Source: Candidatus Bathyarchaeota archaeon (GTDB lineage: Archaea; Thermoproteota; Bathyarchaeia; Bathyarchaeales; Bathycorpusculaceae). From it: a stretch of 64,000 nt of DNA. A model generated the notes under the pieces. The model made no database searches. It saw nothing but the letters and a program-made list of their open reading frames with translations, and was not told the origin of the DNA. The stretch covers positions 1,632,001-1,696,000 of the forward strand of contig OY970176.1 in assembly GCA_963707955.1 (NCBI GenBank), given 5' to 3'. The translations under genes were made by a program, and so were the position numbers. Position 1 is the stretch's first letter. Each line of letters starts with the position of its first letter. Below, piece after piece: positions 1 to 64,000 of this stretch.

Positions 1-133
1 ATTTGCTGCATCGTCTTATCTGAATCTCGCCGCAGCTTGGGCAGAGGAATTTTGTGGATTCTGCCCCCGGCGGTATCGGTTTGCCGCAGCTCGAGCATGA
101 AATTAAGGTCAGCGTTGACGTTTTTTCAGTCAT
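1..133 (-). CDS. Zn-ribbon protein (DUF1610-like), 3' end runs off the window
   Basis: Manual translation MTEKTSTLTLISCSSCGKPIPPGAESTKFLCPSCGEIQIRRCSK; CxxC...CPxCG pattern; not in ORF track. Confidence 0.75.
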   Translation of the reverse strand, partial: MTEKTSTLTLISCSSCGKPIPPGAESTKFLCPSCGEIQIRRCSK

Positions 134-250
134 GACGAATGTCCTCAGTGAGTGCTTCTGTAATTGGGAGACTTCCTTATATCTTATATGTCTCGGTCTT
201 AGCAACTTTATTATTTCAGTCATTCGCCAATATTGGCTAGGGGTCATTTT

Positions 251-1285
251 TTGGGCGTAGACCTTCGCGACCTTGTCCCGAAAACGACTGTCAGGCTTGA
301 GGACCTGAGCGGAAAAGCCATCGCCATAGACGCGTACAACGCGTTATACCAGTTTCTAGCCATAATTCGTCAGCCAGACGGCACACCTTTGAAGGACAGT
401 TCAGGCAGAGTCACGAGTCATCTCAGCGGTCTGCTATACAGAACGAGCAACTTGGTGGAGTTGGGCACAAAGCCCATCTACGTTTTTGACGGAGCGCCAC
501 CAGCGCTCAAGGAAGTTGAAATCAACAGGCGAAGAAAGGTGAAAGAAAAGGCTATGGTGCAGTATGAGCGGGCCTTAAAGGAGGGTAAGACTGAAGAAGC
601 GCGCATGTACGCCCAAGTGACGTCGCAGTTAAAGGACTACATGGCGGAGGACAGCAAGAAGCTGCTGGATTTAATGGGAATCCCATGGATTCAAGCGCCC
701 AGTGAAGGTGAGGCCCAAGCGGCCCACTTGACCAAGAAAGGGGCAGCAGACTACTGCGCAAGCCAGGATTATGATAGCCTACTGTTTGGTGCTCCAAGGT
801 TCGTCAGAAACGTGACCATTTCAGGGCGGAGAAAACTTCCCAGCAAGAACGTCTACGTCGAAGTTGTTCCTGAAGTAGTCGAGCTGGAGCAGGTTCTCAA
901 GCAGTGTGGGATAACTTACGAGCAGCTAGTCGATGTTGGAATACTGATCGGAACGGACTTCAACCCGGACGGGATCAAGGGTTTAGGGCCGAAAACTGCT
1001 TTAAAACTGATAAAGGAACATGGAACCCTTGAAAATGCCATTCCACACATCAAGAACGCAGAGTTTCCAGTTGAACCTCAAAGAATCAGGGAGATTTTTC
1101 TGCACCCAACAGTAACCGACGACTACAGGATCGAATGGAAGGAACCTGACGTCGAGGCGGTTGTGAATTTCATTTGCAGGGGAAGAGATTTCTCAGAGGA
1201 CCGCGTTCGGAAAGCTTTACAAAAGATGCAGAGAGGAATCACTGAAGAAAAGGGAAAGACAACTCTGGAGAAATGGTTCGGGTAA
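251..1285 (+). CDS. fen: Flap endonuclease-1
   Basis: MGVDL start (TTG 251), IDAYNALYQFL, APSEGEAQAA, SQDYDSLLFG, GTDFN motifs, C-terminal PIP-like TTLEKWF. Confidence 0.97.
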   Translation: MGVDLRDLVPKTTVRLEDLSGKAIAIDAYNALYQFLAIIRQPDGTPLKDSSGRVTSHLSGLLYRTSNLVELGTKPIYVFDGAPPALKEVEINRRRKVKEKAMVQYERALKEGKTEEARMYAQVTSQLKDYMAEDSKKLLDLMGIPWIQAPSEGEAQAAHLTKKGAADYCASQDYDSLLFGAPRFVRNVTISGRRKLPSKNVYVEVVPEVVELEQVLKQCGITYEQLVDVGILIGTDFNPDGIKGLGPKTALKLIKEHGTLENAIPHIKNAEFPVEPQRIREIFLHPTVTDDYRIEWKEPDVEAVVNFICRGRDFSEDRVRKALQKMQRGITEEKGKTTLEKWFG

Positions 1286-1373
1286 TTCATCGACCACAAC
1301 AGGTGTGTAGCGGCGGAAATCTTTAATTAAGAACCCGTTATAGTATGCATCCTCTTCAGAAATGGTGATCTTT

Positions 1374-2675
1374 ATGGAGAAGGATCAGATAGCTCTGTCA
1401 ATAGACGAGTTTCCCACTAAATGGTACAACATTGCGCCAGACTTGCCTGAGCCGCTTCCTCCGCCGAAGGAGCCTGAAACTGGGCCTTCGAGGATGGATT
1501 TCTTGGGCAGAACCATGATTAAGGAGTGTCTCGGGCAGGAAATGTCCAATCAAAGCTGGATCACTATACCTGAAGAAATCCGTGAGCTCTACATTCATAT
1601 GGGAAGGCCCAGGCCGCTTTACAGGGCCAAACGCTTGGAGAAGCGTCTCGGGTTGAAGAAGGTCAAGCTCTATTATAAACGCGAGGACCTGTCTCCGACG
1701 GGTTCGCATAAGACTAACACTGCGATCGCTCAGGCTTACTATGCGCTTAAGGAAGGGAAAACAACCTTGAGCACTGAAACGGGTGCGGGACAGTGGGGTA
1801 CAGCGCTTGCTTACGCTGCGCAGCTCCTAGAGCTTAAATGTGTGGTCTTCTGGGTTAAGTCCGTCTACGACTGGAAAGCTGACCGCAGGATTTTGATGCA
1901 TCTTCTGGGCGCAAAGGTCTATTCCTCTCCAAGCAAACAAACTAAGTTCGGCAGGGAGTTTCTTTCAAAAAACCCGAACAGCTCGGGCTCGCTTGGCATT
2001 GCAATATCGGAAGGACTCGAGTATGCAGAGACGCATGATGATACTGTGTACTGTCTGGGCTCGGTTCTGAATCACGTCATGACCCAGCAGTCAGTGATAG
2101 GATTGGAGACGATCAAACAGTTTGACATGATCGATGAGAAACCAGACTTGATCGTCGGCTGTCTGGGCGGCGGCTCTAACTTCAGCGGAATCGCACTTCC
2201 ATTCATAGGCGAAGTCTTGAAAGGAAAAAGGGAATGCGACTTCTTGGCAGCCCAGTCGATGGCGGCTCCTAACCTTGTGAAGGGAGAATACAGGTATGAT
2301 TTTGGTGATGTCGCTGAACACACGCCGCTCCTGAAGATGTACACTTTGGGCCACAAAGCTGATATGACCCCCATCAAAGCAGACGGGTTGCGGTACCATG
2401 CGGCTGGTCCAATCGTCAGCCTGCTGAGAAAGCATAACATCGTCAAAGCCGTGGCCTATCCTGCTGACGAGAAGTCAATCTTTGAAGCGGCTAAACTCTT
2501 CCTCCAGGCTGAGGGTTGGTTAGCCGCCCCAGAATCCAGCTATGCAATCCGCGCCAGTATTGACGAGGCTGTCAACGCTGAAAAGGCTGGCAAAGAGAAA
2601 ACGATATGCATGAACATAAGCGGACATGGCTGGCTGGATTTGGAGGCGTACAAGGAAAAGCTAGAAATCTCATAA
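1374..2675 (+). CDS. trpB2: TrpB2-type tryptophan synthase beta-like PLP enzyme (paralog 1)
   Basis: PTKWYNI, SPTGSHKTNTA, TETGAGQWG, GGGSN, GLRYH, SGHG motifs. Confidence 0.92.
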   Translation: MEKDQIALSIDEFPTKWYNIAPDLPEPLPPPKEPETGPSRMDFLGRTMIKECLGQEMSNQSWITIPEEIRELYIHMGRPRPLYRAKRLEKRLGLKKVKLYYKREDLSPTGSHKTNTAIAQAYYALKEGKTTLSTETGAGQWGTALAYAAQLLELKCVVFWVKSVYDWKADRRILMHLLGAKVYSSPSKQTKFGREFLSKNPNSSGSLGIAISEGLEYAETHDDTVYCLGSVLNHVMTQQSVIGLETIKQFDMIDEKPDLIVGCLGGGSNFSGIALPFIGEVLKGKRECDFLAAQSMAAPNLVKGEYRYDFGDVAEHTPLLKMYTLGHKADMTPIKADGLRYHAAGPIVSLLRKHNIVKAVAYPADEKSIFEAAKLFLQAEGWLAAPESSYAIRASIDEAVNAEKAGKEKTICMNISGHGWLDLEAYKEKLEIS

Positions 2676-2687
2676 ACAGCGATTCTA

Positions 2688-3396
2688 TCAGAATCGGTGG
2701 CCGTACTTTCCAGTCAATGGCACAAATGCTACGCCACCCAGATTTTCTTCCTTCATTTCTCCGTCGCCCGTTTTAGTAATCTTAATCAGGTTTTGGAATA
2801 GAGACAAGCTGCCGACTGGAATCAGCATTATTCCTGTGGGTTTCAACTGTTCGATTAGCACTTTAGGGACGTCAGGCGCAGCTGCTGTCACAAGGATTCT
2901 GTCGTACGGAGCCTTTTCAGGGTAGCCTATTGAACCGTCGGCGTAAATTATCGTCACTCGATCGCCGTACCCGCAGTTCATGATGTTCTTCCGGGCGAGT
3001 TCGGCCAGACCTTGCACAATTTCAACGGTGTACACGTGTCCCCACTCGCTTCGCGGCGCAGTTTTCGGCGCGATCAGCTCAGAAATTGTGGCGGCGTGCC
3101 AGCCTGAACCTGCTCCGACCTCCAAGACTTTCAGTCCGATCTCCAACTGCAGGGCTTCATTCATTATTGAAACCATGTCTCGCCTAGCCGGCAACGAGGC
3201 CTTGGCTATGTGGCGCAGAAACCGTCTGCCCGAAGCCTATAGGAAGAGGCGTATCGACAGCACCGTAAGACCGCATGTTTTCGGGAAGGAACTTTTCACG
3301 CGGCACTTTACGCATCGTCTCAATAACCTTCGGAGAGCGGAGAACTGCTTCCTTGATCAGGTTCTGAATTAACTTTTCCCATTCGTTTTCTTCCAC
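2688..3396 (-). CDS. pcm: Protein-L-isoaspartate O-methyltransferase, two exons (3396-3210 and 3178-2688) split by a candidate BHB intron; start uncertain (up to 3417)
   Basis: VPREKF, DTPLPIGFGQTVSAPH, MVSIM, VLEVGAGSGW, APYDRILVTAAA, FVPL motifs; removing 31 nt gives one 225-aa frame. Confidence 0.9.
3179..3209 (-). other. Candidate 31-nt bulge-helix-bulge mRNA intron
   Basis: Minus strand UG-CGCC-ACA-UAGCC-AA-GGC-CUCGUU-GCC-GGCUA-GGCG-AGA-CA: 4-bp helix between two 3-nt bulges; cutting after the 2nd bulge nucleotide gives CCA CAC AUG. Confidence 0.85.
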
Positions 3397-3507
3397 TTGG
3401 AGCACCGACATAAACATGGCCGAGTCAGTTATTAACATATTTGAATTTGAGAATAAGATGTTAAATAACAAACCCCGCCTAAAGATTAGACGCTAGCTGG
3501 AAGCGTT

Positions 3508-3948
3508 TTGAGCCGAAAAGAAAAAGCTGATTCGAGCGCTGAAGAGCTGAGCAAGAAGCTAGACCAGATAATTCACAGACTCGACCTTCTAGAAGAGTTG
3601 CTCCTTGAAAAGCCAGAGTATGAGGGTTTAGCGGCTTCCTTGCGTTTGACAAAAATGGGCATAGGCATGTATGGTGAGCCATTAAAGATTGCTTCTCGTC
3701 TGAAAAACGCTGAGACATACTTACGTTTAAGAGACGTTGCCCAAGACGAGATTTCACGATGCATCGTTCAGGCATTGGCTGTGAAAGGAGCCTTGAATGT
3801 TTCCGCTATAACGCGGCAGGTGGCTTCGATGAGGGGAAAAGCAAGCAGACGCATAGTGCGTGACAGGCTGAAAAGACTCGTAGAGCAGGGAGTCTTGTCG
3901 AAGACAGGCGGTAGGGTTCCCACTTACGAGTTGGTTGAAAAGGGTTGA
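3508..3948 (+). CDS. Winged-helix DNA-binding protein
   Basis: C-terminal ALNVSAITRQV...RRIVRDRLKRLVEQGVL wHTH pattern. Confidence 0.7.
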   Translation: MSRKEKADSSAEELSKKLDQIIHRLDLLEELLLEKPEYEGLAASLRLTKMGIGMYGEPLKIASRLKNAETYLRLRDVAQDEISRCIVQALAVKGALNVSAITRQVASMRGKASRRIVRDRLKRLVEQGVLSKTGGRVPTYELVEKG

Positions 3949-4233
3949 TCACTGACTGGTCACTTTTGCACAGAACACCTAACTATAGTGACCATCCTTT
4001 GTCAGCTTAAGGTGAGCAATAAATGAGAAATGAATACCTACGTAACATGAGCAGAAGAAGCAACACGCTAACTTCTTCAGGAGAACAGGGTGCGAGTTCA
4101 CCCAAAATAGTCGCAGCGGCTCCATCAAGGTTGGCAAAACCAGAAAACAGAGATGAAATCACACTGGAAGACGTTTGGGCACGTTCACGATTTCACTGTA
4201 ATCTTGTGTAAACTATCTGGGAGGTGAATTAAA

Positions 4234-4629
4234 ATGGTTGATGATGAAAAGGAACGTGAAAAGAGGCATGAGAGGCAGAGTCCAGAGAACATCAAAGAAA
4301 TACTAGGCGTGGTCTCTGCGGAAGTCCCGTCGCTGATCAAGAACATACTTGGCTCGGTTTTCTCCGAAGAAGCAGGAAGGAGCATGGGCAAGGCGGCAGC
4401 TGCATATTACAAGGAACTGAAGAACGGCGGACTGCCTGAACCCGTGGCTGTCAAGTTGACAGAAGACTACATGCGAACCTTCACAAGCTTGGGCGATATG
4501 CTCAGAGGCGCTGACAGAGGTGGATGGTCCAGAAAGGCTGGAGAAGACATCGGCGAAGAGGTCAAAAGAAAAATCCGCGAAGGACTTGAGAAAAAAGGAA
4601 AAGAAGAGGAAGAAGAGGAAGAAGAATAA
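4234..4629 (+). CDS. Hypothetical protein with acidic tail
   Basis: GGAGGTGA SD upstream, 131-aa ORF. Confidence 0.75.
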   Translation: MVDDEKEREKRHERQSPENIKEILGVVSAEVPSLIKNILGSVFSEEAGRSMGKAAAAYYKELKNGGLPEPVAVKLTEDYMRTFTSLGDMLRGADRGGWSRKAGEDIGEEVKRKIREGLEKKGKEEEEEEEE

Positions 4630-4666
4630 CTTTCCTCTTTTCTTTGTCTAACATGGTGATGAAGCT

Positions 4667-4924
4667 TTGAGCGATTCGTCGGTTTTCACAGAATTGTTCA
4701 AGTCATCTCCGTACTTGGCTCGAATGTCACTGCAACTTTTCTACGCGTATCTCACATTAGGGAGTCGAGTGCGAAAGACCAGAAGGGCCTTTGAGGAAGA
4801 GCTTGTTCTCTCAGGAATGTCGAAAGTCGATGCTGAACGCATAAGCGCATGCTATGAAGAGCTCAAAAACAACATAACAAGCACGTTGAAGAAGGGAGTT
4901 GCGCGCAGTCTTGAGCAACGATAA
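4667..4924 (+). CDS. Hypothetical protein
   Basis: GGTGA SD, co-oriented with the preceding gene. Confidence 0.6.
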   Translation: MSDSSVFTELFKSSPYLARMSLQLFYAYLTLGSRVRKTRRAFEEELVLSGMSKVDAERISACYEELKNNITSTLKKGVARSLEQR

Positions 4925-4958
4925 GAGCTCAGGTTCTGCGCGCTTAATCTTGTGTTGC

Positions 4959-6788
4959 TTATTTTACGGTTACCGATTTTGCCAGGTTTCTCGGTTTGTC
5001 CGGGTTGTAGCCTCTTTCGAGAGCCATGTAATAGGCTAAGAGCTGAAGTGGAACTACAAAGGGTATGGGTGACAACACTTCGGGGATGCCCTTCGGGACT
5101 TCAACGTAGTCGTCGGCGAGCTTTTTGATTTCTTCGTCGTCTTCTTCCAGGATGGCGATTATCGAGGCGTCTCTAGCTTTCATCTCCATAATGTTGCCAA
5201 TCAACGTTTTGCGCGTTTCATCTTTTGCACAGATGAAGACCACTGGAAAGCCAGGTTCAATTAGGCTAATTGGTCCATGCTTGCTTTCCCCTGCTGGGAA
5301 GGCTATGGCGGGCACGTAGGCTATTTCCATAAGTTTGAGTCTGCCCTCGTAAGCTGTGGCCGTGCTTATTCCGCGGCCGAGGAAAAAGAAAGTCTTTGCA
5401 TCCTTGTACTTTTTCGCGATCTGTTTTATCTTTCCTTCCTGTTTCTGGATTATTTCCTCAACAGTGTCTGGGATTTTCTTCAGTTTTTCTTCTAGGAAGT
5501 CCATTTCGTCTTGTGAAACCTTGCCCCTCTTCTTTGCAAGTCGTAGCGCCAGTTGAGCCATGACTGAAAGTTGCGATGTGAACGTTTTCGTCGCTGCCAC
5601 ACCTATTTCTGGTCCTGACTGTTGTCCAATGTACACTCTTGATACCCTTGTCAAAGTTGAGCCAATTGTGTTCGTTAATCCTAGGATCGTTCCTGCTCTT
5701 TGGCGGGCAGTGTTGACGGAGGCCAAGGTGTCCGCTGTTTCGCCGGACTGGCTGACCGCGAGGATGGTGCTATCTATGTTCACTGATTTGCCGCATTGTT
5801 CAACAAACTCTGAGGCTATGATCGGAAAGCTTGGAAGAAAAGCGAGTTTGGAGAACATGTAGGATGATGCAAGACACGCGTGGTAGGATGTTCCGCATGC
5901 TACGAGGTAAACGTCGCGGGCTCGGTCAAGAAAAGTTGACATCAGATCAGCGTAGTGCTCCTGCACCCTGAGCGTGTTCCGCAGGCAGCCTGGCTGTTCA
6001 TGAATCTCCTTTATCATAAAATGCGGGTAACCCTGTTTAACCGCCATCTCAGGTGTCCACTCGATGATCTTGGGTTCACGGACAACGACTCGTGAGTCTG
6101 CAATTTTCTTGATCGCAACGTTTCCCAGAGAGAGCGTAACGAGTTCTCCGTCGTCAACTATGATTGCCTTGTTGGTCAGCGGCAGAAACGCCGGGATGTC
6201 TGAGGCGAAGTACACGGCTTTTTCATTGACTCCGACGACGAGTGGGCTTTCGTTTCGGGCGCACACTATCTTGTCAGGTTCCTTCGATGAGATGACCGCG
6301 ATGGAGTATGATCCTTGAAGTTTCTTCACGGCTTCGAGAACGGCTTCAGCGAGGCTCAGAGAGGAATTGTTCTTGAGGATTTCTTCGATAAGATGAGGAA
6401 TGATTTCTGTGTCGGTTTTAGACTTGAAAACGTGGCCGTGATTCTCAAGTTCAAGCCTCAGCTCAGCAAAATTCTCTATGATCCCGTTGTGGACGACAGC
6501 TATCTGTCCGCTGCAGTCAACGTGGGGGTGAGCGTTCACCTGTAGCGGTGCGCCGTGGGTTGCCCATCTTGTGTGTCCAACGCCGAGGCTTCCCGGCAGA
6601 TCATCCAGGTTGTGCAGTATGTGGACTTCGTCTATTTTTCCCTGATCTTTCTTTACGTAGAGTTTTCCTTCATGTATAGTGGCTTCTCCAACCGAGTCGT
6701 AGCCTCGGTATTCGAGTCTTTTCAGCGCCGCGTGAATGACGGGTGCAGCGGCTTCGTCTTTTAGGATGCAACCGAATATTCCGCACAT
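4959..6788 (-). CDS. glmS: Glutamine-fructose-6-phosphate transaminase (isomerizing)
   Basis: MCGIFG, LEYRGYDS, GHTRWATHG, SQSGETADT, PRNLAKSVTV. Confidence 0.98.
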   Translation of the reverse strand: MCGIFGCILKDEAAAPVIHAALKRLEYRGYDSVGEATIHEGKLYVKKDQGKIDEVHILHNLDDLPGSLGVGHTRWATHGAPLQVNAHPHVDCSGQIAVVHNGIIENFAELRLELENHGHVFKSKTDTEIIPHLIEEILKNNSSLSLAEAVLEAVKKLQGSYSIAVISSKEPDKIVCARNESPLVVGVNEKAVYFASDIPAFLPLTNKAIIVDDGELVTLSLGNVAIKKIADSRVVVREPKIIEWTPEMAVKQGYPHFMIKEIHEQPGCLRNTLRVQEHYADLMSTFLDRARDVYLVACGTSYHACLASSYMFSKLAFLPSFPIIASEFVEQCGKSVNIDSTILAVSQSGETADTLASVNTARQRAGTILGLTNTIGSTLTRVSRVYIGQQSGPEIGVAATKTFTSQLSVMAQLALRLAKKRGKVSQDEMDFLEEKLKKIPDTVEEIIQKQEGKIKQIAKKYKDAKTFFFLGRGISTATAYEGRLKLMEIAYVPAIAFPAGESKHGPISLIEPGFPVVFICAKDETRKTLIGNIMEMKARDASIIAILEEDDEEIKKLADDYVEVPKGIPEVLSPIPFVVPLQLLAYYMALERGYNPDKPRNLAKSVTVK

Positions 6789-7000
6789 CTTTGGTCCTCA
6801 TCTGTTTGCAGTGAGGCTATTCGAACCGTTTTTGCGCTAATAAGCATTGTTAATACGTAAATCTGAGCGTTAAAAGAAATTTTTGATTCATTTCTCACGT
6901 TGCAACATGGTTGGTTCACTTAACCGTCATCGTTTTTCCTTCAGCACTAAAAAAAATGTTATAAGGGTGATCTTTTTCTTCACTACACCACGGGACAACC

Positions 7001-7966
7001 TTGCAGAAGAAGCTGTTGTTACAAGAAGATGGGAAGACACAGAAGGTCAAGGAGATCACAATAGTCGACGATCCACAAAAGTTGAAGATGATTCTGAACA
7101 GGCTGAGCTGGAAGATTCTGGAGATGCTTTCTGAAAAAGAGATGTACCCGCTGGAAATAGCTAAGGTCCTCAGAGTTCACGAGCAGAAGGTGTACTACCA
7201 CATCAGAAAATTGGAGAAGGCGGGCGCGATAACTGTCGTCAGACAGGAAGAAAAGAAAGGAGCCACCGCTAAGTATTTCAAAACAGTTTCTCCTGCTTTC
7301 GGCATCGAGCTTCCTCAAGGTTATACACCGATAAAGAAGCTCTCTCTATTGGGCATGGAGGGGCAGATCCAGAAGTTCTTCCGAGAATTCATTCGGAAGG
7401 ATAGCTCTTTCGAAGGGAAGATAGTTGTGGGTAGTCCAACGCCTCATGGGGCGTTCAAGACGAGCGCGCGAGACGGACATTACGCTTCTCATCTCGCCTT
7501 CTTTTTAGGCCAGTTTGTGAGGATGCCTGACGAATTTGCGATAAAACTTGACGTTGACGTCAAGGCTGAGAAGGAAGAAAAGAACAACCTGGTTCTTGTG
7601 GGCGGACCAGGCACAAACCTGCTTACCCAAGAGGTGAACGAGTACTTGCCGATAAGGTTCGACATGCGGCACTCGGAGGAGGGTTTCATGTTCGGAGGCT
7701 TGGTGTCCAAGAGAACATCTCTCGTGTACACCGCCGATAATGTTGGTTTAGTCGCGAAAATCGTGAATCCATGGGACAAAGAAAAGCGGGTCATAGTCCT
7801 AGCCGGAAACAAGACGGTTGGCACGAAAACCTGCGTCCTCGCATTGACGAATTTTTGGAAAAAGACCTTGGAAAACTACAAGGGTGACGAGACTTTTGCC
7901 AAGGTTGTTCAAGGCTTTGACTTGGACGGCGACGGAAAAGTTGACTCGATAGAGGTTCTTGAGTGA
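7001..7966 (+). CDS. ArsR-like HTH regulator with C-terminal S-layer-like domain
   Basis: EIAKVLRVHEQKVYYHIRKLEKAG HTH; NLVLVGGPGTN motif. Confidence 0.75.
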   Translation: MQKKLLLQEDGKTQKVKEITIVDDPQKLKMILNRLSWKILEMLSEKEMYPLEIAKVLRVHEQKVYYHIRKLEKAGAITVVRQEEKKGATAKYFKTVSPAFGIELPQGYTPIKKLSLLGMEGQIQKFFREFIRKDSSFEGKIVVGSPTPHGAFKTSARDGHYASHLAFFLGQFVRMPDEFAIKLDVDVKAEKEEKNNLVLVGGPGTNLLTQEVNEYLPIRFDMRHSEEGFMFGGLVSKRTSLVYTADNVGLVAKIVNPWDKEKRVIVLAGNKTVGTKTCVLALTNFWKKTLENYKGDETFAKVVQGFDLDGDGKVDSIEVLE

Positions 7967-8402
7967 CTTGTATCCCCTCAAATTGGACGAAGTTATTCTT
8001 GCACGTGGTCACGAGAACATTTCGGCCACGCATGAGACAACGATTGAAATCACGAAAGAACCGCGCCTGTCAGAAAGTGGCGATTGTATCGTCGCTGTGT
8101 CGGCCAACAAAGCATTAAGTGACTTGAGTTCCGAGTTTAAAAAGAACTTGCTGAAGGATCACGCTGATATCACTGTTTCACTCGAAGCCGGAGGAGTCAC
8201 GGAAACCTTAACCGCCCATGGGAGTTCTCGCCTGATTCTAACACATCCGACTGACATCGTTGTGAGAAAGAGCAACTACGTCTGCAGCCGAACATTGGCG
8301 ATTCAAGCAGACAAGTCAGCATCCGAGCTCTCAAGAGATCTTGTTAAGAAATTGAAAAACAGCAAGCAGAATGTGAGGATAACCCTGACCATGGAAATCT
8401 AG
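7959..8402 (+). CDS. DUF371 family protein
   Basis: ARGHENISATHETTIEITKE, GDCIVAV, DIVVRKSNY. Confidence 0.9.
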   Translation: MSDLYPLKLDEVILARGHENISATHETTIEITKEPRLSESGDCIVAVSANKALSDLSSEFKKNLLKDHADITVSLEAGGVTETLTAHGSSRLILTHPTDIVVRKSNYVCSRTLAIQADKSASELSRDLVKKLKNSKQNVRITLTMEI

Positions 8403-8447
8403 CGCGCTTTCAACGGACGTTGCGGCTTTATCAGGACACAACAAGGT

Positions 8448-9536
8448 TTAACGTATGTTTGCATCTAGGACGGCTTGCCATTCGTACGGGGCTGTTTCTC
8501 GAACCATCCTTGAGAACGGGACTTCTGTGACCTTTCTTCCAGTTTTTTCAACAGCTTCTGCGAGGTGGAGCTTTGTTGCTTCTAACGGGTTTGGCGCGCT
8601 GACAAAACTGTAAAAGTGTATGGTGCCTCCCTCGGGCTTGAGGGCTCTGCATGCTGCATCGACAAATTCGATTGCTTTTTCGGGCAGGTTCATAATCACA
8701 CGGTCTGCGACGCTGGTGACCTTTTCGTCAACGACGTGTCTCGCGTCTCCAAAGAAAGGATGGACTTCACCGACCGCCCTGTTGAGCCTGATGTTCTTTT
8801 TGAGATATGCAAAAGCGTTGGGATTCGCGTCTATCGCGTAGACTTTCACGTTTTGATGGGTTTTGGCTATGAGTATGGCGAAGGGGCCGACTCCTGCAAA
8901 CATGTCTATTATCGTTTCGTTTTCCTTAACTAGAGAGGCCACTCTCTTGTGTTCGTATGAAAGGCGGGGCGAAAAATAAGCCTTGGCGACGTCGACTGAG
9001 TATTGGCAGCCGAACTCTCTGTGGACAGTCTCGGTTTTCCGTTCTCCACCTATGACGCTGAATTCTCTCAATCGGTAGGTTCCGCTGACAGCGCCGGCTT
9101 TTGCCAGCACGGTTCGTACGTTCTTGTTCGTTTTGAGAATTGCTTCACCTATGATCCTCTTGTACGCGTCTAACTCTTGAGGAATCTCGATTATCGCTAT
9201 CTCCCCCACGAAATCCGCGGCGTGCGGTAAACTGGCCAACAGGTGAGGAGGCAATTCGGTTGAAAGCATTTCTGCCAAGGACGGTTTCTGTTTCTTTCTT
9301 TCTTGAAATGTGAACGCTAAAATTTGATAGGTCACTCCTTTTTCGCTGAGAGTCTTCAAAGTATCCTCTTGAAGCTGGCTGATGAGTGGGATGTACAGAA
9401 AATCTTCGTCTCTCTGAACTTCAAATTCCTTATCGATGATCTTCGCTTCACTTGCCAGGGCTATTGCTTCTTCGCCTTGTTTTTTCGGAACTCTTAAACA
9501 TCTGACTTTTTTTGGCATTTCGTCACGCAGGCTCAA
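8448..9536 (-). CDS. trm5: tRNA (guanine-37-N1) methyltransferase Trm5 family
   Basis: VGEIAIIE, YRLR, AYFSPRL, DMFAGVGPF, RVIMNLP. Confidence 0.9.
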   Translation of the reverse strand: MSLRDEMPKKVRCLRVPKKQGEEAIALASEAKIIDKEFEVQRDEDFLYIPLISQLQEDTLKTLSEKGVTYQILAFTFQERKKQKPSLAEMLSTELPPHLLASLPHAADFVGEIAIIEIPQELDAYKRIIGEAILKTNKNVRTVLAKAGAVSGTYRLREFSVIGGERKTETVHREFGCQYSVDVAKAYFSPRLSYEHKRVASLVKENETIIDMFAGVGPFAILIAKTHQNVKVYAIDANPNAFAYLKKNIRLNRAVGEVHPFFGDARHVVDEKVTSVADRVIMNLPEKAIEFVDAACRALKPEGGTIHFYSFVSAPNPLEATKLHLAEAVEKTGRKVTEVPFSRMVRETAPYEWQAVLDANIR

Positions 9537-10323
9537 TTTTTTCTCGTGTTGCCGTGATGACTGTATAGAACTGGGTTAACTCGGTGTCTGTGAGGACGTA
9601 TTGCTCCTTTGCTTCTTTGCTGGCCGCGTGCACGTATTTGCGAAGTGCCTCGGGACTAATGTCAAAGTATTTTCCTTTGTCCTCGATCAACGCGTCGTAG
9701 GACTTTTTGTAGGCGATGGTTTTCATCCTGGATACGTGGAATCCGTGAGTTTCGAGCAGTCTCTTCGTTTCTGAAGCTTTGTAGTATCTTCTGTGGGCTC
9801 TAGATATCGTTCTCTCCAGCGTTTCGAAGAATTCCTGGTTGTCAGCTTCGTGTGGAGACAGGTCGCCGTACACGAAAGTGCCTCCTTCTTTGAGCAATCG
9901 TCCATAGTTTTCTAGCGTCTTTTCTTGGTCTTCGAAGTAATGCATAGTGCTCATGCACAGTATTGCATCGAAGGCTTCGGCTGCGAAGGGCAGGTGTTCA
10001 GCATCCCCCAGGATCAGTTCTGAATGCTGTCTGTAGGTGAGGAGCTTATCTCTCGCGTTGTTCAGCATTTCTCTCGTTAGGTCAAGCCCTATGAGATAGG
10101 GTCTGATCTTTTCAAGCAGGGGCTTCGCGTTTCTTCCGCTTCCGACGCCCACTTCTAGCAGAAGCTTGTTCTCGAAACGTGTGAAGGCGTTCAGCACTTC
10201 GTCAAGTATTTCAGTTCCAAAACCGTTTTCGGATTTCCACGTCCTGCTCTTCTGCCGGTCGTAGTCTTTAGCCCTAATGGAATAGTATTTCTGGACGGTC
10301 TCTTTGCGGGTGCTGTTGGTCAT
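9523..10323 (-). CDS. Class I SAM-dependent methyltransferase
   Basis: LEVGVGSGR, GLDLT, GDAEHLPF, FDAI. Confidence 0.88.
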   Translation of the reverse strand: MTNSTRKETVQKYYSIRAKDYDRQKSRTWKSENGFGTEILDEVLNAFTRFENKLLLEVGVGSGRNAKPLLEKIRPYLIGLDLTREMLNNARDKLLTYRQHSELILGDAEHLPFAAEAFDAILCMSTMHYFEDQEKTLENYGRLLKEGGTFVYGDLSPHEADNQEFFETLERTISRAHRRYYKASETKRLLETHGFHVSRMKTIAYKKSYDALIEDKGKYFDISPEALRKYVHAASKEAKEQYVLTDTELTQFYTVITATREKIEPA

Positions 10324-10333
10324 GTTGGTCTCT

Positions 10334-11371
10334 TCACTCTGTTCTTTCCACTTTGTGAAGCCCGTTCACGTTTTCAACGTTAAACTTAACGTTCAAGATC
10401 TGTTCCGTAATCCAGATGTTTGTTTCTAAGTGTTCTGAAACTGCGCGCGTGAAGTAGATGGAGTTTCCTTTGGCCAGGGCCACGTATGGGATGAGCAGAT
10501 CGGCCAAGTGCACGTCGACTGTGGGTTCGGCAGCCATCTCCGCGTAGAGTTTCTGAGCGGCCTCTTCGCCGACTTTTTCGCTTGTCTTCTTCAGTTCGCC
10601 TATCGCGTCAGCTCCCAACAATGTGCCCGTGTCAGTTTCGGCCCACATCACCATTGAGCTGCCCTTCTGCAGGGGGTTTGACGTGTCGTTTACTGCTTGA
10701 ATCTCTGTTGCGTAGCCTTTTTCTCTCAGGTAGTCTTTTGCCGCGTTTGCTTGTCTTTCAGCCACTTTCCTCTCGGCTAAGAATGTGCACACTGATACTC
10801 CTTTGATGGCTTTTATCTTGCCGAATGTTTCCATGTGTAAAGGTCTGAGAGAATGTGCCGGCTTCACTGTTGCCGTAACTTCGCCGTTCCCTCTTGGGTA
10901 GTAACCGTACTTGTGGACCTTCAGAGTTGCTTCCAGACCCATGCGGCAGAGAGTTGGTAAGAGGATGAAGCGGATGTAATTTATTGTGGGCGAGTTTGAA
11001 ACGTCGGTTCCACCCTTGGAAACGTGCAAGACAACGGTGCTTTTAGCATAAGCGCATATCGGCAGCACGGTCATTAAGAGCATTGGTATGCTTCCGGCGG
11101 TGCCGATTTCTGCCTCGATCTTGCCGCCTTCAACTTCTCTGGGCTTAAACCAGAGTTCGCGGGAGTCAATTTTTGCCCCCTCAAGTTCAGCGTTGCACAG
11201 TTTTGCGGCTGTCAAGACTGCTTCCAAGTGTTGGGGTTTCAAGCCTGATTGAGGTCTGTTGTGTCTGACGTTGTAGATGTGAAGCGGTTGCCCCGTTATG
11301 GCTGACAGGGCGACTGACAGTCTGAGGATTGTGCCGCTTCCTCCTTTTTTGCTGCCATCAACTTCGATCAA
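10334..11371 (-). CDS. rtcA: RNA 3'-terminal phosphate cyclase
   Basis: MIEVDGS (TTG 11371), ILRLSVALS, RPQSGLKPQH, GYYPRGNG, VDVHLADLLI. Confidence 0.93.
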   Translation of the reverse strand: MIEVDGSKKGGSGTILRLSVALSAITGQPLHIYNVRHNRPQSGLKPQHLEAVLTAAKLCNAELEGAKIDSRELWFKPREVEGGKIEAEIGTAGSIPMLLMTVLPICAYAKSTVVLHVSKGGTDVSNSPTINYIRFILLPTLCRMGLEATLKVHKYGYYPRGNGEVTATVKPAHSLRPLHMETFGKIKAIKGVSVCTFLAERKVAERQANAAKDYLREKGYATEIQAVNDTSNPLQKGSSMVMWAETDTGTLLGADAIGELKKTSEKVGEEAAQKLYAEMAAEPTVDVHLADLLIPYVALAKGNSIYFTRAVSEHLETNIWITEQILNVKFNVENVNGLHKVERTE

Positions 11372-11465
11372 GTATGCTCTGCGCGCCTCTTTTTCGGCTT
11401 GTGAGAAGAGTCGGAAACAATTAATAAATAGGTGAAGTATTAAGGATTTGGAGGGTTGAAGGCTT

Positions 11466-11894
11466 ATGAGCATGGATAAAGCGAAGGTGGACAACCTGAC
11501 CAAGAGAGTTGACGAACTCGTCGTGATCTTGAGCGGTATCGCTGAGGACTTGAGGCAGGTGTCCGCTTCGTTGAAGTCGCTGTCGGTTCAACAGATCACC
11601 CAGCCTGTGGCTGCGCCGCCGCCTCTATCACTGGGCCAGTCTCCGACTGTCGCCGGGGCGCCTCGGGCAGCAGAGAAGTCGAAGGCTATAGAAGACCTGC
11701 GAACGATGTTCCCTGAAGACTTGGAAAGCATGTTGAATTTTGAGGAAAAAGACGATTACATAATCATCAAGCCGCGGCAGTACTTGGGCTCTGAGAACTT
11801 CTCAAAAATCGCCTCTGTCGTGCGTCAAGCTGGAGGAGAATACGTCAGTGCCGGAAAAGCATCGCACTTCAGAGTGCCCAGACAGAGGACTTGA
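11466..11894 (+). CDS. Conserved hypothetical protein
   Basis: Coiled-coil N-terminus, Pro-rich linker, IIKPRQYLGSENFSKIA...GGEYVSAGKASHFRVP domain. Confidence 0.75.
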   Translation: MSMDKAKVDNLTKRVDELVVILSGIAEDLRQVSASLKSLSVQQITQPVAAPPPLSLGQSPTVAGAPRAAEKSKAIEDLRTMFPEDLESMLNFEEKDDYIIIKPRQYLGSENFSKIASVVRQAGGEYVSAGKASHFRVPRQRT

Positions 11895-11924
11895 ACAAAC
11901 TCTTTCCTCATGTGAAAGCGTCTG

Positions 11925-12200
11925 CTAATACCTTATTTCAAAATCGTTGAACTCGCCTGTGTAAGGCTCCCAAGCAACTTCTAACGCGGCGACTCTTGCC
12001 GTCGGAGGACCTCGCTTGCAGAACTCTACGAGTTGCTTCACGTCTTGTTCTTCACCTTCAAAAACGGCCTCAACCCTGTCGTCCGGTAGGTTGCGGATCC
12101 AGCCCTTCACCTGATGCTTTCTCGCCTCGTACCTTGCTTCTGACCTGTAGAACACGCCTTGCACTCTGCCTTCCACGAACACGTGCGCCCTGATTTTCAT
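11925..12200 (-). CDS. acyP: Acylphosphatase
   Basis: VEGRVQGVFYR, GWIRNLPDDRVE, GPPTARV. Confidence 0.95.
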   Translation of the reverse strand: MKIRAHVFVEGRVQGVFYRSEARYEARKHQVKGWIRNLPDDRVEAVFEGEEQDVKQLVEFCKRGPPTARVAALEVAWEPYTGEFNDFEIRY

Positions 12201-12313
12201 CGCTTCTCCGTCAGGAAGCTTTTCACTTAAACTCATCTCTCTGCCTTGTAGACGTGTTGTTTCAGCACTTGTTTTAAAAGATGTCCGTTCGACCGTGATC
12301 TTGGTGAGCGTGC

Positions 12314-12649
12314 ATGCTTGAGAATTGTAACGGGAAATTGTTTGTTTACGCCTCGAGTTTTGCGTCTCGCGAAAAACGCTTGAAGCCCGTGAGTGTTGCA
12401 ACAGAGAAGATGGCTAAACATCTGAAGCTGAGTTTCGAAGTCAAGACCTTCACGAAGAAGTTTCTGCCGATTTACGTTTACTACAAGAACGGTGAAGAGG
12501 AGCCTATTCCTATCTATTGCGTAGGCGAGGAGCAGTCAAGCATCGAAGACATTTGCATGCAGTTGAGGAACATGATGTTTGTCTTGTCCTTTCATCCCAA
12601 ACATACAGCTTTGAGGCAGAGGAGGAAAGAAATCATGCAGTTTTCGTGA
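12314..12649 (+). CDS. Hypothetical protein
   Basis: 111-aa ORF with GGTGA SD; protein-like composition. Confidence 0.65.
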   Translation: MLENCNGKLFVYASSFASREKRLKPVSVATEKMAKHLKLSFEVKTFTKKFLPIYVYYKNGEEEPIPIYCVGEEQSSIEDICMQLRNMMFVLSFHPKHTALRQRRKEIMQFS

Positions 12650-12959
12650 ACTTCAGGCTTTGATTTTCAAGGTTTATGTCGTAGATCTGGTTAACGTCAA
12701 AGTTTATGCCTAAGGTCTCGTACTCTTGTTCTGTTAAAAACAGGATTATTTTTGGAATTGCGAAATCCACTCTTCCGGGAAACATCGGCATCTGCTGCTG
12801 CAGGGCTTGAAGCACGTCTTGGACAACTTTGGCTTCTTCTGTTTGAGGTCTCATTGTGAAGTGGGGAACTTGTCGGTCTTCGATCAGCTCTATTCGTTTT
12901 CCAAGGTTGCCGTCCGGGTCATGGATGGATTCAATCTTCTGCACTCTTACTCGAAACAT
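12633..12959 (-). CDS. Arcadin-1 family protein
   Basis: DPDGNLGKRIELIE...PKIILFLTEQEYETLG...DVNQIYDI resembles arcadin-1 (recognition from memory). Confidence 0.7.
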   Translation of the reverse strand: MFRVRVQKIESIHDPDGNLGKRIELIEDRQVPHFTMRPQTEEAKVVQDVLQALQQQMPMFPGRVDFAIPKIILFLTEQEYETLGINFDVNQIYDINLENQSLKFTKTA

Positions 12960-13026
12960 GGTCTGTCACCACTGAAAAGGCTCAAAGGAGCTTTATAGAT
13001 TTCGGAAGCGTCTCCAACGTTTTGAC

Positions 13027-13956
13027 TCAGTCTGTGGAATCATGCGGAAACGACTCATCCAGTCTTGACTGAATTTTGATCTCTTTCGGTTCGGAAACAT
13101 ATTCTGTTGTCTTCTGCAGCTTGCGGAGAAGTCTGAGCTGTTGCTGGATCTTTTCTTCGTCTCTAGTTGGTAATTCTAGGACTTTCGGAGTGTCCTCAAA
13201 CCTCTTATCTCTAACGATGGCATGGAAGACTTGCAACCCTAATTTTCCTTCTCCGATGGCCATGTGTCGGTCGATTCTGCATCCTAAGTCTCCTTTCGAA
13301 TCGTTCACGTGCAGCATCTTGAGCTTGTCCTTTCCCACCTTTGCGTCAAATTCCTTCAAAACGTTCTCGTATCCTTGATAACCTCGGATGTCGTATCCCG
13401 CGGCGAAAACATGGCACGTGTCAAGGCAGACGCCTAGCAGATGGCTCTTTTCCACTCCTTTTATGATTTCTGTCAGATCCTCAAAGCGTGAACCAATAGC
13501 AGTGCCCTGACCAGCCATAGTCTCAAGAAGAATCATGACATGTGAGGCCTCGGTACCGTTGAAAACTTCGTTTAACGCATTGACCGTTCGGCCGATCCCA
13601 GCCTTCTTGCCAAGTCTGCCGCAATATCCCGGGTGCATCACTAAAAGCTGAATTCCCAGCTGATCAGCAATTGACAATTCAGTGGCCAGCCTAGTTTTTG
13701 AGTTTTGCCAGATTGCATCGGTTGGCGCTGCTGGATTTACTATGAGGGGGACGTGTGCGATGACCTGCTTGACGCTGCTTGTCTGCCAGGCTGTCCTAAA
13801 ACTAAGAGTTTCTTCAGGTGATAATTCCCTGGTTTTCCACGTGCGAGACAGTGTGATGTAGGTTTGTGCACATTCGCAACCCCACTTTTGCGCATATGCA
13901 AATAGTGTTGACAGGCCACCCTTACCGGGGTGAGCAGGAACGTTTGATCCAATCAT
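13027..13956 (-). CDS. nfo: Endonuclease IV (AP endonuclease)
   Basis: MHPG, LETMAGQG, CLDTCHVFAAGYD, HVNDSK, DRHMAIGEG. Confidence 0.93.
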   Translation of the reverse strand: MIGSNVPAHPGKGGLSTLFAYAQKWGCECAQTYITLSRTWKTRELSPEETLSFRTAWQTSSVKQVIAHVPLIVNPAAPTDAIWQNSKTRLATELSIADQLGIQLLVMHPGYCGRLGKKAGIGRTVNALNEVFNGTEASHVMILLETMAGQGTAIGSRFEDLTEIIKGVEKSHLLGVCLDTCHVFAAGYDIRGYQGYENVLKEFDAKVGKDKLKMLHVNDSKGDLGCRIDRHMAIGEGKLGLQVFHAIVRDKRFEDTPKVLELPTRDEEKIQQQLRLLRKLQKTTEYVSEPKEIKIQSRLDESFPHDSTD

Positions 13957-14208
13957 CTTCTCACTAGTTGTTTACTCGTGCAGGAAGACCGTGCAACTCT
14001 ATGATTTTCCTCATTCCTGCGATCGTATTTGCAACAAGCCTCTTTAGGTCAAAGGTCTGCAAGGCCTAGCCTCTCAGGCTGTTAACTGCTTTGCGGTTTT
14101 ATGTTTTGCGCAGTGTGACGCCTTGGCAATTCCCAGCTAGATCTCTCATGATTTTAGACTGGCGCGCGCGGGCAGAAAGACATAATAGTTCTTTGAAGCC
14201 ACGGTATT

Positions 14209-14493
14209 GTGGAAACAATGAAAATAAACATTGACGTCCTAATGGTCATTCTTCTCGTGATCTTCGTGGGGAGCCTAGTCGGGCTTATAATCTATGGCGA
14301 GGTGTGGCGCATCAACCTCTCGATGACTGACACGCAGATTGAAAACTTCGATGCAGAACGCACGCGAAACGCTTTCATATTGTCAGCTGTTTGTATTGCA
14401 TCCGGGGGCTCCATGTTATATATACTTATTACAAGGTTCTCGCCGGAAAAAGAAAAGAAAAAGGTCTCTGCCTCCGGCGTCACCCATGAATGA
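14209..14493 (+). CDS. Small two-TM membrane protein
   Basis: Two hydrophobic stretches; bracketed by (GC)n motifs at 14162 and 14533. Confidence 0.6.
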   Translation: METMKINIDVLMVILLVIFVGSLVGLIIYGEVWRINLSMTDTQIENFDAERTRNAFILSAVCIASGGSMLYILITRFSPEKEKKKVSASGVTHE

Positions 14494-14635
14494 AGTATCG
14501 TGTTTCTGTTGAATTGCGGTCGCGCAAGGACCGCGCGCGCGACGGAGGGTTAGCAAGTGTCAAAAACAGCGTTTGACTTTGTGAAATTTTATATTCGTTG
14601 CATGTTATATCCTTAACATGTTTGGGGGAAGTGGC

Positions 14636-14788
14636 GTGAAACTTGTAACCGTATTATTGCCCGAAGCTTATTTGGAAGGTTTAGATGAGCTCGTGAGAGC
14701 TAATATGTATCCGAGCAGGAGTTCAGCTATACGGTCTTCGGTGAGGGATCTGCTGAAGAAAGAGCTTTGGGAAAGACGCGGAAGATGA
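14636..14788 (+). CDS. Ribbon-helix-helix (CopG/CdrS-like) regulator, 50 aa
   Basis: Manual translation MKLVTVLLPEAYLEGLDELVRANMYPSRSSAIRSSVRDLLKKELWERRGR; below ORF-track cutoff. Confidence 0.85.
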   Translation: MKLVTVLLPEAYLEGLDELVRANMYPSRSSAIRSSVRDLLKKELWERRGR

Positions 14789-15444
14789 AGCTTTGCAGTG
14801 GAAGGAAACTTCAATACACAATTCCACTGCCCGCAAGGCTCATCAGTTTTCTCAGAGGTAAGTCGGTAAAAACTGTCTTGGAACTCGGCTGTGGTTATGG
14901 CAGAGCCTGCTTTTTCTTACATGAGAACGGTCTTTGCGTCGCAGGCGTCGACTTAGACAAGGTGCAGGTCGGATTGGCTTTACAGGAAGCAAAATCGCGG
15001 AGGATTCACGATGGAATAGACTTTGTGGTCAACGATGCTGGAAATCTATGTTTCCCAGAATTCTCTTTTGACGCGGTCACGATGCTAGGAGTCCTCACTC
15101 TGGTTCCAAAAGCCGAAAGGCCGAGAATAATGAACGAAGTTGAAAGAGTCCTAAAACAGGTGGGCTACGTTTTCATCGAGGAGTTTGGCCGGACTTGGGA
15201 GAATCCGGTTTACAGGAAGAGATACAAGGAGGACTTGAAGGTCACCGGTGAATTGGGCACAGTCACAGTTAGGGATGACAATGGCAGGGTTCTGCATTTT
15301 GGGCATCACTTCACCCGCGGAGAGCTGCTCAGTCTTCTCAGAGGCTTCCAAATTGTCAGTTTCGAAAAAGACGTTTTCACAAGTTATTATCACAGAAACT
15401 GGGTCAAAGGAAACATCATACTGGCCCAGAAACAGCGAAGATAG
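14785..15444 (+). CDS. Class I SAM-dependent methyltransferase
   Basis: VLELGCGYGR, GVDLD, FDAV; ATGA overlap with the RHH gene. Confidence 0.85.
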   Translation: MKLCSGRKLQYTIPLPARLISFLRGKSVKTVLELGCGYGRACFFLHENGLCVAGVDLDKVQVGLALQEAKSRRIHDGIDFVVNDAGNLCFPEFSFDAVTMLGVLTLVPKAERPRIMNEVERVLKQVGYVFIEEFGRTWENPVYRKRYKEDLKVTGELGTVTVRDDNGRVLHFGHHFTRGELLSLLRGFQIVSFEKDVFTSYYHRNWVKGNIILAQKQRR

Positions 15445-15495
15445 GTTTTTTCCATCAAAATGGCTTTGCGTAAAGCTCTTCTTATTGAAGCGTCA

Positions 15496-16263
15496 TTAGC
15501 TAGGTTTTCCTAGGTCTCTCACTTTCTTGGCTGTTTCCGCAGGGTTTTCTGCGAGTGTTATCTCTCTTCCCACGATCAGATAGCGCGCGCCAGCCTCTAT
15601 GGCCGGTCGAACCGTTGCACCTTGAGCTCCTATTCCAGGCGAGTATATTGGAACCTTTTCTCCGAGTATTTCATGCACTTCTTTTATCTTCTCAGGGTAA
15701 GTCGCGCCCACAACTGCGCCGTCTGCGTCGTATTTCAGAGCTTTTTTTGCGAAGGATATGTACTGAAACGTTTTCGCGCCGCTTTCAGTTTCAATGATTG
15801 TTTGCCCGTAGCCTTCAGCTGCGGCTTTGTGACTCATGTAGACGAGGAGGATTACCCCGCGGCGCAGTCGGCGTGCAACATCAAAGATGGGTTTCAACCC
15901 TTCTTCCCATCCGGTGAATGGGTTGGCTATTAGGGCGTCGAAGCCCGCGGCATAGTAGTACTCAGCGATAACTTGGTTCGTGGCGCCGATGTCATTCGCC
16001 TTGCAGTCCATTATTGTCATCAATCCGGCATCGTGAGCCTTTCTGACAAGTTTTTCAACACCGTCAAACGTGCCCAGAGGAAGGACTAGGTGATGGTTGA
16101 ATTTGACAGCGCAAATGTAGGGATGAACAATGTCCAGAACGTGTTCTGCTTTGAGAAAGAGGGCCCTTCGGTTTTTTGGGTTTTCAAACGGAAAGTCAAA
16201 AGCCAAAACGATGTTAGATTCCTTTTCCCTTGCCTTCTTTTCCATCTTGACGCGGAAAGACAA
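15496..16263 (-). CDS. pyrF: Orotidine-5'-phosphate decarboxylase
   Basis: DCKANDIGAT, VVGAT, SPGIGAQG, IVGREI. Confidence 0.93.
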   Translation of the reverse strand: MSFRVKMEKKAREKESNIVLAFDFPFENPKNRRALFLKAEHVLDIVHPYICAVKFNHHLVLPLGTFDGVEKLVRKAHDAGLMTIMDCKANDIGATNQVIAEYYYAAGFDALIANPFTGWEEGLKPIFDVARRLRRGVILLVYMSHKAAAEGYGQTIIETESGAKTFQYISFAKKALKYDADGAVVGATYPEKIKEVHEILGEKVPIYSPGIGAQGATVRPAIEAGARYLIVGREITLAENPAETAKKVRDLGKPS

Positions 16264-16337
16264 ACTCAAACGCCTCTCTCTACTTGGTGATAAGACTAAA
16301 AACTCTTTTGCTTCCCACACTTGCCCAACTGCTATTC

Positions 16338-16931
16338 CTAGCTCATGTCTAAATCCTTCAGCGAAAGCTCTTGTTCTAGAGCTGACAGGAAAGCCATGGT
16401 TCTCGCGTGTCTTTCCTTCGCAATTCTCTTTGACGTGGGAGTGTTAAGTAGACCGTAGATGGGCTTCAATTCTTCAAAGCAGTTCTTCACAACGGTTTCA
16501 AATGGTCTCTTGCCTAACCAGTGGAATACTCTGGCAACGCCCGCCGCTCCTAACAGGTCGATTTTGTCCGCGTCCCAAACAATCTTCTCCTCCAGTGTTT
16601 CCAGCTTGTCTCTGAGAGGAAGCGCGTGATGTAACACTATCCTCGCGACTCTGTCACTCTTTTCACGAGGATAGTCTGTGCCGCTTAGAATCTCGCTTGC
16701 GAGTCTTGCTCCCGTTTCGTTGTGCGGTTCACCGACCGTTCGCCCTATATCGTGTAAGATGGCTCCTATCTGTACCAATTCGACATCTGCTTTCTCTCTC
16801 TCAGCCAGGAAAGTTGCGATTCTGAAGACGCGACCAACATGGGAGTAGGAGTGAACGGTCCCTTCCAGCGGAGCCATCTTCTCTTTAACGGTGATTATCA
16901 AGCGCTCTATCAATGGTCGCATGTCTATCAC
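16338..16931 (-). CDS. HD-domain phosphohydrolase
   Basis: HSYSHVGRV, LHDIGR, WDADKIDLLG. Confidence 0.9.
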   Translation of the reverse strand: MIDMRPLIERLIITVKEKMAPLEGTVHSYSHVGRVFRIATFLAEREKADVELVQIGAILHDIGRTVGEPHNETGARLASEILSGTDYPREKSDRVARIVLHHALPLRDKLETLEEKIVWDADKIDLLGAAGVARVFHWLGKRPFETVVKNCFEELKPIYGLLNTPTSKRIAKERHARTMAFLSALEQELSLKDLDMS

Positions 16932-17009
16932 GGCGATTTGTGGTGTGCTTTCTACACTAAATTTAAAAGTTAAACCTTATAAATCGTAGAGTGAGAAACC
17001 GCACACCTG

Positions 17010-17453
17010 GTGGCATGCATGAAACCTCAACCAGTGTTGAGCAATGAGCTTCGGAAACTCGTTGAATCTCGCATGAAGAGCAATCTAGAGGGGATAGAGC
17101 AAACGCTGCAACAGATATTTGGAGCACAGAAACTTGGCTTGGAAGAATTGAGGGAAACGATAAAGGGGCTTGAGGAGAGCTTTGACCTTCTGTCTCAGAA
17201 ATGGAACCTCCAGATCCTCTACATACTGTTTCTCAGAGAAACCACGGGGTTCGGCGAGCTGAAGAAGATTCTCAGGGCGAACTCTCGCACCTTATCGGAC
17301 AAACTTAAAATGCTCAACCAGAATGGATACATCAGAAGGTCAGTGGACGAGGGTCCTCCTCTGAGAGTAGGGTACTCGCTTACGACAAGAGGCCGCAATA
17401 CAGTTCTTCTCGCATTGCCTTTCCTATATTATTCTAGCAGTAACCTGACATGA
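17010..17453 (+). CDS. HxlR-family winged-helix regulator
   Basis: KWNLQIL, FGELKK, SRTLSDKLK, PPLRVGYSLT. Confidence 0.88.
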   Translation: MACMKPQPVLSNELRKLVESRMKSNLEGIEQTLQQIFGAQKLGLEELRETIKGLEESFDLLSQKWNLQILYILFLRETTGFGELKKILRANSRTLSDKLKMLNQNGYIRRSVDEGPPLRVGYSLTTRGRNTVLLALPFLYYSSSNLT

Positions 17454-17463
17454 GAAACAAGTT

Positions 17464-18159
17464 CTACACAGAACTGTTTTGGAACACTTTGATAGATTCG
17501 ATTTCCCCTCCTGAAGACTGTTTGATCAGTGACAATGCTGTAGCAACAGCCTCTCTCAGCCGGTTCTGCAATATCCCTGGAGCGCCATATCCGACCATGG
17601 TCGCGTTTTTTGTCTCCAATGTTATCTTCGTCTTGTCCGAATCACGGTAAGGATAGATGCACAAGACCTGTTTTCCATCTGCCAAAACAAGCATATTTTC
17701 CTTCAAGGAAATCGGTGCTTTCATGCCAATTCCAGTGAAGGCTTCACCGTTTCTGGCAAAACGAACTTGAAACGGTGGAGCTATGCAGTCACGGTCGAAT
17801 CCACTCATTGGAACCATCGTTTTCACAGATGCCAGATTGTAAGCGTCCACGACCGTGGACACGTTTGGAAGCTCGTCACCACACAAGACTCTTCGAATTA
17901 AGGCTTCACCAGCCGGCCTTGTCTTCGTTGGGTCGATGCCAAGCTTCCAATAGAAGTCCCGGTAGTCTCTCACAGTCGAGTCATCTTTCAGGTCCGCAAT
18001 GTTATATTTGCTTCTGACCTCTTCGTACAAGATTTTCTTGAGTTGCCGGAGCTGTTCGTTCTCTTTTCGTGCAGTAACGCCGTTGATGAGTCCGATGCAG
18101 ATCGCAAGTTGCGGTAACTTTTCAGAGACTTCAGGGCTCCAGTTGACGTCTATTTGCAT
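17464..18159 (-). CDS. B3/B4 (PheT-like) tRNA-editing domain protein
   Basis: YRDFYWKLGIDPTKTRPAGEALIRR, VDAYNLAS, YPYRDS. Confidence 0.88.
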   Translation of the reverse strand: MQIDVNWSPEVSEKLPQLAICIGLINGVTARKENEQLRQLKKILYEEVRSKYNIADLKDDSTVRDYRDFYWKLGIDPTKTRPAGEALIRRVLCGDELPNVSTVVDAYNLASVKTMVPMSGFDRDCIAPPFQVRFARNGEAFTGIGMKAPISLKENMLVLADGKQVLCIYPYRDSDKTKITLETKNATMVGYGAPGILQNRLREAVATALSLIKQSSGGEIESIKVFQNSSV

Positions 18160-18238
18160 TTTCGTGCACCATTCAGTTCTTATTTTGGCCTCTGCATACT
18201 TAATAGCCTCAAGCAGAATCTCAACCAAAGCCTAAAAA

Positions 18239-19132
18239 ATGATCGGTGAGCTTGCGGCGTTGGGCGCTGCTATCAGTTGGACAGTGTCAGCGTTATTCTA
18301 TGGAAAAGCGCTGCAACAGGCTAGGCCGATCTCCGCAAACATTATTCGTCTCACGTTAACAGGCTCGATTTTGCTCTTGTTCCTCGTTATTTTAGGCAAA
18401 CTTACATTTTTGACTGATTTACCTTCAGGAGTCGTTGTCATCTCAGCCGTCAGTGGCATAATTGGTCTAGGCTTAGGTGACACCTTGTATCTGGTGAGTC
18501 TGAGCCGAATAGGCGTCGCACGAGCCGTTCCGATAACCTGTGTTTATCCATTGTTTAGTCTTATATGGGCCTTTTTCCTCGAAGGTGAGCCGGTCACTTG
18601 GGCCGTTGTCCTCGGGGCCGTTGTCATAGTTGGCGGGATATGGTTTCTTGGCCAGGGCACCCATGCAGGCGAAGTTGATACAAAGAAGAAATCGTTGATC
18701 ATTGGCATGATCTTCGCCCTTCTAACTGCCATATTGTGGTCTATTAGTATTGCAATGATGGATATCGCAGTGAGAGAAACGCCGGACCTGGATCACGCTT
18801 TGGCCATCAACACGATGAGAGTGATCGCAATTGCGGCGTTTTTGTTCGCGGCTTCTCCTCTGCTCGATCGGAAACTGGGCTTTCTGAAGGTGCCGAAGAA
18901 AACCGTGATGGCCTTGGTTGCTGGGGGAATCGTCGCACTGGGTCTCGGATGGTTTTTTCTGGCGTACAGTTTCGTGCAGATTGCGCAGTCTCGGGCTGTT
19001 CCAATATCTTCAACGACCCCTCTCTTTTCGACGCTCGCCAGTGTTTTCCTGTTGCGTGAAAAAGTCACTGCCCGAACAGCTCTTGGATCGATAATGATCG
19101 TGGCTGGGATTTTCCTGGTCTTTCTGGCATAA
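18239..19132 (+). CDS. EamA/DMT family transporter
   Basis: About 10 TM helices in two EamA repeats. Confidence 0.9.
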   Translation: MIGELAALGAAISWTVSALFYGKALQQARPISANIIRLTLTGSILLLFLVILGKLTFLTDLPSGVVVISAVSGIIGLGLGDTLYLVSLSRIGVARAVPITCVYPLFSLIWAFFLEGEPVTWAVVLGAVVIVGGIWFLGQGTHAGEVDTKKKSLIIGMIFALLTAILWSISIAMMDIAVRETPDLDHALAINTMRVIAIAAFLFAASPLLDRKLGFLKVPKKTVMALVAGGIVALGLGWFFLAYSFVQIAQSRAVPISSTTPLFSTLASVFLLREKVTARTALGSIMIVAGIFLVFLA

Positions 19133-19220
19133 AACTGTTCTTTTCTCAAACCGTGTATAGCTTTTTATAGTGCGTGCCGTTCTAAGGGGGAACTTGGCGA
19201 ATTTGCAAGGTAGAGATTGA

Positions 19221-19994
19221 ATGTCGGCGTCTCCGAGCGCTCGCGAGTCGGTTCTGGCCCGAAGAATCGCTGGCGAGATAATTCTCTCAAGTAAACCTGG
19301 AGCTACGATGCGGAAGTGGCGTGAACTTTTCGCTATTTCACAGATGAGGCTTTCAGACAAGATGGTGGTTTCATCATCAGTGATCAGCGACTACGAAAGT
19401 GGCAGGCGACCGAGCCCCGGAGCAAGGTTTGTGAGAAGATTTGTTTGGGCCTTGCTGAAAATCGATGAAGAACGTGGAAGTCGTTTCACACACGAGTTTG
19501 CCAAACTGACGAGTTCGCCGAGTAACGCCATAATAGACCTTCGCGAATTCCCACTGCCCGTGCGCGTGGAGCATCTGTGCAAAGCCATCGAGGGCAAAGT
19601 CGTGGCATGCATGGACAGATACGTTAGAGAGATTAACGGTTACACTGTTGTGGACAGCCAGAGGGCTGTTGAAACGCTTTCGGGGCTGGAGTTCTCTCAA
19701 CTCTTCGGTGTTACAACCGAGCGGGCGTTGATATTCACAAACATAGAAAATGGCATTTCTCCCATGCTCATCGTACGGGTCAGCAGTTTGAAGCCGCGTG
19801 TTGTGATTTTTCACGGCACTCAGCCGGACGAGTATTCGATACGGTTGGCGGAGTATGATGGCATCCCGCTCATATACTCCGGCCTGTCCAGTGTCGAGCG
19901 TCTGGTGAAATCTTTGAGAAAACTGTATCACATTGCTCTTCGCAGAAAGCTAGGCAGATCGGCACGTCCGCCGCCTCCGCAAGTGAGCGCATAA
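19221..19994 (+). CDS. XRE/cro-type HTH transcriptional regulator (archaeal COG1709-like)
   Basis: RRIAGEIILS, RKWRELF, SVISDYESGRR, ERALIFT. Confidence 0.85.
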   Translation: MSASPSARESVLARRIAGEIILSSKPGATMRKWRELFAISQMRLSDKMVVSSSVISDYESGRRPSPGARFVRRFVWALLKIDEERGSRFTHEFAKLTSSPSNAIIDLREFPLPVRVEHLCKAIEGKVVACMDRYVREINGYTVVDSQRAVETLSGLEFSQLFGVTTERALIFTNIENGISPMLIVRVSSLKPRVVIFHGTQPDEYSIRLAEYDGIPLIYSGLSSVERLVKSLRKLYHIALRRKLGRSARPPPPQVSA

Positions 19995-20026
19995 GAACCG
20001 TTTAGATTTTGACAACGTAAAATCTG

Positions 20027-20635
20027 CTAAGAAGTTGAAGGGCTGACAAGTCCCATTTTCAAAAGCTCGTCTTTTATCCGCTGGAAGTCTTCCTTCAACT
20101 GTTTCTTGTATCGCGCGCTGTATAGCGCTGCCGCAGGGTGAAACGTGGGGAAGACTGCAACCTTCAAGCCAAGAATAGATGTTTCATAAACCTTGCCTCG
20201 CGCCTGCGTTATGCTGTGGAAAGGTAACCTTGCTTTTGAGAGAATATATGCGGTTGAATGGTTGCCAAGAGTGACGATGAATCTTGGCCGGATAATGCCT
20301 ATCTGCTTGTTCAAGTAAGGTGTGCACGTTTCGATTTCATCGGGCCTGGGGTCACGATTTCTGGGGGGCCTGCACTTTACAACATTAGTGATGAAAACGT
20401 CTGTTCTTGAGAGCCCAGTTTCGGAGAGCAGAGTGTCTAAAAACTTTCCTGCTGCACCAACGAAAGGTTCGCCCTTCAAGTCTTCTGATTGACCCGGAGC
20501 CTCTCCGATGAACAGCACTCGGCTTTCAGGATTGCCAACTCCTGGGACAGCTTTTTTGCGGCCTTTCCAAAGGTCGCACTTGATGCAAACCACGACTTCT
20601 GCAGCAACAGCGTCTAGAAGATGTTTCTTAGACAA
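20027..20635 (-). CDS. udg: Uracil-DNA glycosylase family 4
   Basis: CxxC, GEAPG, PFVGAAG, NVVKCRPP, HPAAALY. Confidence 0.95.
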   Translation of the reverse strand: MSKKHLLDAVAAEVVVCIKCDLWKGRKKAVPGVGNPESRVLFIGEAPGQSEDLKGEPFVGAAGKFLDTLLSETGLSRTDVFITNVVKCRPPRNRDPRPDEIETCTPYLNKQIGIIRPRFIVTLGNHSTAYILSKARLPFHSITQARGKVYETSILGLKVAVFPTFHPAAALYSARYKKQLKEDFQRIKDELLKMGLVSPSTS

Positions 20636-20688
20636 GATGAGGCCATCTCGTATCCTCACTGTTCCATGAATCGGTCAGAGGCCATTGG

Positions 20689-20981
20689 TCAGCATAGGTG
20701 TTTTAGGGCGTCAGCTCCTTTCATGCCTACTTCGACGCCCAGGTTTTGGCCTTAGGCGTCACTGCTTTGACCTGTCCGTTGAGCACGTCATCAAAAGTCT
20801 TCACTCCGCTCACAACTGCGGCGGCTACGCCTAGTTTTTCAGCTGATTCGACGTTCAGGAAGCCGCACATGACGAAGCCTTTTTCGGCGGTGATGAGAAG
20901 AAGCGGTGGGCTATCCGGAAGATCTGTGCGGAGGCCCAAGCAACTCTTGCCGTCAACCTTAACTGTCATGATGCTTATCAT
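20689..20981 (-). CDS. YunC/DUF1805 family protein, 1-nt deletion near the 3' end (probable sequence error)
   Basis: GFVMCGFLN, GVKTFDDVL; frame continues LGVEVGMKGADAL after one missing A in a run. Confidence 0.8.
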
Positions 20982-21052
20982 GGCGAACACCTTTTAACTG
21001 CACACATAACATATCCACGCTTAAATAAGAATCGCTGGAGAAACACCTGCCA

Positions 21053-21673
21053 ATGCTGACGAGGCTGAAGCAGAAGATTCAATCCATGCTGGGGACTGAA
21101 GCAAGAATCGCACATGGAATCGGCCTCACGCCCAACAGGATAACCGTTCTCGGCGCTTTCCTAGCTTTCTTATCAGCTTTTGTCTACGCAAAATGGCAGG
21201 CGAACCCCCTTCTTCTCTTGCTTGCAACCGTTCTGCTTTTGCTTTCAGGGTTCTGCGACGCCTTGGACGGCGTGGTTGCCCGGTTGTATAAACAAGCGAC
21301 AGTGTTCGGTGGTTTTCTAGATTCTCTGCTTGACAGATACGCTGACGCTGCTGTGTACGTGGGCATAGGTTTCGGAGGGCTGTGCAATCTCTATTGGGGT
21401 TTGGCGGTTGCGATAGTAGGTTCGTTGCTGGTGAGCTACAGTCGGGCCAGAGCCGAGGCTGCGGGATTGAAAATGGAATCGATCGGCCTTGCGGAAAGAG
21501 CGGAACGCGTGTTAATACTTGCCGTTGCAAGTCTAGTGGCGATTTTCTGGCAACCTACCATGGTGATGAACGCGGCGATAATACTGCTTGCGGTGCTCAC
21601 AAACCTGACGGTCTTGCAAAGAAGCCTCTACGTTTACGGCAAATCAAAGAAAAAAGCATTGAGTGAAAACTAG
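21053..21673 (+). CDS. CDP-alcohol phosphatidyltransferase (archaetidylinositol phosphate synthase-like)
   Basis: TPNRIT, DALDGVVAR...GGFLDSLLDRYAD, SYSRARAE. Confidence 0.92.
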   Translation: MLTRLKQKIQSMLGTEARIAHGIGLTPNRITVLGAFLAFLSAFVYAKWQANPLLLLLATVLLLLSGFCDALDGVVARLYKQATVFGGFLDSLLDRYADAAVYVGIGFGGLCNLYWGLAVAIVGSLLVSYSRARAEAAGLKMESIGLAERAERVLILAVASLVAIFWQPTMVMNAAIILLAVLTNLTVLQRSLYVYGKSKKKALSEN

Positions 21674-21963
21674 AATCTTCTCGGTCGCGTGCGAATCCGT
21701 CGTTCGTTCTCTGCCCTTACCTTCACGACACCACGATGCACTGCGCACGACACGCAATAGTACTTGGTCGTGGATGGCATCTCAATGTACGTGCCTTTCT
21801 GGCGTAGCTCCTTCGCCAGTTGATAATCAACGATGGAGTGTCTCCTGGTTACTTTCTTAGCCTTGTCACGGGGTACCATCGACCCGCAACTTGCACATTG
21901 AACGACACCGCTGCTGCCCTTACCGCCCTTTGACCTTCCGCGGCTCTTTCGTTTGAACGGCAA
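21670..21963 (-). CDS. rps26e: 30S ribosomal protein S26e
   Basis: KRKSRGRSKG, VQCASCG, VPRDKAKK, YCVSCAVH. Confidence 0.95.
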   Translation of the reverse strand: MPFKRKSRGRSKGGKGSSGVVQCASCGSMVPRDKAKKVTRRHSIVDYQLAKELRQKGTYIEMPSTTKYYCVSCAVHRGVVKVRAENERRIRTRPRRF

Positions 21964-22088
21964 CTTTTTCTTACTCCTACACTTCCTTTAAGCAAACAAT
22001 CTGATCTGCTGCTTTATATATCTGTTCCAATTCCAATTTAAAGACGCCGAGAAATCTTTTAACGTGTACAACGCTAGAAAATGTCTCC

Positions 22089-22257
22089 ATGCGAAGAAAC
22101 CGTGTTTTCCTGCTGTCCTCTTCAATCGTGCTTCTAGCTTTGGCCTTGACTTTTTCAAGCGCGCGCTGACAGGCTGCCCTGCGGTTGCAGCGTCTAATTC
22201 GAAGGTTACGGTGCATTTCATCGACGTTGGTTCGGGTGACTCAATTCTAGCGTGCGC
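22089..22257 (+). pseudogene. 5' remnant of a secreted ComEC/MBL-fold hydrolase
   Basis: Signal peptide then VTVHFIDVGSGDSIL; frame broken at GCGCGCGC 22159 and truncated at GCGTGCGC 22250. Confidence 0.7.
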
Positions 22258-22270
22258 TGGTCGAAACGAA

Positions 22271-23161
22271 TCAGATGTCCTTTCTTAACTTCAGAATTGA
22301 CGCGATGTTCGCTTTCTTGTCGATTCTCGGGACGATTTTTCCGGTGGAAGATGTGAACAGTGTTGTGACCCCTGGGCCGTGACCGGCTATGACGCAGTTT
22401 GTGTGTACTGTGATGCCGACGGAGATCGCGCCTTGTTTGTATATCCTTCCGAAGGTGTGGTCTGCGTCAATTATGGCAACGAGGTCTCCTAGTCTCAGGT
22501 CGTCGAGGCCAAACTGTTTCCTCACTTTTTCATCGAAGAGCTGAATGTCGTAGTCTCCGGAATAAGTCTGGTTGGCGCCGAGTCCTGAGCCCATGATGGC
22601 GGCTGGAACCATGTGAGTGACCGGAACCTCCAGCTTGTCACCTTTCAATCTGGGTTTCAATGCTGTCAGAAACTTGGGGTCCAAATTCATCACCGTGACG
22701 TGAGGAGCGTCTAACAGTTGGAGGCCAACTCCGAAAGCTTTGACGAGAAACTTGTCCCCGATCACAAGTTTGTCCATGACCTCGGGCTGAACATCGACTA
22801 GCACGTGTTCTATGCCGCCGTGCTTGCCCGTGACAACTCCTTTTGAACCCTTGGCTTCGCCACTTATGATCGTGGCCTCATTCCCAACGCATGAGAGCAC
22901 GTTGAAGGCGGCGTTTGCGCCTTGTCCAAAGCGCGGGTCGTTCTCTTTGTTTTCAACGCTTACTCCAGGTTCAACATGATCGGCTTGCCATCCTGAGGCC
23001 GGGTCGCCTACCCTGATGTTATAGGTGATTCCTCCGACGCCTGGCAAGACCACTGGGTTCCCTTGAGCCGTGATCCTGTAGACGTCTCTTCCGAACACGG
23101 GGCTCACTACTTCGCCGACGACCGAGATCTTCACTAACTTGTCCTCGTTGGTTCTCAACAT
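22271..23161 (-). CDS. DUF4438-like conserved protein
   Basis: LPGVGGITYN, DHVEPGVS, GKHGGIEH, GDYDI, GHGPGVT. Confidence 0.8.
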   Translation of the reverse strand: MLRTNEDKLVKISVVGEVVSPVFGRDVYRITAQGNPVVLPGVGGITYNIRVGDPASGWQADHVEPGVSVENKENDPRFGQGANAAFNVLSCVGNEATIISGEAKGSKGVVTGKHGGIEHVLVDVQPEVMDKLVIGDKFLVKAFGVGLQLLDAPHVTVMNLDPKFLTALKPRLKGDKLEVPVTHMVPAAIMGSGLGANQTYSGDYDIQLFDEKVRKQFGLDDLRLGDLVAIIDADHTFGRIYKQGAISVGITVHTNCVIAGHGPGVTTLFTSSTGKIVPRIDKKANIASILKLRKDI

Positions 23162-23334
23162 TCAACATTCCACGTTAGATTATGTGGTTTGCAGGGCGGA
23201 CACTAATAAAACTTGGCCTAGTCAAAATTGTGACGTGCGAGGTGAATACGGGAAGTTTTAAATTTGGGGCTCTCTTTTGAGTTGAGTGAAGTCAAACCTT
23301 AATAGTGGCATGCATTATTTACGTGGCGAGAACC

Positions 23335-23918
23335 ATGGCTGAGATTGGACTAAGGTCTAAGATGCTGGTCAAAGACGTCATGAGCAGCCCAGCGGTTACC
23401 GTGGACGAAAATGCTCCTGCTAACAAAGTTGCGGAACTCATGGCTAAACACGAGTATGGATGCATCCTAGTGACGACCAAGCAGGCAAAGCCGATGGGAA
23501 TCATAACTGAGAGGGACCTTGTTGTAAGAGTCTTGGCTAAGAACGTCAAACCTGACACCGTTAGGGCTAAGACTTCATGACTTCTCCGCTGATGACGATC
23601 GAATCGGACGCAACGATAAACGAGGCAGCCAAGAGAATGAGCAAACTGAACATCAGACGTCTAGGAGTCACGTACAAGGGACAGCTTGTCGGAATAATAT
23701 CAAGCAAAGACGTCTTGGCCGTCATGCCTGAACTTTTGGAAACAATACAGGAGAAAGCCATGATAGAAGGTGAGAACATGGCTGAAGAAGCACAGAAGGA
23801 ATCGACACCCCTCACCGGATACTGCGACCACTGCGGAGTCTGGTCTGACAGCTTGACAGAAGTCAACGGCGAATTCCTCTGCGAGGACTGCAAGGTTGAA
23901 CTGGAAACTGAGGAGTGA
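23335..23918 (+). CDS. CBS-pair protein with C-terminal Zn ribbon; 1-nt deletion near 23570 (probable error)
   Basis: VKDVMSSP, GIITERD, then MTSPL in the next frame; CDHC...CEDC. Confidence 0.82.
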
Positions 23919-24715
23919 GAGGAGATCTTTTGCGTGTCAAAGAGGTCATGGATCAAAAGCATCCGTCGATCTATGAAGACCAGCTCGCCACGAAAGCACG
24001 CGCGATAATGAGAGAGTTTAACCTGAGGATTCTTCCAGTAACCGATAAGAACAAGATGCTTCTGGGAAAAGTTTCGCGCCGCGACGTGATGACCATTTCT
24101 TCATCCGTGTCGCCGATAACCGTGAAAGGCATTATGACATCTGCAAAGCACATCGCAACGGTTGAGGATGAGGTAACTTCAACGTTTAGAGCTATGCTTC
24201 GAGTGGATGTTTGGCATGCACCCGTTGTCGCTTCAGCCGAGGACAGAACCTACAGGGGGGTCGTAGGGTTAGAAAGCTTCATTGAATCACTGATGAAAAC
24301 GAGTCCTGACCGATTTGTGAAGGACGTTTCCGAAATCATGACCACAAAGGTCGTAACATGCTCTCCAGAGGACGAGATTGACGATATCTGGCGCCTCATG
24401 ACAGAAACGCGGTTCGCAGGATTGCCGGTTATTAAGAACGGGAAGTTTGCGGGCATCGTTACGCAGAAAGACCTTCTTGAATCTGGAGCTATGCTGCCGA
24501 CCTTCGAGTCTAAGAAAGGACGCTTCCGAGACTCGCCAAAAATATCTTCTGTAATGAATACAAACGTAGTTTCTGTTGAGCCTTCAACAAAGGTGATCAG
24601 AGTTGCCAGAGTCATGGTTACGAAGAACGTTGGAAGGATACCGGTGGCGGACAAGAATGGGAAACTGCTCGGTATAGTGGATCGCGAAGACGTAGCAAGA
24701 TTAGTTGTCAGGTGA
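23915..24715 (+). CDS. Four-CBS-domain protein
   Basis: Repeated LPV / GIV.xxD CBS motifs. Confidence 0.9.
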   Translation: MRGDLLRVKEVMDQKHPSIYEDQLATKARAIMREFNLRILPVTDKNKMLLGKVSRRDVMTISSSVSPITVKGIMTSAKHIATVEDEVTSTFRAMLRVDVWHAPVVASAEDRTYRGVVGLESFIESLMKTSPDRFVKDVSEIMTTKVVTCSPEDEIDDIWRLMTETRFAGLPVIKNGKFAGIVTQKDLLESGAMLPTFESKKGRFRDSPKISSVMNTNVVSVEPSTKVIRVARVMVTKNVGRIPVADKNGKLLGIVDREDVARLVVR

Positions 24716-24727
24716 GCGTGAGCACAA

Positions 24728-25636
24728 TTGAGCGGAGAAGGCTTCAGAAGAAGGCTGCGGGGAACAGGCCCCCTAGACTTGAAGACTCATCCTTCCAAGA
24801 ACCGTGAAGGCGAAATACTTACAGTTGCAAAAAGCCCCGTTGTAATGGTGGCTCCAACTACGCCTATTTATGACGCGGTTCAAAAAATGGCGAAGGAAGG
24901 ATTTCGCCGGCTACCCATAGCTAATCCTGGAACCAAATACTTGGAGGGAATCGTCACAGCCACGGACATAGTCAACTACCTCGGCGGCGGGCAAAAATTT
25001 GAGATAATCCAGCATAAGTACGGTGGAAACTTCTTCAAGGCCATAAACGAGCAGATCCGGCTCATAATGACTCAGAAAGTCATTTCGATCACGACTGAAG
25101 CAAAAATAGGTGAAGCAATCGAGAAGATGAAAGAATCAAACCTCGGCGGCTTGCCCGTAGTGGATGAAAAAAACAGCGTAAAAGCCATAGTGACCGAGCG
25201 TGACATCGCAGTTCTCTTCGCCGACCGAACGAGCGGCGTAACCGTTGCCCAACTCATGTCAGAGAACGTGGTCACGGCCTTGCCCCAAACGACGATATTT
25301 GAGGCTGAAAAAACCATGGTGACGCACGGATTCAGAAGATTGCCGATAATCTCTGACAGCAAGCTCATCGGCATAGTGACGGCCATGGACATCATCCGCT
25401 TCTTCGGCTGCGGAGAAGTCTTCAGCCACTTGCGATCCGGAACAATAATCCAAGTTTTAAACACGTCTGCGCTTGAGATAGCGACAAAAAACGTTTCAAC
25501 CGTAGAACCGGAAACCGACGTGGGTCAAGCTGCAAAGATCATGAGGGAGAAAGACATAGGAGCCGTTCCCGTTGTCAAGAACGGAGTGCTCGTAGGCATA
25601 TTCACAGAAAGGGACTTCTTCAAGATAATCGAGTAG
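24728..25636 (+). CDS. Four-CBS-domain protein
   Basis: FRRLPI, GIVTATDI, GIFTERD. Confidence 0.9.
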   Translation: MSGEGFRRRLRGTGPLDLKTHPSKNREGEILTVAKSPVVMVAPTTPIYDAVQKMAKEGFRRLPIANPGTKYLEGIVTATDIVNYLGGGQKFEIIQHKYGGNFFKAINEQIRLIMTQKVISITTEAKIGEAIEKMKESNLGGLPVVDEKNSVKAIVTERDIAVLFADRTSGVTVAQLMSENVVTALPQTTIFEAEKTMVTHGFRRLPIISDSKLIGIVTAMDIIRFFGCGEVFSHLRSGTIIQVLNTSALEIATKNVSTVEPETDVGQAAKIMREKDIGAVPVVKNGVLVGIFTERDFFKIIE

Positions 25637-25873
25637 CATCGAGTAGCCCTCGCTGTTGAGCTGTAGCCCTCTGTCATTCTTTTTCACTACTAAATGGAAA
25701 ATTCGGCCTCCACTGCACTCTTTCGCCATTTTGAATCCAGATTTTCACTGGCCATCCACAATCAATAGGCCGTCTGAAAAGTCTGAAAGAATATCACAAT
25801 TTCTCATGGAAACGACAAATGCCTAAATAAGATCATCAGTAATGCAAGCTAAGTATCAGGAGAAACAGGTAAC

Positions 25874-27013
25874 ATGGTCAAACCAGGCACTTATTTTTGG
25901 TCAGGAAACGAAACCTGCGTTGAAGCAGCAATAATCGCTGGTTGCAGATTCTTCGCTGGATACCCAATATCACCCTCAAACGAGATACCTGAACGCCTTT
26001 CAGAACGCCTACCGCAGGTTGACGGCATATTCATGCAGATGGAAGACGAGCTGGCTTCGATAGGCGCGGTTATGGGCGCCAGCTGGGCAGGGAAGAAGGC
26101 TATGACGGCCACTTCTGGACCGGGCTTCAGCCTGATGCAGGAGACTATTGGCTGGGGCTTCATGACTGAAACCCCGTGCGTGATAGTTGATGTTCAAAGA
26201 GTTGGACCGGGCACTGGACAGGCAACCAAGTGCGGTCAAGGAGACGTCATGCAAGCACGTTGGGGAACTCACGGTGACTACGCGGCAATCGCGCTTTCGC
26301 CTAACTCGGTGCAGGAGATGTTCGAAATTACGGTAAGAGCTTTTAACTTGGCTGAAAAGTATCGCACGCCCGTGATCCTGTTGGCAGACGAGACCATAGC
26401 TCATTTGAGGGAGCAGGCAACTGTGCCGCGACTTGAGCAAATAGAAATATTCGACCGAAAGAAACCAGGACCCAGCGACAGAGCTTTCTTCGGCTCGGAA
26501 GAAGTTGCTCCGATGCCGTCGGTAGGCGAAGGCTTCAACGTCGCTGTAACAGCTTCGACCCACGATGAGTATGGTGTCCGATTTACACAGGACCCGCTTG
26601 TTCACAGAAGAATGTTAAGCAAACTTAATGCCAAAATAAATGATCACGCAGACGACATCGTTGAAGTGGAAGACTACAACGTTGACGATTGCAAGGTTGG
26701 CATAGTCTCCTACGGCTGCACGTCCCGCGCTGTCTACGAGGCTACTGAACGGGCAGAAGCTGAAGGAATGAGAACGGGCTACGTCAGACTGAAGACAATC
26801 TGGCCTTTTCCAGACAAAGTCGTTAAACGACTCGCTGAAAGCGCTGAGAGAATAATCGTTCCAGAGATGAACCTTGGGCAAATCAGCCGCGAAGTACAAA
26901 GAGTTGCGTGCGACGCAGAGGTTATTCCGCTGAACAAGATCGGCGGAGGAGAACTTATCACGCCTGAAGAATTGCTGGCCAAGATTCTGGAAGGAGGCAA
27001 GCAAAGTGACTGA
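25874..27013 (+). CDS. korA: 2-oxoacid:ferredoxin oxidoreductase alpha subunit
   Basis: FFAGYPISP, QMEDELAS, TATSGPGFSLM, EMNLGQ. Confidence 0.92.
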   Translation: MVKPGTYFWSGNETCVEAAIIAGCRFFAGYPISPSNEIPERLSERLPQVDGIFMQMEDELASIGAVMGASWAGKKAMTATSGPGFSLMQETIGWGFMTETPCVIVDVQRVGPGTGQATKCGQGDVMQARWGTHGDYAAIALSPNSVQEMFEITVRAFNLAEKYRTPVILLADETIAHLREQATVPRLEQIEIFDRKKPGPSDRAFFGSEEVAPMPSVGEGFNVAVTASTHDEYGVRFTQDPLVHRRMLSKLNAKINDHADDIVEVEDYNVDDCKVGIVSYGCTSRAVYEATERAEAEGMRTGYVRLKTIWPFPDKVVKRLAESAERIIVPEMNLGQISREVQRVACDAEVIPLNKIGGGELITPEELLAKILEGGKQSD

Positions 27014-27846
27014 AGCGTTCTCACCTCGAAAATACATGAGAGACTTAAAATTGCCCTTCTGCGCAGGCTGCGGACTTTTTTCACTCAGTGACGCTTTTCT
27101 CAGAGCTGTACACGAGACTGGGCCACGAAGACCTGACAGGGTTCTGCTTCACAAGTGGCATAGGCTGCTCTTCATGGATTCCTTCGCCCTATTTTGAAGC
27201 CGATTCTGTGCACACACTTCATGGAAGAAGCATACCGCCCGCCACTAGCATAAAACTCATACGCCCAGACCTGAATGTCGTGGTCTTCGGCGGCGACGGA
27301 GACATAGTCGGCATAGGCCTGAGCCACTTCCTACACGCAGCGAGGAGAAACACCGATATCCTCGTCATAATGGGCAACAACATGGTTTACGGAATGACAG
27401 GCGGCCAAGTAGCCCCCACAACACCCTTCAAAACGCGGACGACAACCACGCCGTACGGAAACTTCGAGTATCCGATAGACGCGGCGAAGCTCGCGGTTGC
27501 GGCAGGAGCGGCATACTCAGCGCGATGGACAACCGCGCATCTGCACGAATTAGTAGAGTCCATCAAGAAAGCATTGCAGATGCAAGGTTTCAGGTTCATC
27601 GAAGTTGTGACCCACTGCCCAACAACCTACGGCAGGAGAGCAGGATTCAAAAACATCGCAGAAATGCTCAAACATTTCAAAGAAAACGCCGTCACAGTTG
27701 AGCAAGCTGAAAAGATGAGTCCTGAAGAGCTTGAAGCGAAAATAGTCATCGGAGAATTCGTTTCAAGAAGACGCCCAACACTGGTTGAAACAGTCTACGC
27801 CATGATTAAGGAGGCAAAGGAAAACGGCGAGCAAAACAGAGATTAG
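27006..27846 (+). CDS. korB: 2-oxoacid:ferredoxin oxidoreductase beta subunit; +1 insertion at about 27117 (probable error)
   Basis: FCAGCG, SGIGCS, HTLHGR, GGDGD, YGMTGGQ. Confidence 0.88.
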
Positions 27847-28351
27847 AATAGGCGGAAGTGGCGGGCAAGGCGTAGTCTTGGCTGCCCAAATATTGGGCAA
27901 GGCCGCAGTCCTAGATGGGAAAAACGCGTTACAAACGCAGGCATACGGGGCTGAAGCAAGAGGAAGCCTTGCCGAGAGTGAAGTCATAATCTCGGACAAC
28001 AAAATAGGGTTCCCAGCAGTCAGAAGACCCGATGTACTAGTGGCTATGAGCCAAGAAGCACTTGACAGGCTACTCAAGGATTTGAAGGAGAATGGAACGC
28101 TGATAATTGACAGTTCCAACGTGACCAAGGTGCCCGAGTCAAAGGCAACGGTCTATAGGTTTCCGATAACAGAAGCGGCGAAGAAAACTTTCGGAGAAGC
28201 CATGTATGCTAACATGGTTATGCTCGGAGCTTTCGTAAGGATGACCAGACTGGTCACAGTTCAATCAATGGAAAAAACGATAAGAGAAAATGTCTCTGCA
28301 AAGACTGTGGAAACCAACATCAACGCCTTTAGAAGAGGATTACAACTCTAA
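27824..28351 (+). CDS. 2-oxoacid:ferredoxin oxidoreductase gamma subunit, apparent ACG start
   Basis: EIRIGGSGGQGVV lies upstream of the first canonical start; YGAEARG, ANMVMLGA. Confidence 0.88.
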   Translation, partial: TASKTEIRIGGSGGQGVVLAAQILGKAAVLDGKNALQTQAYGAEARGSLAESEVIISDNKIGFPAVRRPDVLVAMSQEALDRLLKDLKENGTLIIDSSNVTKVPESKATVYRFPITEAAKKTFGEAMYANMVMLGAFVRMTRLVTVQSMEKTIRENVSAKTVETNINAFRRGLQL

Positions 28352-28524
28352 TCTAGCGTACGCTAGGTTTTCTGTTTGGATCTAGAATATTTGAACCCGA
28401 ACGATGTCAGCAGTGGCTCTGTCGTTTAAGCCTTAGTTTATCTTCTATCGTCCTGCAGATTGAGGATTTCTGTTTTTGAGGCTTTTCGTGAATTTGTCCT
28501 TGTTGCGTTTCCTCTAGGTCCTGT

Positions 28525-29313
28525 CTAACTTGGGCGTCTTGTTTGCACACTTTTTCTACGGACAATGACTGCTAGAAGTGTTGCCGTCATGAACAATGGC
28601 AGAACAAGAAGTGATGGAAACTCTGGTACAACCCCACTCCAATGGACAGTTAGTATAGGAGCATAATCTGAGATGGAAAATTCCTTAGAATTGAACGAAA
28701 TTGATGAGACGAGACCAGAAGGAGAGGGTTCAAACAAGACGATTGTTACTGTTCTGGTGGTGCTGGAAAGCTGTGAAGCTTGAGGTTGAAATTCACTATT
28801 CAAAGCGTATCTGACGGCGTCAACGACGCTCCAATTATACCATTGATTATTGGTTGCAACTAATACTGAGTCCATTGATGTCGTGTTGTAGCTAGGCATG
28901 TTGGAATATGTCAATGTCAATTCTGTCCAAGAAACAAAAGCAGATGCATTCAGGAAATCAGAACCTGAATAAGCATTAACATTGAATGATCCAGTAACGC
29001 TGGACGTGCGCAGCTGAAGTGTTGCCCCATCAATCACTGCCCCATCTGGAACAGAAGACAAATTGAATTTCAGCCATACTATGCTTTCGTAGGCACTATT
29101 GATTTGACTATTGTAATTCGTGATTTGAAGATAGTTCTGCTCGCCATAGTTTGAGTTTGGGTTGCTGGAATCAGCATAGGTATCGTCTGTCGGTTTGAGC
29201 GTAACGTCACCAACTTGAGCACTGACGGATTTGGTACTCAAAGAAAATAACAATACGACTAGGCCTAGTACGATCAGAAGCTTCCCACTAACATCAAACT
29301 TCTTTTCACTCAT
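28525..29313 (-). CDS. Secreted DNRLRE-like domain protein with PEF-type C-terminal sorting signal
   Basis: Signal peptide, PTDDTY...NYG, LKFNLSSVP, ATLQL, VPEFP + TM + RRK. Confidence 0.75.
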   Translation of the reverse strand: MSEKKFDVSGKLLIVLGLVVLLFSLSTKSVSAQVGDVTLKPTDDTYADSSNPNSNYGEQNYLQITNYNSQINSAYESIVWLKFNLSSVPDGAVIDGATLQLRTSSVTGSFNVNAYSGSDFLNASAFVSWTELTLTYSNMPSYNTTSMDSVLVATNNQWYNWSVVDAVRYALNSEFQPQASQLSSTTRTVTIVLFEPSPSGLVSSISFNSKEFSISDYAPILTVHWSGVVPEFPSLLVLPLFMTATLLAVIVRRKSVQTRRPS

Positions 29314-29529
29314 TCTTAAACCCCAAATTCATCTTCTCTTATGTTGAACAGCGCAGCCGTTGGATTTTATCCTAAGCTTTAGTACATCATGTTTCAGAAG
29401 CTAGTACGGCTTCACACCCACGCGCGCGCTTCTCATGCGACATAGAACTGGAAATGGGAAGTTTCCATCATTCTTTTTAGGCTGGTTTCGTTGTGTACTG
29501 CAACAACTTCAGCGAATTGTGACCATTCC

Positions 29530-30030
29530 ATGAGCGTGCGAATCAGGAAAGTGAAGGATGAAGAGGTTTCAGCAATCCTTAGATGGCTAGACGACCCTCC
29601 TTTCCGTTCCGAGTTTCTGGCATTCGGCAGAGATTCGGATTCAATGGTTGCTGAGAAGTTAGGAGACGTGGTTCACGGTACGGAAGAGGCAAGTTATCTA
29701 GTGATCGAACGGATAACGGATTCAAAGCTTATCGGCTTAGTGTTCTCCCACAAAGTTTCCAATTTTCATTACTTCGAAGTGGGGTTCTACGTTATTCCTC
29801 AGGAAAGAAGCAAGGGCTACGGCACGAAAGCCATGAGATTACTCCTGGAATACATCTTCGAAACCCAATCAGTTAAGACGATTGTGGCTGGAACGTCTTC
29901 TCTGAACGTAGCATCGCAGAAGGCCTTGCTGAAAGCTGGGTTCAAAAAAGTTGGGATGCTCAAGAAGACACTTTTCAGGAATGGTTCGTGGGAAGATTCG
30001 ATAATCTACCAAGTCACGGGCGATGAGTGA
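29530..30030 (+). CDS. RimJ/RimL-type GNAT acetyltransferase
   Basis: EVGFY, ERSKGYGTKA, NVASQKALLKAGF. Confidence 0.88.
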   Translation: MSVRIRKVKDEEVSAILRWLDDPPFRSEFLAFGRDSDSMVAEKLGDVVHGTEEASYLVIERITDSKLIGLVFSHKVSNFHYFEVGFYVIPQERSKGYGTKAMRLLLEYIFETQSVKTIVAGTSSLNVASQKALLKAGFKKVGMLKKTLFRNGSWEDSIIYQVTGDE

Positions 30031-30089
30031 GGTTTAGAAGGTTCGCTGAAGAAGGAAAGAGGGTCTCAAATCCTTCAACAGGGCGCGCG

Positions 30090-30280
30090 CTGAGCAAGAT
30101 TGATGTCGAATACGGTCTTGATGATATGTTGAAGTTCAGAGACAACGTTTTCGTTCTTTTCTATGCTTCATGGTGTCCTTTTTCACAGAGGTTCTTGCCA
30201 AATTTCGAAAAGTTCGCTCAAGGCAAATCGCAGAGTTGTCTACGCGTTAAGACTGGCGATAAGGCAAGTCTGCGAGAAAG
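30090..30280 (+). pseudogene. Thioredoxin-like fragment
   Basis: FVLFYASWCPFS; cut at both ends by GCGCGCGC. Confidence 0.7.
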
Positions 30281-30389
30281 CGCGCGCGTTAAGGCTGACG
30301 TTGTCGATCGCTGCGCTGACTGCCAAGAATCCTGGTGCAATCACAGCTAGAATAACCGTGATCGTTGACAGTGCTTTCTTTAGGTTCAT
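30281..30389 (-). pseudogene. N-terminal signal-peptide fragment of a secreted protein
   Basis: AGGAGGTGA SD + MNLKKALSTITVILAVIAPGFLAVSAAIDNVSLN ending in the (GC)n motif. Confidence 0.6.
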
Positions 30390-30786
30390 TCAGTCACCTC
30401 CTATGTTGTTTTGAAAAGAAAGAAGACCTAGCTCTGTTTCGAGGGAATTAGCGCGCCCTTGGGAACACTTTTATTTAGGCACCCTTCAGCCTTGGATGGG
30501 TTTCCCGGTTCAATCCAACAAATGCAACTGTTGCCTGTCAGTTTGCTACAGGGTTGAATCGCTGGAAACCCCCCTTTCCTTCCTTTTGAGGAAACGTGCA
30601 GGAGTAAAGTTTGCCTAGCTTGGGAACATTTAAGAAAGTTGCCACCTAGAAAGAGTCCTTGGTAACAGGATATGTTCTCCAAGTTGCCTGTACCTAAGTC
30701 ACTTCTCTGAGCGGGCGCTAAATTGAAAAGGTGACAAAACTTCTATATATGTTAGGTGTCTAAGCTTGAACTAGCAGAGATCGAAT

Positions 30787-31011
30787 ATGAAACCTGAGCA
30801 TTATAAACCGATAAGGAAAGAAAAGCCCAAACGAAAGGGCAAGATTAGTGCGCGCAAGAGTCGAATGCTTGCAGTGGCTCAAGAATGGAAACCCATTACT
30901 TCTCTACAATTGCGTGAGGCTTACTCTGCTAAAATAGAATGGGTAAGGAAGCTAATTCCCAAATTGAAAAGAGAAGCAGAAGCGCCGGAAGAAAAAAAAG
31001 AGCTTAGATAA
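30787..31011 (+). CDS. Small basic hypothetical protein
   Basis: 74-aa K/R-rich ORF downstream of a TATA-like TATATAT. Confidence 0.5.
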   Translation: MKPEHYKPIRKEKPKRKGKISARKSRMLAVAQEWKPITSLQLREAYSAKIEWVRKLIPKLKREAEAPEEKKELR

Positions 31012-31270
31012 GCGTGTGTGCAAATTCTGATGGGCTTGTTTTGGCTGTTTCCTGATAAAAGAAGCATTTTCAAACATAAAACCATACAAAAGAACCAAAA
31101 AAGCGAATATCAAAAAAGGCAAATGTAGTAAATGATAAAAAAGATGGAATATCGATCGATAGAAATCCTCAACAGTCGTTCAGCGCCCGCATGATTGTTC
31201 GGTTTTTCATTGATTTTTCTGGGAATGATGACATCAAGAAGAGTCCTGCGTCCACGAGCTATATCATAAC

Positions 31271-31408
31271 CTACAACGACTTCGCGCGCGCTTCTTCTTT
31301 TCTCCTTACTTTTTCAACGTTACTCTTTCCATGTTTCCATTTTCCTCGGCTTTTCATTCTTTTCAAAAATCGTTCTCTTTTCGCCTGCTTCTTCTCAGAT
31401 CGTTTCAA
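31271..31408 (-). CDS. Small highly basic protein, copy 1 (45 aa)
   Basis: MKRSEKKQAKRERFLKRMKSRGKWKHGKSNVEKVRRKEEARAKSL; GGGAGG SD; conserved in copy 2. Confidence 0.65.
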   Translation of the reverse strand: MKRSEKKQAKRERFLKRMKSRGKWKHGKSNVEKVRRKEEARAKSL

Positions 31409-31489
31409 ACAAATCTTCCCTCCCAGAATCAAATAGTAACAACAAACAAGAACTATAACCTATCACCTAAATGCGAAGTGAATGCTGTG
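31287..31489. repeat. About 200-bp dispersed direct repeat, copy 1
   Basis: Near-identical by eye to 46641-46842. Confidence 0.9.
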
Positions 31490-31667
31490 TCTGAAACCGG
31501 AATCTAGGATAAGGGAGCCGCGTGAAAACATCCTCAGGATGGCTCTGTTGTTTAATCGCTTATTAGGGAGTATACGTAGTATAGGACTGCGGCGTTCTGT
31601 TGTTGAAGGACGAGAAGAACACAGCAACGTTACAAGTTAAAATCAATGATGAAAGATGTGATGGAAA

Positions 31668-31955
31668 ATGGCGGAAAAATCGGCAATTGTTTTCATTGGA
31701 AGTAAAACACCAATGGACTATGTTCTAGCAGTTATCACCAGACTATCCGCGGGCGATGCTAAGGAAGTGATCTTGAAAGCACGAGGACGAGCAATCACAA
31801 CAGCTGTTGACGTAGCTGAAATAACCAGAAATCGCTTCCTAAAAGACCTAAAAGTGAGCAAAATAGCTATCGGAACAGAGGAGATGCCGGCAAGAGAAGG
31901 CGAAAACAGAGCAAGGATGGTTTCAACAATAGAAGTAACGCTTACAAAAGAGTAG
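31668..31955 (+). CDS. albA: DNA/RNA-binding protein Alba
   Basis: [37 protein letters not shown]. Confidence 0.95.
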
Positions 31956-32085
31956 GAAAAGCCCTGCTGAACAAAGCGTCAACCGGTAATATCCTTCTTT
32001 CTAGCGCGCACTGCGGACTAACAATCAAATCGCTCAAATTCTGACGCGTAATATGAAGAATTGCGTTTTGTGAAGGTTATCTGTT

Positions 32086-33087
32086 ATGACCCTACTCCAG
32101 ATGATAGAGACAGAAAAGATGGAAGAAAGAAAGAAAGTGGCACGGTCTCAGCAAACGTTGCCAGATAAGTGTCCGGAATGTGCTAGTGTAAACCTTATCC
32201 ATGATTATGATACGGGTGAGACTGTTTGCGGCGACTGCGGACTCGTCTTATACGGGCAAATGATGGATAAAGGACCAGAATGGCGCGCTTTCACTCAGGA
32301 AGAGAAAGCCTCAAGAAGCCGCGTTGGGATGCCAACGTCTTATTCTGTCCATGATAAAGGCTTGTCAACGGCCATTAGCCAGATTGACCGTGACGCCTTT
32401 GGAAGAAAACTTCCATTATCAACGCGCCTGCTGATGTGGCGCCTGAGGAAATGGCAGATCCGTTCTAGGGCGCATTCTTCAGTTGACAGAAACCTTGCCC
32501 AGGCAATGGCTGAGCTTGACCGCCTATCGGACAAGGTCTACATTCCACGGCCAATCAAAGAGAAGGTTGCGGTCATTTACCGTAAAGCCTTAGATAAGAG
32601 CTTAGTCCGCGGAAGGTCTATCGCAGCCATAACGGCTGCTGCGGCTTATGCGGCTTGCCGTGGAAGTGGAACTCCAAGAGCACTTCATGAAATCGCAGAG
32701 GCAAGCCTAGTCGATAAAAAGGACGTTGCTCGTTGCTACCGGCTTTTGCTACGTGAACTTGACATGCACATGCCCATCCCTGACTCCCTCACGTACGTTT
32801 CAAAAATCGCTGAAAGAACAGGAATTTCGGGCAAGACGCAGGGAATTGCTATGCGGATTCTTCGAGAAGCCAGAAAGAAGCGGGCTGCTGTCGGAAAGGA
32901 TCCTATGGGGTTGGCTGCTGCAGCACTGTATATTGCTTGTTTGCAGAACAGCGAGAAGAAGACACAGAAGGACATCGCTGAAGCAGCAGGCGTCACTGAG
33001 GTCACGGTGAGAAACCGCTACAAGACCCTGAAAAGGCAGTTGAAGCTAGAAGTACCAGAACAGTCATCTTTGCTTTCTTCCTCGTAG
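32086..33087 (+). CDS. tfb: Transcription initiation factor IIB paralog
   Basis: CPEC...CGDCG ribbon, GPEWRAF, two cyclin folds, GVTEVTVRNRYK. Confidence 0.96.
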   Translation: MTLLQMIETEKMEERKKVARSQQTLPDKCPECASVNLIHDYDTGETVCGDCGLVLYGQMMDKGPEWRAFTQEEKASRSRVGMPTSYSVHDKGLSTAISQIDRDAFGRKLPLSTRLLMWRLRKWQIRSRAHSSVDRNLAQAMAELDRLSDKVYIPRPIKEKVAVIYRKALDKSLVRGRSIAAITAAAAYAACRGSGTPRALHEIAEASLVDKKDVARCYRLLLRELDMHMPIPDSLTYVSKIAERTGISGKTQGIAMRILREARKKRAAVGKDPMGLAAAALYIACLQNSEKKTQKDIAEAAGVTEVTVRNRYKTLKRQLKLEVPEQSSLLSSS

Positions 33088-33161
33088 ATTCAAACGATAG
33101 GGCGCGCGCTAAAATCGTCTAGAGGAGCTGCCTCTAAATGTGCGTGAAAGGCTAGATTATG

Positions 33162-33290
33162 CTAAGCACTTGGTTTTATTTCTCCTCTGAAAACGTGGTA
33201 ACACCTGTCTGAGCAGAAGCCTTGAAAATCATTGTCTGGCATGAACAGGTTTCCACAAGCTTTACACTTCCGCTTAGCCTCTTCGTGCAT
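33162..33290 (-). CDS. Small Cys4 zinc-finger protein (42 aa)
   Basis: MHEEAKRKCKACGNLFMPDNDFQGFCSDRCYHVFRGEIKPSA: CxxC...FCSxxC. Confidence 0.6.
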   Translation of the reverse strand: MHEEAKRKCKACGNLFMPDNDFQGFCSDRCYHVFRGEIKPSA

Positions 33291-33909
33291 TCACTTCTTC
33301 CCCAAATCAGGATATCCTCTTGATTGGTTATATGTTTAACCGAAGGTGAAGGCTACCTCTTCGTGCACAAAGCGGGCGCTTTGCTCAATTAACTTTGATT
33401 GATCGACCAATGTCTGGTGAAATGGAAAAGATACGGAAGAAGCTTGATGGATTTGAAGAGGAAATGACACGCGCGCGTCACTTCTGGTGGACTGAGATCT
33501 TCCGCATCAGCTTCCTGAACAGGGAATACTACTACAAAGGGAGATTGAATCTTGTACCTTGTGTCACTAATGTGCGCTTAAATCTTAGCGCTGACAATTT
33601 CAACTCAATGAAGCAAACAAGAAAACCTGGGCGACCACGGGAATGGGTCTTGAACGAAGAAACCATTGAAATTAAAGGAAATAGAGTATCTAGTTTGGAG
33701 AAGGTTGAAGAGAACTCGGCAATCCAATTTCGTTGTTCGGGAGATATCTCCACTTGCCTGTTTTCTGGGCAACTTGCAAAGTCAATGAAGAAGATGCTAT
33801 TGGTGAGAGGACGCCAGTCCCAAGAGAAAGTCCTAAAATAGCAAGATAACATTAGAAATGAGACTTAGATTGGCCGTCTGCCTAGTTGGATAAATGCGGC
33901 GTTGTCAAT

Positions 33910-35019
33910 ATGAAATATGAGGTTAAATGCTCAGCGTGCGGCTATCATTCGAGCAATCTGCTTGATTTCAGGTGCTCTTCGTGTGGCATGCCATTGGACA
34001 TACAACTTCACCTCGATTTTGAAACTAAGATAATTTCTAGGAAAGATTTCTCAGTTTGGCGATACAGAAGATTCTTTCCCTACGTAAAAGAGAGTGAGAT
34101 CGTGAGGCTCGGAGAAGGATGGACACCTCTGGTCAGATTCTCTGAGCATGTCCACTTCAAACTTGAAAGCCTGAACCCAACGGGTTCCTTCAAAGACAGA
34201 GGATCCGCATTGCTTGTCTCTGCTCTTCACAAGCTGATAAAGAAGAGAAGAGGCTACATTTCCGAAGACTCTTCGGGTAACGCGGGCGCATCGATCGCCG
34301 CATACGCAGCCCGCGCTGGGTTGAGGGCGAAGGTATATGTTCCAGAAACCGTCTCGGGTCCAAAATTCAACCAGATCCAATTTTACGGAGCTGACGTTGT
34401 TAGGGTCTCTGGAAGCCGGAGCAAGGTTGCGGAGGAAGCGCAGAAACGTGAAACTGGAAAATTCTACATCGGTCACATACTCCATCCGTTGTTCCGTGAC
34501 GGAATAAGAAGCCTAGCTTATGAGATGGCTGAACAGCTCGGCTGGGAGGCCCCGGACCGTGTCTATTTGCCCGTCTCCGCTGGAACTTTGCTGCTGGGCG
34601 TTGTAAGCGGATTTCAACATTTGGTCGGCTCAAACGTGATAGAATCAATGCCGAAAATAGTGGCTTGCCAAACGAGGCAGGTCTCGCCGCTTTATCATCG
34701 CTTTAAGAACTTGAGCTACAAGCCACCTGAGACTGTAACGTCGGTTGCTGACGCCTTGGTGAGTGTCGATCCGCCGCTGTTGGAGCTTATGGTTAAGAAC
34801 TTGAAGGAAGTAAACGGCGACGCGGTCATTGTTGAAGAAGAAGAGATAGTTGAAGCCTTCAAAGAGCTTGCGGGAAGAGGCTTCTACGTGGAGCCGAGCT
34901 CTGCCGTTGCTTACGCTGGCTACAAGAAACAAGCCGAGAACAAAGAGATACCGATTGGCAGTAGCGCTGCAATAGTTTTGACCGGAGCTGGTTTGAAAAC
35001 AGCAACGATCCGACCCTAA
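33910..35019 (+). CDS. thrC: Threonine synthase-like PLP enzyme
   Basis: LGEGWTPL, NPTGSFKDRG, DSSGNAGAS, VEPSSA, LTGAGLK. Confidence 0.88.
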   Translation: MKYEVKCSACGYHSSNLLDFRCSSCGMPLDIQLHLDFETKIISRKDFSVWRYRRFFPYVKESEIVRLGEGWTPLVRFSEHVHFKLESLNPTGSFKDRGSALLVSALHKLIKKRRGYISEDSSGNAGASIAAYAARAGLRAKVYVPETVSGPKFNQIQFYGADVVRVSGSRSKVAEEAQKRETGKFYIGHILHPLFRDGIRSLAYEMAEQLGWEAPDRVYLPVSAGTLLLGVVSGFQHLVGSNVIESMPKIVACQTRQVSPLYHRFKNLSYKPPETVTSVADALVSVDPPLLELMVKNLKEVNGDAVIVEEEEIVEAFKELAGRGFYVEPSSAVAYAGYKKQAENKEIPIGSSAAIVLTGAGLKTATIRP

Positions 35020-35135
35020 CCGCGGTAGTCTGCCAAAGTTTATGTTCAAAATCTAACTTCTACCCGTTCCTTTTAGAAAAACTTATATTGTGAGGCTGTT
35101 TTTCATTGTGACGCAAAAGGAGGTTTGTTTAAGGT

Positions 35136-36795
35136 TTGTCATCACAATCAGCTGGCGGTGTTCCAGTTCTAGTGTTGAAAGAAGGCTCTAGTCGCTCTAA
35201 AGGGCGAGAAGCTCTGCACACAAACATTGAAGCTGCTAGAATAGTGGCTGAGACTGTGAAGAGTTCCCTCGGACCAAAGGGCATGGACAAGATGCTCGTG
35301 GACAGTTTTGGCGACGTTACCATAACAAGCGACGGACGGACAATTTTGGACGAGATGGACATTCAGCATCCAGCTGCAAAAATGATGCTGGAGGTCGCGA
35401 AGACCCAGGACAACGAAGCAGGCGATGGAACAACAACCGCGGTCATAATATCCGGCGAATTGCTCAACAAGGCTCAAGAGCTTGTTGAAAGAAGTGTTCA
35501 CCCAACGATAATAATCGACGGATACAAGAAAGCTTCGGATAAAGCACTGGAAGTTCTGGAAAAAATCGCTATTTCGATAGACCCGACTTCCACAGATTAC
35601 CCGAAGAAGGTCGCAATGACCTCGATGGCAAGCAAGCTCGTGGCTGAGCACAGAGAGTATCTGGCTGACCTAGTGGTTAAGGCGATTTTGGCTGTCGCAG
35701 AGAAGGACGGTGACAAGTATAAGGCGGATGTGGACGACGTGAAAGTCGAGAAGAAACCAGGCGAGTCAACGGCGGAAACGAAGCTTATTCAAGGAGTAGT
35801 CCTTGACAAGGAAATCGCTCATTCAGGTATGCCTAAGCGCGTCGAAAAGGCCAAGATAGCTCTGCTTGACTGCCCCCTTGAGATCGAGAAGACCGAGTTT
35901 GACGCAAAGATCAACATTGAAAGCCCGGAGCAGATGGATGCCTTCCTCAAGCAGGAGGAGGACATGCTGCGCGACATGGCTGAAAAGATTGCGAAGACTG
36001 GTGCCAACGTTGTTCTGTGCGAGAAAGGTATCGACGACATGGTCCAGCACTTCCTTGCCAGAAAAGGGATACTTGCGGTTCGAAGGAACAAAAAGTCAGA
36101 CATGGAGAAACTGGCCAAGGCTACTGGAGGAAAAATAGTGACCAACCTTGACGGCATGACTTCGGCAGACCTGGGCTATGCTGCTCTCGTTGAAGAACGC
36201 AAGATAGGCGACGACAAGATGACCTTCATAGAAGGATGCAAGCATCCCAAGGCCGTTACCATACTGATAAGAGGTGGAACCCAACGCATCGTTGACGAAG
36301 CAGAACGGTCAGTGCACGACGCCTTGTGCGTGGTCAGAGACGTGGTTGAAGAACCAAAAATCGTCGCGGGAGGAGGAGCCCCAGAACTAGAAGTTTCACG
36401 TATGCTCAAGAAATACGCCGAAACTCTGCCAGGAAGAGAACAGTCTTGCAGTCAAAGCCTTCGCAGAGGCTCTTGAAGCCGTGCCGATCACGCTGACAGA
36501 AAACGCGGGACTAGACCCGATTGACATAATATCTGACCTCAGAGCACGACATGAAAAAGGCGAAACGTGGGCAGGCATAGAAGTTAACAACGGAAAAGTA
36601 CAGGACATGGCCAAAGCAGGAGTCTATGAACCCTTGGCAGTCAAGAAACAAATAGTGAAGTCAGCAACGGAAGCTTCTACGATGATACTGAAGATTGACG
36701 ACGTAATCGCTTCTGGAAAAATGAAAGCTCCCCCGGGACCTCCAGGAGGCCCAGGCGGCCCAGGAGGCGGGTACCCAGGAATGGGGGAGTACTAG
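35136..36795 (+). CDS. ths: Thermosome (group II chaperonin) subunit; +1 insertion at 36444 (probable error)
   Basis: [31 protein letters not shown]-rich tail; removing T36444 gives [14 protein letters not shown]. Confidence 0.95.
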
Positions 36796-36798
36796 AAA

Positions 36799-37056
36799 AC
36801 GTCTGAGACAAAACGGATCACGATCGGACCGCCAAAGCTCACCCGTTTTGAGAAGGCAAGAATAGCGGGGGCTAGGGCCCTGCAAATATCTATGGGTGCA
36901 CCCATTCTTGTCGAGGTCTCAGAAGGCTTTTCAGGTCCGATAGACATAGCGCTGAAGGAACTCAACGCTGGCATCCTGCCGATGACTATAAGACGAACAT
37001 TGCCCGACAAAACTTTCCAGGACATTCCGCTAAAGTGGCTCTTGGAAGAGCGTTAG
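36799..37056 (+). CDS. rpoK: DNA-directed RNA polymerase subunit K (Rpo6), apparent ACG start
   Basis: [27 protein letters not shown]...[13 protein letters not shown]; missing from the ORF track. Confidence 0.92.
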
Positions 37057-37060
37057 AAAC

Positions 37061-37549
37061 TCATTTTTCTTTTTCTGATTTTTCTAGAATCTCTTTTGCG
37101 GCCACTAGCGTTTTTCTGATTCTCGTCCAGTGTGCGCCTTGCCAGTATATCTGGCCGCAGTTCGGGCATTTCCAAAACTCTTTGTAATGGTCAAACGTGC
37201 TTCTTTCAACCTTGCCCTCAGCCTGCTTTCTGGACACAGGCTTCACTGTTGAGTTGCACTTTGGACATCTGGATGACGCCATGTCTATTTCCAGTCTGAC
37301 ATCGTACCTCTTGGCAATCTCCGCCAGTTTTTCTTCTCCAGTCAATCCTTCCAGGTAGAAAGCGTCGATTCCTCTGGCATTGGCGCGTTGATAAAGTTCG
37401 AAGTCCCTCGTCAGCAAGATTCTTTTCTCCTTTTTCGCTATCATCAGAAGTTGCAGGTCGTCCAAACTGTTCGAGTACTTCACGTCCTGTCCCAGCATGC
37501 GAAGCCAACGTGTCAGTTTTCCAAGCATGCCGTCGGCGACGAACCTCAA
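37061..37549 (-). CDS. Mut7-C RNase domain protein (DUF82)
   Basis: RFVADGMLGKLTRWLR, LLTRD, RCPKCN, CPNCGQIYWQGAHW. Confidence 0.92.
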   Translation of the reverse strand: MRFVADGMLGKLTRWLRMLGQDVKYSNSLDDLQLLMIAKKEKRILLTRDFELYQRANARGIDAFYLEGLTGEEKLAEIAKRYDVRLEIDMASSRCPKCNSTVKPVSRKQAEGKVERSTFDHYKEFWKCPNCGQIYWQGAHWTRIRKTLVAAKEILEKSEKEK

Positions 37550-37553
37550 ATGG

Positions 37554-38894
37554 TCACTGTCTCCGAACGACTCTGCCGCTTCCCGGTTTACCAATGATTT
37601 CACCTTCATCCATGATCAGCTGTCCGCCAACGAACGTTTTTGCAGGTTTTCCCTCGACCTCCCATCCATCAAAAGGAGAAAACTTGGCCTTAGAATGAAA
37701 GCCGGACGCGTCAATCCTGAACTTTTTGCGTAGGTCCACAACGGTCAAGTCGGCGTTGTTTCCTTCTCTCAAATATCCTTTGCCCTTCAGGTTGAAGATC
37801 TCAGCGGGCTTCTCCGACATGAGTCTCGCCACATCACCAATCGACATTCGCCTTCGTTTGACTTGGGTCAGCAGGAGCGGAAGAGTTGTCTCTAGCCCAG
37901 GTATGCCGACTTTGACGTCCCAAACGGTCTCAGCCTCCTTTTCTCCGATGGTATGAGGAGCGTGGTCCGAGGCTACGATGTCGACCCAACCGTTTCTAAT
38001 CCCCTCCCATAACGCTTCAGCGTGCTGTTTTTCTCGAACGGGCGGCACAGTCACACCCAACGTCCCCGCCCTCTTCAAGTCATCAGCAGTCAGAAGCAGG
38101 TGGTGCGGTGTTGCTTCGCAAGATATCAGCATTCCAGACTTCTTTCCAGCGGCAATGGCTCTCAAACCATTCTGTGTGCTGATGTGGCAGAAATGCGCGT
38201 GGACGTTACCCTGCTTGACCATGTCCAGAACACGTGTTACAGCTCTCAACTCCACGTTTTCCGAGTGAGCCTTGAGGAAAGCAGCAACATCATTCTGCCT
38301 ACGGCGTCGTAGCTCACCCTCAGCTCTCTTCAACATCTGCTCGTCTTCTGCGTGAACACAGGTCGAAACTTGAAGCTTGCCGACAGCCTTGAACGCTTCC
38401 AGCATAGCTTCATCATCGTTTACCTCCAACCCGCCGACCTGATTGGCCATGAAAAGCTTGAAACCCACAGCACCTTCTCGCACAATTCCCTCTATCTCCC
38501 CAACATCTCCTGGGAATTCAGAGCGGAAGCCAACGTCGACCAGAATCCTTGCTTCCGCAATCTTCATTCGATTCCTCAAAGCCTCAGCACTCATCGTTAC
38601 TGGTTCGTTGTTAGGCATGTCAAGAACAGTCGTCATCCCACCCGCAGCAGCAGCGGCTGTGCCTGAGAGAAAGTCTTCTTTGTACGATTTGCCCTCATCT
38701 CGAAGATGCACATGAGCGTCGATCAGCCCAGGGAAAACTAGACGATTCTTTAGGTCGAATTTTGCGTCGGCGGTTGGCATGCTCGATTCTCTGCCTATCT
38801 TGAAAATCCTCCCTTCGTTGAAGGCGATGCTGCAGTCTACTATTGCCTGTTTAAAGTAAGCTTTGGCATTTGCCAAGACGGAATCAACTATCAA
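37554..38894 (-). CDS. pyrC: Dihydroorotase
   Basis: PGLIDAHVHLR, DMPN, HAED, SDHAPH, GIPGLET. Confidence 0.92.
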   Translation of the reverse strand: MIVDSVLANAKAYFKQAIVDCSIAFNEGRIFKIGRESSMPTADAKFDLKNRLVFPGLIDAHVHLRDEGKSYKEDFLSGTAAAAAGGMTTVLDMPNNEPVTMSAEALRNRMKIAEARILVDVGFRSEFPGDVGEIEGIVREGAVGFKLFMANQVGGLEVNDDEAMLEAFKAVGKLQVSTCVHAEDEQMLKRAEGELRRRRQNDVAAFLKAHSENVELRAVTRVLDMVKQGNVHAHFCHISTQNGLRAIAAGKKSGMLISCEATPHHLLLTADDLKRAGTLGVTVPPVREKQHAEALWEGIRNGWVDIVASDHAPHTIGEKEAETVWDVKVGIPGLETTLPLLLTQVKRRRMSIGDVARLMSEKPAEIFNLKGKGYLREGNNADLTVVDLRKKFRIDASGFHSKAKFSPFDGWEVEGKPAKTFVGGQLIMDEGEIIGKPGSGRVVRRQ

Positions 38895-39182
38895 GTCTCG
38901 TAGTGCTCCTCATCACTGAAATAACGTGGAATGGACATGTTAAAAGTTTATTCACTCTGCGAGTGAGATATCCCCGCAAAACCCCTTTTTTTCTCTTATT
39001 CATGCATCCAGCGCACGCTTTTTGGCTTTGAGATAAAACTTTACCCCCAAACCCAAACACTAATTAGCCTTTCAAGAAGCACAGGCACTGACAGATATTT
39101 GCCAATGTAACTGATCCCCCTTAGTGCATGAAGTAACAGTAGTGGTAATGTTGCGGGGTAACACACACACACATGACGGCAG

Positions 39183-39429
39183 ATCAGGAAAATTCTACCG
39201 CCATTCCGTCAACCCCAAAAGCTTCTTTGAACCCCAACGCCTTCACCGTTTCAACCAACTCCCTCTGCGTCGAAGGAACAATTATGCGAAACCTATTCAC
39301 ACCACCTTTTTCAACCACGCGTCAAGCCGCATCCAAAAGCGGTTTCTCAACGCCCAGCTTCCTACCCTCTACGTTAGCGTGTACGAAACCGATCCTGCCC
39401 ACTTCGCTAGGAGTCGTGTACGAAACTTA
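39183..39429 (-). pseudogene. Degraded 3' fragment of a GNAT-like gene truncated at the IS / (GC)n site
   Basis: GRIGFVHANVEGRKLGVEKPLLDAA*...LGFKE with an internal stop. Confidence 0.4.
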
Positions 39430-39437
39430 GCGCGCGC

Positions 39438-40544
39438 CAGCTTGTTGCAAAATTATTGAAGTTGACATGTTGCTGTTTAAGCTTGTTTGAGCTTGAATAG
39501 TTAGGGTGAAGGATGGAGAAACCTGAATTTTCATGTGCCATCCTGTCAAAACTGAACCTTTTCGACATCGAGCAAGTCGTCAACGGAGCCTACCACAGAA
39601 AAGATAGTCCGGGAAGGCCGCCCAGAAAGCCGATGGGCATCTTCAAAGCGTTAATCGTTAAACGGCTTCAGCAGATTCCCAGCGAGAGGGAACTCTGCAA
39701 ACGGTTGTGGCAGGACGATAACTTGAGGGAACTCTGTGACTTAGAGGCTGAGCAGAGGCCGTATCATCCTTCGCAGCTGTCGCGATTCAAGAAGCGCATA
39801 GGAACCAGAAGACTTCAGCGCATCATGAACAAACTGCTCAAGGAATGTCTAGAGGCGGATTGATTAGCGGCGAAACCGTGGTTTTGGACGCTACGTTCGT
39901 CAAGGCTTACAGCAGGCGAGACCCGCACGATAACAGTCGTGGAAAGTCGGATCCCGAAGCCAGGGTCGGCAGGAACGGCAAAACCTACGAGCTCGGCTAC
40001 AAACTGCACATTGCGACAGACGTGAAGTCCGAAATGCCGATAGCGGTTATCCCGGCTTCAGCTAACGAGAACGAGAAGGAACATGCTCCAGCGCTCTTTC
40101 GCAAGGCTTGGAAGGCAACTGAGCAGCAGATGAAAACGTTTATCGCGGATTCGCAGTACTCCAGCAGAAAACTCAGAGAACAGCTTTCAGCATACGGCGT
40201 GAAGGCTGTAATTCCATATCCTGCAAACCAGAACAGGAAGGAGGCTGATGTGTTGCGGGTTGACAAGTATTTCAGGACTCATGGTCCAGTTGAGGAAAAG
40301 CAAGTTTACACGTTGAGAGGCGCCGTTGAACGGGTGAATTCACGGCAGAAGGAGCAGTCTCTGCCTCGAAAAGCACAGGGCCAGAGGACTCAAATGCATA
40401 ACTACACACGCATTGCTCTGCGTGATTGCCATGCTGGTAAATGCGGTTGTAGCGTTGAGGCTGAACATGCCGGAAAAAGCCAGAGATCACCATGCTAACA
40501 AGATAAACAGAAATTAACAAAGAAATCGATTTAGCAACAGGCTG
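39438..40544 (+). mobile_element. Insertion sequence, about 1.1 kb, DDE transposase (IS5/IS1182-like)
   Basis: Terminal inverted repeats CAGCTTGTTGCAAAAT and revcomp CAGCCTGTTGCTAAAT; GCGC on both flanks. Confidence 0.88.
39513..40506 (+). pseudogene. DDE transposase with 2-3 frameshifts (decay or sequence error)
   Basis: GRPP, SEREL, VLDAT, GYKLH, ADSQY, RGAVERVNSR. Confidence 0.85.
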
Positions 40545-40551
40545 GCGCTCT

Positions 40552-41271
40552 TTAAGCGTGCCAAATACCATAAATAAGAACAGCACCTAACACAATCAAG
40601 ACAATGCAAAGTATAGACAAATATGGTTGACCGTATTGGAACATAAGCGACAATATCAAACCTAATACTCCCATAATTACGAACGCAATTCCAACCACTT
40701 TTACAAAATCCGCACTATCCAAGTCTGTCACGCTACATGAGGTAAAGGCAAAGATTAGCGGTCTAAAGCCTCTTCTCTTGCCAAATCGGTATCCTAGGTA
40801 GCCCCCTATCACATAGGATAGTAAAAAATATGGGAATAAAACAAAAGGCTCTCCTGTCACCGCCGAAAGGAGAAGGACACGGTTCAAGAGAAAGGTTATT
40901 GCGGACCATATGAGGAAGCCGAAGATGAATATTCCGAAGATTGTCCAATACCATTGCCAGAATTTGAGGCTTGCTATTTGGTAAATCTTGAAGTAAATCT
41001 TGAAGCCAGCAAAAGTCACGAGCGGAGCTATGATGGTGTAGAGCAAAACATCTTCCAACGTAGCATAGCCAGTTAGTTTGATGAAGTAGTCTAGCCAAAT
41101 GAACAGAAGCAAGGCAACGTAGCCAGATATCGCCAACCACTTCATGGGTCTGATTGATGTGCTTTTTTGGTTTTTGGCACGTGTTGCTCTTATTCTTTGA
41201 TGGCTCGGCAAAGTGGGTTCTTTGGGAAGCCAGCCTCGAATGCGATCTTCCAAGTACTTCTTCGGATTCAT
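40552..41271 (-). CDS. Multi-pass membrane protein with short N-terminal IRGWLPKEP segment
   Basis: About 6 TM helices; start overlaps the upstream HTH gene. Confidence 0.75.
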   Translation of the reverse strand: MNPKKYLEDRIRGWLPKEPTLPSHQRIRATRAKNQKSTSIRPMKWLAISGYVALLLFIWLDYFIKLTGYATLEDVLLYTIIAPLVTFAGFKIYFKIYQIASLKFWQWYWTIFGIFIFGFLIWSAITFLLNRVLLLSAVTGEPFVLFPYFLLSYVIGGYLGYRFGKRRGFRPLIFAFTSCSVTDLDSADFVKVVGIAFVIMGVLGLILSLMFQYGQPYLSILCIVLIVLGAVLIYGIWHA

Positions 41272-41735
41272 AATTCTGCATCCGGAACCAACTTACGGAA
41301 TACTATACGGGCCAGCTTGGCTGGGTGAATCGTTGTGGCGTCTTCTATTTCTAAGTCTCTTTCTTTGGCTATGTCGAGCAAATACTCTCTGGTCTGCTTG
41401 AGGAAGTCTTGGTTGGTTTCTTCTTCGGGGTTATTGTGCCAGTACCACACTTTGATTCCGTGGCTTGTGGTGTAGGTGACAACAGCTTTCCGTTTAAGGA
41501 CTGGATGATAACCAATGAGTAACGCTTCTTTTGGGTGCAATTCTGTTACTTGGAGATCGTTGACCCGCGCAACCTCCATCAGCGCCTTGGATAGTTTTGC
41601 TTCTGCTGTTTGTCTGGTCTGGTTGACGTACTGCCTACTGGTCTTAAGCCTATCCGCAACATCAGCTACGGATAGCCCTTTGCTTGTCAAAGACCAAACG
41701 ATTTTTTGCTTTTGGCTAAGTGGCGAAGCAAACAA
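41268..41735 (-). CDS. HTH (sigma70 region-4-like) DNA-binding protein
   Basis: LSQKQKIVW...GLSVADVADRLKTSRQYVNQ...AEAKL. Confidence 0.7.
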   Translation of the reverse strand: MFASPLSQKQKIVWSLTSKGLSVADVADRLKTSRQYVNQTRQTAEAKLSKALMEVARVNDLQVTELHPKEALLIGYHPVLKRKAVVTYTTSHGIKVWYWHNNPEEETNQDFLKQTREYLLDIAKERDLEIEDATTIHPAKLARIVFRKLVPDAEL

Positions 41736-41859
41736 GTTTATCCCTTCGAGACTATTCAGTAAATAGTTATATATTTACAAATATTTAAGATTTACGCGCA
41801 GGGACGCGCGCGCATGAGCTGGTATGTAGAAGTGTGATGAGAACGAAACTAAGCTTGGA

Positions 41860-41904
41860 AAGTAAGCAAAATTGACACGAACAATTCGATTTAGCAACAC
41901 CCTA
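41860..41904 (+). mobile_element. Orphan right end of a related IS
   Basis: TCGATTTAGCAACACCCTA|GCGCGC aligns with TCGATTTAGCAACAGGCTG|GCGC at 40526-40548. Confidence 0.7.
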
Positions 41905-42080
41905 GCGCGCTTTATGAGCTGAACAGCTTTAGAATGTTCTCACAACGTGTTTACTGTGTTCTTGTTCTTAGGAATTATTCGGCGTTTGAACGCCCCCTTC
42001 GATTTCGTCAGGCCACTTTTCAATCATTCCGTTGTCTTTCATGTGTGTGTTTGGGCGCGCGCTTGCTAAGAGGGGAGCAA

Positions 42081-42260
42081 TCAAAAGTCCCGCACTTCCT
42101 TTTTCCTCGCTTCCCAGTATTCTTTTGCTTCCCCGTATTCCTTTTCTTTCTTGGCTACTCCCGATTTGCGCCTACATTCTGGACATAAGCACTTGCCTGT
42201 GTATTGCACATACCGGGTGTAGAACATCTTCCCGCAATTCTCGCATCGGTGATCGCCCAT
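42081..42260 (-). CDS. Small Zn-ribbon protein
   Basis: CENCG...CPEC, basic tail. Confidence 0.6.
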   Translation of the reverse strand: MGDHRCENCGKMFYTRYVQYTGKCLCPECRRKSGVAKKEKEYGEAKEYWEARKKEVRDF

Positions 42261-42495
42261 GATTTCGCCTTCCGTATAATGGCTATCTTCCAAGGATTTA
42301 ACAGGTTCTGCATTAGTCCACTAATACAAAACAATAGTTCTTGAGAAAGCGCGCGCGCTAAAACATAGGCGAATACACTTGGAAACAATGACTCCTCCTT
42401 GTTGTTCAACAAGCACGGATCAAGTCGGACATTAAGTGAGAAAGTAAATGGGGCTCTCAAAGAATATATGACAGAGCATGAAGATTAAAGAATAA

Positions 42496-42777
42496 GTGAT
42501 AAAGGTGATTAGTCAAAGTGCACGCTCGCGTAAACGGGTTCTTGTGACCTTCGATGAAGACCAAGTGAAGATTATCCAGTCGTTGAAAGGCTTTGGAACA
42601 AAAGACGCAGAAATAGTCAGATCAATCGTGATGGCCTACCTGAGCGAACACAACTATATCAAGCAAGCGTCGATCGATCGCGATCGAGCGATCGAGGAGT
42701 CAGATAGAAAGATCAAGCAAGCGTCAGATGAGTCAGATAGAGAATACAAACTCGCTCTCGCTCGCGGCAACTACTGA
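42496..42777 (+). CDS. RHH/CopG-like protein with internally repeated C-terminus
   Basis: KRVLVTFDEDQVKII...KDAEIVRSIVMAYL. Confidence 0.6.
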   Translation: MIKVISQSARSRKRVLVTFDEDQVKIIQSLKGFGTKDAEIVRSIVMAYLSEHNYIKQASIDRDRAIEESDRKIKQASDESDREYKLALARGNY

Positions 42778-42866
42778 AAAACTAGATCTACGTGGTGGAT
42801 TGAAACTTGTCATTCTTAGGTTAGCGCGCGCCGTAGCAGATGATAGAGTTTGAAGGAGGTGAAACG

Positions 42867-43004
42867 GTGGAAAAAAGGAAGTTGGAACTTGCATTCATCG
42901 ATAAGAATGGGAAAATCTATCCAATAGACGAGGTTACCCGTGCAGAATTAGCTGAGGGTCTTGAAAGCTCTCTAAAGAGATCGCGAAGAGACTGTTGTTG
43001 GTAA
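42867..43004 (+). CDS. Small hypothetical protein (45 aa)
   Basis: AGGAGGTGA SD; MEKRKLELAFIDKNGKIYPIDEVTRAELAEGLESSLKRSRRDCCW. Confidence 0.55.
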   Translation: MEKRKLELAFIDKNGKIYPIDEVTRAELAEGLESSLKRSRRDCCW

Positions 43005-43110
43005 AAGAACAAAGATAGAATCCAGTCTCTTTCCTTTAGTGTGCGTCTAGATTTCGGATTCATAAAGTGTTTATCATTTTGCGATTACCTAGTCAGAAGG
43101 GAGTCTATGG

Positions 43111-43743
43111 ATGGTAAAGCTTAAGCCGGAAACCGTTGCAGACTTTCTGCGCTGCGCTAGCATTTTGGTAGAAAGAGCATATTTACTCTACAAGAGTCTC
43201 GCCGACAAAGTGAATCTCCCGTTAATCAATTCTTTGCTGCTTCACATAGCATTCGATAGTCGGAAACATTCCGTGATCCTCAAAGGATTAAGCGAAAGCA
43301 TGGTTAAGCAAAAAAAGCAACCCAGAGGTTGCGAAAAGAAACTCTTTTTTGGCGGAACCTGGACGGCAATTGAGCGTCTTGCAGAAGAGATCGCCAGAAA
43401 GGAGAGAATACCTAGAGAGCACATGTCATCGTTGGTTGAAAAGCTGATGCTCCTAGAGAGCACTGTTGGCGAAGAGTATTATATTCTGGTTCAGCTGAAG
43501 ACCCTTCAATACATGACAAGAGAAATCCGCGAGACCTACAATGTGGACTTAGAAGACCTAAAGGACATTCTCGAAACCATCATCAGAGATGAGGAGACTC
43601 ACAGAGAACTCTTGTCAAAAATGAAAAAAATCCTTGTCGGAGAAGAAAAGCAGACAGAAGATATGGCGCCAGCAGTCAAGTACAAAAATCCGAACGTATG
43701 GTCAAGGTCAATGCCTGATTCATTCTGCGAAAAGGCTCGCTAG
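43111..43743 (+). CDS. Ferritin/rubrerythrin-like four-helix protein
   Basis: IAFDSRKH and IIRDEETH carboxylate-xx-His pairs. Confidence 0.75.
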   Translation: MVKLKPETVADFLRCASILVERAYLLYKSLADKVNLPLINSLLLHIAFDSRKHSVILKGLSESMVKQKKQPRGCEKKLFFGGTWTAIERLAEEIARKERIPREHMSSLVEKLMLLESTVGEEYYILVQLKTLQYMTREIRETYNVDLEDLKDILETIIRDEETHRELLSKMKKILVGEEKQTEDMAPAVKYKNPNVWSRSMPDSFCEKAR

Positions 43744-43842
43744 CTTGAAGCGCGTGCTTAATTTCAGGCACGTTTCGGGCAAAAAGTACGCCTGAAGCTT
43801 AAATATGGCTTAAATGATAAAGGGTTATGGTGAAAGAGTAAG

Positions 43843-44133
43843 ATGGTTGGGCCTCTGGTATCTTTGCCTGCAAAGTGGGAACAGTTTCTGAAGAATTTGG
43901 CCGACGATCATGACATCGATCTCAACGCCGTCATCAGTCAACTGTGTGAGTGGGCCTTTTCCGATCCTGAGGGCAAAGAACAGTTCAAGATTTGGTTAGA
44001 TGAGGCTTATCCTGCAGAAGGAGAAGCTGAAGAAGCTGAAGAAGAAGAAGAAGCTGTAGGAGAAGAAGCTTCCGCCGAAGAAGAAGAGAATGAAGAAGAA
44101 TCTGAAGAGGAATCCCACGAACACAGAGATTAA
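43843..44133 (+). CDS. Hypothetical protein, RHH-like N-terminus and Glu-rich tail
   Basis: TTAAATA promoter-like box, GGTGA SD. Confidence 0.6.
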   Translation: MVGPLVSLPAKWEQFLKNLADDHDIDLNAVISQLCEWAFSDPEGKEQFKIWLDEAYPAEGEAEEAEEEEEAVGEEASAEEEENEEESEEESHEHRD

Positions 44134-44193
44134 CTACGAGCGTACGCTGGCTGAATGACCGGTGCAAAATCAGAGAAAAAAGAAGTTGTGATT

Positions 44194-44511
44194 TCATTTG
44201 ACTTGTTTCAATAATTTCAGGCTTTCTTCGAGACTCATTGCTAGTTTGATTTCGCTGGTGTTCCAAGCCATCCATTTTACCATTTCTGGTTCCATTGAGA
44301 ATTTTTGCAGAGCGTCTGAGCTTGGAGCTTCATAGACCCAAATCAACAGATGTTCCGGAACTACAGTCCATGCTCCAATCCTCTTCACTCCATGTTTCTT
44401 CTCCAGTCCGCCCAATTTGGCAGGCAATTCTAGCGTCATTTTCTTCATTTTCTCATTGTTCAGCGGACAGTTCTCTGCGGAATGCCTGGAAACTATCAAA
44501 AATATTGGCAT
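44194..44511 (-). CDS. DUF3303/GYD-like small alpha-beta protein
   Basis: RHSAENCP, EHLLIWVYEAPS. Confidence 0.65.
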   Translation of the reverse strand: MPIFLIVSRHSAENCPLNNEKMKKMTLELPAKLGGLEKKHGVKRIGAWTVVPEHLLIWVYEAPSSDALQKFSMEPEMVKWMAWNTSEIKLAMSLEESLKLLKQVK

Positions 44512-44996
44512 AATTACACTCTCGGAGGAAAGAGTCTAGGAAAGTCGGATATAAATCATTTGCATGTGCAAACTCTGGCGTGAGTCTTTATGGCATAGCC
44601 TAGAACCCATGTAAACTCTTTATGTGCGAAAACGAGCGCTGAAAAGAAGACAATCGCTGGGTGAGAAACAGACTCACGCCACGCGCGTGCTGTGCGAAAA
44701 GTTTCTCTTGCTTGCGCTCTAAACGAGCCTATCTCGACTGTTGTCTTTCGAGTCGGGCAAGTTTTTTCTTCTTCCGCTTCTCTTCTCTTTCTTTCTTTTT
44801 CTGAGGCTTAGGTTTTTGCAGATCTTCTTCTCTTGTTTTTCCTCTTGTGTAACCCATGTAACTGCCTTCTTCTCACTTGAGAACAAAGACGCTTATCTTC
44901 TTTTATCGTGGGTGCTTAAACTATTAATGCCTGTTGATACAATCAATGAACTGAGGCAACCCAAATAACAAACAAAAACAGATGAGAAAGGTGTGA

Positions 44997-45224
44997 ATGA
45001 TGGAACAAACCAAAAAGGAATCTTTGCTGGAGCGTTATTGGAGACTTAGAGGAGAGGCGGACGAACTTTATCAGAGACGAATAAAAGAGATCCATCAAAG
45101 AATTAACGAAGAAATGAGAAAGTCTGTGCAAAGAGAACTTGATGCTTTGGAAAATGCTATAGAACAAGCAGACCTTGCCGAGGTCTTGCGTCACAAATTG
45201 ATATTGGAAGTCCTGCTCGGATAA
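44997..45224 (+). CDS. Small coiled-coil hypothetical protein
   Basis: AGGTG SD, helical charged sequence. Confidence 0.55.
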   Translation: MMEQTKKESLLERYWRLRGEADELYQRRIKEIHQRINEEMRKSVQRELDALENAIEQADLAEVLRHKLILEVLLG

Positions 45225-45497
45225 TGCGCTTCAATATCTGCCCGCTACTCATATCGGTACAAGTAGAGGAGTTGACTTGCATCTTTCCTTCTCTGCTCTA
45301 TGGATATATCCTCTAATGACCTGAACTTCTTCACTGCTTTGTTCGAGCATTCCTCTGTGATTCCCAATGCGTTCGAGGTGAACGCCCAATTATTGATTTT
45401 CTCTTCACTCTCTTCATTCTAAATTCCTCGGCCAACTGTAAGAAGCGCTTGCAGAACGACGCCTAAAAATAGGCAGTTGCCCTTCTTTAAGCGCGCC

Positions 45498-45674
45498 TTA
45501 AAGCATGCTTGTGGGCTTCTTCTTCAGAGTCCTTTTCCATTCTTCGAACAGATTCCAGTATATGCTGTCGATACTCTCGTCTTGTGAGTTCCCCTCGGCA
45601 ATGTACTTCTCGATAAAGTCGTTTAGCTCCAAAGAGTTCCTGCACTTCCCTACATCCTTAATATTCAGCAACAA
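45498..45674 (-). CDS. Small hypothetical protein (58 aa)
   Basis: GAGGTGA SD; MLLNIKDVGKCRNSLELNDFIEKY...; stop abuts GGCGCGC. Confidence 0.5.
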   Translation of the reverse strand: MLLNIKDVGKCRNSLELNDFIEKYIAEGNSQDESIDSIYWNLFEEWKRTLKKKPTSML

Positions 45675-45709
45675 ACATCACCTCTCCTTGATTCTTTCCT
45701 CCGTCTTGG

Positions 45710-46036
45710 CTAAACTACAAAGGGCGAAGAAATGCCAGTATCAAGTAGCAGAGCCATCTTCTTGTACAATTCTAAAAACTCCAGGCCAGCTTCTGTTCTC
45801 TGATACGTCACTTTTCCTGCATCAGCACCCATCCGAACGAGATTACTTGACTTCATAAGATTCAAGTATTGCCCTGACTGTGCGGTGCTCATGTTGCAAT
45901 GGGACATGATGTTCGCCTTTCCCACCGGTATTCGCAGCTGCCTCAGAATCTCCGCTATTATCTGTAATCTGCTGCGGTTTCCATCAGATACCTTCCCCAC
46001 ATTTAGCATGTTGTAATACCCTTCAGAAAAAAGCAA
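45710..46036 (-). CDS. Winged-helix regulator (HTH_45-like); start uncertain
   Basis: NRSRLQIIAEIL, IMSHCNMS, YLNLM, YQRTEAGLEFL. Confidence 0.82.
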   Translation of the reverse strand: MLFSEGYYNMLNVGKVSDGNRSRLQIIAEILRQLRIPVGKANIMSHCNMSTAQSGQYLNLMKSSNLVRMGADAGKVTYQRTEAGLEFLELYKKMALLLDTGISSPFVV

Positions 46037-46612
46037 GCTACTCCTAAAGCAAATGACGTTGCGATAAGTTGGTTAGCACGCCTTTCTTGCAATATGCATT
46101 CTCAGCCCAGCTTATAAGGATGAGAGGCTAAAAGTCGCTTTTTTGCATTCTCTTCAGTTTCTTCGCGCTTCTTCCGCGCGCTAGCGCGTTCCTAAATTCT
46201 TTTGGGAAGCAGCTTGTGCTGCTCATTTTGCTCATCAACCCTATTTGGGTCATATAGCATACCCGGGGGGGAGGGTGTGAGCACGCAAACACCCACTCGA
46301 ACCGCGATAGTAACCATCCCCCATCGGGAAACGCCATGCCTGCCTCTTCAACGGAATTTAGGAACAAGCATGCGCGCCATTTAATTACTGGGTCAACCTC
46401 ACAGAAGGAAGAGCGCAATGACGATGTCCACCCAATATTAGGAAGGCTGGGAAAGCAATAGCTACGATGCCTTGTTCTGCGGAGATAGACCTTAGAAGTA
46501 TCGCGAAAACGCTGGACTGGGCGTTCAGACTATGTCATGATTCCTTTGTCCAAGCGGAGAGAAACGGACTAGTAGAGAATAAACATGTTTCGTAAGCTGC
46601 GGACACCTTCAC

Positions 46613-46762
46613 CTATGGAGACGCATTGGCTAGACGAGCCCGCGCTTCTTCTAGTCTCCTTACTTTTTCAATGTTACTCTTTCCATGTTTCCATTTTCCT
46701 CGGCTTTTCATTCTTTTCAAAAATCGTTCTCTTTTCGCCTGCTTTTTCCTCGGTCGTTTCAA
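46613..46762 (-). CDS. Small highly basic protein, copy 2 (49 aa)
   Basis: MKRPRKKQAKRERFLKRMKSRGKWKHGKSNIEKVRRLEEARARLANASP. Confidence 0.65.
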   Translation of the reverse strand: MKRPRKKQAKRERFLKRMKSRGKWKHGKSNIEKVRRLEEARARLANASP

Positions 46763-46842
46763 ACAAATCTTCCTTCCCAGAATCAAATAGTAACAACAAA
46801 CAAGAACTATAACCTTCACCTGAGTGCGAAGTGAATGCTGTG
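46641..46842. repeat. About 200-bp dispersed direct repeat, copy 2
   Basis: Matches 31287-31489. Confidence 0.9.
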
Positions 46843-46997
46843 GAGCGTGCATGTGGTATAAAAAAGAGGGATTGGCGAGAGATATTGCCACCATGTGTCA
46901 GTTCAGACTAAATGGTGCTGGGAAAGGGCCCGTAGTCTAGTCTAAGAAACGTACTTTACGTTCAAACGGAAACAAGCGAGTTTAATGCAAGGCGCGC

Positions 46998-47267
46998 CTA
47001 GTCAAGTATTTCGACTCTTGCCCCTAAGGCTTGTCCAGGTATGCCTTTCCGGAATTTAGCTGTGACAACGCCTTTCTTGCCGTGCAATCCTATGATTCTG
47101 CCGATGAAGCTGTTCTTTCCATACTTCAGAATCGCTTTTCGTCCAATGAGCTGGCCTGCCTTAGAGACGGTATCTTCGCCTATGATCTGGATGAGGCACC
47201 ATTTTGGCATCTGTGTTCTGATGCCTATTCGATAGTTCACTATTGTTCCATAAACAGGTTGAGACAT
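46998..47267 (-). CDS. rpl35ae: 50S ribosomal protein L35Ae
   Basis: GTIVNYRIGIRTQ, LIGRK, GRIIGLHGKKGVV, PGQALG. Confidence 0.9.
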   Translation of the reverse strand: MSQPVYGTIVNYRIGIRTQMPKWCLIQIIGEDTVSKAGQLIGRKAILKYGKNSFIGRIIGLHGKKGVVTAKFRKGIPGQALGARVEILD

Positions 47268-47428
47268 AAGCATACACCATTGCGATACCCTTCTAACGCA
47301 TGTCTGGCTCTTAAACATGTATAACTCTCGATTTGAGGGTGCTCTGTTTATAAGCCCCGACGCGAATCTTGGTACAGCGTGTAAGAAGCGATTTTTGCAC
47401 AGCAGCATATCAGGAGTTGAAATAGTAT

Positions 47429-47569
47429 ATGGCAGAGAAAGAAATGCATAAGGCAGTCTGTGCTGATTGTGGAAAAGACTGTGAAGTTCCGTTCAAGCCT
47501 GACCCAAGCAGACCTGTTTACTGTCGAGATTGCTATTCGAAACGAGGACCACCAAGAAGAAGATTCTAA
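47429..47569 (+). CDS. CxxC-x17-CxxC domain protein (46 aa)
   Basis: MHKAVCADCGKDCEVPFKPDPSRPVYCRDCY; not in ORF track. Confidence 0.9.
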   Translation: MAEKEMHKAVCADCGKDCEVPFKPDPSRPVYCRDCYSKRGPPRRRF

Positions 47570-47670
47570 GCTAAATCAACAATTCTAGCTTGGCATCGTT
47601 TTTTTCTATTTTTCGCATTTTTCAATTGCGCTCAACACCAATAGAGTTGATTTACACGTTCCAAAAAAGA

Positions 47671-47898
47671 ATGTTCGAAGTCATATGTACGGACTGTGGC
47701 AGCGCAACCACTTTACCTTTCGAGCCTACGGTAGGCAAACCAGTTTACTGTAGAACTTGCTTCTCGAAACACATGCTCAACCGATCAGAAAATGAGGGTA
47801 TGAGCTTCAATTTTGATCCGAAACAGGCATGGGCACGACGAGGAGAAGACTGGAAAGGAAGAAAGGAGCCAGAGCCCACTAATGTCTTCTGCCGGTAA
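47671..47898 (+). CDS. CxxC-x17-CxxC domain protein
   Basis: MFEVICTDCGSATTLPFEPTVGKPVYCRTCF. Confidence 0.85.
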   Translation: MFEVICTDCGSATTLPFEPTVGKPVYCRTCFSKHMLNRSENEGMSFNFDPKQAWARRGEDWKGRKEPEPTNVFCR

Positions 47899-48168
47899 TA
47901 TGATACTCCCCAGCGAGAAACGAGTCTGAGCGTGCCAAGACCAAAGGCCAAATGCCTCGGGAAACTCGCTGATCTGAGCGTCATGTGTGTGTCAGATGAC
48001 ACTTTCGCAAATCTGCCTGCATAGACCTATATACTTGGCGACGCATCCTTTAGCAGTAGTTGGGATTCTCTAGAGGAAGAGTCTGATCGCAAAGTGCGCT
48101 TTTTCTCTGATCGTTCTGACTAGTCTAGCTATTATGGGGCAATGTCTCACGGTTTGGAGGTGGGAAGA

Positions 48169-48474
48169 TTGGGTAAAAGAAAAGTCATTAATGAAGAAAA
48201 CTTGGAAAACATGTTGTTCCCAAGCAAGAATGACGTGTTAGGCGTGGCAGTCAAAATGCTTGGTTTTGACCGAATCATGGTCAAGTGTCAAGATGGCAAG
48301 GAACGATTGTGCAGAGTCCGAGGCAAACTGAAAAGACGAGTGTGGATCCGAGACGGAGACATCGTGTTAGTCTCTCCTTGGGACTTCCAGTCAGACACTC
48401 GAGGCGACATATTCTGGCGGTATAGAAAGAATCAGACTGAGCAATTGAGGCTCAAAGGCTACCTCACCATGTAG
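48169..48474 (+). CDS. eif1a: Translation initiation factor aIF-1A
   Basis: KMLG, CRVRGKLKRRVWIRDGDIVLVSPWDFQ, RGDIFWRY; GGAGGTG SD + TTG. Confidence 0.95.
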   Translation: MGKRKVINEENLENMLFPSKNDVLGVAVKMLGFDRIMVKCQDGKERLCRVRGKLKRRVWIRDGDIVLVSPWDFQSDTRGDIFWRYRKNQTEQLRLKGYLTM

Positions 48475-48546
48475 TTGCTGTGAGAGCTTTCTAAATTAAC
48501 CAACATTTCCGAAACAAGTGAAATATGAAAAAGGAGTGAGAGGTCT

Positions 48547-49191
48547 TTGAGAAAGAAAACTTCATCAACCAGTGAGTATCTCGCGTTTCTTTCAGCAAAA
48601 TACGAGGTTGACCCCGACAGGCTCTTTTACGCGTTGATTCTGGCAGAAGAAGGCAAAAAGTCCGTGTGCGGAGACCTTTCAATCGAGCGGCGGGGCGAAA
48701 CACGGGACAAGGTCATGTTTCTAATTCTGACGAGTTCCAAGGTTGTTGCGCAGCTTTCAGTATTCAAGGAATTCCTCTTGGAGAAAGGCCACCCCATTAG
48801 AGACTTCATGGAGACTGACAAGATACGCAGATTCCTGGCCAAGAAGGCTAGGCATTCATCGGTTTTTGCAATCAGAGATCTGCGGAGCGGCATGACGCAG
48901 GTTTGTCTGAAGGCTAGGGTTTTGGAGATTCCGAAGCCGAACCTGGTCTACACTCGTTATGGTAACTATGCGAGCGTGGCAAATGCCCTGATAGCAGATG
49001 AAACCGGAACGATCAGACTGTGTCTCTGGAACGAGCAGATACGGCGCATTTCTGCTGGAGACACCATTCAGATCGAGAATGCAAGGGCTTCTACGTTCAA
49101 AGGCCAAAGGCAATTGAACATTGGAAAAAAGGGCTTGCTCACCAGCGTTGACGAGTCAAACTGCCAGGTTAAAGCCGTGATCAGCTCTTAG
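48547..49191 (+). CDS. OB-fold ssDNA-binding (SSB/RPA-like) protein with N-terminal extension
   Basis: IRDLRSGM, IADETGTIRLCLWNEQ, GDTIQIENA, FKG. Confidence 0.85.
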   Translation: MRKKTSSTSEYLAFLSAKYEVDPDRLFYALILAEEGKKSVCGDLSIERRGETRDKVMFLILTSSKVVAQLSVFKEFLLEKGHPIRDFMETDKIRRFLAKKARHSSVFAIRDLRSGMTQVCLKARVLEIPKPNLVYTRYGNYASVANALIADETGTIRLCLWNEQIRRISAGDTIQIENARASTFKGQRQLNIGKKGLLTSVDESNCQVKAVISS

Positions 49192-49229
49192 GGCCTGCTT
49201 GCCAAAGAAGAGCAACTGAGGAATAGTCA

Positions 49230-49511
49230 TTGAAAATAGTAGAAGGCTGGAGAAAAATTGACCGACAGCGAGGATTCGTGAATGAGACCACAGGACAGAA
49301 TCTGGTCGTCACAAAAAAAGAGTTTGGAGGGGATTACGTGGTGCTGCTTTTTCCCAGAATAAGAGTTGATGATAAAGGAGAGACTATATCACCAGCGTAC
49401 GCGACTGCATCGAAAGCAGAAGCCTATGCGCTGAATTGGATGGAGAAGCATCCGAGAGGAACGGAATCAGCTCTCGAGCACACTTCAGGTGGAGGTGACG
49501 AAAATGAGTAA
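49230..49511 (+). CDS. Hypothetical protein
   Basis: 93-aa ORF in an operon-like run. Confidence 0.6.
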   Translation: MKIVEGWRKIDRQRGFVNETTGQNLVVTKKEFGGDYVVLLFPRIRVDDKGETISPAYATASKAEAYALNWMEKHPRGTESALEHTSGGGDENE

Positions 49512-49602
49512 GAGAAGTAAACCTATGGGAAAAGCAATCGATAGACAGAAGGGGCATCAGGCGAGAAGAGCTCGCGGCGGAAAGAAACAGAAGAGAAGAT
49601 AG
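49504..49602 (+). CDS. 32-aa very basic peptide
   Basis: GGAGGTGA SD; MSKRSKPMGKAIDRQKGHQARRARGGKKQKRR. Confidence 0.55.
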   Translation: MSKRSKPMGKAIDRQKGHQARRARGGKKQKRR

Positions 49603-49993
49603 GAAGTTAACTCTCATATCACTGAGATCAAAGCAACTATCCATTGCCTCGCACGGCCCACCCAACACTATTGTTGCAGTTGTTTTGCATTTAGTTTGCG
49701 CGCGCTTCTTGTTTCTGCTTTCAGGATTTCTTGAATATGGTTTTCTGAGCGACTTGCCTATAAATGAATAGATACGCAGAGATTAGGTTCGTCGTTATAT
49801 ATGCAATCACCGATGCTAATCCCAAATAGACAAACCGCGCGCGCAACACAGTAACAGGCCTTGGGTTTGGGTTTTGGGTTTTGGGATAAAACTTTACCGC
49901 TCCCCTAGCTTTTCCAGCGGTTTTTGGGGAAGGGTTCCTCGTGGCCGTGTTTGCGGGAAAAATGAAATAAGGAGGGATGCTGCTGGGGAGGTT

Positions 49994-50872
49994 ATGTCTG
50001 TGTTGATTCGGAGATTGGTTGAGTCTGATCGGGATGATGTTTTGGAGATTTCTAGGTATACTTGGGATGGGCATGATTATTTGGGAACGGTTTTTGATGA
50101 GTGGGTGAATGATCCGAAATGTGATTTTGTCGGTGTGGAGGTAGAGGGCCGGGTTGTGGCTGTGGGTAATTTACGGTTGATTGAGGGTGGATGGACTGGC
50201 TGGTTGGAAGGCTTGAGGGTGCATCCGGATTTTAGGCACAGAGGATATGCGAATGAAATCACTGCTTATTTGGTTGCAGAGGGTGAGCGGTTGGGTGTTG
50301 GGCGGTTTCGTTATACGACTAGTGATCGGAATGCTGAGTCATTGAAGATTGCTGCGAAAGCTGGGTTTTCAAGGATTCTTGAGTTGGCTGTGTTCTGGGC
50401 TACTGGGGTGAAAATGTTGCCTCCGATGCGAGTTCATTATGCTTTAGAAGAGGCGGGGCCTAGCGCGCTTTATGATTTGCTGAGAAACAATGTCGACATG
50501 GTTCCTAGTGGGGTCTTGGTTTATGATTGGAAGGCTTTGGAGTTCAGTCTGGAGAGTCTTGAAGAGATCGGGAAGGATCATCGTTTCTACGTTGGATTGA
50601 AGAATGGGAAGGTCGATTCGTTGTCTTTTTGTCATCTGAGACCCGACAGGAAGGATCAGCCGTGGTGGAGTTTCACAGTTTATGCCCATGATTCGGAGGG
50701 TGTTATGGGGCAGGTTTCGCATAGTTTGAGGATTGCTTTGGAGGGTGGTTTGAACACGGCTATGGTGACGCTTGAGAAGCGTTTCGAAGAAGTTGTGGGC
50801 GAGTTAGAGTTTGGGGCTGATGAGCAGGATACTTCTCATCTGGTTATGCTGGAGAAGAAGATTAAAACATAA
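49994..50872 (+). CDS. GNAT-family acetyltransferase
   Basis: WDGHDYL, WLEGLRVHPDFRHRGYA, NAESLKIAAKAGF; GGAGG SD. Confidence 0.88.
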   Translation: MSVLIRRLVESDRDDVLEISRYTWDGHDYLGTVFDEWVNDPKCDFVGVEVEGRVVAVGNLRLIEGGWTGWLEGLRVHPDFRHRGYANEITAYLVAEGERLGVGRFRYTTSDRNAESLKIAAKAGFSRILELAVFWATGVKMLPPMRVHYALEEAGPSALYDLLRNNVDMVPSGVLVYDWKALEFSLESLEEIGKDHRFYVGLKNGKVDSLSFCHLRPDRKDQPWWSFTVYAHDSEGVMGQVSHSLRIALEGGLNTAMVTLEKRFEEVVGELEFGADEQDTSHLVMLEKKIKT

Positions 50873-51378
50873 AGTTGACGAACGCTAGTCAAACCTTGGC
50901 AAACAATGTGTTCGCGTCTTATCCGTGATCTTGGCGGGCGTTTGTTAGCGCGCGCGCCAACCACCACCACTTTGCTTTGTGGCTACTCAAGGCTCCTACC
51001 TAAGGGACGGTAGACACTAAGGAGCGTGGAGTGGCTGGATAAAACTTCACTCTAACTAAACTTCTGAACTGATATTATTTGGGTTCATGAAGGTGCTTCT
51101 TTTCGTGCGGGCTATTCCCCTCATGAACTTTGAAACCTGTGGAACAATGTGCTGATTGACTTGGTGAACGGCCAATTCGTTCTCGACAATATACCAATGA
51201 TAGGGTTTCGGCAGTGTAATCACATAGGCGTTGAGGATAGAGCGCGCGCTTCATTTCTCTCACCAATTACTCCAAAGCCAGACAAATCCACTGATTATTT
51301 CTGACGCACTTTCGAAAACGAATATCTTTAACTGAGCAGAAAATCGGAGCGACTCTCCCAATTATATGGAATCGATAA

Positions 51379-51951
51379 TCAGGTGGAATTCGGCTTGGCA
51401 ATTATCTCTCTAATTGCGACGTCAAAAAGATTGTGTGAGGGAGCTGATTTGATTACGACGGCGGTATCGGCGCCCTTTCCCGAGCCCGCTATGGCTATAA
51501 CGTCTTTGCCCGTTGGGATTGCCCCCGCATCTGCAGCCATTGCGGTGATTTCGACGACCACCTTCATGCCTTGACCAAAAAGTCTCAGGGTCTGGGCAAC
51601 TATCCCTGCTGGGTACACGGTGTTAAATTTCGCTTGGATTGCCCTGTTTACGCCCGAAAAGGTGTGAGCAGCTGTTACTATTTTTCCTCCCTGTGCCTTG
51701 ATCTTCTCAGCAAGCACATCATCCAGTTCGTTGGTGCCAGGTTCCTTCATGGCTGCGACGTGAGACACGACCACAACGTTATAACCCCTAAACATATTGA
51801 TTGCCATCAGACCGGTCGTTCCCCGCGTACTGGCGACAACGATATCTCTTATGTTAAGTTCATCAGCCCTTTCCTTAGCGGCTCTAAGTGTCTCAGCCGA
51901 GTTAACCTCGCCGGGATCGTTGAAGTACAGAACAATTTTTTTAGTCGACAT
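51379..51951 (-). CDS. Stand-alone pyruvate-kinase C-terminal-like protein (COG1751-like)
   Basis: YFNDPGEVN, IVVASTRGTT, LRLFGQGMKVVVEI, GADTA. Confidence 0.85.
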   Translation of the reverse strand: MSTKKIVLYFNDPGEVNSAETLRAAKERADELNIRDIVVASTRGTTGLMAINMFRGYNVVVVSHVAAMKEPGTNELDDVLAEKIKAQGGKIVTAAHTFSGVNRAIQAKFNTVYPAGIVAQTLRLFGQGMKVVVEITAMAADAGAIPTGKDVIAIAGSGKGADTAVVIKSAPSHNLFDVAIREIIAKPNST

Positions 51952-52159
51952 TGAAATACCCTCGGCGCGCGCTAAATTACTGCGCTGATTCCCAGATAAG
52001 TTTTCTCTCGCATTCTTCGTCCACGACTAAGATTCGCAGTTTGTTAAGCTTGCCTAGCTATGAAGCGATTTATTCTCGTAACGACTCCTCCTATTCCCAT
52101 GTTTAATGTGTCGTAAGCGCGCGTTAGAGACCCCTGATGGCCCGTAGTGAATTCTGGCG

Positions 52160-52651
52160 TTAGAAGTGGCCTAGAACAAAATCCCTCAAACCATTATGGT
52201 TCATCAAAAAATCAATTATAATTCTCGTGGCTTTGACAATCTGCACATCGAGCAGCCGCGAGGTGCCCAGTGTAAATATGAAGGAGAATATGCCCAAGGG
52301 AATTTCTAGGATGAGGTTTAAGGAGCCAAAAATCAGCACGAAAACAAGCGTGAGCAGAGCACCAAGTATGCCCATGATGAATGAGCGCACGATGAAATAC
52401 AGCCTCTGATGCCACACAGAAAGCAGCAGTGCCTTTGCAAGAGCCTGTTTCCCGACGTTCCGTTCGGTTTCAGTAGGCGCTTCATTCACATGCTGCAGCA
52501 AAGTTTTGGCGTGACGCATATCTGTCAAATGCAGAATCTTTATCATTTCGTCGGACTCTGCAAGCTCTTTTGAGCTCTTGTTTTCGATTTCCGTCATGAT
52601 TTCTTGAGTCATTTCGTCGACTTTTTGGTCGCCGATTGAAGTGGAAGTCAT
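52160..52651 (-). CDS. Membrane protein (2 TM)
   Basis: Soluble N-terminus then two hydrophobic helices. Confidence 0.65.
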   Translation of the reverse strand: MTSTSIGDQKVDEMTQEIMTEIENKSSKELAESDEMIKILHLTDMRHAKTLLQHVNEAPTETERNVGKQALAKALLLSVWHQRLYFIVRSFIMGILGALLTLVFVLIFGSLNLILEIPLGIFSFIFTLGTSRLLDVQIVKATRIIIDFLMNHNGLRDFVLGHF

Positions 52652-52998
52652 ACACGAAACCAGCTGAGATCTTAGCTCTCTAGTTAATAACTTCTTTGAG
52701 TCTTGGCATGTTTTGATTCTGGGAAACGCGCAACTGCACACGCAAGAAGTAGTAGAACACAAAACAGCGCGCGCTGCTTCCACACTGGCGGGGCATTTGC
52801 AGTGTATTCTTGTCATACGATATACAAGTTGATTATCAAGCTACCGAGAACCCAACTCGTAAGCATGGCCACTACCATCGTCCCGAGGGCTGTCGCCCAA
52901 AATAACACTCTGCTTCGTGCGAATTATGACTCCGCCAACAAGCGCGCGCCTAGAAACGGTAAAATAGAGGAACTTTACATAGACGTAGCGCGCCCTAA

Positions 52999-53217
52999 AT
53001 GAATACTTTGCCTAGAAGACCAAAGGTCCTTGGTATTCTGTTGATCTTTTTACTGCTTGGCTCCTTTGTTCTCGGAGCTGCAGCAGAAGTTGCACCTAAA
53101 TACATTAGCCTCTTTTTACTGATTGCTTTTCTTGTTGTCATAGCATTTGGAATTGTTTTCTACTATAATAGCAAGCGTAAGCGCGCGCTAAATTGGATGT
53201 CACAAAACGAGACTTGA
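52999..53217 (+). CDS. Small two-TM protein, possibly a fragment
   Basis: Two TM helices; (GC)n motifs at 52988 and 53181. Confidence 0.5.
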   Translation: MNTLPRRPKVLGILLIFLLLGSFVLGAAAEVAPKYISLFLLIAFLVVIAFGIVFYYNSKRKRALNWMSQNET

Positions 53218-53285
53218 AGTCTTTGCTCATAATCTTAAAGCAGTCGAGCGCTGCATTTGGAAAATGGGTCACGCAAGCTATGAAG

Positions 53286-53585
53286 TCAAAGAGGGATTGG
53301 CATAGGTATGCCGTTTCTTGCTTCCTCAACTATCGGGAGCACTTGTTTCAGTTCCCTGAAGTACTTGAGTACCGTTATGCCTCTTTGAGTTATAGCAAAG
53401 ACTGTTCTACTTTTCCCCACATTTCTTTCTTCAACAAGATTCTGTTTGATTAGGAAGGCAAGATACTCTTTCAGAACGCTACAATTCACGTTTGCTTTAT
53501 ACATTATATGCGTTAGTTTCAAAGGTCCGCGATGAGCCAACACTTTGAGAATGTCAACGTACATCTCGAGTTTGGAACGTCTCAT
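53286..53585 (-). CDS. Winged-helix regulator (HTH_45-like)
   Basis: MRRSKLEMYVDILKVL, THIMYKANVN, ITQRG. Confidence 0.88.
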   Translation of the reverse strand: MRRSKLEMYVDILKVLAHRGPLKLTHIMYKANVNCSVLKEYLAFLIKQNLVEERNVGKSRTVFAITQRGITVLKYFRELKQVLPIVEEARNGIPMPIPL

Positions 53586-53998
53586 AATTCTGCCCTTCGC
53601 GTATGTGTCTTTCACCAGTTGGAACAAGGGGTATAAACCGTTTATGAATCAGAAACCATGGTTCATAATCACATATTGCCGCGCCAACAGAAGTTTTCGT
53701 CGCACCTCTGCAACATGTTTCTGTTCATATTGAACCTCTAGACAACCTGAACTTGGAATAGTTATCGCAAGTATGTATTTCGAAACCGTATTTTGACAGC
53801 GTGCACTGCGCGCGCTGCATCGCCATTTTTCGCTCCCTTAGAAACAAGTTCCAATCGTTTGTAAGACAGAAATGTATGATCCATGATGCGCGCGCTGATA
53901 GTAATTACGTCGGGAACGCGCTTGCTTCTATCTAGCACAAAACTTAAGAAAAGTATGTGATATATTGTGGAAATTGGCGAATGAGGAGGTGATTTTGG

Positions 53999-54244
53999 TT
54001 GGCTAAATTAAAGAAGCGTTCTGGGACTATGCAAGAGTTTGACAAAGCAAAGCTGAAAACCTCTATGAAGAAGGCTGGAGCCAAAGAAGAACACGCAACA
54101 AAAGTGGCGGATAAGGTGGCAGGCAAGGTAAAAGAAGGAACAAAAACTATAGAGATTAGGGAATGGTTAATAACAGAACTAAGGCCGTTGGATTCAAAAG
54201 CTACAGAGGCATACGTAAGTTACAAGAAACCGAAGAAGAAGTAG
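53999..54244 (+). CDS. Stand-alone ATP-cone domain protein
   Basis: KKRSGTMQEFDKAKLKTSMKKAG...TIEIRE; GGAGGTGA SD. Confidence 0.82.
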   Translation: MAKLKKRSGTMQEFDKAKLKTSMKKAGAKEEHATKVADKVAGKVKEGTKTIEIREWLITELRPLDSKATEAYVSYKKPKKK

Positions 54245-54484
54245 CGTGCGATCCTATGCTGGGTCGCATTCATTTTTAGCGCGTGCTCCTTTCCTCTTTC
54301 TTGTGAATAGTCTGAATTGTGTGTCGTTAGGTTGGGTCGTGGAACATTAGATTTATTAGTGCCATCGCGCGCGCCAGTTAAAGTGCGCTCTGGTCTGGCC
54401 GAGTGCAAGGTTGATTTCCCGATGGACAGAGTTTCTTGAAGAGGACCGCGAAAAGCTAAACGAGTTTGATGAATGCTTCAGGCT

Positions 54485-54612
54485 CACACTCACTCCGTGT
54501 GCGTGTGTGTGCGTGCGTGTGTAGGTGTAGGTATAGGAGTATAGGTAGGTGTAGGAGTAGGAGTGTGGGTGACCAGAGTGGCGTGCAGGTGCTCACAGAG
54601 TGGAGTGAGTGA
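54485..54612. repeat. Low-complexity GT / GTAG(G) microsatellite-like tract
   Basis: GTGTGCGTGTGT...GTAGGTGTAGGTATAGGAGTATAGG. Confidence 0.7.
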
Positions 54613-55105
54613 GCGCGCGCGCTACCGTAGGCAGTGGTTGGTTGGATAAAACTTTACCCCCGCGCGCGAGGGACAAATGCGCAAGCAGGTTCAGTGCAGG
54701 AAGGATGGAACCAGAAGAGGGCGTGATGGTCGCGGGCATTGAAAAGTCACCGCCCTTGTCGAGACCCTCCGCCAAGCCTTTCGCATAAACTCGGCTTCAG
54801 CCCCTTGCGAAGTCAGTAGGGCCTTCCCTAGCGCCCGCTTGCAGTACTAGTACCCTAGGGGGGAGGGGGAGGGTGGAATAGACGGGGCCAAAACGCGAAT
54901 ACAGGGATGTAGCGTTCAGGTTTGGCATCGCTCAATTGGTGGGAAGCAGGAATCACAGCCATTTTTATGGTTGAAACGATTTCAGGGGCTTCCCAAAGCA
55001 TCTGTCTTCTATGAACATTAGACTCTTCAACAGGGTCAGCGAAAGTTTTAATATACCATGCTCTTAGCTTCGTTTCTCCATCAGAATTGCCACGGGTGAA
55101 ATTGC

Positions 55106-55894
55106 TTGAAACGCATACTTGTTTGCCTCAAACAGGCAGTTGACGTTTCACAGTTGAAGGTTGACCCCGCAACGAGAAGGCTGGTCACGGCTGGCGCGCC
55201 TAAGAAAATAAGCGATTTCGACAAGAACGCTTTGGAGGAGGCCATCAGGCTCAAAGAGAAGCTCGGCGGCGTCGAAGTGCTCACACTGACTGTAAGCCCT
55301 GAAGACGCAAAGCCCGTGTTGAGAGAAGCGCTCGCGATCGGCGCTGACAGAGCCTACATCGTCAACGACCCAAGCGTTCAGGGAGCAGACACTTTGGGCA
55401 CGGCTTACATCCTCGCTGAAATGACAAAGAAGATCGCCGACTTCGACCTGATTCTCTGCGGCGAAACATCCCTGGACAGCTTCAGCGGCCTCGTCGGCCC
55501 CAGACTGTCAGAACTGTTAAACCTGCCCCAAATAACCTCTGTCAGAAAAGTTGCGGTGGAAGGCGACACAGTCGTCGCCGAAAGGTCGCTTGAGGACGCA
55601 AGCGAAACTGTGAAGGCAAAAATGCCTGCCCTAATCTCGGTAACGCGGGAAATAAACCAGCCGAGAATCCCGTCGCTCATGATGATAATGAAAGCCTCAA
55701 AGAAAGAAATCGTCACCTGGACGCTGAAAGACCTCAACGTTTCCACCGAAAAAATCACCGCAAAAACCGAAGTCATAGACGCCCTGGCACCGAAGATGGA
55801 AAGGAAAAAGATCAAAATCACAGGCGAATCCGTGCAGGAGATCGCGGAGAAGCTGGCTAAAGTGCTCATTCAAGAGGGCGTCGTCGGAAGGTGA
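55106..55894 (+). CDS. etfB: Electron transfer flavoprotein beta subunit
   Basis: ILVCLKQ, DKNALEEAIRLKE, ALAIGAD, INQPRIPS. Confidence 0.95.
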   Translation: MKRILVCLKQAVDVSQLKVDPATRRLVTAGAPKKISDFDKNALEEAIRLKEKLGGVEVLTLTVSPEDAKPVLREALAIGADRAYIVNDPSVQGADTLGTAYILAEMTKKIADFDLILCGETSLDSFSGLVGPRLSELLNLPQITSVRKVAVEGDTVVAERSLEDASETVKAKMPALISVTREINQPRIPSLMMIMKASKKEIVTWTLKDLNVSTEKITAKTEVIDALAPKMERKKIKITGESVQEIAEKLAKVLIQEGVVGR

Positions 55895-55899
55895 ACCAA

Positions 55900-56865
55900 A
55901 TGAGCGAAAACAGAGGAGTCTGGGTCTTCTCAGAAGCGCACGACCTGACCATCGAAATGCTCGGAAAAGGAAGAGAACTAGCAGACAAACTGCAAACGGA
56001 ACTCGCAGCCATCCTCATCGGAAACAACGTACAAGACAAAGCAAACGAACTGATAAGCTACGGCGCAGACAAGGTCTACTTGGTCGACAACCCGGATGTG
56101 GAGCATTTTCAGGCTGAAGCCTACCTAGGCATCCTGCACAACTTGGCCATGACCTACCGGCCAGAAATCCTGCTAATCGGGTCGACCAGAAACGGAAAAC
56201 CCCTCGCAGCCAGACTCGCAACCCGCTTAGACACCGGATGCGTACCAGACTGCGCAAGACTGAGCGTTGACGAGAACAGAAAACTCATCGGCGAAAGGAT
56301 AACCTACGGCGGAAACGCCGTGGCCAAGGTAACCTTCAAGTCCCAGCCGCAGGTAGCAACCGTGCCCGCAAGAGCGTTCGAGAAACCCACGCCTCAAACC
56401 CGAAACGGACAGGTAATCAAACTGGACCTGAAGGTTGAGGAACCGAAGACCCAAGTGGTCGAAAGAAAACCCCTTGAAACGTCAAACGTGAACGTCGAGG
56501 AAGCCCAGTACCTGGTCTGCTGCGGAAGAGGCTTAGAGAAAAAAGACGACAAGGTCCTGCTCGAAGAACTCGCAAACGTTCTAGGCGGCCAAGTCGGCTG
56601 CTCACGCCCACTGGTTGAGGACAGAAAATGGTTCACAGAATGGATAGGACTCTCAGGACACAAGGTCAAACCTAAACTCTACATGGCATGCGGCATCTCC
56701 GGCGTGATCCAACACGTCGCCGGCATACGCGACTCCAAGATAATCGTGGCCATAAACAAGGACCCAGAAGCGCCGATATTCGAAATCGCAGACTACGGAG
56801 TCGTAGGCAACCTGTACGAAGTGCTGCCAGCCCTCAAAGACGCGCTGAAAAGACAGCTTCAGTGA
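55900..56865 (+). CDS. etfA: Electron transfer flavoprotein alpha subunit
   Basis: GRGL, GCSRP, IGLSG, GISGVIQHVAG, AINKDPEAPIF. Confidence 0.95.
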   Translation: MSENRGVWVFSEAHDLTIEMLGKGRELADKLQTELAAILIGNNVQDKANELISYGADKVYLVDNPDVEHFQAEAYLGILHNLAMTYRPEILLIGSTRNGKPLAARLATRLDTGCVPDCARLSVDENRKLIGERITYGGNAVAKVTFKSQPQVATVPARAFEKPTPQTRNGQVIKLDLKVEEPKTQVVERKPLETSNVNVEEAQYLVCCGRGLEKKDDKVLLEELANVLGGQVGCSRPLVEDRKWFTEWIGLSGHKVKPKLYMACGISGVIQHVAGIRDSKIIVAINKDPEAPIFEIADYGVVGNLYEVLPALKDALKRQLQ

Positions 56866-56907
56866 ATCTTCGCTTTCCTCAAAGGGAAAAAACGAGAAGG
56901 ATTTTGT

Positions 56908-58134
56908 CTACTTGTAGGCGATGAAGTCTCTTCCCAGCAGTTCTCTTGCAATCACCGTTCTCTGTATGTTCGTGGCCCCTTCAGCTCCAACGCAGTAGGA
57001 CATTATCCCGCGCAGACCCATCTCCAACGGACATTCTCTGGTGTAGCCCCATGCTCCAAGCCAGATCATAGCATGCTTGTAAACGTCAAAGGCCAGATGC
57101 GGCGCCAAGAGCTTGCAAGCCGCAATCATTTTGGTCACCTCAAGCGGCGTAAACTTGCTTTCCTTATAGCGCATGTCCAACATCCACGCAGTTCTGTAGG
57201 TCAAAGACCGCAAAGCCTCAAGATGCGCCCAATCATCAGCCATCTCGAATTGGATGCCCTGGAACTTGCCGATCGCTCTGCCGAAGGCTTTTCGCTCCTT
57301 TATGTAGTCCATGCCAACGTCGAGTGCGCGTCTGGCAGCCCCGACGCATACGCTGGAGATGAGGATGCGTGCGGCGTCGAAGCCTTCCATCGTCAAGTAG
57401 AAACCCTTGTCAACGTCGCCTAAACGATAAGCATCAGGTATCTTGACGTTGTTCATGAGGAAGCCACCCGTTGAAATCGCCATTCTTCCCATGTCCTCGT
57501 AACGCTTGTTAATTTCAACCCCAGCCGTGTTCATGGGCACGTAGAAACCGGTCATTCCACGATGGGCAGCTTCCGGCGATGTTGGTGATGTTCGTGCGAG
57601 GACGAAGTAGCCGCCGCCGAGCTTCTTTGCCTCCTCAGTGCCGCTTATGTACGTTTTTTCACCGTTGAGGACCCAGTCGTTTCCCACTTTCTTTGCTGTA
57701 GACTTTAAGGCTGCAACGTCTGACCCTCCGCCGGTTTCTGTGGAACCTATGCCTATGAAGGCGTCGCCTCTGATTGCTGGGCGTATAACGTCGTTGCGGA
57801 CCCTTTCGCTCGCGTGCCTGTCGACCACGTATCCCCAGGATGATTCTACAAGCCAGAGCACGGGCAAGGCGATGCTCACGTCTGCGTAGCCAAGCTCTTC
57901 TCCTGCGATGCACGCCGTGACCCAGTCTGCGCCTGTTCCGCCGTGCTCCTCCGGAGCCGTCATTATGTTCAGTCCCATCTCACCCATGCTCTTAAGCATC
58001 GACTGCGGAATCCAGCCCTGGGTGTCCATCTCCCTGATCTTCTCTATCGGCAGGTTCTTCTCGCACCATTCGCGGACAGCCTTGCGAAAGAGTTCCTGTT
58101 CCTCCGTGAACCCAAATTCCACCATTTTCTCCAC
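56908..58134 (-). CDS. Acyl-CoA dehydrogenase
   Basis: TETGGGSD, LNGEKTYIS, RKAFGRAIGKFQ, GAWGY, EGATNIQR. Confidence 0.93.
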   Translation of the reverse strand: MEKMVEFGFTEEQELFRKAVREWCEKNLPIEKIREMDTQGWIPQSMLKSMGEMGLNIMTAPEEHGGTGADWVTACIAGEELGYADVSIALPVLWLVESSWGYVVDRHASERVRNDVIRPAIRGDAFIGIGSTETGGGSDVAALKSTAKKVGNDWVLNGEKTYISGTEEAKKLGGGYFVLARTSPTSPEAAHRGMTGFYVPMNTAGVEINKRYEDMGRMAISTGGFLMNNVKIPDAYRLGDVDKGFYLTMEGFDAARILISSVCVGAARRALDVGMDYIKERKAFGRAIGKFQGIQFEMADDWAHLEALRSLTYRTAWMLDMRYKESKFTPLEVTKMIAACKLLAPHLAFDVYKHAMIWLGAWGYTRECPLEMGLRGIMSYCVGAEGATNIQRTVIARELLGRDFIAYK

Positions 58135-58183
58135 CTTTTGAAGGGAAGCTTTGCGAAAGCTAATATAAAAGTTGTTTGCAGCT

Positions 58184-59059
58184 CTAACTCGAAATCTTTG
58201 CCAGAAGCGTTTCTGCGGGGCTTTGATTCAACTGTAGCCCCAGTTTCCCCGCGTCTATGCCCATTGCAAGGCCGAGCAGCTGCGTGTAGTAAACTACTGG
58301 AACGTTGAGTTTCACTCCCACGATCGTCCCAGCGTCCTTCTGCTTCGCATCAAACATCAGTCCGCAGTCAGGGCACGATACGACTAGACCTGTCACGCTC
58401 AAGCCTTGCACTGCTTTAAGCTTGGAACCCGCAAGTGAAAGGGCAGAATCAGGATGGCTGCGCATCAACGCGGCCCCGCAGCAATCCAGCTTTTCAGCGT
58501 AGTCCACGGCTTCAGCGCCGATCGCTTCTATCAATTCGTCGAGCTTTCGCGGGTTCTCCGCGTCGTCACTCCTTCCCAAGTCACTGTAACGTATCAGCTG
58601 GCAGCCCACGTGAGTTGCAACCTTTAGACCCGTGAGGGGTTTCTTCGCGGCTTTCCTGATTTTTTCCAACCCCACGTGATCGTGTAGAAGGTCGATCGTG
58701 TGCCAGATCTTGATGTTTGGGCTGTAGTCTAGTCCCTCCTCTTTCAGCAAGTTGATGATTTTCTGAGCGGTTTGAGGCTTCTTCTTCATAGTATCTTGAG
58801 CTTCGGAGAGCGTGAAGTGGCAGCGGTTGCACGGGACAAGCAGGTTGTCTAGGCCTGTCAGGTTTGCCTGGGCCAGAACTCTAGCCGCTAGGAAGGTGGC
58901 CGCAAACTCGTTGACACTCTTCACGGGGTCGCCGCAGCAAACGGATTCGCTCAGGTCGACCAGCTCGATGCCAAACTTGGGAAGAGTTGCTCGAAGCGAT
59001 ATCTCATAGGCAAACTGGTTAGCCTGTATGCAACAGCCCCAGTAAACGGCGATTTTCAC
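58184..59059 (-). CDS. hdrB: Heterodisulfide reductase subunit B
   Basis: YWGC, CCG, PCNRC, HVGC, CCGA, SCPDC, YYTQLLGLAMG. Confidence 0.92.
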   Translation of the reverse strand: MKIAVYWGCCIQANQFAYEISLRATLPKFGIELVDLSESVCCGDPVKSVNEFAATFLAARVLAQANLTGLDNLLVPCNRCHFTLSEAQDTMKKKPQTAQKIINLLKEEGLDYSPNIKIWHTIDLLHDHVGLEKIRKAAKKPLTGLKVATHVGCQLIRYSDLGRSDDAENPRKLDELIEAIGAEAVDYAEKLDCCGAALMRSHPDSALSLAGSKLKAVQGLSVTGLVVSCPDCGLMFDAKQKDAGTIVGVKLNVPVVYYTQLLGLAMGIDAGKLGLQLNQSPAETLLAKISS

Positions 59060-59060
59060 A

Positions 59061-59570
59061 CTACTTCTCCTCCATAGCCTTCATGAAGGCTGCTTGAAAA
59101 GTCTGCTTCGGAGGCTTGATCTTCGGCAGTTTCGCGGATTCGCGGTCAACGGTTTCCATCTTTCTGGTCACTATCTTCTGAGGAGGCTCTGCCAATCCGG
59201 TTTCCAGTATCTGTGAAACGATTTTCAAGTAACCCTCGGGCACTTTTGCCCCTCTTTCAACGGCAAGGTTTCTGAGGGCTATTATGACATGGTAGGGCGA
59301 AGCCTTCTGCGGGCACCTTTGGACGCATTTCAAGCATGTGACGCAGGTCCAAATGATGTCTGAAGATGACAAGTCCTCCACAAGACCTAGGTTGACGAGC
59401 TTCACTATTTCGTGCGGTTTCAGCTCCAGCAGCTTCAGCGCCGTGCAACCACTCGTGCATCTTATACACTGATAACAGTTTAAGAGTTCCCTTCCGCCGA
59501 GCTTCAACAGAATTCTGTCTCGCAATTCAAAGTTGGGCTTGGCCGTAGACATCAAGTCGACGAGACTCAA
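59061..59570 (-). CDS. hdrC: Heterodisulfide reductase subunit C
   Basis: CYQCIRCTSGC and WTCVTCLKCVQRCP. Confidence 0.92.
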   Translation of the reverse strand: MSLVDLMSTAKPNFELRDRILLKLGGRELLNCYQCIRCTSGCTALKLLELKPHEIVKLVNLGLVEDLSSSDIIWTCVTCLKCVQRCPQKASPYHVIIALRNLAVERGAKVPEGYLKIVSQILETGLAEPPQKIVTRKMETVDRESAKLPKIKPPKQTFQAAFMKAMEEK

Positions 59571-59571
59571 G

Positions 59572-61551
59572 TCACCCTCCTCCTTCAGCGCATGTCTCCG
59601 CTAGTGCCGCTTGAACTTGAGTCACGACCTGCTTGTTACCATATTGCTGGATTTTGACAGCACCCGTCGGGCATGCTGAACTGCACAGACCGCAACCCTG
59701 GCACACAGCCTCAACGACTTCAGCAGTTAGCTTTTCTTCACCCTTCACGAACTCAGACTTCATCTCTATAGCGACAAAAGGACAGATCGACTCACAGATC
59801 CTGCATCCACTGCACAGGTCCTTGTCAACCACAGCTTTCAACGGTTCAATATCGATCTCACCGCTCAAAAGCAAGTCTATCACCTTTGCCGCGGCTCCAC
59901 TTGCCTGCGCTACCGTATCAGGAATGTCCTTGGGTCCTTGACACACGCCTGCGAGAAACACGCCCGCCATAGCACTCTCAAGCGGTCGCAGCTTCGGATG
60001 TGCTTCCAAGAGGAAACCGTCTGCACTTCTAGACGCATGCAACAACGCACTGATTTTCCCGACGTCGCCACTAGGTACGAGGCCCGTTCCAAGCACGACC
60101 ATGCCTGCGTGAACTTCTAGGAGCTTGTTTGTTCCCCTGTCATAAACGTCGAAGTAGAGTGAACCGTCCGCTGCGCAATGGATTTCAGAGGGTAAGCCCG
60201 CCACGAAATCTATGTCCATGCCCCTTGCACGTCCATAGAATTCCTCGTAGCCCTTGCCGAACGCTCGAAGGTCAATGAAACACGTGTATATCTTCAAGTC
60301 GCCCGGGATCTTCTCGCGGGCCAAGATTGCCTGCTTGAGCGTTACCATGCATCCCACGCGGCAGCAGTACTCATGGAAGCGCTTGTCTCGAGAACCCACG
60401 CACTGTATGAACGCTATGCTTCTGGGTATCTTCCCGTCCGAAAGTCTTGTCAGATGTCCTCCTGTCGGGCCAGATGCGCACAAAAGCCGTTCAAGTTCCA
60501 TGGCTGTTATGACGTTCTTAAATCGCTTGTATCCGTACTGCGGAATCGCCGAGGGGTCGAAAACGTCGAAGCCGGTCGAAACGACGATTGCTCCAACGTT
60601 GAGCTCGATCTCTTCTGGCTTCTGCGCCCTGTTCACTGCATCAGTCGGACAAACCTTCTCGCAGAGACCGCATTCAACGCAACTTTCCTTGTCTATTACT
60701 GGCACTCTGGGAACCGCTTGCATGAAGGGCACGTAGATAGCCTTTCTCACTCCCATGCACTCATCAAACTCGCTCTGCGCTTCTGCGGGACAGTTCTCCG
60801 AACAGATCAGGCATCCCGTACACTTTTTCTCGTCAACGTACCTTGGCTTTTTAAGAACCGTCACCTTGAAATTGCCGACCGAACCCTTTACCCCTTTGAC
60901 TTCCGAGTATGTGAGCAGTTGAACGTTGGGGTGATGCGCACAGTCTAGCATTTTCGGCGCAAGAATGCACATTGAACAGTCCATCGTGGGAAAAGTCTTG
61001 TCCAGCTGGGCCATCTTGCCGCCTATGCTGGGGGATTTCTCGACTAGGTAAACTTTGAAGCCTGCATTGGCCAGGTCAAGCGAGGCTTGTATGCCCGCTA
61101 TGCCGCCTCCCACGACCAAGACGCCCTTTTCAACGCGTATCTTATGTTTCTCTAATGGCTCGAGAAGCTTGGCGCGCGCCACACCCATCCTAACAAGCGC
61201 TTCAGCTTTTTCTGTTGCCTTCTCAGGTTCATGAGTGTGTGCCCAGGAGACTTGTTCTCGCAAGTTGACTATCTCAGTAAGGTATGGGTTGAGCCCAGCT
61301 TCTGCAACTGCTCTGCGGAACGTTTCTTCGTGCATGCGAGGCGAGCATGTTGCAATTACTATTCTGTCAAGTTTGTGGTCTTCAATATCATCCTGAATAA
61401 GTTGTTGGCCAGGTTCGGAGCACATGTAAGCGTAATGCTTAGCTATCACAACATCTGGCAATGTTTTGGCGTATTCCACCACTTTTTCCACATCAACGAC
61501 ACCAGCGATGTTTGAGCCGCAGTGGCAGACGTACACGCCTATCCTTGCCAT
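59572..61551 (-). CDS. hdrA: Heterodisulfide reductase subunit A
   Basis: RIGVYVCHCG, GGGIAG, LDKTFPTMDC, QCVGSRD, ferredoxin motifs, GPKDIP. Confidence 0.96.
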   Translation of the reverse strand: MARIGVYVCHCGSNIAGVVDVEKVVEYAKTLPDVVIAKHYAYMCSEPGQQLIQDDIEDHKLDRIVIATCSPRMHEETFRRAVAEAGLNPYLTEIVNLREQVSWAHTHEPEKATEKAEALVRMGVARAKLLEPLEKHKIRVEKGVLVVGGGIAGIQASLDLANAGFKVYLVEKSPSIGGKMAQLDKTFPTMDCSMCILAPKMLDCAHHPNVQLLTYSEVKGVKGSVGNFKVTVLKKPRYVDEKKCTGCLICSENCPAEAQSEFDECMGVRKAIYVPFMQAVPRVPVIDKESCVECGLCEKVCPTDAVNRAQKPEEIELNVGAIVVSTGFDVFDPSAIPQYGYKRFKNVITAMELERLLCASGPTGGHLTRLSDGKIPRSIAFIQCVGSRDKRFHEYCCRVGCMVTLKQAILAREKIPGDLKIYTCFIDLRAFGKGYEEFYGRARGMDIDFVAGLPSEIHCAADGSLYFDVYDRGTNKLLEVHAGMVVLGTGLVPSGDVGKISALLHASRSADGFLLEAHPKLRPLESAMAGVFLAGVCQGPKDIPDTVAQASGAAAKVIDLLLSGEIDIEPLKAVVDKDLCSGCRICESICPFVAIEMKSEFVKGEEKLTAEVVEAVCQGCGLCSSACPTGAVKIQQYGNKQVVTQVQAALAETCAEGGG

Positions 61552-61712
61552 CAGTTAGCCATCCATAACGTTGCTCCTGTTTAATTGCCCTTGATGCTCT
61601 CTATTATCTTTTCTGCCGAAAGCATGGTGATTTCAATGTTGGAAAAAAGCGACGTGAAATAGGCTGTTCAAAACGCAGTTCTTCTTAGAACGCGATAATT
61701 GCTTTTGGCCGC

Positions 61713-62216
61713 CTAGTACACTGAGACCTTGGCCACTCCTTTCACATTCAGTAACTCGGGAATGAGTTCTCCTGGAATCTTCTTTTCAACGATCAGTGAC
61801 AGTTTGGGTTCGGGTGAAAGCTCGGGGTCGTCCACGATTGCCTGTCTTATGCTCAAACCATTCTTCGCCAAAATCATTGCGGAGCTAGCTAATATTCCCG
61901 GGATCTTCGCATCGACAGGCGTTATTTCGACCACTCCCAAGTTCAAATGCTTAGCAATCTCCTTGAGTGAAAGCCCAGAAGATCTTATGCCCTCAAATAT
62001 CAACCTAAGTTCACGGTCAGATTTGATTGCGTTCAATGTCTCTTTGACAGTTCTCCTATCCACCCCTGCAGCCCGGGCCACACGTACTGGCGGAATCTCG
62101 ATCTCGTTAAGGTAAATCTTTCCACCCCTTGCACTAAGTCCGTTTTCTATGAGAACGCGGGTTACCCTGAGCCTCTCAGGATTCCCCTCGAAATATTTCT
62201 TCACGTTATTCCACAT
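61713..62216 (-). CDS. ACT-domain regulator of amino-acid metabolism (COG2150-like)
   Basis: ARAAGVDRRTV HTH, PGILA, SIRQAIVDDPEL. Confidence 0.85.
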   Translation of the reverse strand: MWNNVKKYFEGNPERLRVTRVLIENGLSARGGKIYLNEIEIPPVRVARAAGVDRRTVKETLNAIKSDRELRLIFEGIRSSGLSLKEIAKHLNLGVVEITPVDAKIPGILASSAMILAKNGLSIRQAIVDDPELSPEPKLSLIVEKKIPGELIPELLNVKGVAKVSVY

Positions 62217-62326
62217 GGCAGCTGGCTCCGTGTACATTTTTGTGCAACAAAGTATAAATATGTTCTTGTCATATTGAGTCTGTTAAAGAGCATCAACGCA
62301 TAGAAATGTTCATTGGAGAACCTAAA

Positions 62327-63691
62327 ATGACACAACAGTCGCACAAAAACGAGGAATACGTGACAAACTTGGACCCAGACGAGATACCCACATCTTGGTA
62401 CAACATACAAGCCGATCTGCCAGAACCTCTGGCACCTCCGTTGGATCCGACAACGTTAAAGCCGATAGGTCCAGGAATGCTTGAAAGGATATTTGCGAAA
62501 GAACTTGTCAAGCAAGAGGTTTCAGCGGAACGCTTCATCACGATACCGAATGAGGTGCTTGACGCTTATCTCGGGCTTCCGCGTCCAACGCCGCTTTATC
62601 GTGCACGCAGGCTTGAGAGGTTCTTGAAGACGCCTGCGCAGATATACTTCAAGTGTGAAAACTTCAGTCCCACGGGGAGCCACAAGACCAACACGGCCAT
62701 CGCGCAAGCCTACTACAACAAGAAACAAGGGGTCGGAAGACTTGCGACTGAGACAGGTGCAGGGCAGTGGGGAACAGCCTTGGCCTTGGCAACTAGGCTT
62801 TTTGGGTTGAAATGCCGAATATACATGGTTCGAGTGAGCTATGAACAGAAGCCCGGCAGGAGAACGATGGCGCAACTGTACGGAGCTGAGATGTTCCCAT
62901 CGCCAAGCGACCAGACAAGCTTCGGCAGGAAACTGCTTAAAGAGAATCCGAACTTTCCTGGGACACTCGGCATAGCAATCACTGAAGCCATAGAAGACAC
63001 TCTCGCTCATGACGATACCAGATATTCGCTTGGCTCAGTGTTGAACCATGTTTTGATGCACCAAACCATCGTAGGATTGGAGGCCAAAAAACAGTTTGAA
63101 CTCTTAGACATAAGCCCCAACGTGGTCTGCGGTTGCATAGGCGGCGGTTCCAACTATGGTGGTTTCTGCTTCCCGTTCATGATGGACAAGCTCAGAGGAA
63201 AGACAAGCACGGAGTTTGTTGCATGTGAATCGAAGGCAGTTCCGCACACGACAAGAGGCGTTTACACTTATGACTATGGTGACACTGGCAAGATGACTCC
63301 GCTTATCAAAATGCTGACGATTGGACACGATTATGCGTGCCCCCCAGTACATGCGGGTGGTTTGAGATATCACGGGATGGCGCCGTTGATATCGTACTTG
63401 ATCCACAAAGGGTATGCGAGATCAGTTGCATACGGTCAAGGGGAGGTTTTCGAGGCCGCGAAGCTGCTGGCTCAAACAGAAGGCATGATAACGGCTCCTG
63501 AAACGGCTCACTGCCTGAAATTTGTCGTAGACGAGGCTCTGAGATGCAAGAGGACTGGTGAAAAGAGAATAATCGCAATGAATTACAGTGGGCACGGCTT
63601 GCTTGATCTGTCAGCGTATGAGCAGTTTCTTGCCGGAAAGCTCGTAGAGTACGAGCCTGAGAAAATTGAAGTTCCAACGTTCAGCCATTAG
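62327..63691 (+). CDS. trpB2: TrpB2-type tryptophan synthase beta-like PLP enzyme (paralog 2)
   Basis: PTSWYNI, SPTGSHKTNTA, TETGAGQWG, HAGGLRYHGM, SGHGLLDL. Confidence 0.93.
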   Translation: MTQQSHKNEEYVTNLDPDEIPTSWYNIQADLPEPLAPPLDPTTLKPIGPGMLERIFAKELVKQEVSAERFITIPNEVLDAYLGLPRPTPLYRARRLERFLKTPAQIYFKCENFSPTGSHKTNTAIAQAYYNKKQGVGRLATETGAGQWGTALALATRLFGLKCRIYMVRVSYEQKPGRRTMAQLYGAEMFPSPSDQTSFGRKLLKENPNFPGTLGIAITEAIEDTLAHDDTRYSLGSVLNHVLMHQTIVGLEAKKQFELLDISPNVVCGCIGGGSNYGGFCFPFMMDKLRGKTSTEFVACESKAVPHTTRGVYTYDYGDTGKMTPLIKMLTIGHDYACPPVHAGGLRYHGMAPLISYLIHKGYARSVAYGQGEVFEAAKLLAQTEGMITAPETAHCLKFVVDEALRCKRTGEKRIIAMNYSGHGLLDLSAYEQFLAGKLVEYEPEKIEVPTFSH

Positions 63692-63705
63692 GAGATTGGA
63701 AACCA

Positions 63706-64000
63706 TTGACGTCAACTACCTTGAGAACTGAAAATTCAAGATTCAATAGAGTGGCCTTGTTGCAAGTTGACGAGCTCAGACCACATGAAAAGGGTTCTCC
63801 AGTCTACTTGGAGCTTCTCAGACGCGAAATACTCAGGGATGGTATGCTCAGGTATCCGATAGTAGCTGACGAAAAGACCCGCGTCATCCTGGACGGCATG
63901 CATCGTTGGCTGGCGCTGAAGAGCATTGGCTACAAGTCAATACCAGTCTTGCTAGTTGACGTTTTCCAAAGACCAGCGATTCGCGTTGGAAGAAAAAGGA
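63706..64000 (+). CDS. ParB/Srx-fold protein (SerK/SbnI-like), runs off the window
   Basis: Manual translation: VDELRPHE...ILRDGMLRYPIVAD...ILDGMHRWLALK. Confidence 0.8.
   Translation, partial: MTSTTLRTENSRFNRVALLQVDELRPHEKGSPVYLELLRREILRDGMLRYPIVADEKTRVILDGMHRWLALKSIGYKSIPVLLVDVFQRPAIRVGRKR

Follow-up and report, generated by a model that had tools for sequence, protein, structure and literature searches.

A probable bulge-helix-bulge intron within the pcm coding sequence of Bathyarchaeia

The pcm coding sequence of a Candidatus Bathyarchaeota archaeon is very probably interrupted by an archaeal bulge-helix-bulge (BHB, or tRNA-type) intron, which occupies positions 3179-3209 of the window (the whole 64,000-nt stretch of DNA that was analysed). 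The gene pcm encodes protein-L-isoaspartate O-methyltransferase (PIMT), a SAM methyltransferase that functions in protein repair. The intron is proposed because the insertion site is conserved and excision restores the reading frame in 89 of 89 distinct inserts, because the paired positions covary, because one RNA contig carries the exact deletion, and because EndA and RtcB genes are present in the genome. The same evidence upholds an earlier sequence-only reading of this DNA, which had taken the insert for a spliced mRNA intron and the gene for a functional one that is not a pseudogene. This kind of intron is known but very rarely documented; the pcm host gene is new, and pcm is, by the searchable literature, the second archaeal coding-sequence host of a tRNA-type intron after cbf5.

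The interrupted gene

The pcm gene is located on the minus strand, where a 31-nt insert with an in-frame TAG interrupts the sequence SAPH/MV, and the split that the sequence-only reading described is seen in both open reading frames (ORFs). The N-terminal ORF (3471..3184, minus strand) terminates in ...GFGQTVSAPHSQGLVAG and a stop, its terminus being ...GQTVSAPHSQGLVAG and a stop, and the C-terminal part (...MVSIMNEAL, MVSIMNEALQ...) lies in a different frame and runs to a stop at 2688. Without splicing, a UAG stop is encountered ten codons into the insert. When 3179-3209 is deleted in silico both exons share one frame, and the product is the continuous 225-aa PIMT from GTG 3396 that had been foreseen, or a protein of 230-232 aa if translation begins at ATG 3411 or ATG 3417; which of these three codons serves as the start is uncertain. 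The limits of the intron can equally be placed at 3178-3208, as the flanking A's are identical.

The two halves of the gene match complementary parts of the curated PIMT models, namely positions 3-62 and 65-213 of NF010549 (215 positions) and 5-62 and 65-212 of TIGR00080 (216 positions), each half on its own falling below the equivalog cut-off of these models. What is missing between the halves in NF010549 is only the Pro-His dipeptide, precisely the residues that splicing would put back. Against PF01135 the halves score 49.7 and 143.3 bits. The insert is single-copy across the 2.35-Mb, one-contig genome, and no second bona fide pcm was found in that genome, the other PF01135 matches (E of 7.5e-11 or higher) being other methyltransferase-like frames. 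The features of the locus are compiled in Table 1.

Table 1. Features of the pcm locus and of the predicted BHB fold, in window coordinates
Feature	Position	Strand	Remarks
pcm 5′ exon	3210..3417	-	~70 N-terminal residues, ending ...GQTVSAP plus CA of the His codon; NF010549 positions 3-62
Putative 31-nt BHB-type intron (AUAGCCAAGGCCUCGUUGCCGGCUAGGCGAG)	3179..3209	-	In-frame UAG
pcm 3′ exon	2688..3178	-	Last base of the His codon, then MVSIMNEAL...GKYGHRF and stop; 162 residues from Met; NF010549 positions 65-213
Central 4-bp helix, 5′ strand CGCC (exon, Ala-Pro codons)	3212..3215	-	Paired in 89/89 distinct sequences
Central helix, 3′ strand GGCG (intron)	3181..3184	-	Pairs with CGCC; pairing and covariation in relatives
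5′ bulge ACA	3209..3211	-	Predicted cut after second nucleotide
3′ bulge AGA	3178..3180	-	Predicted cut after second nucleotide
Intron hairpin	3185..3208	-	UAGCC/GGCUA (3208-3204 with 3189-3185), AA bulge, GGC/GCC (3201-3199 with 3192-3190), 6-nt loop
Exon-exon closing helix, 3′ strand CA	3176..3177	-	Pairs with UG 3217-3216; weak

All of the pairs and bulges named in the sequence-only reading (CGCC/GGCG, ACA, AGA, UAGCC/GGCUA, GGC/GCC and UG/CA) are present on the minus strand at the positions given there. The fold of the window sequence by itself is weakly above chance: its minimum free energy (MFE) of -23 kcal/mol corresponds to a z of -2.44, and 6 of 200 shuffled sequences fold equally well. 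In the MFE structure the AGA triplet is paired with UCU and forms no bulge, a pairing that is absent as a conserved feature in the relatives. Single-sequence folding was accordingly set aside as proof of a BHB motif, being too weak on both counts (the z of -2.44 and the paired 3′ bulge). The evidence that goes beyond chance comes from the relatives and from RNA, not from the window sequence alone.

Inserts at the same site in related genomes

A first set of 41 related genomes was searched with PF01135, and pcm was found in 38 of them, with weak matches only in the remaining three (G010, G028 and G031). Inserts of 28-40 nt after the same Ala codon are present in 24 of these 38 pcm loci, the window included, and 14 loci are uninterrupted. 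The insert lengths in this set are 28 (one locus), 29 (two), 30 (seven), 31 (nine), 32 (four) and 40 nt (one). The second set, which overlaps the first, consisted of the best 80 of 322 relatives among species-representative genomes, all titled as Bathyarchaeia or Bathyarchaeota metagenome-assembled genomes (MAGs); here 63 of the 80 loci carry inserts of 28-35 nt and 17 carry none. The 118 pooled loci reduce to 102 distinct junctions, of which 80 contain an insert and 22 do not. In a further set, taken in two other lineages from genomes that match a pattern of intron ends (see Distribution and history), all nine loci are pcm genes with an insert of 29-48 nt at the same codon, and the junction reads SAPHMV in 9/9. 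The total comparison thus comprises 80 + 9 distinct inserts from Bathyarchaeia and a second class of Thermoproteota, which occur in ten lengths (28, 29, 30, 31, 32, 33, 34, 35, 40 and 48 nt).

When the inserts are excised by the BHB rule, with a cut after the second nucleotide of each 3-nt bulge, Pro-His-Met is obtained in 80/80 and 9/9 cases. The insert length is not a multiple of three in 70 of the 80 distinct sequences, and the other ten all contain an in-frame stop. Across these 80 sequences the 5′ bulge is ACA in 77, TCT in two and TCA in one; the 3′ triplet conforms to A-N-A in every case (AAA 63, AGA 7, ACA 6, ATA 4). In the two variants with a TCT bulge, read by eye, the BHB-rule cut yields the conserved His, and a cut one base later yields Leu.

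Near relatives may differ in the insert by a 1-nt indel (31 versus 30 nt) even where their exons are 96-98% identical, so that the insert is evidently not read as codons. The read-through tails of the unspliced gene also differ between relatives (APHG, APHN, APHSQGLVAG and others). Both exons are intact in all 96 intron-bearing loci (24 + 63 + 9, some of them shared between sets), down to 46-60% amino acid identity.

Conserved pairing and covariation

In an alignment of 24 sequences, 86.9% of the cells at proposed paired positions are paired, a value that falls to 24-40% when the 3′ partners are slid by 1-3 columns, and none of 500 shuffles reaches the observed pairing or covariation score. 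Double changes are seen in 9/9 pairs of the intron stem. Pair counts for the 89 distinct sequences were made free of any alignment, anchored at both ends of the insert. All four pairs of the central helix are formed in every one of these sequences; the second pair is GC in 78, AU in nine and GU in two, a compensated GC-to-AU change in which the Ala codon GCA goes with GGTG on the opposite strand (2/2 among the first 80 sequences and 7/7 among the nine further loci). The first three pairs of the intron stem are likewise 100% paired, with three to six pair types each. The alignment of relatives therefore yields what the sequence-only reading had proposed to look for, an insert at the same codon with covarying BHB pairs, in 89 distinct sequences.

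The intron visibly constrains the exon side of the central helix. Among 80 intron-bearing pcm genes, 78 have GCG as the Ala codon and two have GCA; in the 22 intronless genes this codon is GCA in 11, GCG in six, GCT in three and GCC in two. RNAalifold, supplied with no structure, recovered the central helix, the 3-nt 5′ bulge and the intron stem, and no outer helix. The inner intron helix is mostly 4-11 bp long (3 bp in 4/80), and the outer exon-exon helix is reduced to 1 bp in 62/80 and 2 bp in 18/80. The motif is therefore regarded as a relaxed BHB and not as a canonical hBHBh′, which would need a proper flanking helix at the 3′ site. The UG/CA exon-exon helix of the sequence-only reading is thus present in the window but is not conserved: its G:C pair is invariant, and the next pair is formed in 28% of the 89 sequences. 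The invariance of this G:C pair is in itself of little information, both bases lying in fixed codon positions.

RNA evidence

Twenty public sequencing runs contain part of the stretch, and one of them (X20, available as contigs) is a metatranscriptome; it was compared with three DNA runs, each from another study. A 316-nt contig of this metatranscriptome (record 14, depth 5.4) matches 2967-3177 and 3209-3313, and its joint, which skips 31 nt, coincides with the predicted excision, given a 1-nt ambiguity. The splice junction predicted by the sequence-only reading is therefore represented in RNA by one contig with the exact 31-nt deletion. This joint was not seen in the three DNA runs of the other studies, and DNA contigs from two studies (X2 record 11, 2889-3251; X5 record 19, 3151-3446) read through the insert. 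The microhomology that flanks the deletion is 1 nt only.

The RNA contig very probably derives from an intron-bearing gene, judging from its overall sequence identity and from variant letters that it has in common with DNA contigs of X5. It is identical to the window at 302 of 316 positions (95.6%, 14 differences), and the same comparison gives 96-98% identity for the two intron-bearing sister genomes; the 14 intronless pcm genes (seven from the same genus, seven from other genera) are 70-84% identical to it over the same exon stretches. The X5 contig that spans the insert has the RNA contig's letters at 3221, 3241, 3256 and 3268, and other X5 contigs have them at 2999 and 3132. Seven listed variant letters of the RNA contig were also considered as a marker of its source and rejected, since they are ancestral states that do not discriminate (6/7 are found in intronless outgroups and 4/7 in intron-bearing sisters); what is informative about the source is the overall identity, together with the X5 contigs.

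The absence of the intron from mature RNA is observed in this single assembled contig, which comes from a relative that differs by about 4% and from a library that may contain DNA. Skipping of the hairpin by reverse transcriptase may have produced the deletion, and a near-identical intronless strain may have been the source of the contig, as the same genus has intronless pcm genes.

Splicing machinery and other introns of the genome

Two genes with an EndA domain (PF01974) encode proteins of 185 and 189 aa, with scores of 100.5 and 72.7 bits; a single, intact gene codes for RtcB (PF01139, 592.9 bits). On the two-domain model NF006795 (350 positions), the 185-aa protein covers the C-terminal half (positions 180-339) and the 189-aa protein the N-terminal half (10-166). 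The 189-aa protein also has weak, sub-threshold matches to beta-subunit models. The best solved relatives of the EndA-type proteins are chains of tRNA-splicing endonucleases; for the 185-aa protein these are 2cv8_A, 3p1z_B, 3ajv_B and 2zyz_B, which we take to be crenarchaeal enzymes.

The cbf5 gene of the same genome is split at GGTL/D/PKVTG by a canonical 22-nt hBHBh′ intron (G000:C1:587386-587407) with the layout GGGA-CUCU-aga-GGC...GCC-AGAG-aaa-UCCC, in which the outer helix is 4 bp long. To judge from this gene, the organism would already need mRNA splicing of the BHB kind. The scan of the genome for other coding sequences split by BHB motifs, which the sequence-only reading had called for, thus brought out cbf5 as a recognisable second case besides pcm. 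A homology-free version of the scan over the 2.35-Mb genome gave about 175,000 raw motifs, which ORF and codon-usage filters reduced to 8,235, then 621, then 110; by eye, a recognisable conserved protein motif is restored in pcm and cbf5 only, with filters so imperfect that every run missed one or the other of these two genes. The remaining candidates look like adjacent genes fused by chance. Introns are predicted by ARAGORN in 17 of 43 tRNA genes, three of them implausibly long. A motif search for further genomic copies of the intron's conserved ends, with a pattern that missed pcm itself, returned no hairpin-like matches, and Rfam gave a chance sub-threshold match alone, on the opposite strand (flavi_FSE, 14.4 bits against a threshold of 43 bits).

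Proposed mechanism and alternative explanations

It is inferred that EndA and RtcB act on the pcm intron and that the excised intron is circularised. According to the proposed mechanism, pcm would be transcribed with the insert included, and the exon sequence CGCC, which contributes to the Ala and Pro codons, would pair with GGCG at the 3′ end of the intron while the covarying intron hairpin forms alongside. With this pairing, the 5′ site would be offered as a 3-nt bulge and the 3′ site, closed by one or two exon-exon pairs, as an A-N-A triplet. The presumed two-subunit endonuclease would then cleave each triplet behind its second nucleotide, and RtcB would ligate the exons, giving a mature mRNA that reads ...SAPHMVSIM... 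and is translated into the full-length enzyme of approximately 225-232 residues.

Other accounts of the insert can be given. One of them, which we consider improbable, does without EndA and RtcB and has the insert bypassed by ribosome hopping or removed by another RNase and ligase. Translational bypass sites are known, that of phage T4 gene 60 being an example, and the insert resembles them in its stable hairpin and in the stop codon that follows closely on the break; yet the RNA contig without the 31 nt points to removal at the RNA level, and a ribosome landing on the downstream CAU would be in the wrong frame. Removal by enzymes other than EndA would suit a 3′ site that has no proper closing helix, but the implied cuts fall at the BHB positions in 89/89 sequences, the TCT variants distinguishing these positions from those one base later (His, not Leu), and the central 4-bp helix with its 3-nt spacing is exactly the EndA ruler.

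Two further accounts deny that the insert is removed from pcm mRNA, and each is given a very slight probability. If pcm were a pseudogene, or had been inactivated by a palindromic element, the broken frame and the in-frame TAG would be accounted for, and the RNA contig would trace back to a strain without the intron or to DNA carried over into the library; there are intronless alleles in the genus, and the RNA library may contain DNA. Decay of the gene is nevertheless difficult to reconcile with exons that stay intact in 96/96 intron-bearing loci at such distant amino acid identities (46-60% at the lowest), with an insert that is always at one codon and always restores P-H-M, with an exon Ala codon that covaries with the intron, and with an RNA contig that is 95.6% identical to the window versus at most 84% for any intronless genome; a palindromic element is contradicted by an insert that is single-copy and not a repeat. 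The gene could alternatively be split, with two polypeptides of approximately 80 and 168 aa assembling into an active enzyme on either side of an intergenic hairpin. A TTG-started ORF (3194..2688) does span the C-terminal part, but the break interrupts the conserved SAPHMV motif itself, relatives vary in their read-through tails and upstream extensions, and in 7/24 loci of the first set (9/80 distinct sequences) the insert is 30 nt long, in frame and provided with stops, leaving no room for a separate start; moreover, the exons are joined in the RNA contig. An assembly or sequencing artefact of this genome, which the sequence-only reading had itself raised, and for which the other frameshifts that it mentions in the window could speak, is effectively excluded and retains a negligible probability, because contigs from DNA runs of two studies span the insert and because inserts at the same site are present in the loci of other assemblies (96 intron-bearing loci in all, the sets being partly shared).

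Distribution and history

Of 401 sampled Bathyarchaeia genomes, 79 matched a pattern modelled on the commonest intron ends, most of them belonging to the window's order, and 23 of 301 genomes matched it in a phylum-wide search; the pattern covers CCACA-type 5′ ends only and misses the TCT and TCA variants, so both counts are lower bounds, and they include a few chance matches without a hairpin (for example G359, G321, G413, G178 and G506). The matches include five of the seven genomes of one family from another order and, in the phylum-wide search, six of the six genomes of a family outside the class (f46). All six pcm genes of the latter family use the GCA/GGTG pair. A reversed pattern, used as a control, matched one genome in each search (401 and 301 genomes).

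A quick gene tree of 103 distinct proteins, with the junction residues masked, requires at least ten changes of intron presence, four of them forced by well-supported branches; the tree is weakly resolved and, for the purpose of presence and absence, unrooted. Intronless pcm genes are nested within intron-bearing clades, and an intronless group of six genes stands beside the three-gene clade of the window. Repeated precise loss of the intron is the simplest reading of this tree. The pcm intron is old or mobile within Thermoproteota, and precise loss has probably occurred on several occasions, most species of the window's own genus being among those affected.

Relation to known introns

BHB introns of archaeal pre-mRNA are associated with cbf5. 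Watanabe (2002) reportedly described such an intron in cbf5 pre-mRNA of Crenarchaeota, and Yoshinari (2006) is said to have tied the two-subunit architecture of the endonuclease to archaeal pre-mRNA splicing, including that of cbf5. The available text of Yokobori 2009 (PMC2738675) likewise deals with a BHB intron in crenarchaeal cbf5 pre-mRNA, and as far as that text goes the pcm case resembles it in having a short BHB-type intron within coding sequence, a lineage with a hetero-oligomeric endonuclease (putative in the present case) and a patchy pattern of gain and loss. The host gene, however, is unrelated, and the lineages are Bathyarchaeia and one more class. The 3′ site of pcm is also relaxed when compared with the canonical hBHBh′ intron of this genome's own cbf5.

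Relaxed BHB introns have been described in archaeal pre-tRNAs, where, according to the accessible parts of two papers, they are cut by (alpha-beta)2 or epsilon2 endonucleases (PMC5829648, PMC3239211), and cleavage of non-canonical introns has been linked to the presence of two different endonuclease subunits (PMC5829648). On the strength of those parts, the pcm intron is like these pre-tRNA introns in its central 4-bp helix, one good bulge and poorly closed second site, and the type of endonuclease said to be needed, with two different subunits, appears to be encoded here. Unlike them, the pcm intron sits in an mRNA, where recognition has no tRNA body to rely on, and the exon half of the helix consists of codons, which are visibly constrained (GCG in 78/80).

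In Haloferax volcanii the HVO_1309 mRNA contains a BHB intron in its 5′ UTR, and the available portion of that 2020 paper names cbf5 as the only other mRNA intron reported (PMC7714728). The two cases are alike, so far as that portion describes the first, in that an mRNA serves as substrate of the tRNA splicing endonuclease, which for pcm is predicted. The HVO_1309 intron lies in an untranslated leader, whereas the pcm intron interrupts the reading frame, and splicing would therefore be obligatory for the protein.

A more distant analogy, and not a membership, is offered by HAC1/XBP1 mRNA, whose exons are joined in an RtcB ligation step. There, too, a protein endonuclease cuts a small structured mRNA intron, a ligase joins the exons and the frame changes; the HAC1/XBP1 system differs in being eukaryotic, in using another nuclease and other stem-loop sites, and in being a regulated stress switch. 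This unconventional, IRE1-dependent splicing is covered in a 2026 review of non-canonical splicing, in which the seven passages that match BHB or archaea treat archaeal BHB splicing for tRNA only (PMC13149111). No report of a pcm intron was found in the full-text literature that is open without subscription.

Implications

A broader reading, which we regard as rather unlikely in its entirety, is that the pcm intron is an ancient mRNA intron of Thermoproteota, inherited vertically, found in two or more classes and precisely lost many times, that has been retained since PIMT synthesis then depends on EndA and RtcB, so that protein repair would be coupled to the capacity for RNA processing and repair. 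On the same reading, BHB introns in coding sequences would be recurrent, overlooked and miscalled as pseudogenes. That splicing controls protein repair is speculation.

The pcm genes of these genomes are likely to be called broken, or to be annotated as two fragments, and metabolic reconstructions would be distorted as a result. The intron also raises the question of how splicing is timed with respect to coupled translation. Approximately 90 natural variants at one codon, together with the RNA contig, may indicate which features allow the endonuclease to recognise an mRNA that lacks a tRNA body, and the intronless genes that lie inside intron-bearing clades provide a clean case for precise intron loss or gain in prokaryotic protein genes.

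Introns elsewhere in the genome

In the window's own genome, and outside the window, cbf5 (TruB_N) is interrupted by a 22-nt intron of the canonical hBHBh' type, which has an outer helix of 4 bp, a central helix of 4 bp and an inner helix of 3 bp, with AGA and AAA as the bulges; the break point lies in the catalytic GGTL/D/PKVTG. Among the 43 tRNA genes predicted by ARAGORN in this genome, 17 are predicted to contain introns, several of them away from the canonical 37/38 position. Three of the ARAGORN predictions (Ser-gga, Asp-gtc and Gly-acc) carry 'introns' of 386-782 nt, which may be false or may be hiding something.

Variation and range of the pcm intron

At window position 3187, inside the intron hairpin, contigs of related strains from two public DNA runs (X5 and X12) depart from the window and are seen as loose contig ends, while the exons match. 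This divergence fits an intron loop that evolves rapidly in relatives occurring together. One genome bin holds two differing pcm-intron-like matches on two contigs, which could reflect either a mixed bin or two copies of pcm.

Introns at the same site in three genomes of family f20, which belongs to another order of the same class, are 31-48 nt long and GC-rich, and form long extended hairpins. The length of the pcm intron is evidently free, provided that neither the stem base nor the central helix is lost.

Coordinates of the introns and matches (G, genome; C, contig; L, locus)
Feature	Position or genomes	Strand	Locus
cbf5 intron	G000:C1:587386-587407	+	L050
pcm-intron-like match 1	G394:C14:14634-14675	-	
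pcm-intron-like match 2	G394:C58:6592-6636	+	
f20 pcm loci	G077, G060, G089		L137-L139
f46 pcm loci	G474, G425, G453, G467, G495, G460		L131-L136

Family f46 belongs to a different class of the same phylum, and its pcm loci carry an insert of 29 or 34 nt at the same codon, with a compensated central pair (GGTG opposite the Ala codon GCA) in all six. The range of the pcm intron therefore extends beyond Bathyarchaeia.

Follow-up and report, generated by a model that had tools for sequence, protein, structure and literature searches.

Solitary GC palindromes in a Bathyarchaeota genome match the joined ends of IS5-family elements and may be their remnants

Introduction

Why does the octamer GCGCGCGC recur throughout a 64-kb stretch of a Bathyarchaeota genome (the window; genome G000), and how did its copies arise? 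The first-pass annotation, which listed 26 positions between 14162 and 54668, took it for an undescribed motif, HIP-like or a target of insertion sequences, that partitions accessory DNA into gene-sized cassettes. Here we confirm the observation, while the interpretation is partly supported.

Results

All 26 positions hold GCGCGCGC, and one further copy lies at 61172, outside the listed interval (Table 1). The 30 overlapping matches in the window make up 27 loci where about one is expected, and 100 dinucleotide-preserving shuffles yielded on average 1.02 and at most 4 matches. The whole genome (2,346,764 bp) contains 464 overlapping matches, or 419 loci. On both strands together 928 were observed where an order-3 Markov model predicts 68, the top ratio among 8-mers that occur at least 150 times on the two strands. 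The excess is far above chance, as had been claimed, and a dinucleotide effect is ruled out. Moreover, 231 maximal GC runs are exactly GCGCGCGC, compared to 92 and 94 for two 7-mers, and no run exceeds 11, a profile that simple slippage does not explain. The flanks carry A at -1 in 71% and T at -2 in 40%, so that the full unit reads (T)A-GCGCGCGC-T(A), with AGCGCGCGCT as its ten-letter palindromic form, and the noted reading TTAGCGCGCGCC was not borne out. Some variants are symmetric, among them GCGTACGC and AGTGCGCGCACT. TIR-like sequence stands beside 64 of 510 6-nt runs versus 5 of 455 runs of 8 to 11 nt, which sets the 8-mers apart as a separate, solitary class.

Table 1. Palindromes, elements and related features in the window
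Feature	Position	Strand	Remark
Solitary palindrome GCGCGCGCG	14162..14170	.	G007: 184-bp MITE at exact site, flanks GCGCGC and GCGCG
Solitary run CGCGCGCGCG	14532..14541	.	Kept in G007; unrelated bases in G001
GCGCGCGC in pyrF (OMP decarboxylase ORF 15496-16320, minus strand)	15583..15590	.	Kept in G001 and G007
Palindrome replacing 7 nt, about codon 24 of ComEC-like gene	22159..22166	.	Gene intact in G001; G007 has same left junction, then skips ~750 nt
~82-bp remnant of ComEC-like metallo-beta-lactamase gene, between two palindromes	22167..22248	+
Degenerate palindrome filler AGCGTGCGCTGGTC	22249..22262	.	In place of 893 bp of gene present in G001
Symmetric variant CTAGCGTACGCTAG at synteny break	28353..28366	.	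G001: TTTGGCGCGCGCAAAA, then unrelated DNA
Solitary palindrome	29421..29429	.
Solitary palindrome	30083..30090	.	Kept in G001
Solitary palindrome	30280..30288	.	Kept in G001
Solitary palindrome	31283..31291	.
Solitary palindrome	33102..33109	.	Edge of alignment block with G001
CGCGCGCG run	33470..33477	.
IS5-family insertion sequence with flanking GC runs	39430..40548	+	GCGCGCGC, CAGCTTGTTGCAAAATT ... GATTTAGCAACAGGCTG, GCGC
IS5-family ORFs DUF772; DDE_Tnp_1	39513..39863; 39845..40498	+	Within 39430..40548
Solitary palindrome	41805..41813	.
Solo diverged right end, same type as window IS	41877..41910	+	Ends ...TTTAGCAACACCCTA, GCGCGC
Solitary palindrome	42055..42062	.	Metagenome contig (run X5) joins 39054 straight to this base
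GCGCGCGCGC	42349..42358	.	Length varies in run X5
Solitary palindrome	42824..42831	.	Kept in G007
MITE, ends GCGCGC-TAGCGCGTTCCTAAATTC ... GAATTTAGGAACAAGCAT-GCGCGC	46175..46377	+	Folds as one long hairpin
Solitary palindrome	49698..49705	.	In 304-bp segment; G007 lacks segment
Solitary palindrome	49836..49844	.	In same 304-bp segment
Solitary palindrome	50948..50957	.	Start of 3.8-kb G000-specific stretch 50905-54715 (12 loci)
Solitary palindrome	51242..51249	.
Solitary palindrome	51965..51972	.
Solitary palindrome	52767..52774	.
Solitary palindrome	52942..52949	.
Solitary palindrome TAA-GCGCGCGC-TAA	53181..53188	.
Solitary palindrome	53808..53815	.
Solitary palindrome	53888..53895	.
Solitary palindrome	54366..54374	.
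GCGCGCGCGC	54613..54622	.
CGCGCGCG directly after GATAAAACTTTACCCC repeat copy	54661..54668	.
GCGCGCGC in 659-aa Fer4/FAD oxidoreductase ORF	61172..61179	.	Not kept in G007

Genome-wide, 322 of the 419 loci (77%, a share that rests on crude gene calls) are intergenic, at similar density in tandem, divergent and convergent spacers. The copy said to be the only one in a core gene does lie in pyrF, and the one at 61172 is genic too. Strain-specific spacers are about four times denser in loci than conserved ones (1.33 per kb in unaligned versus 0.31 per kb in aligned spacers), and at indel junctions relative to two close relatives, G001 and G007, the palindrome is 7-10-fold enriched. Intergenic loci fall within 15 nt of the end of an alignment block in 18 of 84 cases for G007 and 9 of 34 for G001, compared to 5% of random spacer positions. 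Where a long and a short allele could be compared, the short-allele junction carries a GC run of at least 6 nt in 14 of 63 indels (controls 3.0%) and of at least 8 nt in 8 of 63 (1.2%). Palindromes are therefore concentrated in strain-variable DNA, at insertions, deletions and replacements, and the expected enrichment at breakpoints with close relatives and in accessory DNA holds. Of the aligned loci, G007 has 8 of 20 unchanged and G001 5 of 12, versus 41.5% and 52.8% of control spacer 8-mers; the palindromes are kept no better than neutral spacer DNA and evolve neutrally. A selected functional site, for example a protein-binding operator, part of a terminator or a Z-DNA element, would be intergenic and palindromic and might be equally dense in all spacer types, but that very presence in every type speaks against a promoter or terminator role. 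Together with the neutral conservation, and with the depletion in conserved spacers and enrichment in strain-specific DNA, this makes such a site very improbable.

Do the palindromes delimit cassettes? Several times a gene-sized stretch of one genome is replaced by a palindrome in another; whole genes do differ in presence between genomes, with the empty site holding the motif. The calls of GNAT, PK_C, wHTH and ATP-cone genes stood up, while the ORFs at 14209, 42081 and 42496 gave no Pfam match. Such presence and absence, the short fragments between two palindrome copies, and the existence of TIR-bounded elements with one or two genes are what one would expect if the palindrome were the crossover site of an integron-like, site-specific recombination that inserts and excises gene cassettes. 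However, the ends of the long alleles seldom carry the motif (GC run of at least 6 nt in 7 of 63, of at least 8 nt in 2 of 63), 49 of the 63 indels have no GC run of at least 6 nt at the short-allele junction, and most of the listed metagenome population joints do not touch the motif. Palindromes also arise inside genes without a prior copy there, and no attC-like structure was found. Partitioning by a recombination system is thus not sustained and the integron-like reading is hardly credible; single genes are bracketed because the motif lies in spacers.

The statement that no integrase is visible in the window overlooked an IS5-family transposase (DUF772 and DDE_Tnp_1, 39513-40498), and the suggestion of a link to insertion sequences proved apt. 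The ends of this IS, GCGCGC-CAGCTTGTTGC, are related to those of about 25 MITE copies, which are constant: (C/T)A-GCGCGC-TAGCGTGTTCC...GGAACAAGCAT-GCGCGC-T(A). In other lineages, related IS copies end in a GC run as well (A-GCGCGC-CAG... and TA-GCGCGC-AGG... in G105, T-CGCGCGC(G)-... in G111), as does, on both ends, an IS of the motif-poor G011 (TA-(C/G)CGCGC-AGGC). The IS copy of G023 has the ends CGTGC...GCACG, and since these are inverted rather than direct, the terminal run belongs to the inverted repeat and did not arise as a target duplication. The runs differ in length from one IS end to another (8 and 4 in G000, 7 and 8 in G003), which would also fit a run derived from the target. MITEs in G001 are flanked by TA on the left in 12 of 20 and on the right in 11 of 20 cases, the same partial signature as that of the palindromes. 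A few TIR-bounded elements carry one or two passenger genes. In G000 the motif matches the joined termini of an IS/MITE family, and is not undescribed and self-standing.

Element and solitary palindrome are also alleles of the same site. At site 14166, GCGCGCGCG in G000 stands against a 184-bp MITE in G007 with flanks intact; a MITE at G000 1936369 corresponds to AACGCGCT in G007, again with intact flanks; and one left junction leads into a MITE in G001 and into GCGCGCGCG in G000. A 1750-bp TIR-bounded cargo element in G000 has A-GCGCGCGC-T as its counterpart in both G001 and G007, flanks intact. Between occupied and empty alleles 2, 6 and 6 GC letters are lost, with no fixed duplication length. 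The MITE at G000 1976047-1976249 is absent from both relatives, whose empty sites have no GC run, which indicates that the element brought its own. Intermediates were found as well: the window MITE is cut down to its two inverted repeats on contigs of runs X3 and X7, from different studies, and at a place where G001 has a 1402-bp gene, G007 has the filler T-GCGCGC-TAGC, identical to the 10 nt with which the MITE end begins. Some 19 aligned loci vary from genome to genome, and none of them is a clean insertion of 10 nt with a duplication. Instead, new palindromes stand in place of 7 nt to 1.4 kb of DNA, and G001 has AGCGCGCGCT where G000 and G007 share 302 bp.

The class was compared by hand in 299 of 301 genomes, with G000 left out, and G135 because of its high backwards-pattern control. 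A transposase match occurs in 9 of 26 genomes with at least 10 palindrome copies and a low control, versus about 49 of about 273 others, and in 28 of 53 genomes of family f24 that lack the palindrome; the link between palindrome and transposase is weak. Carriers comprise 11 of 11 genomes in genus g1, 5 of 5 in f35 and 9 of 10 in f26, a clade-wide spread that resembles inheritance more than sporadic infection. G004 and G008, with 39 and 56 copies of AGCGCGCGCT, gave no match with the window transposase, PF01609, PF13586 or PF13359, and TIR-like flanks numbered two weak ones in a 400-kb sample of G004 and one in a 340-kb sample of G009. Neither did the f35 genomes G080 (94 copies) and G089 (131) give an IS5- or IS630-type match, but these are MAGs, G080 with an N gap, so that repeats may be unassembled. 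In G023, which has the IS, GTGCGCAC, the palindrome that its termini would make, shows no excess (4 versus 2 in the control). The favoured core varies in length by clade, with 8 nt in G000 and mostly 10 nt in G080.

Discussion

Tentatively, we regard the solitary palindromes as collapsed remnants, or scars, of IS5-family insertion sequences, MITEs and TIR-bounded cargo elements, so that each would plausibly mark a site where a small jumping element came and went. The sources would be the insertion sequences together with non-autonomous elements derived from them, namely MITEs some 200 bp long and the few TIR-bounded carriers of one or two genes; their ends read TA, GCGCGC...GCGCGC, TA. An element would land in a spacer or in dispensable DNA, often causing a deletion or rearrangement beside one of its ends, and would later vanish through a collapse that joins its two palindromic GC termini, for which hairpin-promoted slippage, microhomology joining and transposase excision are candidate routes. 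What is left would be TA, GCGC.GCGC, TA: if the termini are 6 nt long and overlap by 4 nt, the core would have the favoured length of 8 nt, and an overlap of 6 nt would leave a core of 6 nt, one of 2 nt a core of 10 nt. The leftover would then decay like any spacer sequence, and single genes would appear bracketed only because accessory-genome spacers are where such elements settle. Symmetric variants of the type of GCGTACGC and AGTGCGCGCACT are what a head-to-head junction of two like termini would give. Since DNA is replaced and no clean insertions are seen, this model needs the extra steps of adjacent deletion followed by collapse. As the short allele is common to G001 and G007, the most parsimonious history of the 1750-bp element is that it inserted into a palindrome already there.

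The palindrome-rich genomes in which no transposase was found keep a host-driven or target-site origin in play. A less probable reading is that a clade-specific host process, such as end-joining or gap-filling, writes TA(GC)nTA at DNA joints, and that IS5-type elements only exploit the palindrome, by inserting into it because it mimics abutted ends or by duplicating part of it. Such an independent origin would account for a distribution that is consistent by clade and does not follow the transposase, for new palindromes at deletion junctions whose long allele has no trace of an element (the 302 bp, and the 893 bp of an intact gene), for the lack of clean insertions, for the allele shared by G001 and G007 at the 1750-bp site, and for core lengths that differ between G000 and G080; insertion into an 8-nt target whose central 4 bp are duplicated would also give the 6+6 runs of MITE ends. 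On the other hand, no candidate enzyme was found: no C5 methyltransferase turned up, there is no RAYT, and the two methyltransferases tested are strain-specific. The run belongs to the inverted repeat of the G023 IS and is present at IS ends in the motif-poor G011, two relatives have no run at a site where a GC-run MITE sits, and the differences of 2, 6 and 6 nt reveal no constant duplication. Collapsed elements remain the preferred, if tentative, explanation.

As for known systems, cyanobacterial HIP1 had been proposed as the analogue. A HIP1-like motif, raised by a cognate methyltransferase with mismatch or short-patch repair, would likewise be a palindrome and the most over-represented octamer, and some differences between genomes at the loci are C/T transitions. 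Yet palindromes are born by block replacement or deletion rather than by point change, no PF00145 (C5) match was found, and the two best of the PF01555 (N4/N6) matches are missing from G001 and G007 although both relatives have the motif, so that an origin of this kind has little to commend it. As to the motif of G000, neither of the two methyltransferases profiled tracks it, it evolves neutrally and it is mostly intergenic. The 'nearly precise excision' of Tn10 is a loss process comparable to the collapse proposed here.

Abundance and form of the palindrome

The alternating GC octamer GCGCGCGC has 30 matches in the window, forming 27 loci, where dinucleotide-preserving shuffles give 1.02 on average and 4 at most. 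The first-pass annotation had described a highly iterated palindrome here, and the window and genome counts both confirm and extend that observation: all 26 of its positions are present, and an additional copy lies at window 61172. Throughout the genome that holds the window (G000, a single contig of 2,346,764 bp), 464 overlapping matches make up 419 loci, a density of ~198 copies per Mb. The two strands together carry 928 occurrences, whereas Markov models of order 1, 2 and 3 predict 57, 52 and 68. The ranking covered 8-mers counted 150 times or more on both strands, and the octamer has the highest observed/expected ratio among them, 13.6 times the order-3 expectation. Maximal GC runs peak at the octamer itself (231); the two 7-mers account for 92 and 94 runs and the 10-mer for 43, and no run exceeds 11 nt. 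Shuffles, Markov models and this run-length peak at 8 rule out slippage or dinucleotide bias as the source of the palindrome.

The motif is preceded by A at position -1 in 71% of cases and by T at -2 in 40%, frequencies from which we take the unit to be (T)A-GCGCGCGC-T(A); A-(GC)n-T runs number 73, 114, 22 and 0 for n = 3, 4, 5 and 6. No conservation was found past three flanking bases. The flanking triplets of 20 palindromes (8 direct, 11 TTA..TAA and 1 TAA..TTA) show no excess of 3-bp direct repeats and fit independent flanks. The ratio of one-mismatch to perfect copies, tried as a test of age, was similar in all five genomes compared and is confounded by background.

Most of the 419 loci are intergenic (322), with 83 in coding sequence and 14 at gene edges, a split that is approximate since gene calls came from our own crude ORF picker (2519 ORFs, 84% of the genome), which is likely to predict too many ORFs in the accessory stretch. 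The loci are clumped, with a mean of 3.55 and a variance of 10.42 per 20-kb bin. Their density is similar in tandem, convergent and divergent spacers (0.79, 1.13 and 0.80 per kb), which argues that the palindrome marks neither promoters nor terminators, and such a role was rejected on this ground.

Elements that carry the GC tip

A DDE transposase of the IS4/IS5 type is present in the window, within an insertion sequence (IS) of which the genome has no other full copy; with just one such copy, it was rejected as the sole source of the palindromes. Its terminal inverted repeats (TIRs) are shared with a family of non-autonomous elements (MITEs) with like ends, comprising ~25 copies of ~205 bp bounded by (C/T)A-GCGCGC-TAGCGTGTTCCTGAATTC...GAATTCAGGAACAAGCAT-GCGCGC-T(A). 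Examples occupy window 46175-46377 and G000 597764-597969. These MITEs fold as hairpins, and an Rfam scan of the MITE gave no match. A search for element ends, allowing up to 6 mismatches in 24 nt, returned 86 TIR-like matches, corresponding to 26 paired elements and 34 solo ends. Larger paired elements are included in the table below; the passenger ORFs of the 1750-bp element are 284 aa and a Cys-rich 119 aa long, and this element is without counterpart in G001 and G007, two close relatives of the same genus. Pairs of short GC runs were also considered as miniature inverted-repeat elements and discarded, the DNA between them being mostly not palindromic.

Positions of the insertion sequence, its ORFs, larger paired elements and a related repeat block
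Feature	Position	Characteristics
IS5-family IS	window 39430-40548	DUF772 and DDE_Tnp_1 domains, two overlapping ORFs
DUF772 ORF	window 39513-39863	PF05598 match
DDE_Tnp_1 ORF	window 39845-40498	PF01609 match, E 2.1e-19
Larger paired element with two passenger ORFs	G000 1558994-1560765 (outside window)	1750 bp; MITE-type inverted repeats, no transposase
Larger paired element with 134-aa cupin-like ORF	G000 524434-525305 (outside window)	870 bp; MITE-type inverted repeats, no transposase
Larger paired element, a second IS	G000	transposase broken
Copies of the CCTACCCCCCTCC...GGATCCAAATATG block	G004:C7 12089, 170657, 228128, 258185	

Of 510 six-nt GC runs, 64 have end-like sequence next to them, against only 5 of 455 runs of 8-11 nt, so that the 8-mers are to be regarded as solitary. 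Related IS in six other genomes (G003, G006, G009, G011, G105 and G111) keep the GC tip while their inner repeats are different. The tips of the IS in G023, another genome compared, read CGTGC...GCACG; being inverted repeats, they belong to the element and are not a duplication. An excess of GTGCGCAC, predicted for G023 from its IS ending in GTGC, was not seen (4 versus 2 in the control), a result that says little given the one IS copy of this genome. Only in four genomes (G000, G001, G003 and G007) is the specific MITE end pattern common. G004, a further genome compared, repeats a block of ~50-60 nt, CCTACCCCCCTCC...GGATCCAAATATG, that resembles the interior of the G000 MITE, and one copy sits between GCGCGCGCG and GCGCGCGC.

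Of 20 MITEs of G001, 6 have TA at both flanks, 11 at a single flank and 3 at neither. One G000 MITE is absent from both relatives, and so is the GC run at that site. At four sites, element and palindrome are alleles of one and the same site, with intact flanks.

Inserts of other kinds occur outside the window as well. A 1511-bp element (G000 2007252-2008764) with inverted ends of the GGTACTGTTAAGTT type and a 9-bp duplication is absent from G001 and G007, and a 6861-bp insert in G001 (at G000 1587756) has ends of the same kind; neither bears the palindrome. G001 also lacks a 3535-bp segment at G000 ~2015975. On each side of this segment stands a 17-bp direct repeat, AGTCCGGGCGGGCCCAC, which resembles the 3' end of a tRNA gene, so the segment may be an integrated element.

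Palindromes at sites where relatives differ

Synteny with G000 is retained in G001 (94% identity) and G007 (92%), from which 288 kb and 790 kb, respectively, were compared. The 84 intergenic loci compared with G007 comprise 55 in unaligned DNA, 18 within 15 nt of the end of an aligned block and 11 aligned, where random spacer positions are 41% unaligned, 5% near a block end by the same measure and 54% aligned. For G001, the 34 loci divide into 20, 9 and 5, with 37%, 5.5% and 57.5% for random positions. As a density, this amounts to 1.33 loci per kb in unaligned spacers versus 0.31 in aligned ones.

We further collected 63 indels in which one allele measures at most 25 nt and the other at least 40 nt, a junction being anything within 8 nt. 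At the short-allele junctions, an alternating GC run of at least 6 nt is found in 14 of the 63, and one of at least 8 nt in 8, compared to 3.0% and 1.2% of size-matched random spacer intervals. The ends of the long alleles have such runs in 7 and 2 of the 63 indels, respectively. The first-pass annotation had proposed a junction for gene gain, loss and shuffling of cassettes, and this interpretation is supported in part: the motif does occur at indel junctions, but long alleles without sites at their ends speak against integron-like cassette recombination, which we consider very unlikely. None of the ten window ORFs scanned is a recombinase.

How do new copies arise? Among ~19 aligned loci that differ, none has a clean 10-nt gap as the allele of the palindrome; instead, the relative carries a deletion or a block of unrelated sequence. 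At least nine indels pair a short allele, made of filler around the palindrome, with a long allele that is a gene-sized segment with motif-free ends. For instance, AGCGCGCGCT in G001 replaces 302 bp that G000 and G007 have in common, which makes the G001 allele a derived deletion. Likewise, GTCT-GCGCGCGC in G007 replaces 1103 bp of G000, and T-GCGCGCG-AGC in G000 replaces a G001 gene of 1402 bp. A ComEC-like metallo-beta-lactamase gene, which is an intact ORF of ~330 codons in G001 (G001:C2 ~193950-194970), is interrupted in G000 near codon 24, where GCGCGCGCT replaces 7 nt (window 22159), and further by AGCGTGCGCTGGTC in place of 893 bp, with a remnant of ~82 bp at window 22167-22248. The G007 copy is cut down differently, having the same first junction as G000 and then resuming ~750 nt further on.

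G007 has an identical sequence at 8 of 20 aligned loci and G001 at 5 of 12; for control spacer 8-mers the identical fractions are 41.5% and 52.8%. There is no sign of purifying selection on the palindrome, and its neutral conservation speaks against a functional site kept by selection.

Contigs assembled from metagenome runs add a view of the population, informative solely for the parts of the window that they cover. In contigs of two runs, the window MITE is reduced to its two inverted repeats. One population joint lands exactly on the palindrome at window 42055, and another contig skips 3.4 kb with a filler, AGCGCGTGCT...; several of the joints involve the motif or an element end, and most do not. 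Three of them, including 39056->49867 and 39057->54638, stem from another repeat, GATAAAACTTTACCCC. This repeat, of the form (TTTGGG)n-GATAAAACTTTACCCC-(CAAACC)n, is found at window 39032-39047, 49885-49900 and 54645-54660 and in 34 copies genome-wide. Its G-rich and C-rich arms are complementary and surround an A/T-rich core. The repeat resembles a promoter or hairpin module and sometimes abuts a GC palindrome. A depth spike of ~998 in run X3 (window 43807-44340) coincides with a bin holding a GAA-rich low-complexity stretch and probably comes from unrelated contigs.

Origin of the solitary palindromes

The simplest account is that the solitary palindromes are remnants of IS and MITE ends, and we tentatively favor it as the best mechanism at hand. 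Elements would land in spacers and dispensable genes, may provoke deletions beside their own ends, and could then be lost via collapse between their palindromic tips. Such a collapse would leave TA + GCGC.GCGC + TA, and the leftover palindrome would afterwards decay neutrally. If this reading is correct, these genomes preserve, in countable form, several hundred transposon visits together with the deletions that resulted, offering a direct handle on the rate of accessory-genome turnover in an uncultured archaeal class. It would also be a rare prokaryotic case in which transposon 'scars' outnumber the elements.

The distribution of the palindrome across the class speaks against this account and leaves room for a rival, namely that the palindrome is of transposon-independent origin, either host-driven or as a target site, which we consider less likely. 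All 11 genomes of the genus are rich in AGCGCGCGCT (7 to 114 copies); the transposase was found in 5 of the 10 besides G000. Beyond the genus, among 301 class genomes, counts reach 131, 94, 65 and 42 in family f35, 119, 106, 63 and 44 in f26, 83 in f36, and 30 to 40 in three other genera of the family to which G000 belongs; backwards-pattern controls for these counts are 0 to 5. A cross-tabulation made by hand from two tables, with G135 left out (backwards-pattern control 14), places the transposase in 9 of 26 palindrome-rich class genomes versus ~49 of ~273 others. Conversely, 28 of the 53 genomes of family f24 have the transposase, and the palindrome is absent there. The palindrome-rich G004, G008, G080 and G089 give no IS5- or IS630-type match, so that no parent element was found in them, and no RAYT, IS630 or other IS5-like Pfam family was found in palindrome-rich genomes lacking the transposase. 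In samples from G004 and G009, the palindromes are flanked by T or TA, and element ends are nearly absent; in G080, the favored form is TA-(GC)5-TA. However, repeats may be missing from palindrome-rich genomes without a transposase match, as the four named are all MAGs, G080 with an N gap.

A specific form of this rival would have whole Bathyarchaeia clades seal breaks or remove DNA without a transposase, with TA(GC)4-5TA written at each joint, so that the palindrome would be a legible scar of gene loss and gain. The ends of IS5-type elements would have evolved to copy this scar or home to it. We give this version a modest chance of being right; should the rival be correct, archaea would have a sequence-specific way of writing DNA joints, and that would be new biology. 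Under either reading, the palindrome is a practical marker, which within the genus points to the spacers and pseudogenes that differ between relatives, and it accounts for gene fragments that end exactly at GCGCGCGC.

Comparison with known systems

Like HIP1 (GCGATCGC) of cyanobacteria, the motif is an octameric palindrome, the most over-represented 8-mer and spread clade-wide. Passages of one HIP1 study put HIP1 at 300-2700 copies per Mb, with an observed/expected ratio of 55-228 (PMC4390886), whereas here these are ~198 and 13.6; the passages of that paper, by Elhai, deal with cyanobacteria only, and the words 'archaea' and 'GCGCGC' do not occur in it. HIP1 is conserved beyond neutral expectation, according to part of another report (PMC5861425), while the present motif is intergenic, sits at indel junctions and evolves neutrally. 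As to a cognate methyltransferase, G000 gives no PF00145 (C5) match and one weak PF02384 match, and the two best PF01555 (N4/N6 methyltransferase) genes of a larger PF01555 set are strain-specific, occurring in 1 of 10 other genus genomes. These results led us to reject a link to the methyltransferases examined and, together with the lack of above-neutral conservation, speak strongly against a HIP-like motif, the other part of the earlier interpretation that was not supported.

REP and REPIN sequences, mobilized with RAYT, are similarly extragenic palindromes, clade-specific and present in hundreds of copies. The palindrome here differs in being perfect, loop-free and just 10-14 nt long. No Y1 (IS200-like) transposase (PF01797) was found in G000, G004, G080 and G089, and on this basis the REP/RAYT reading was rejected; among five genomes, only G111 had a match.

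Excision footprints of the Tc1/mariner type and remnants of Tn10 'nearly precise excision' consist of a duplication, a few terminal letters per end, and the duplication again. The palindrome can be read in this form, and here an element and its remnant occur as alternative alleles at a single site. In contrast to footprints, no clean footprint allele was seen, flanking DNA is lost with most new copies, and remnants are abundant in genomes where no element was found. Those passages of PMC2170065 that speak of 'footprint' or 'MITE' do not mention excision scars.

Prokaryotic MITEs are mainly intergenic, as one source states (PMC11602168). Literature searches found no paper on this palindrome or on such IS5 remnants. 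IS5-family elements have a DDE_Tnp_1 transposase, short inverted repeats, a 2-4-bp duplication and MITE derivatives, and part of the family uses short TA-centred targets. We know of no description of GCGCGC-palindromic tips, or of an excess of remnants, for IS5 elements. The present elements resemble this family in the domains of the window IS, the inverted repeats that IS and MITE share, the MITE hairpins, and TA flanks that fit TA-centred targets. They differ from it in that their terminal 6 nt are themselves the palindrome GCGCGC, and that solitary 8-10-nt remnants outnumber elements by more than 10:1 (~419 loci versus ~26 paired elements).
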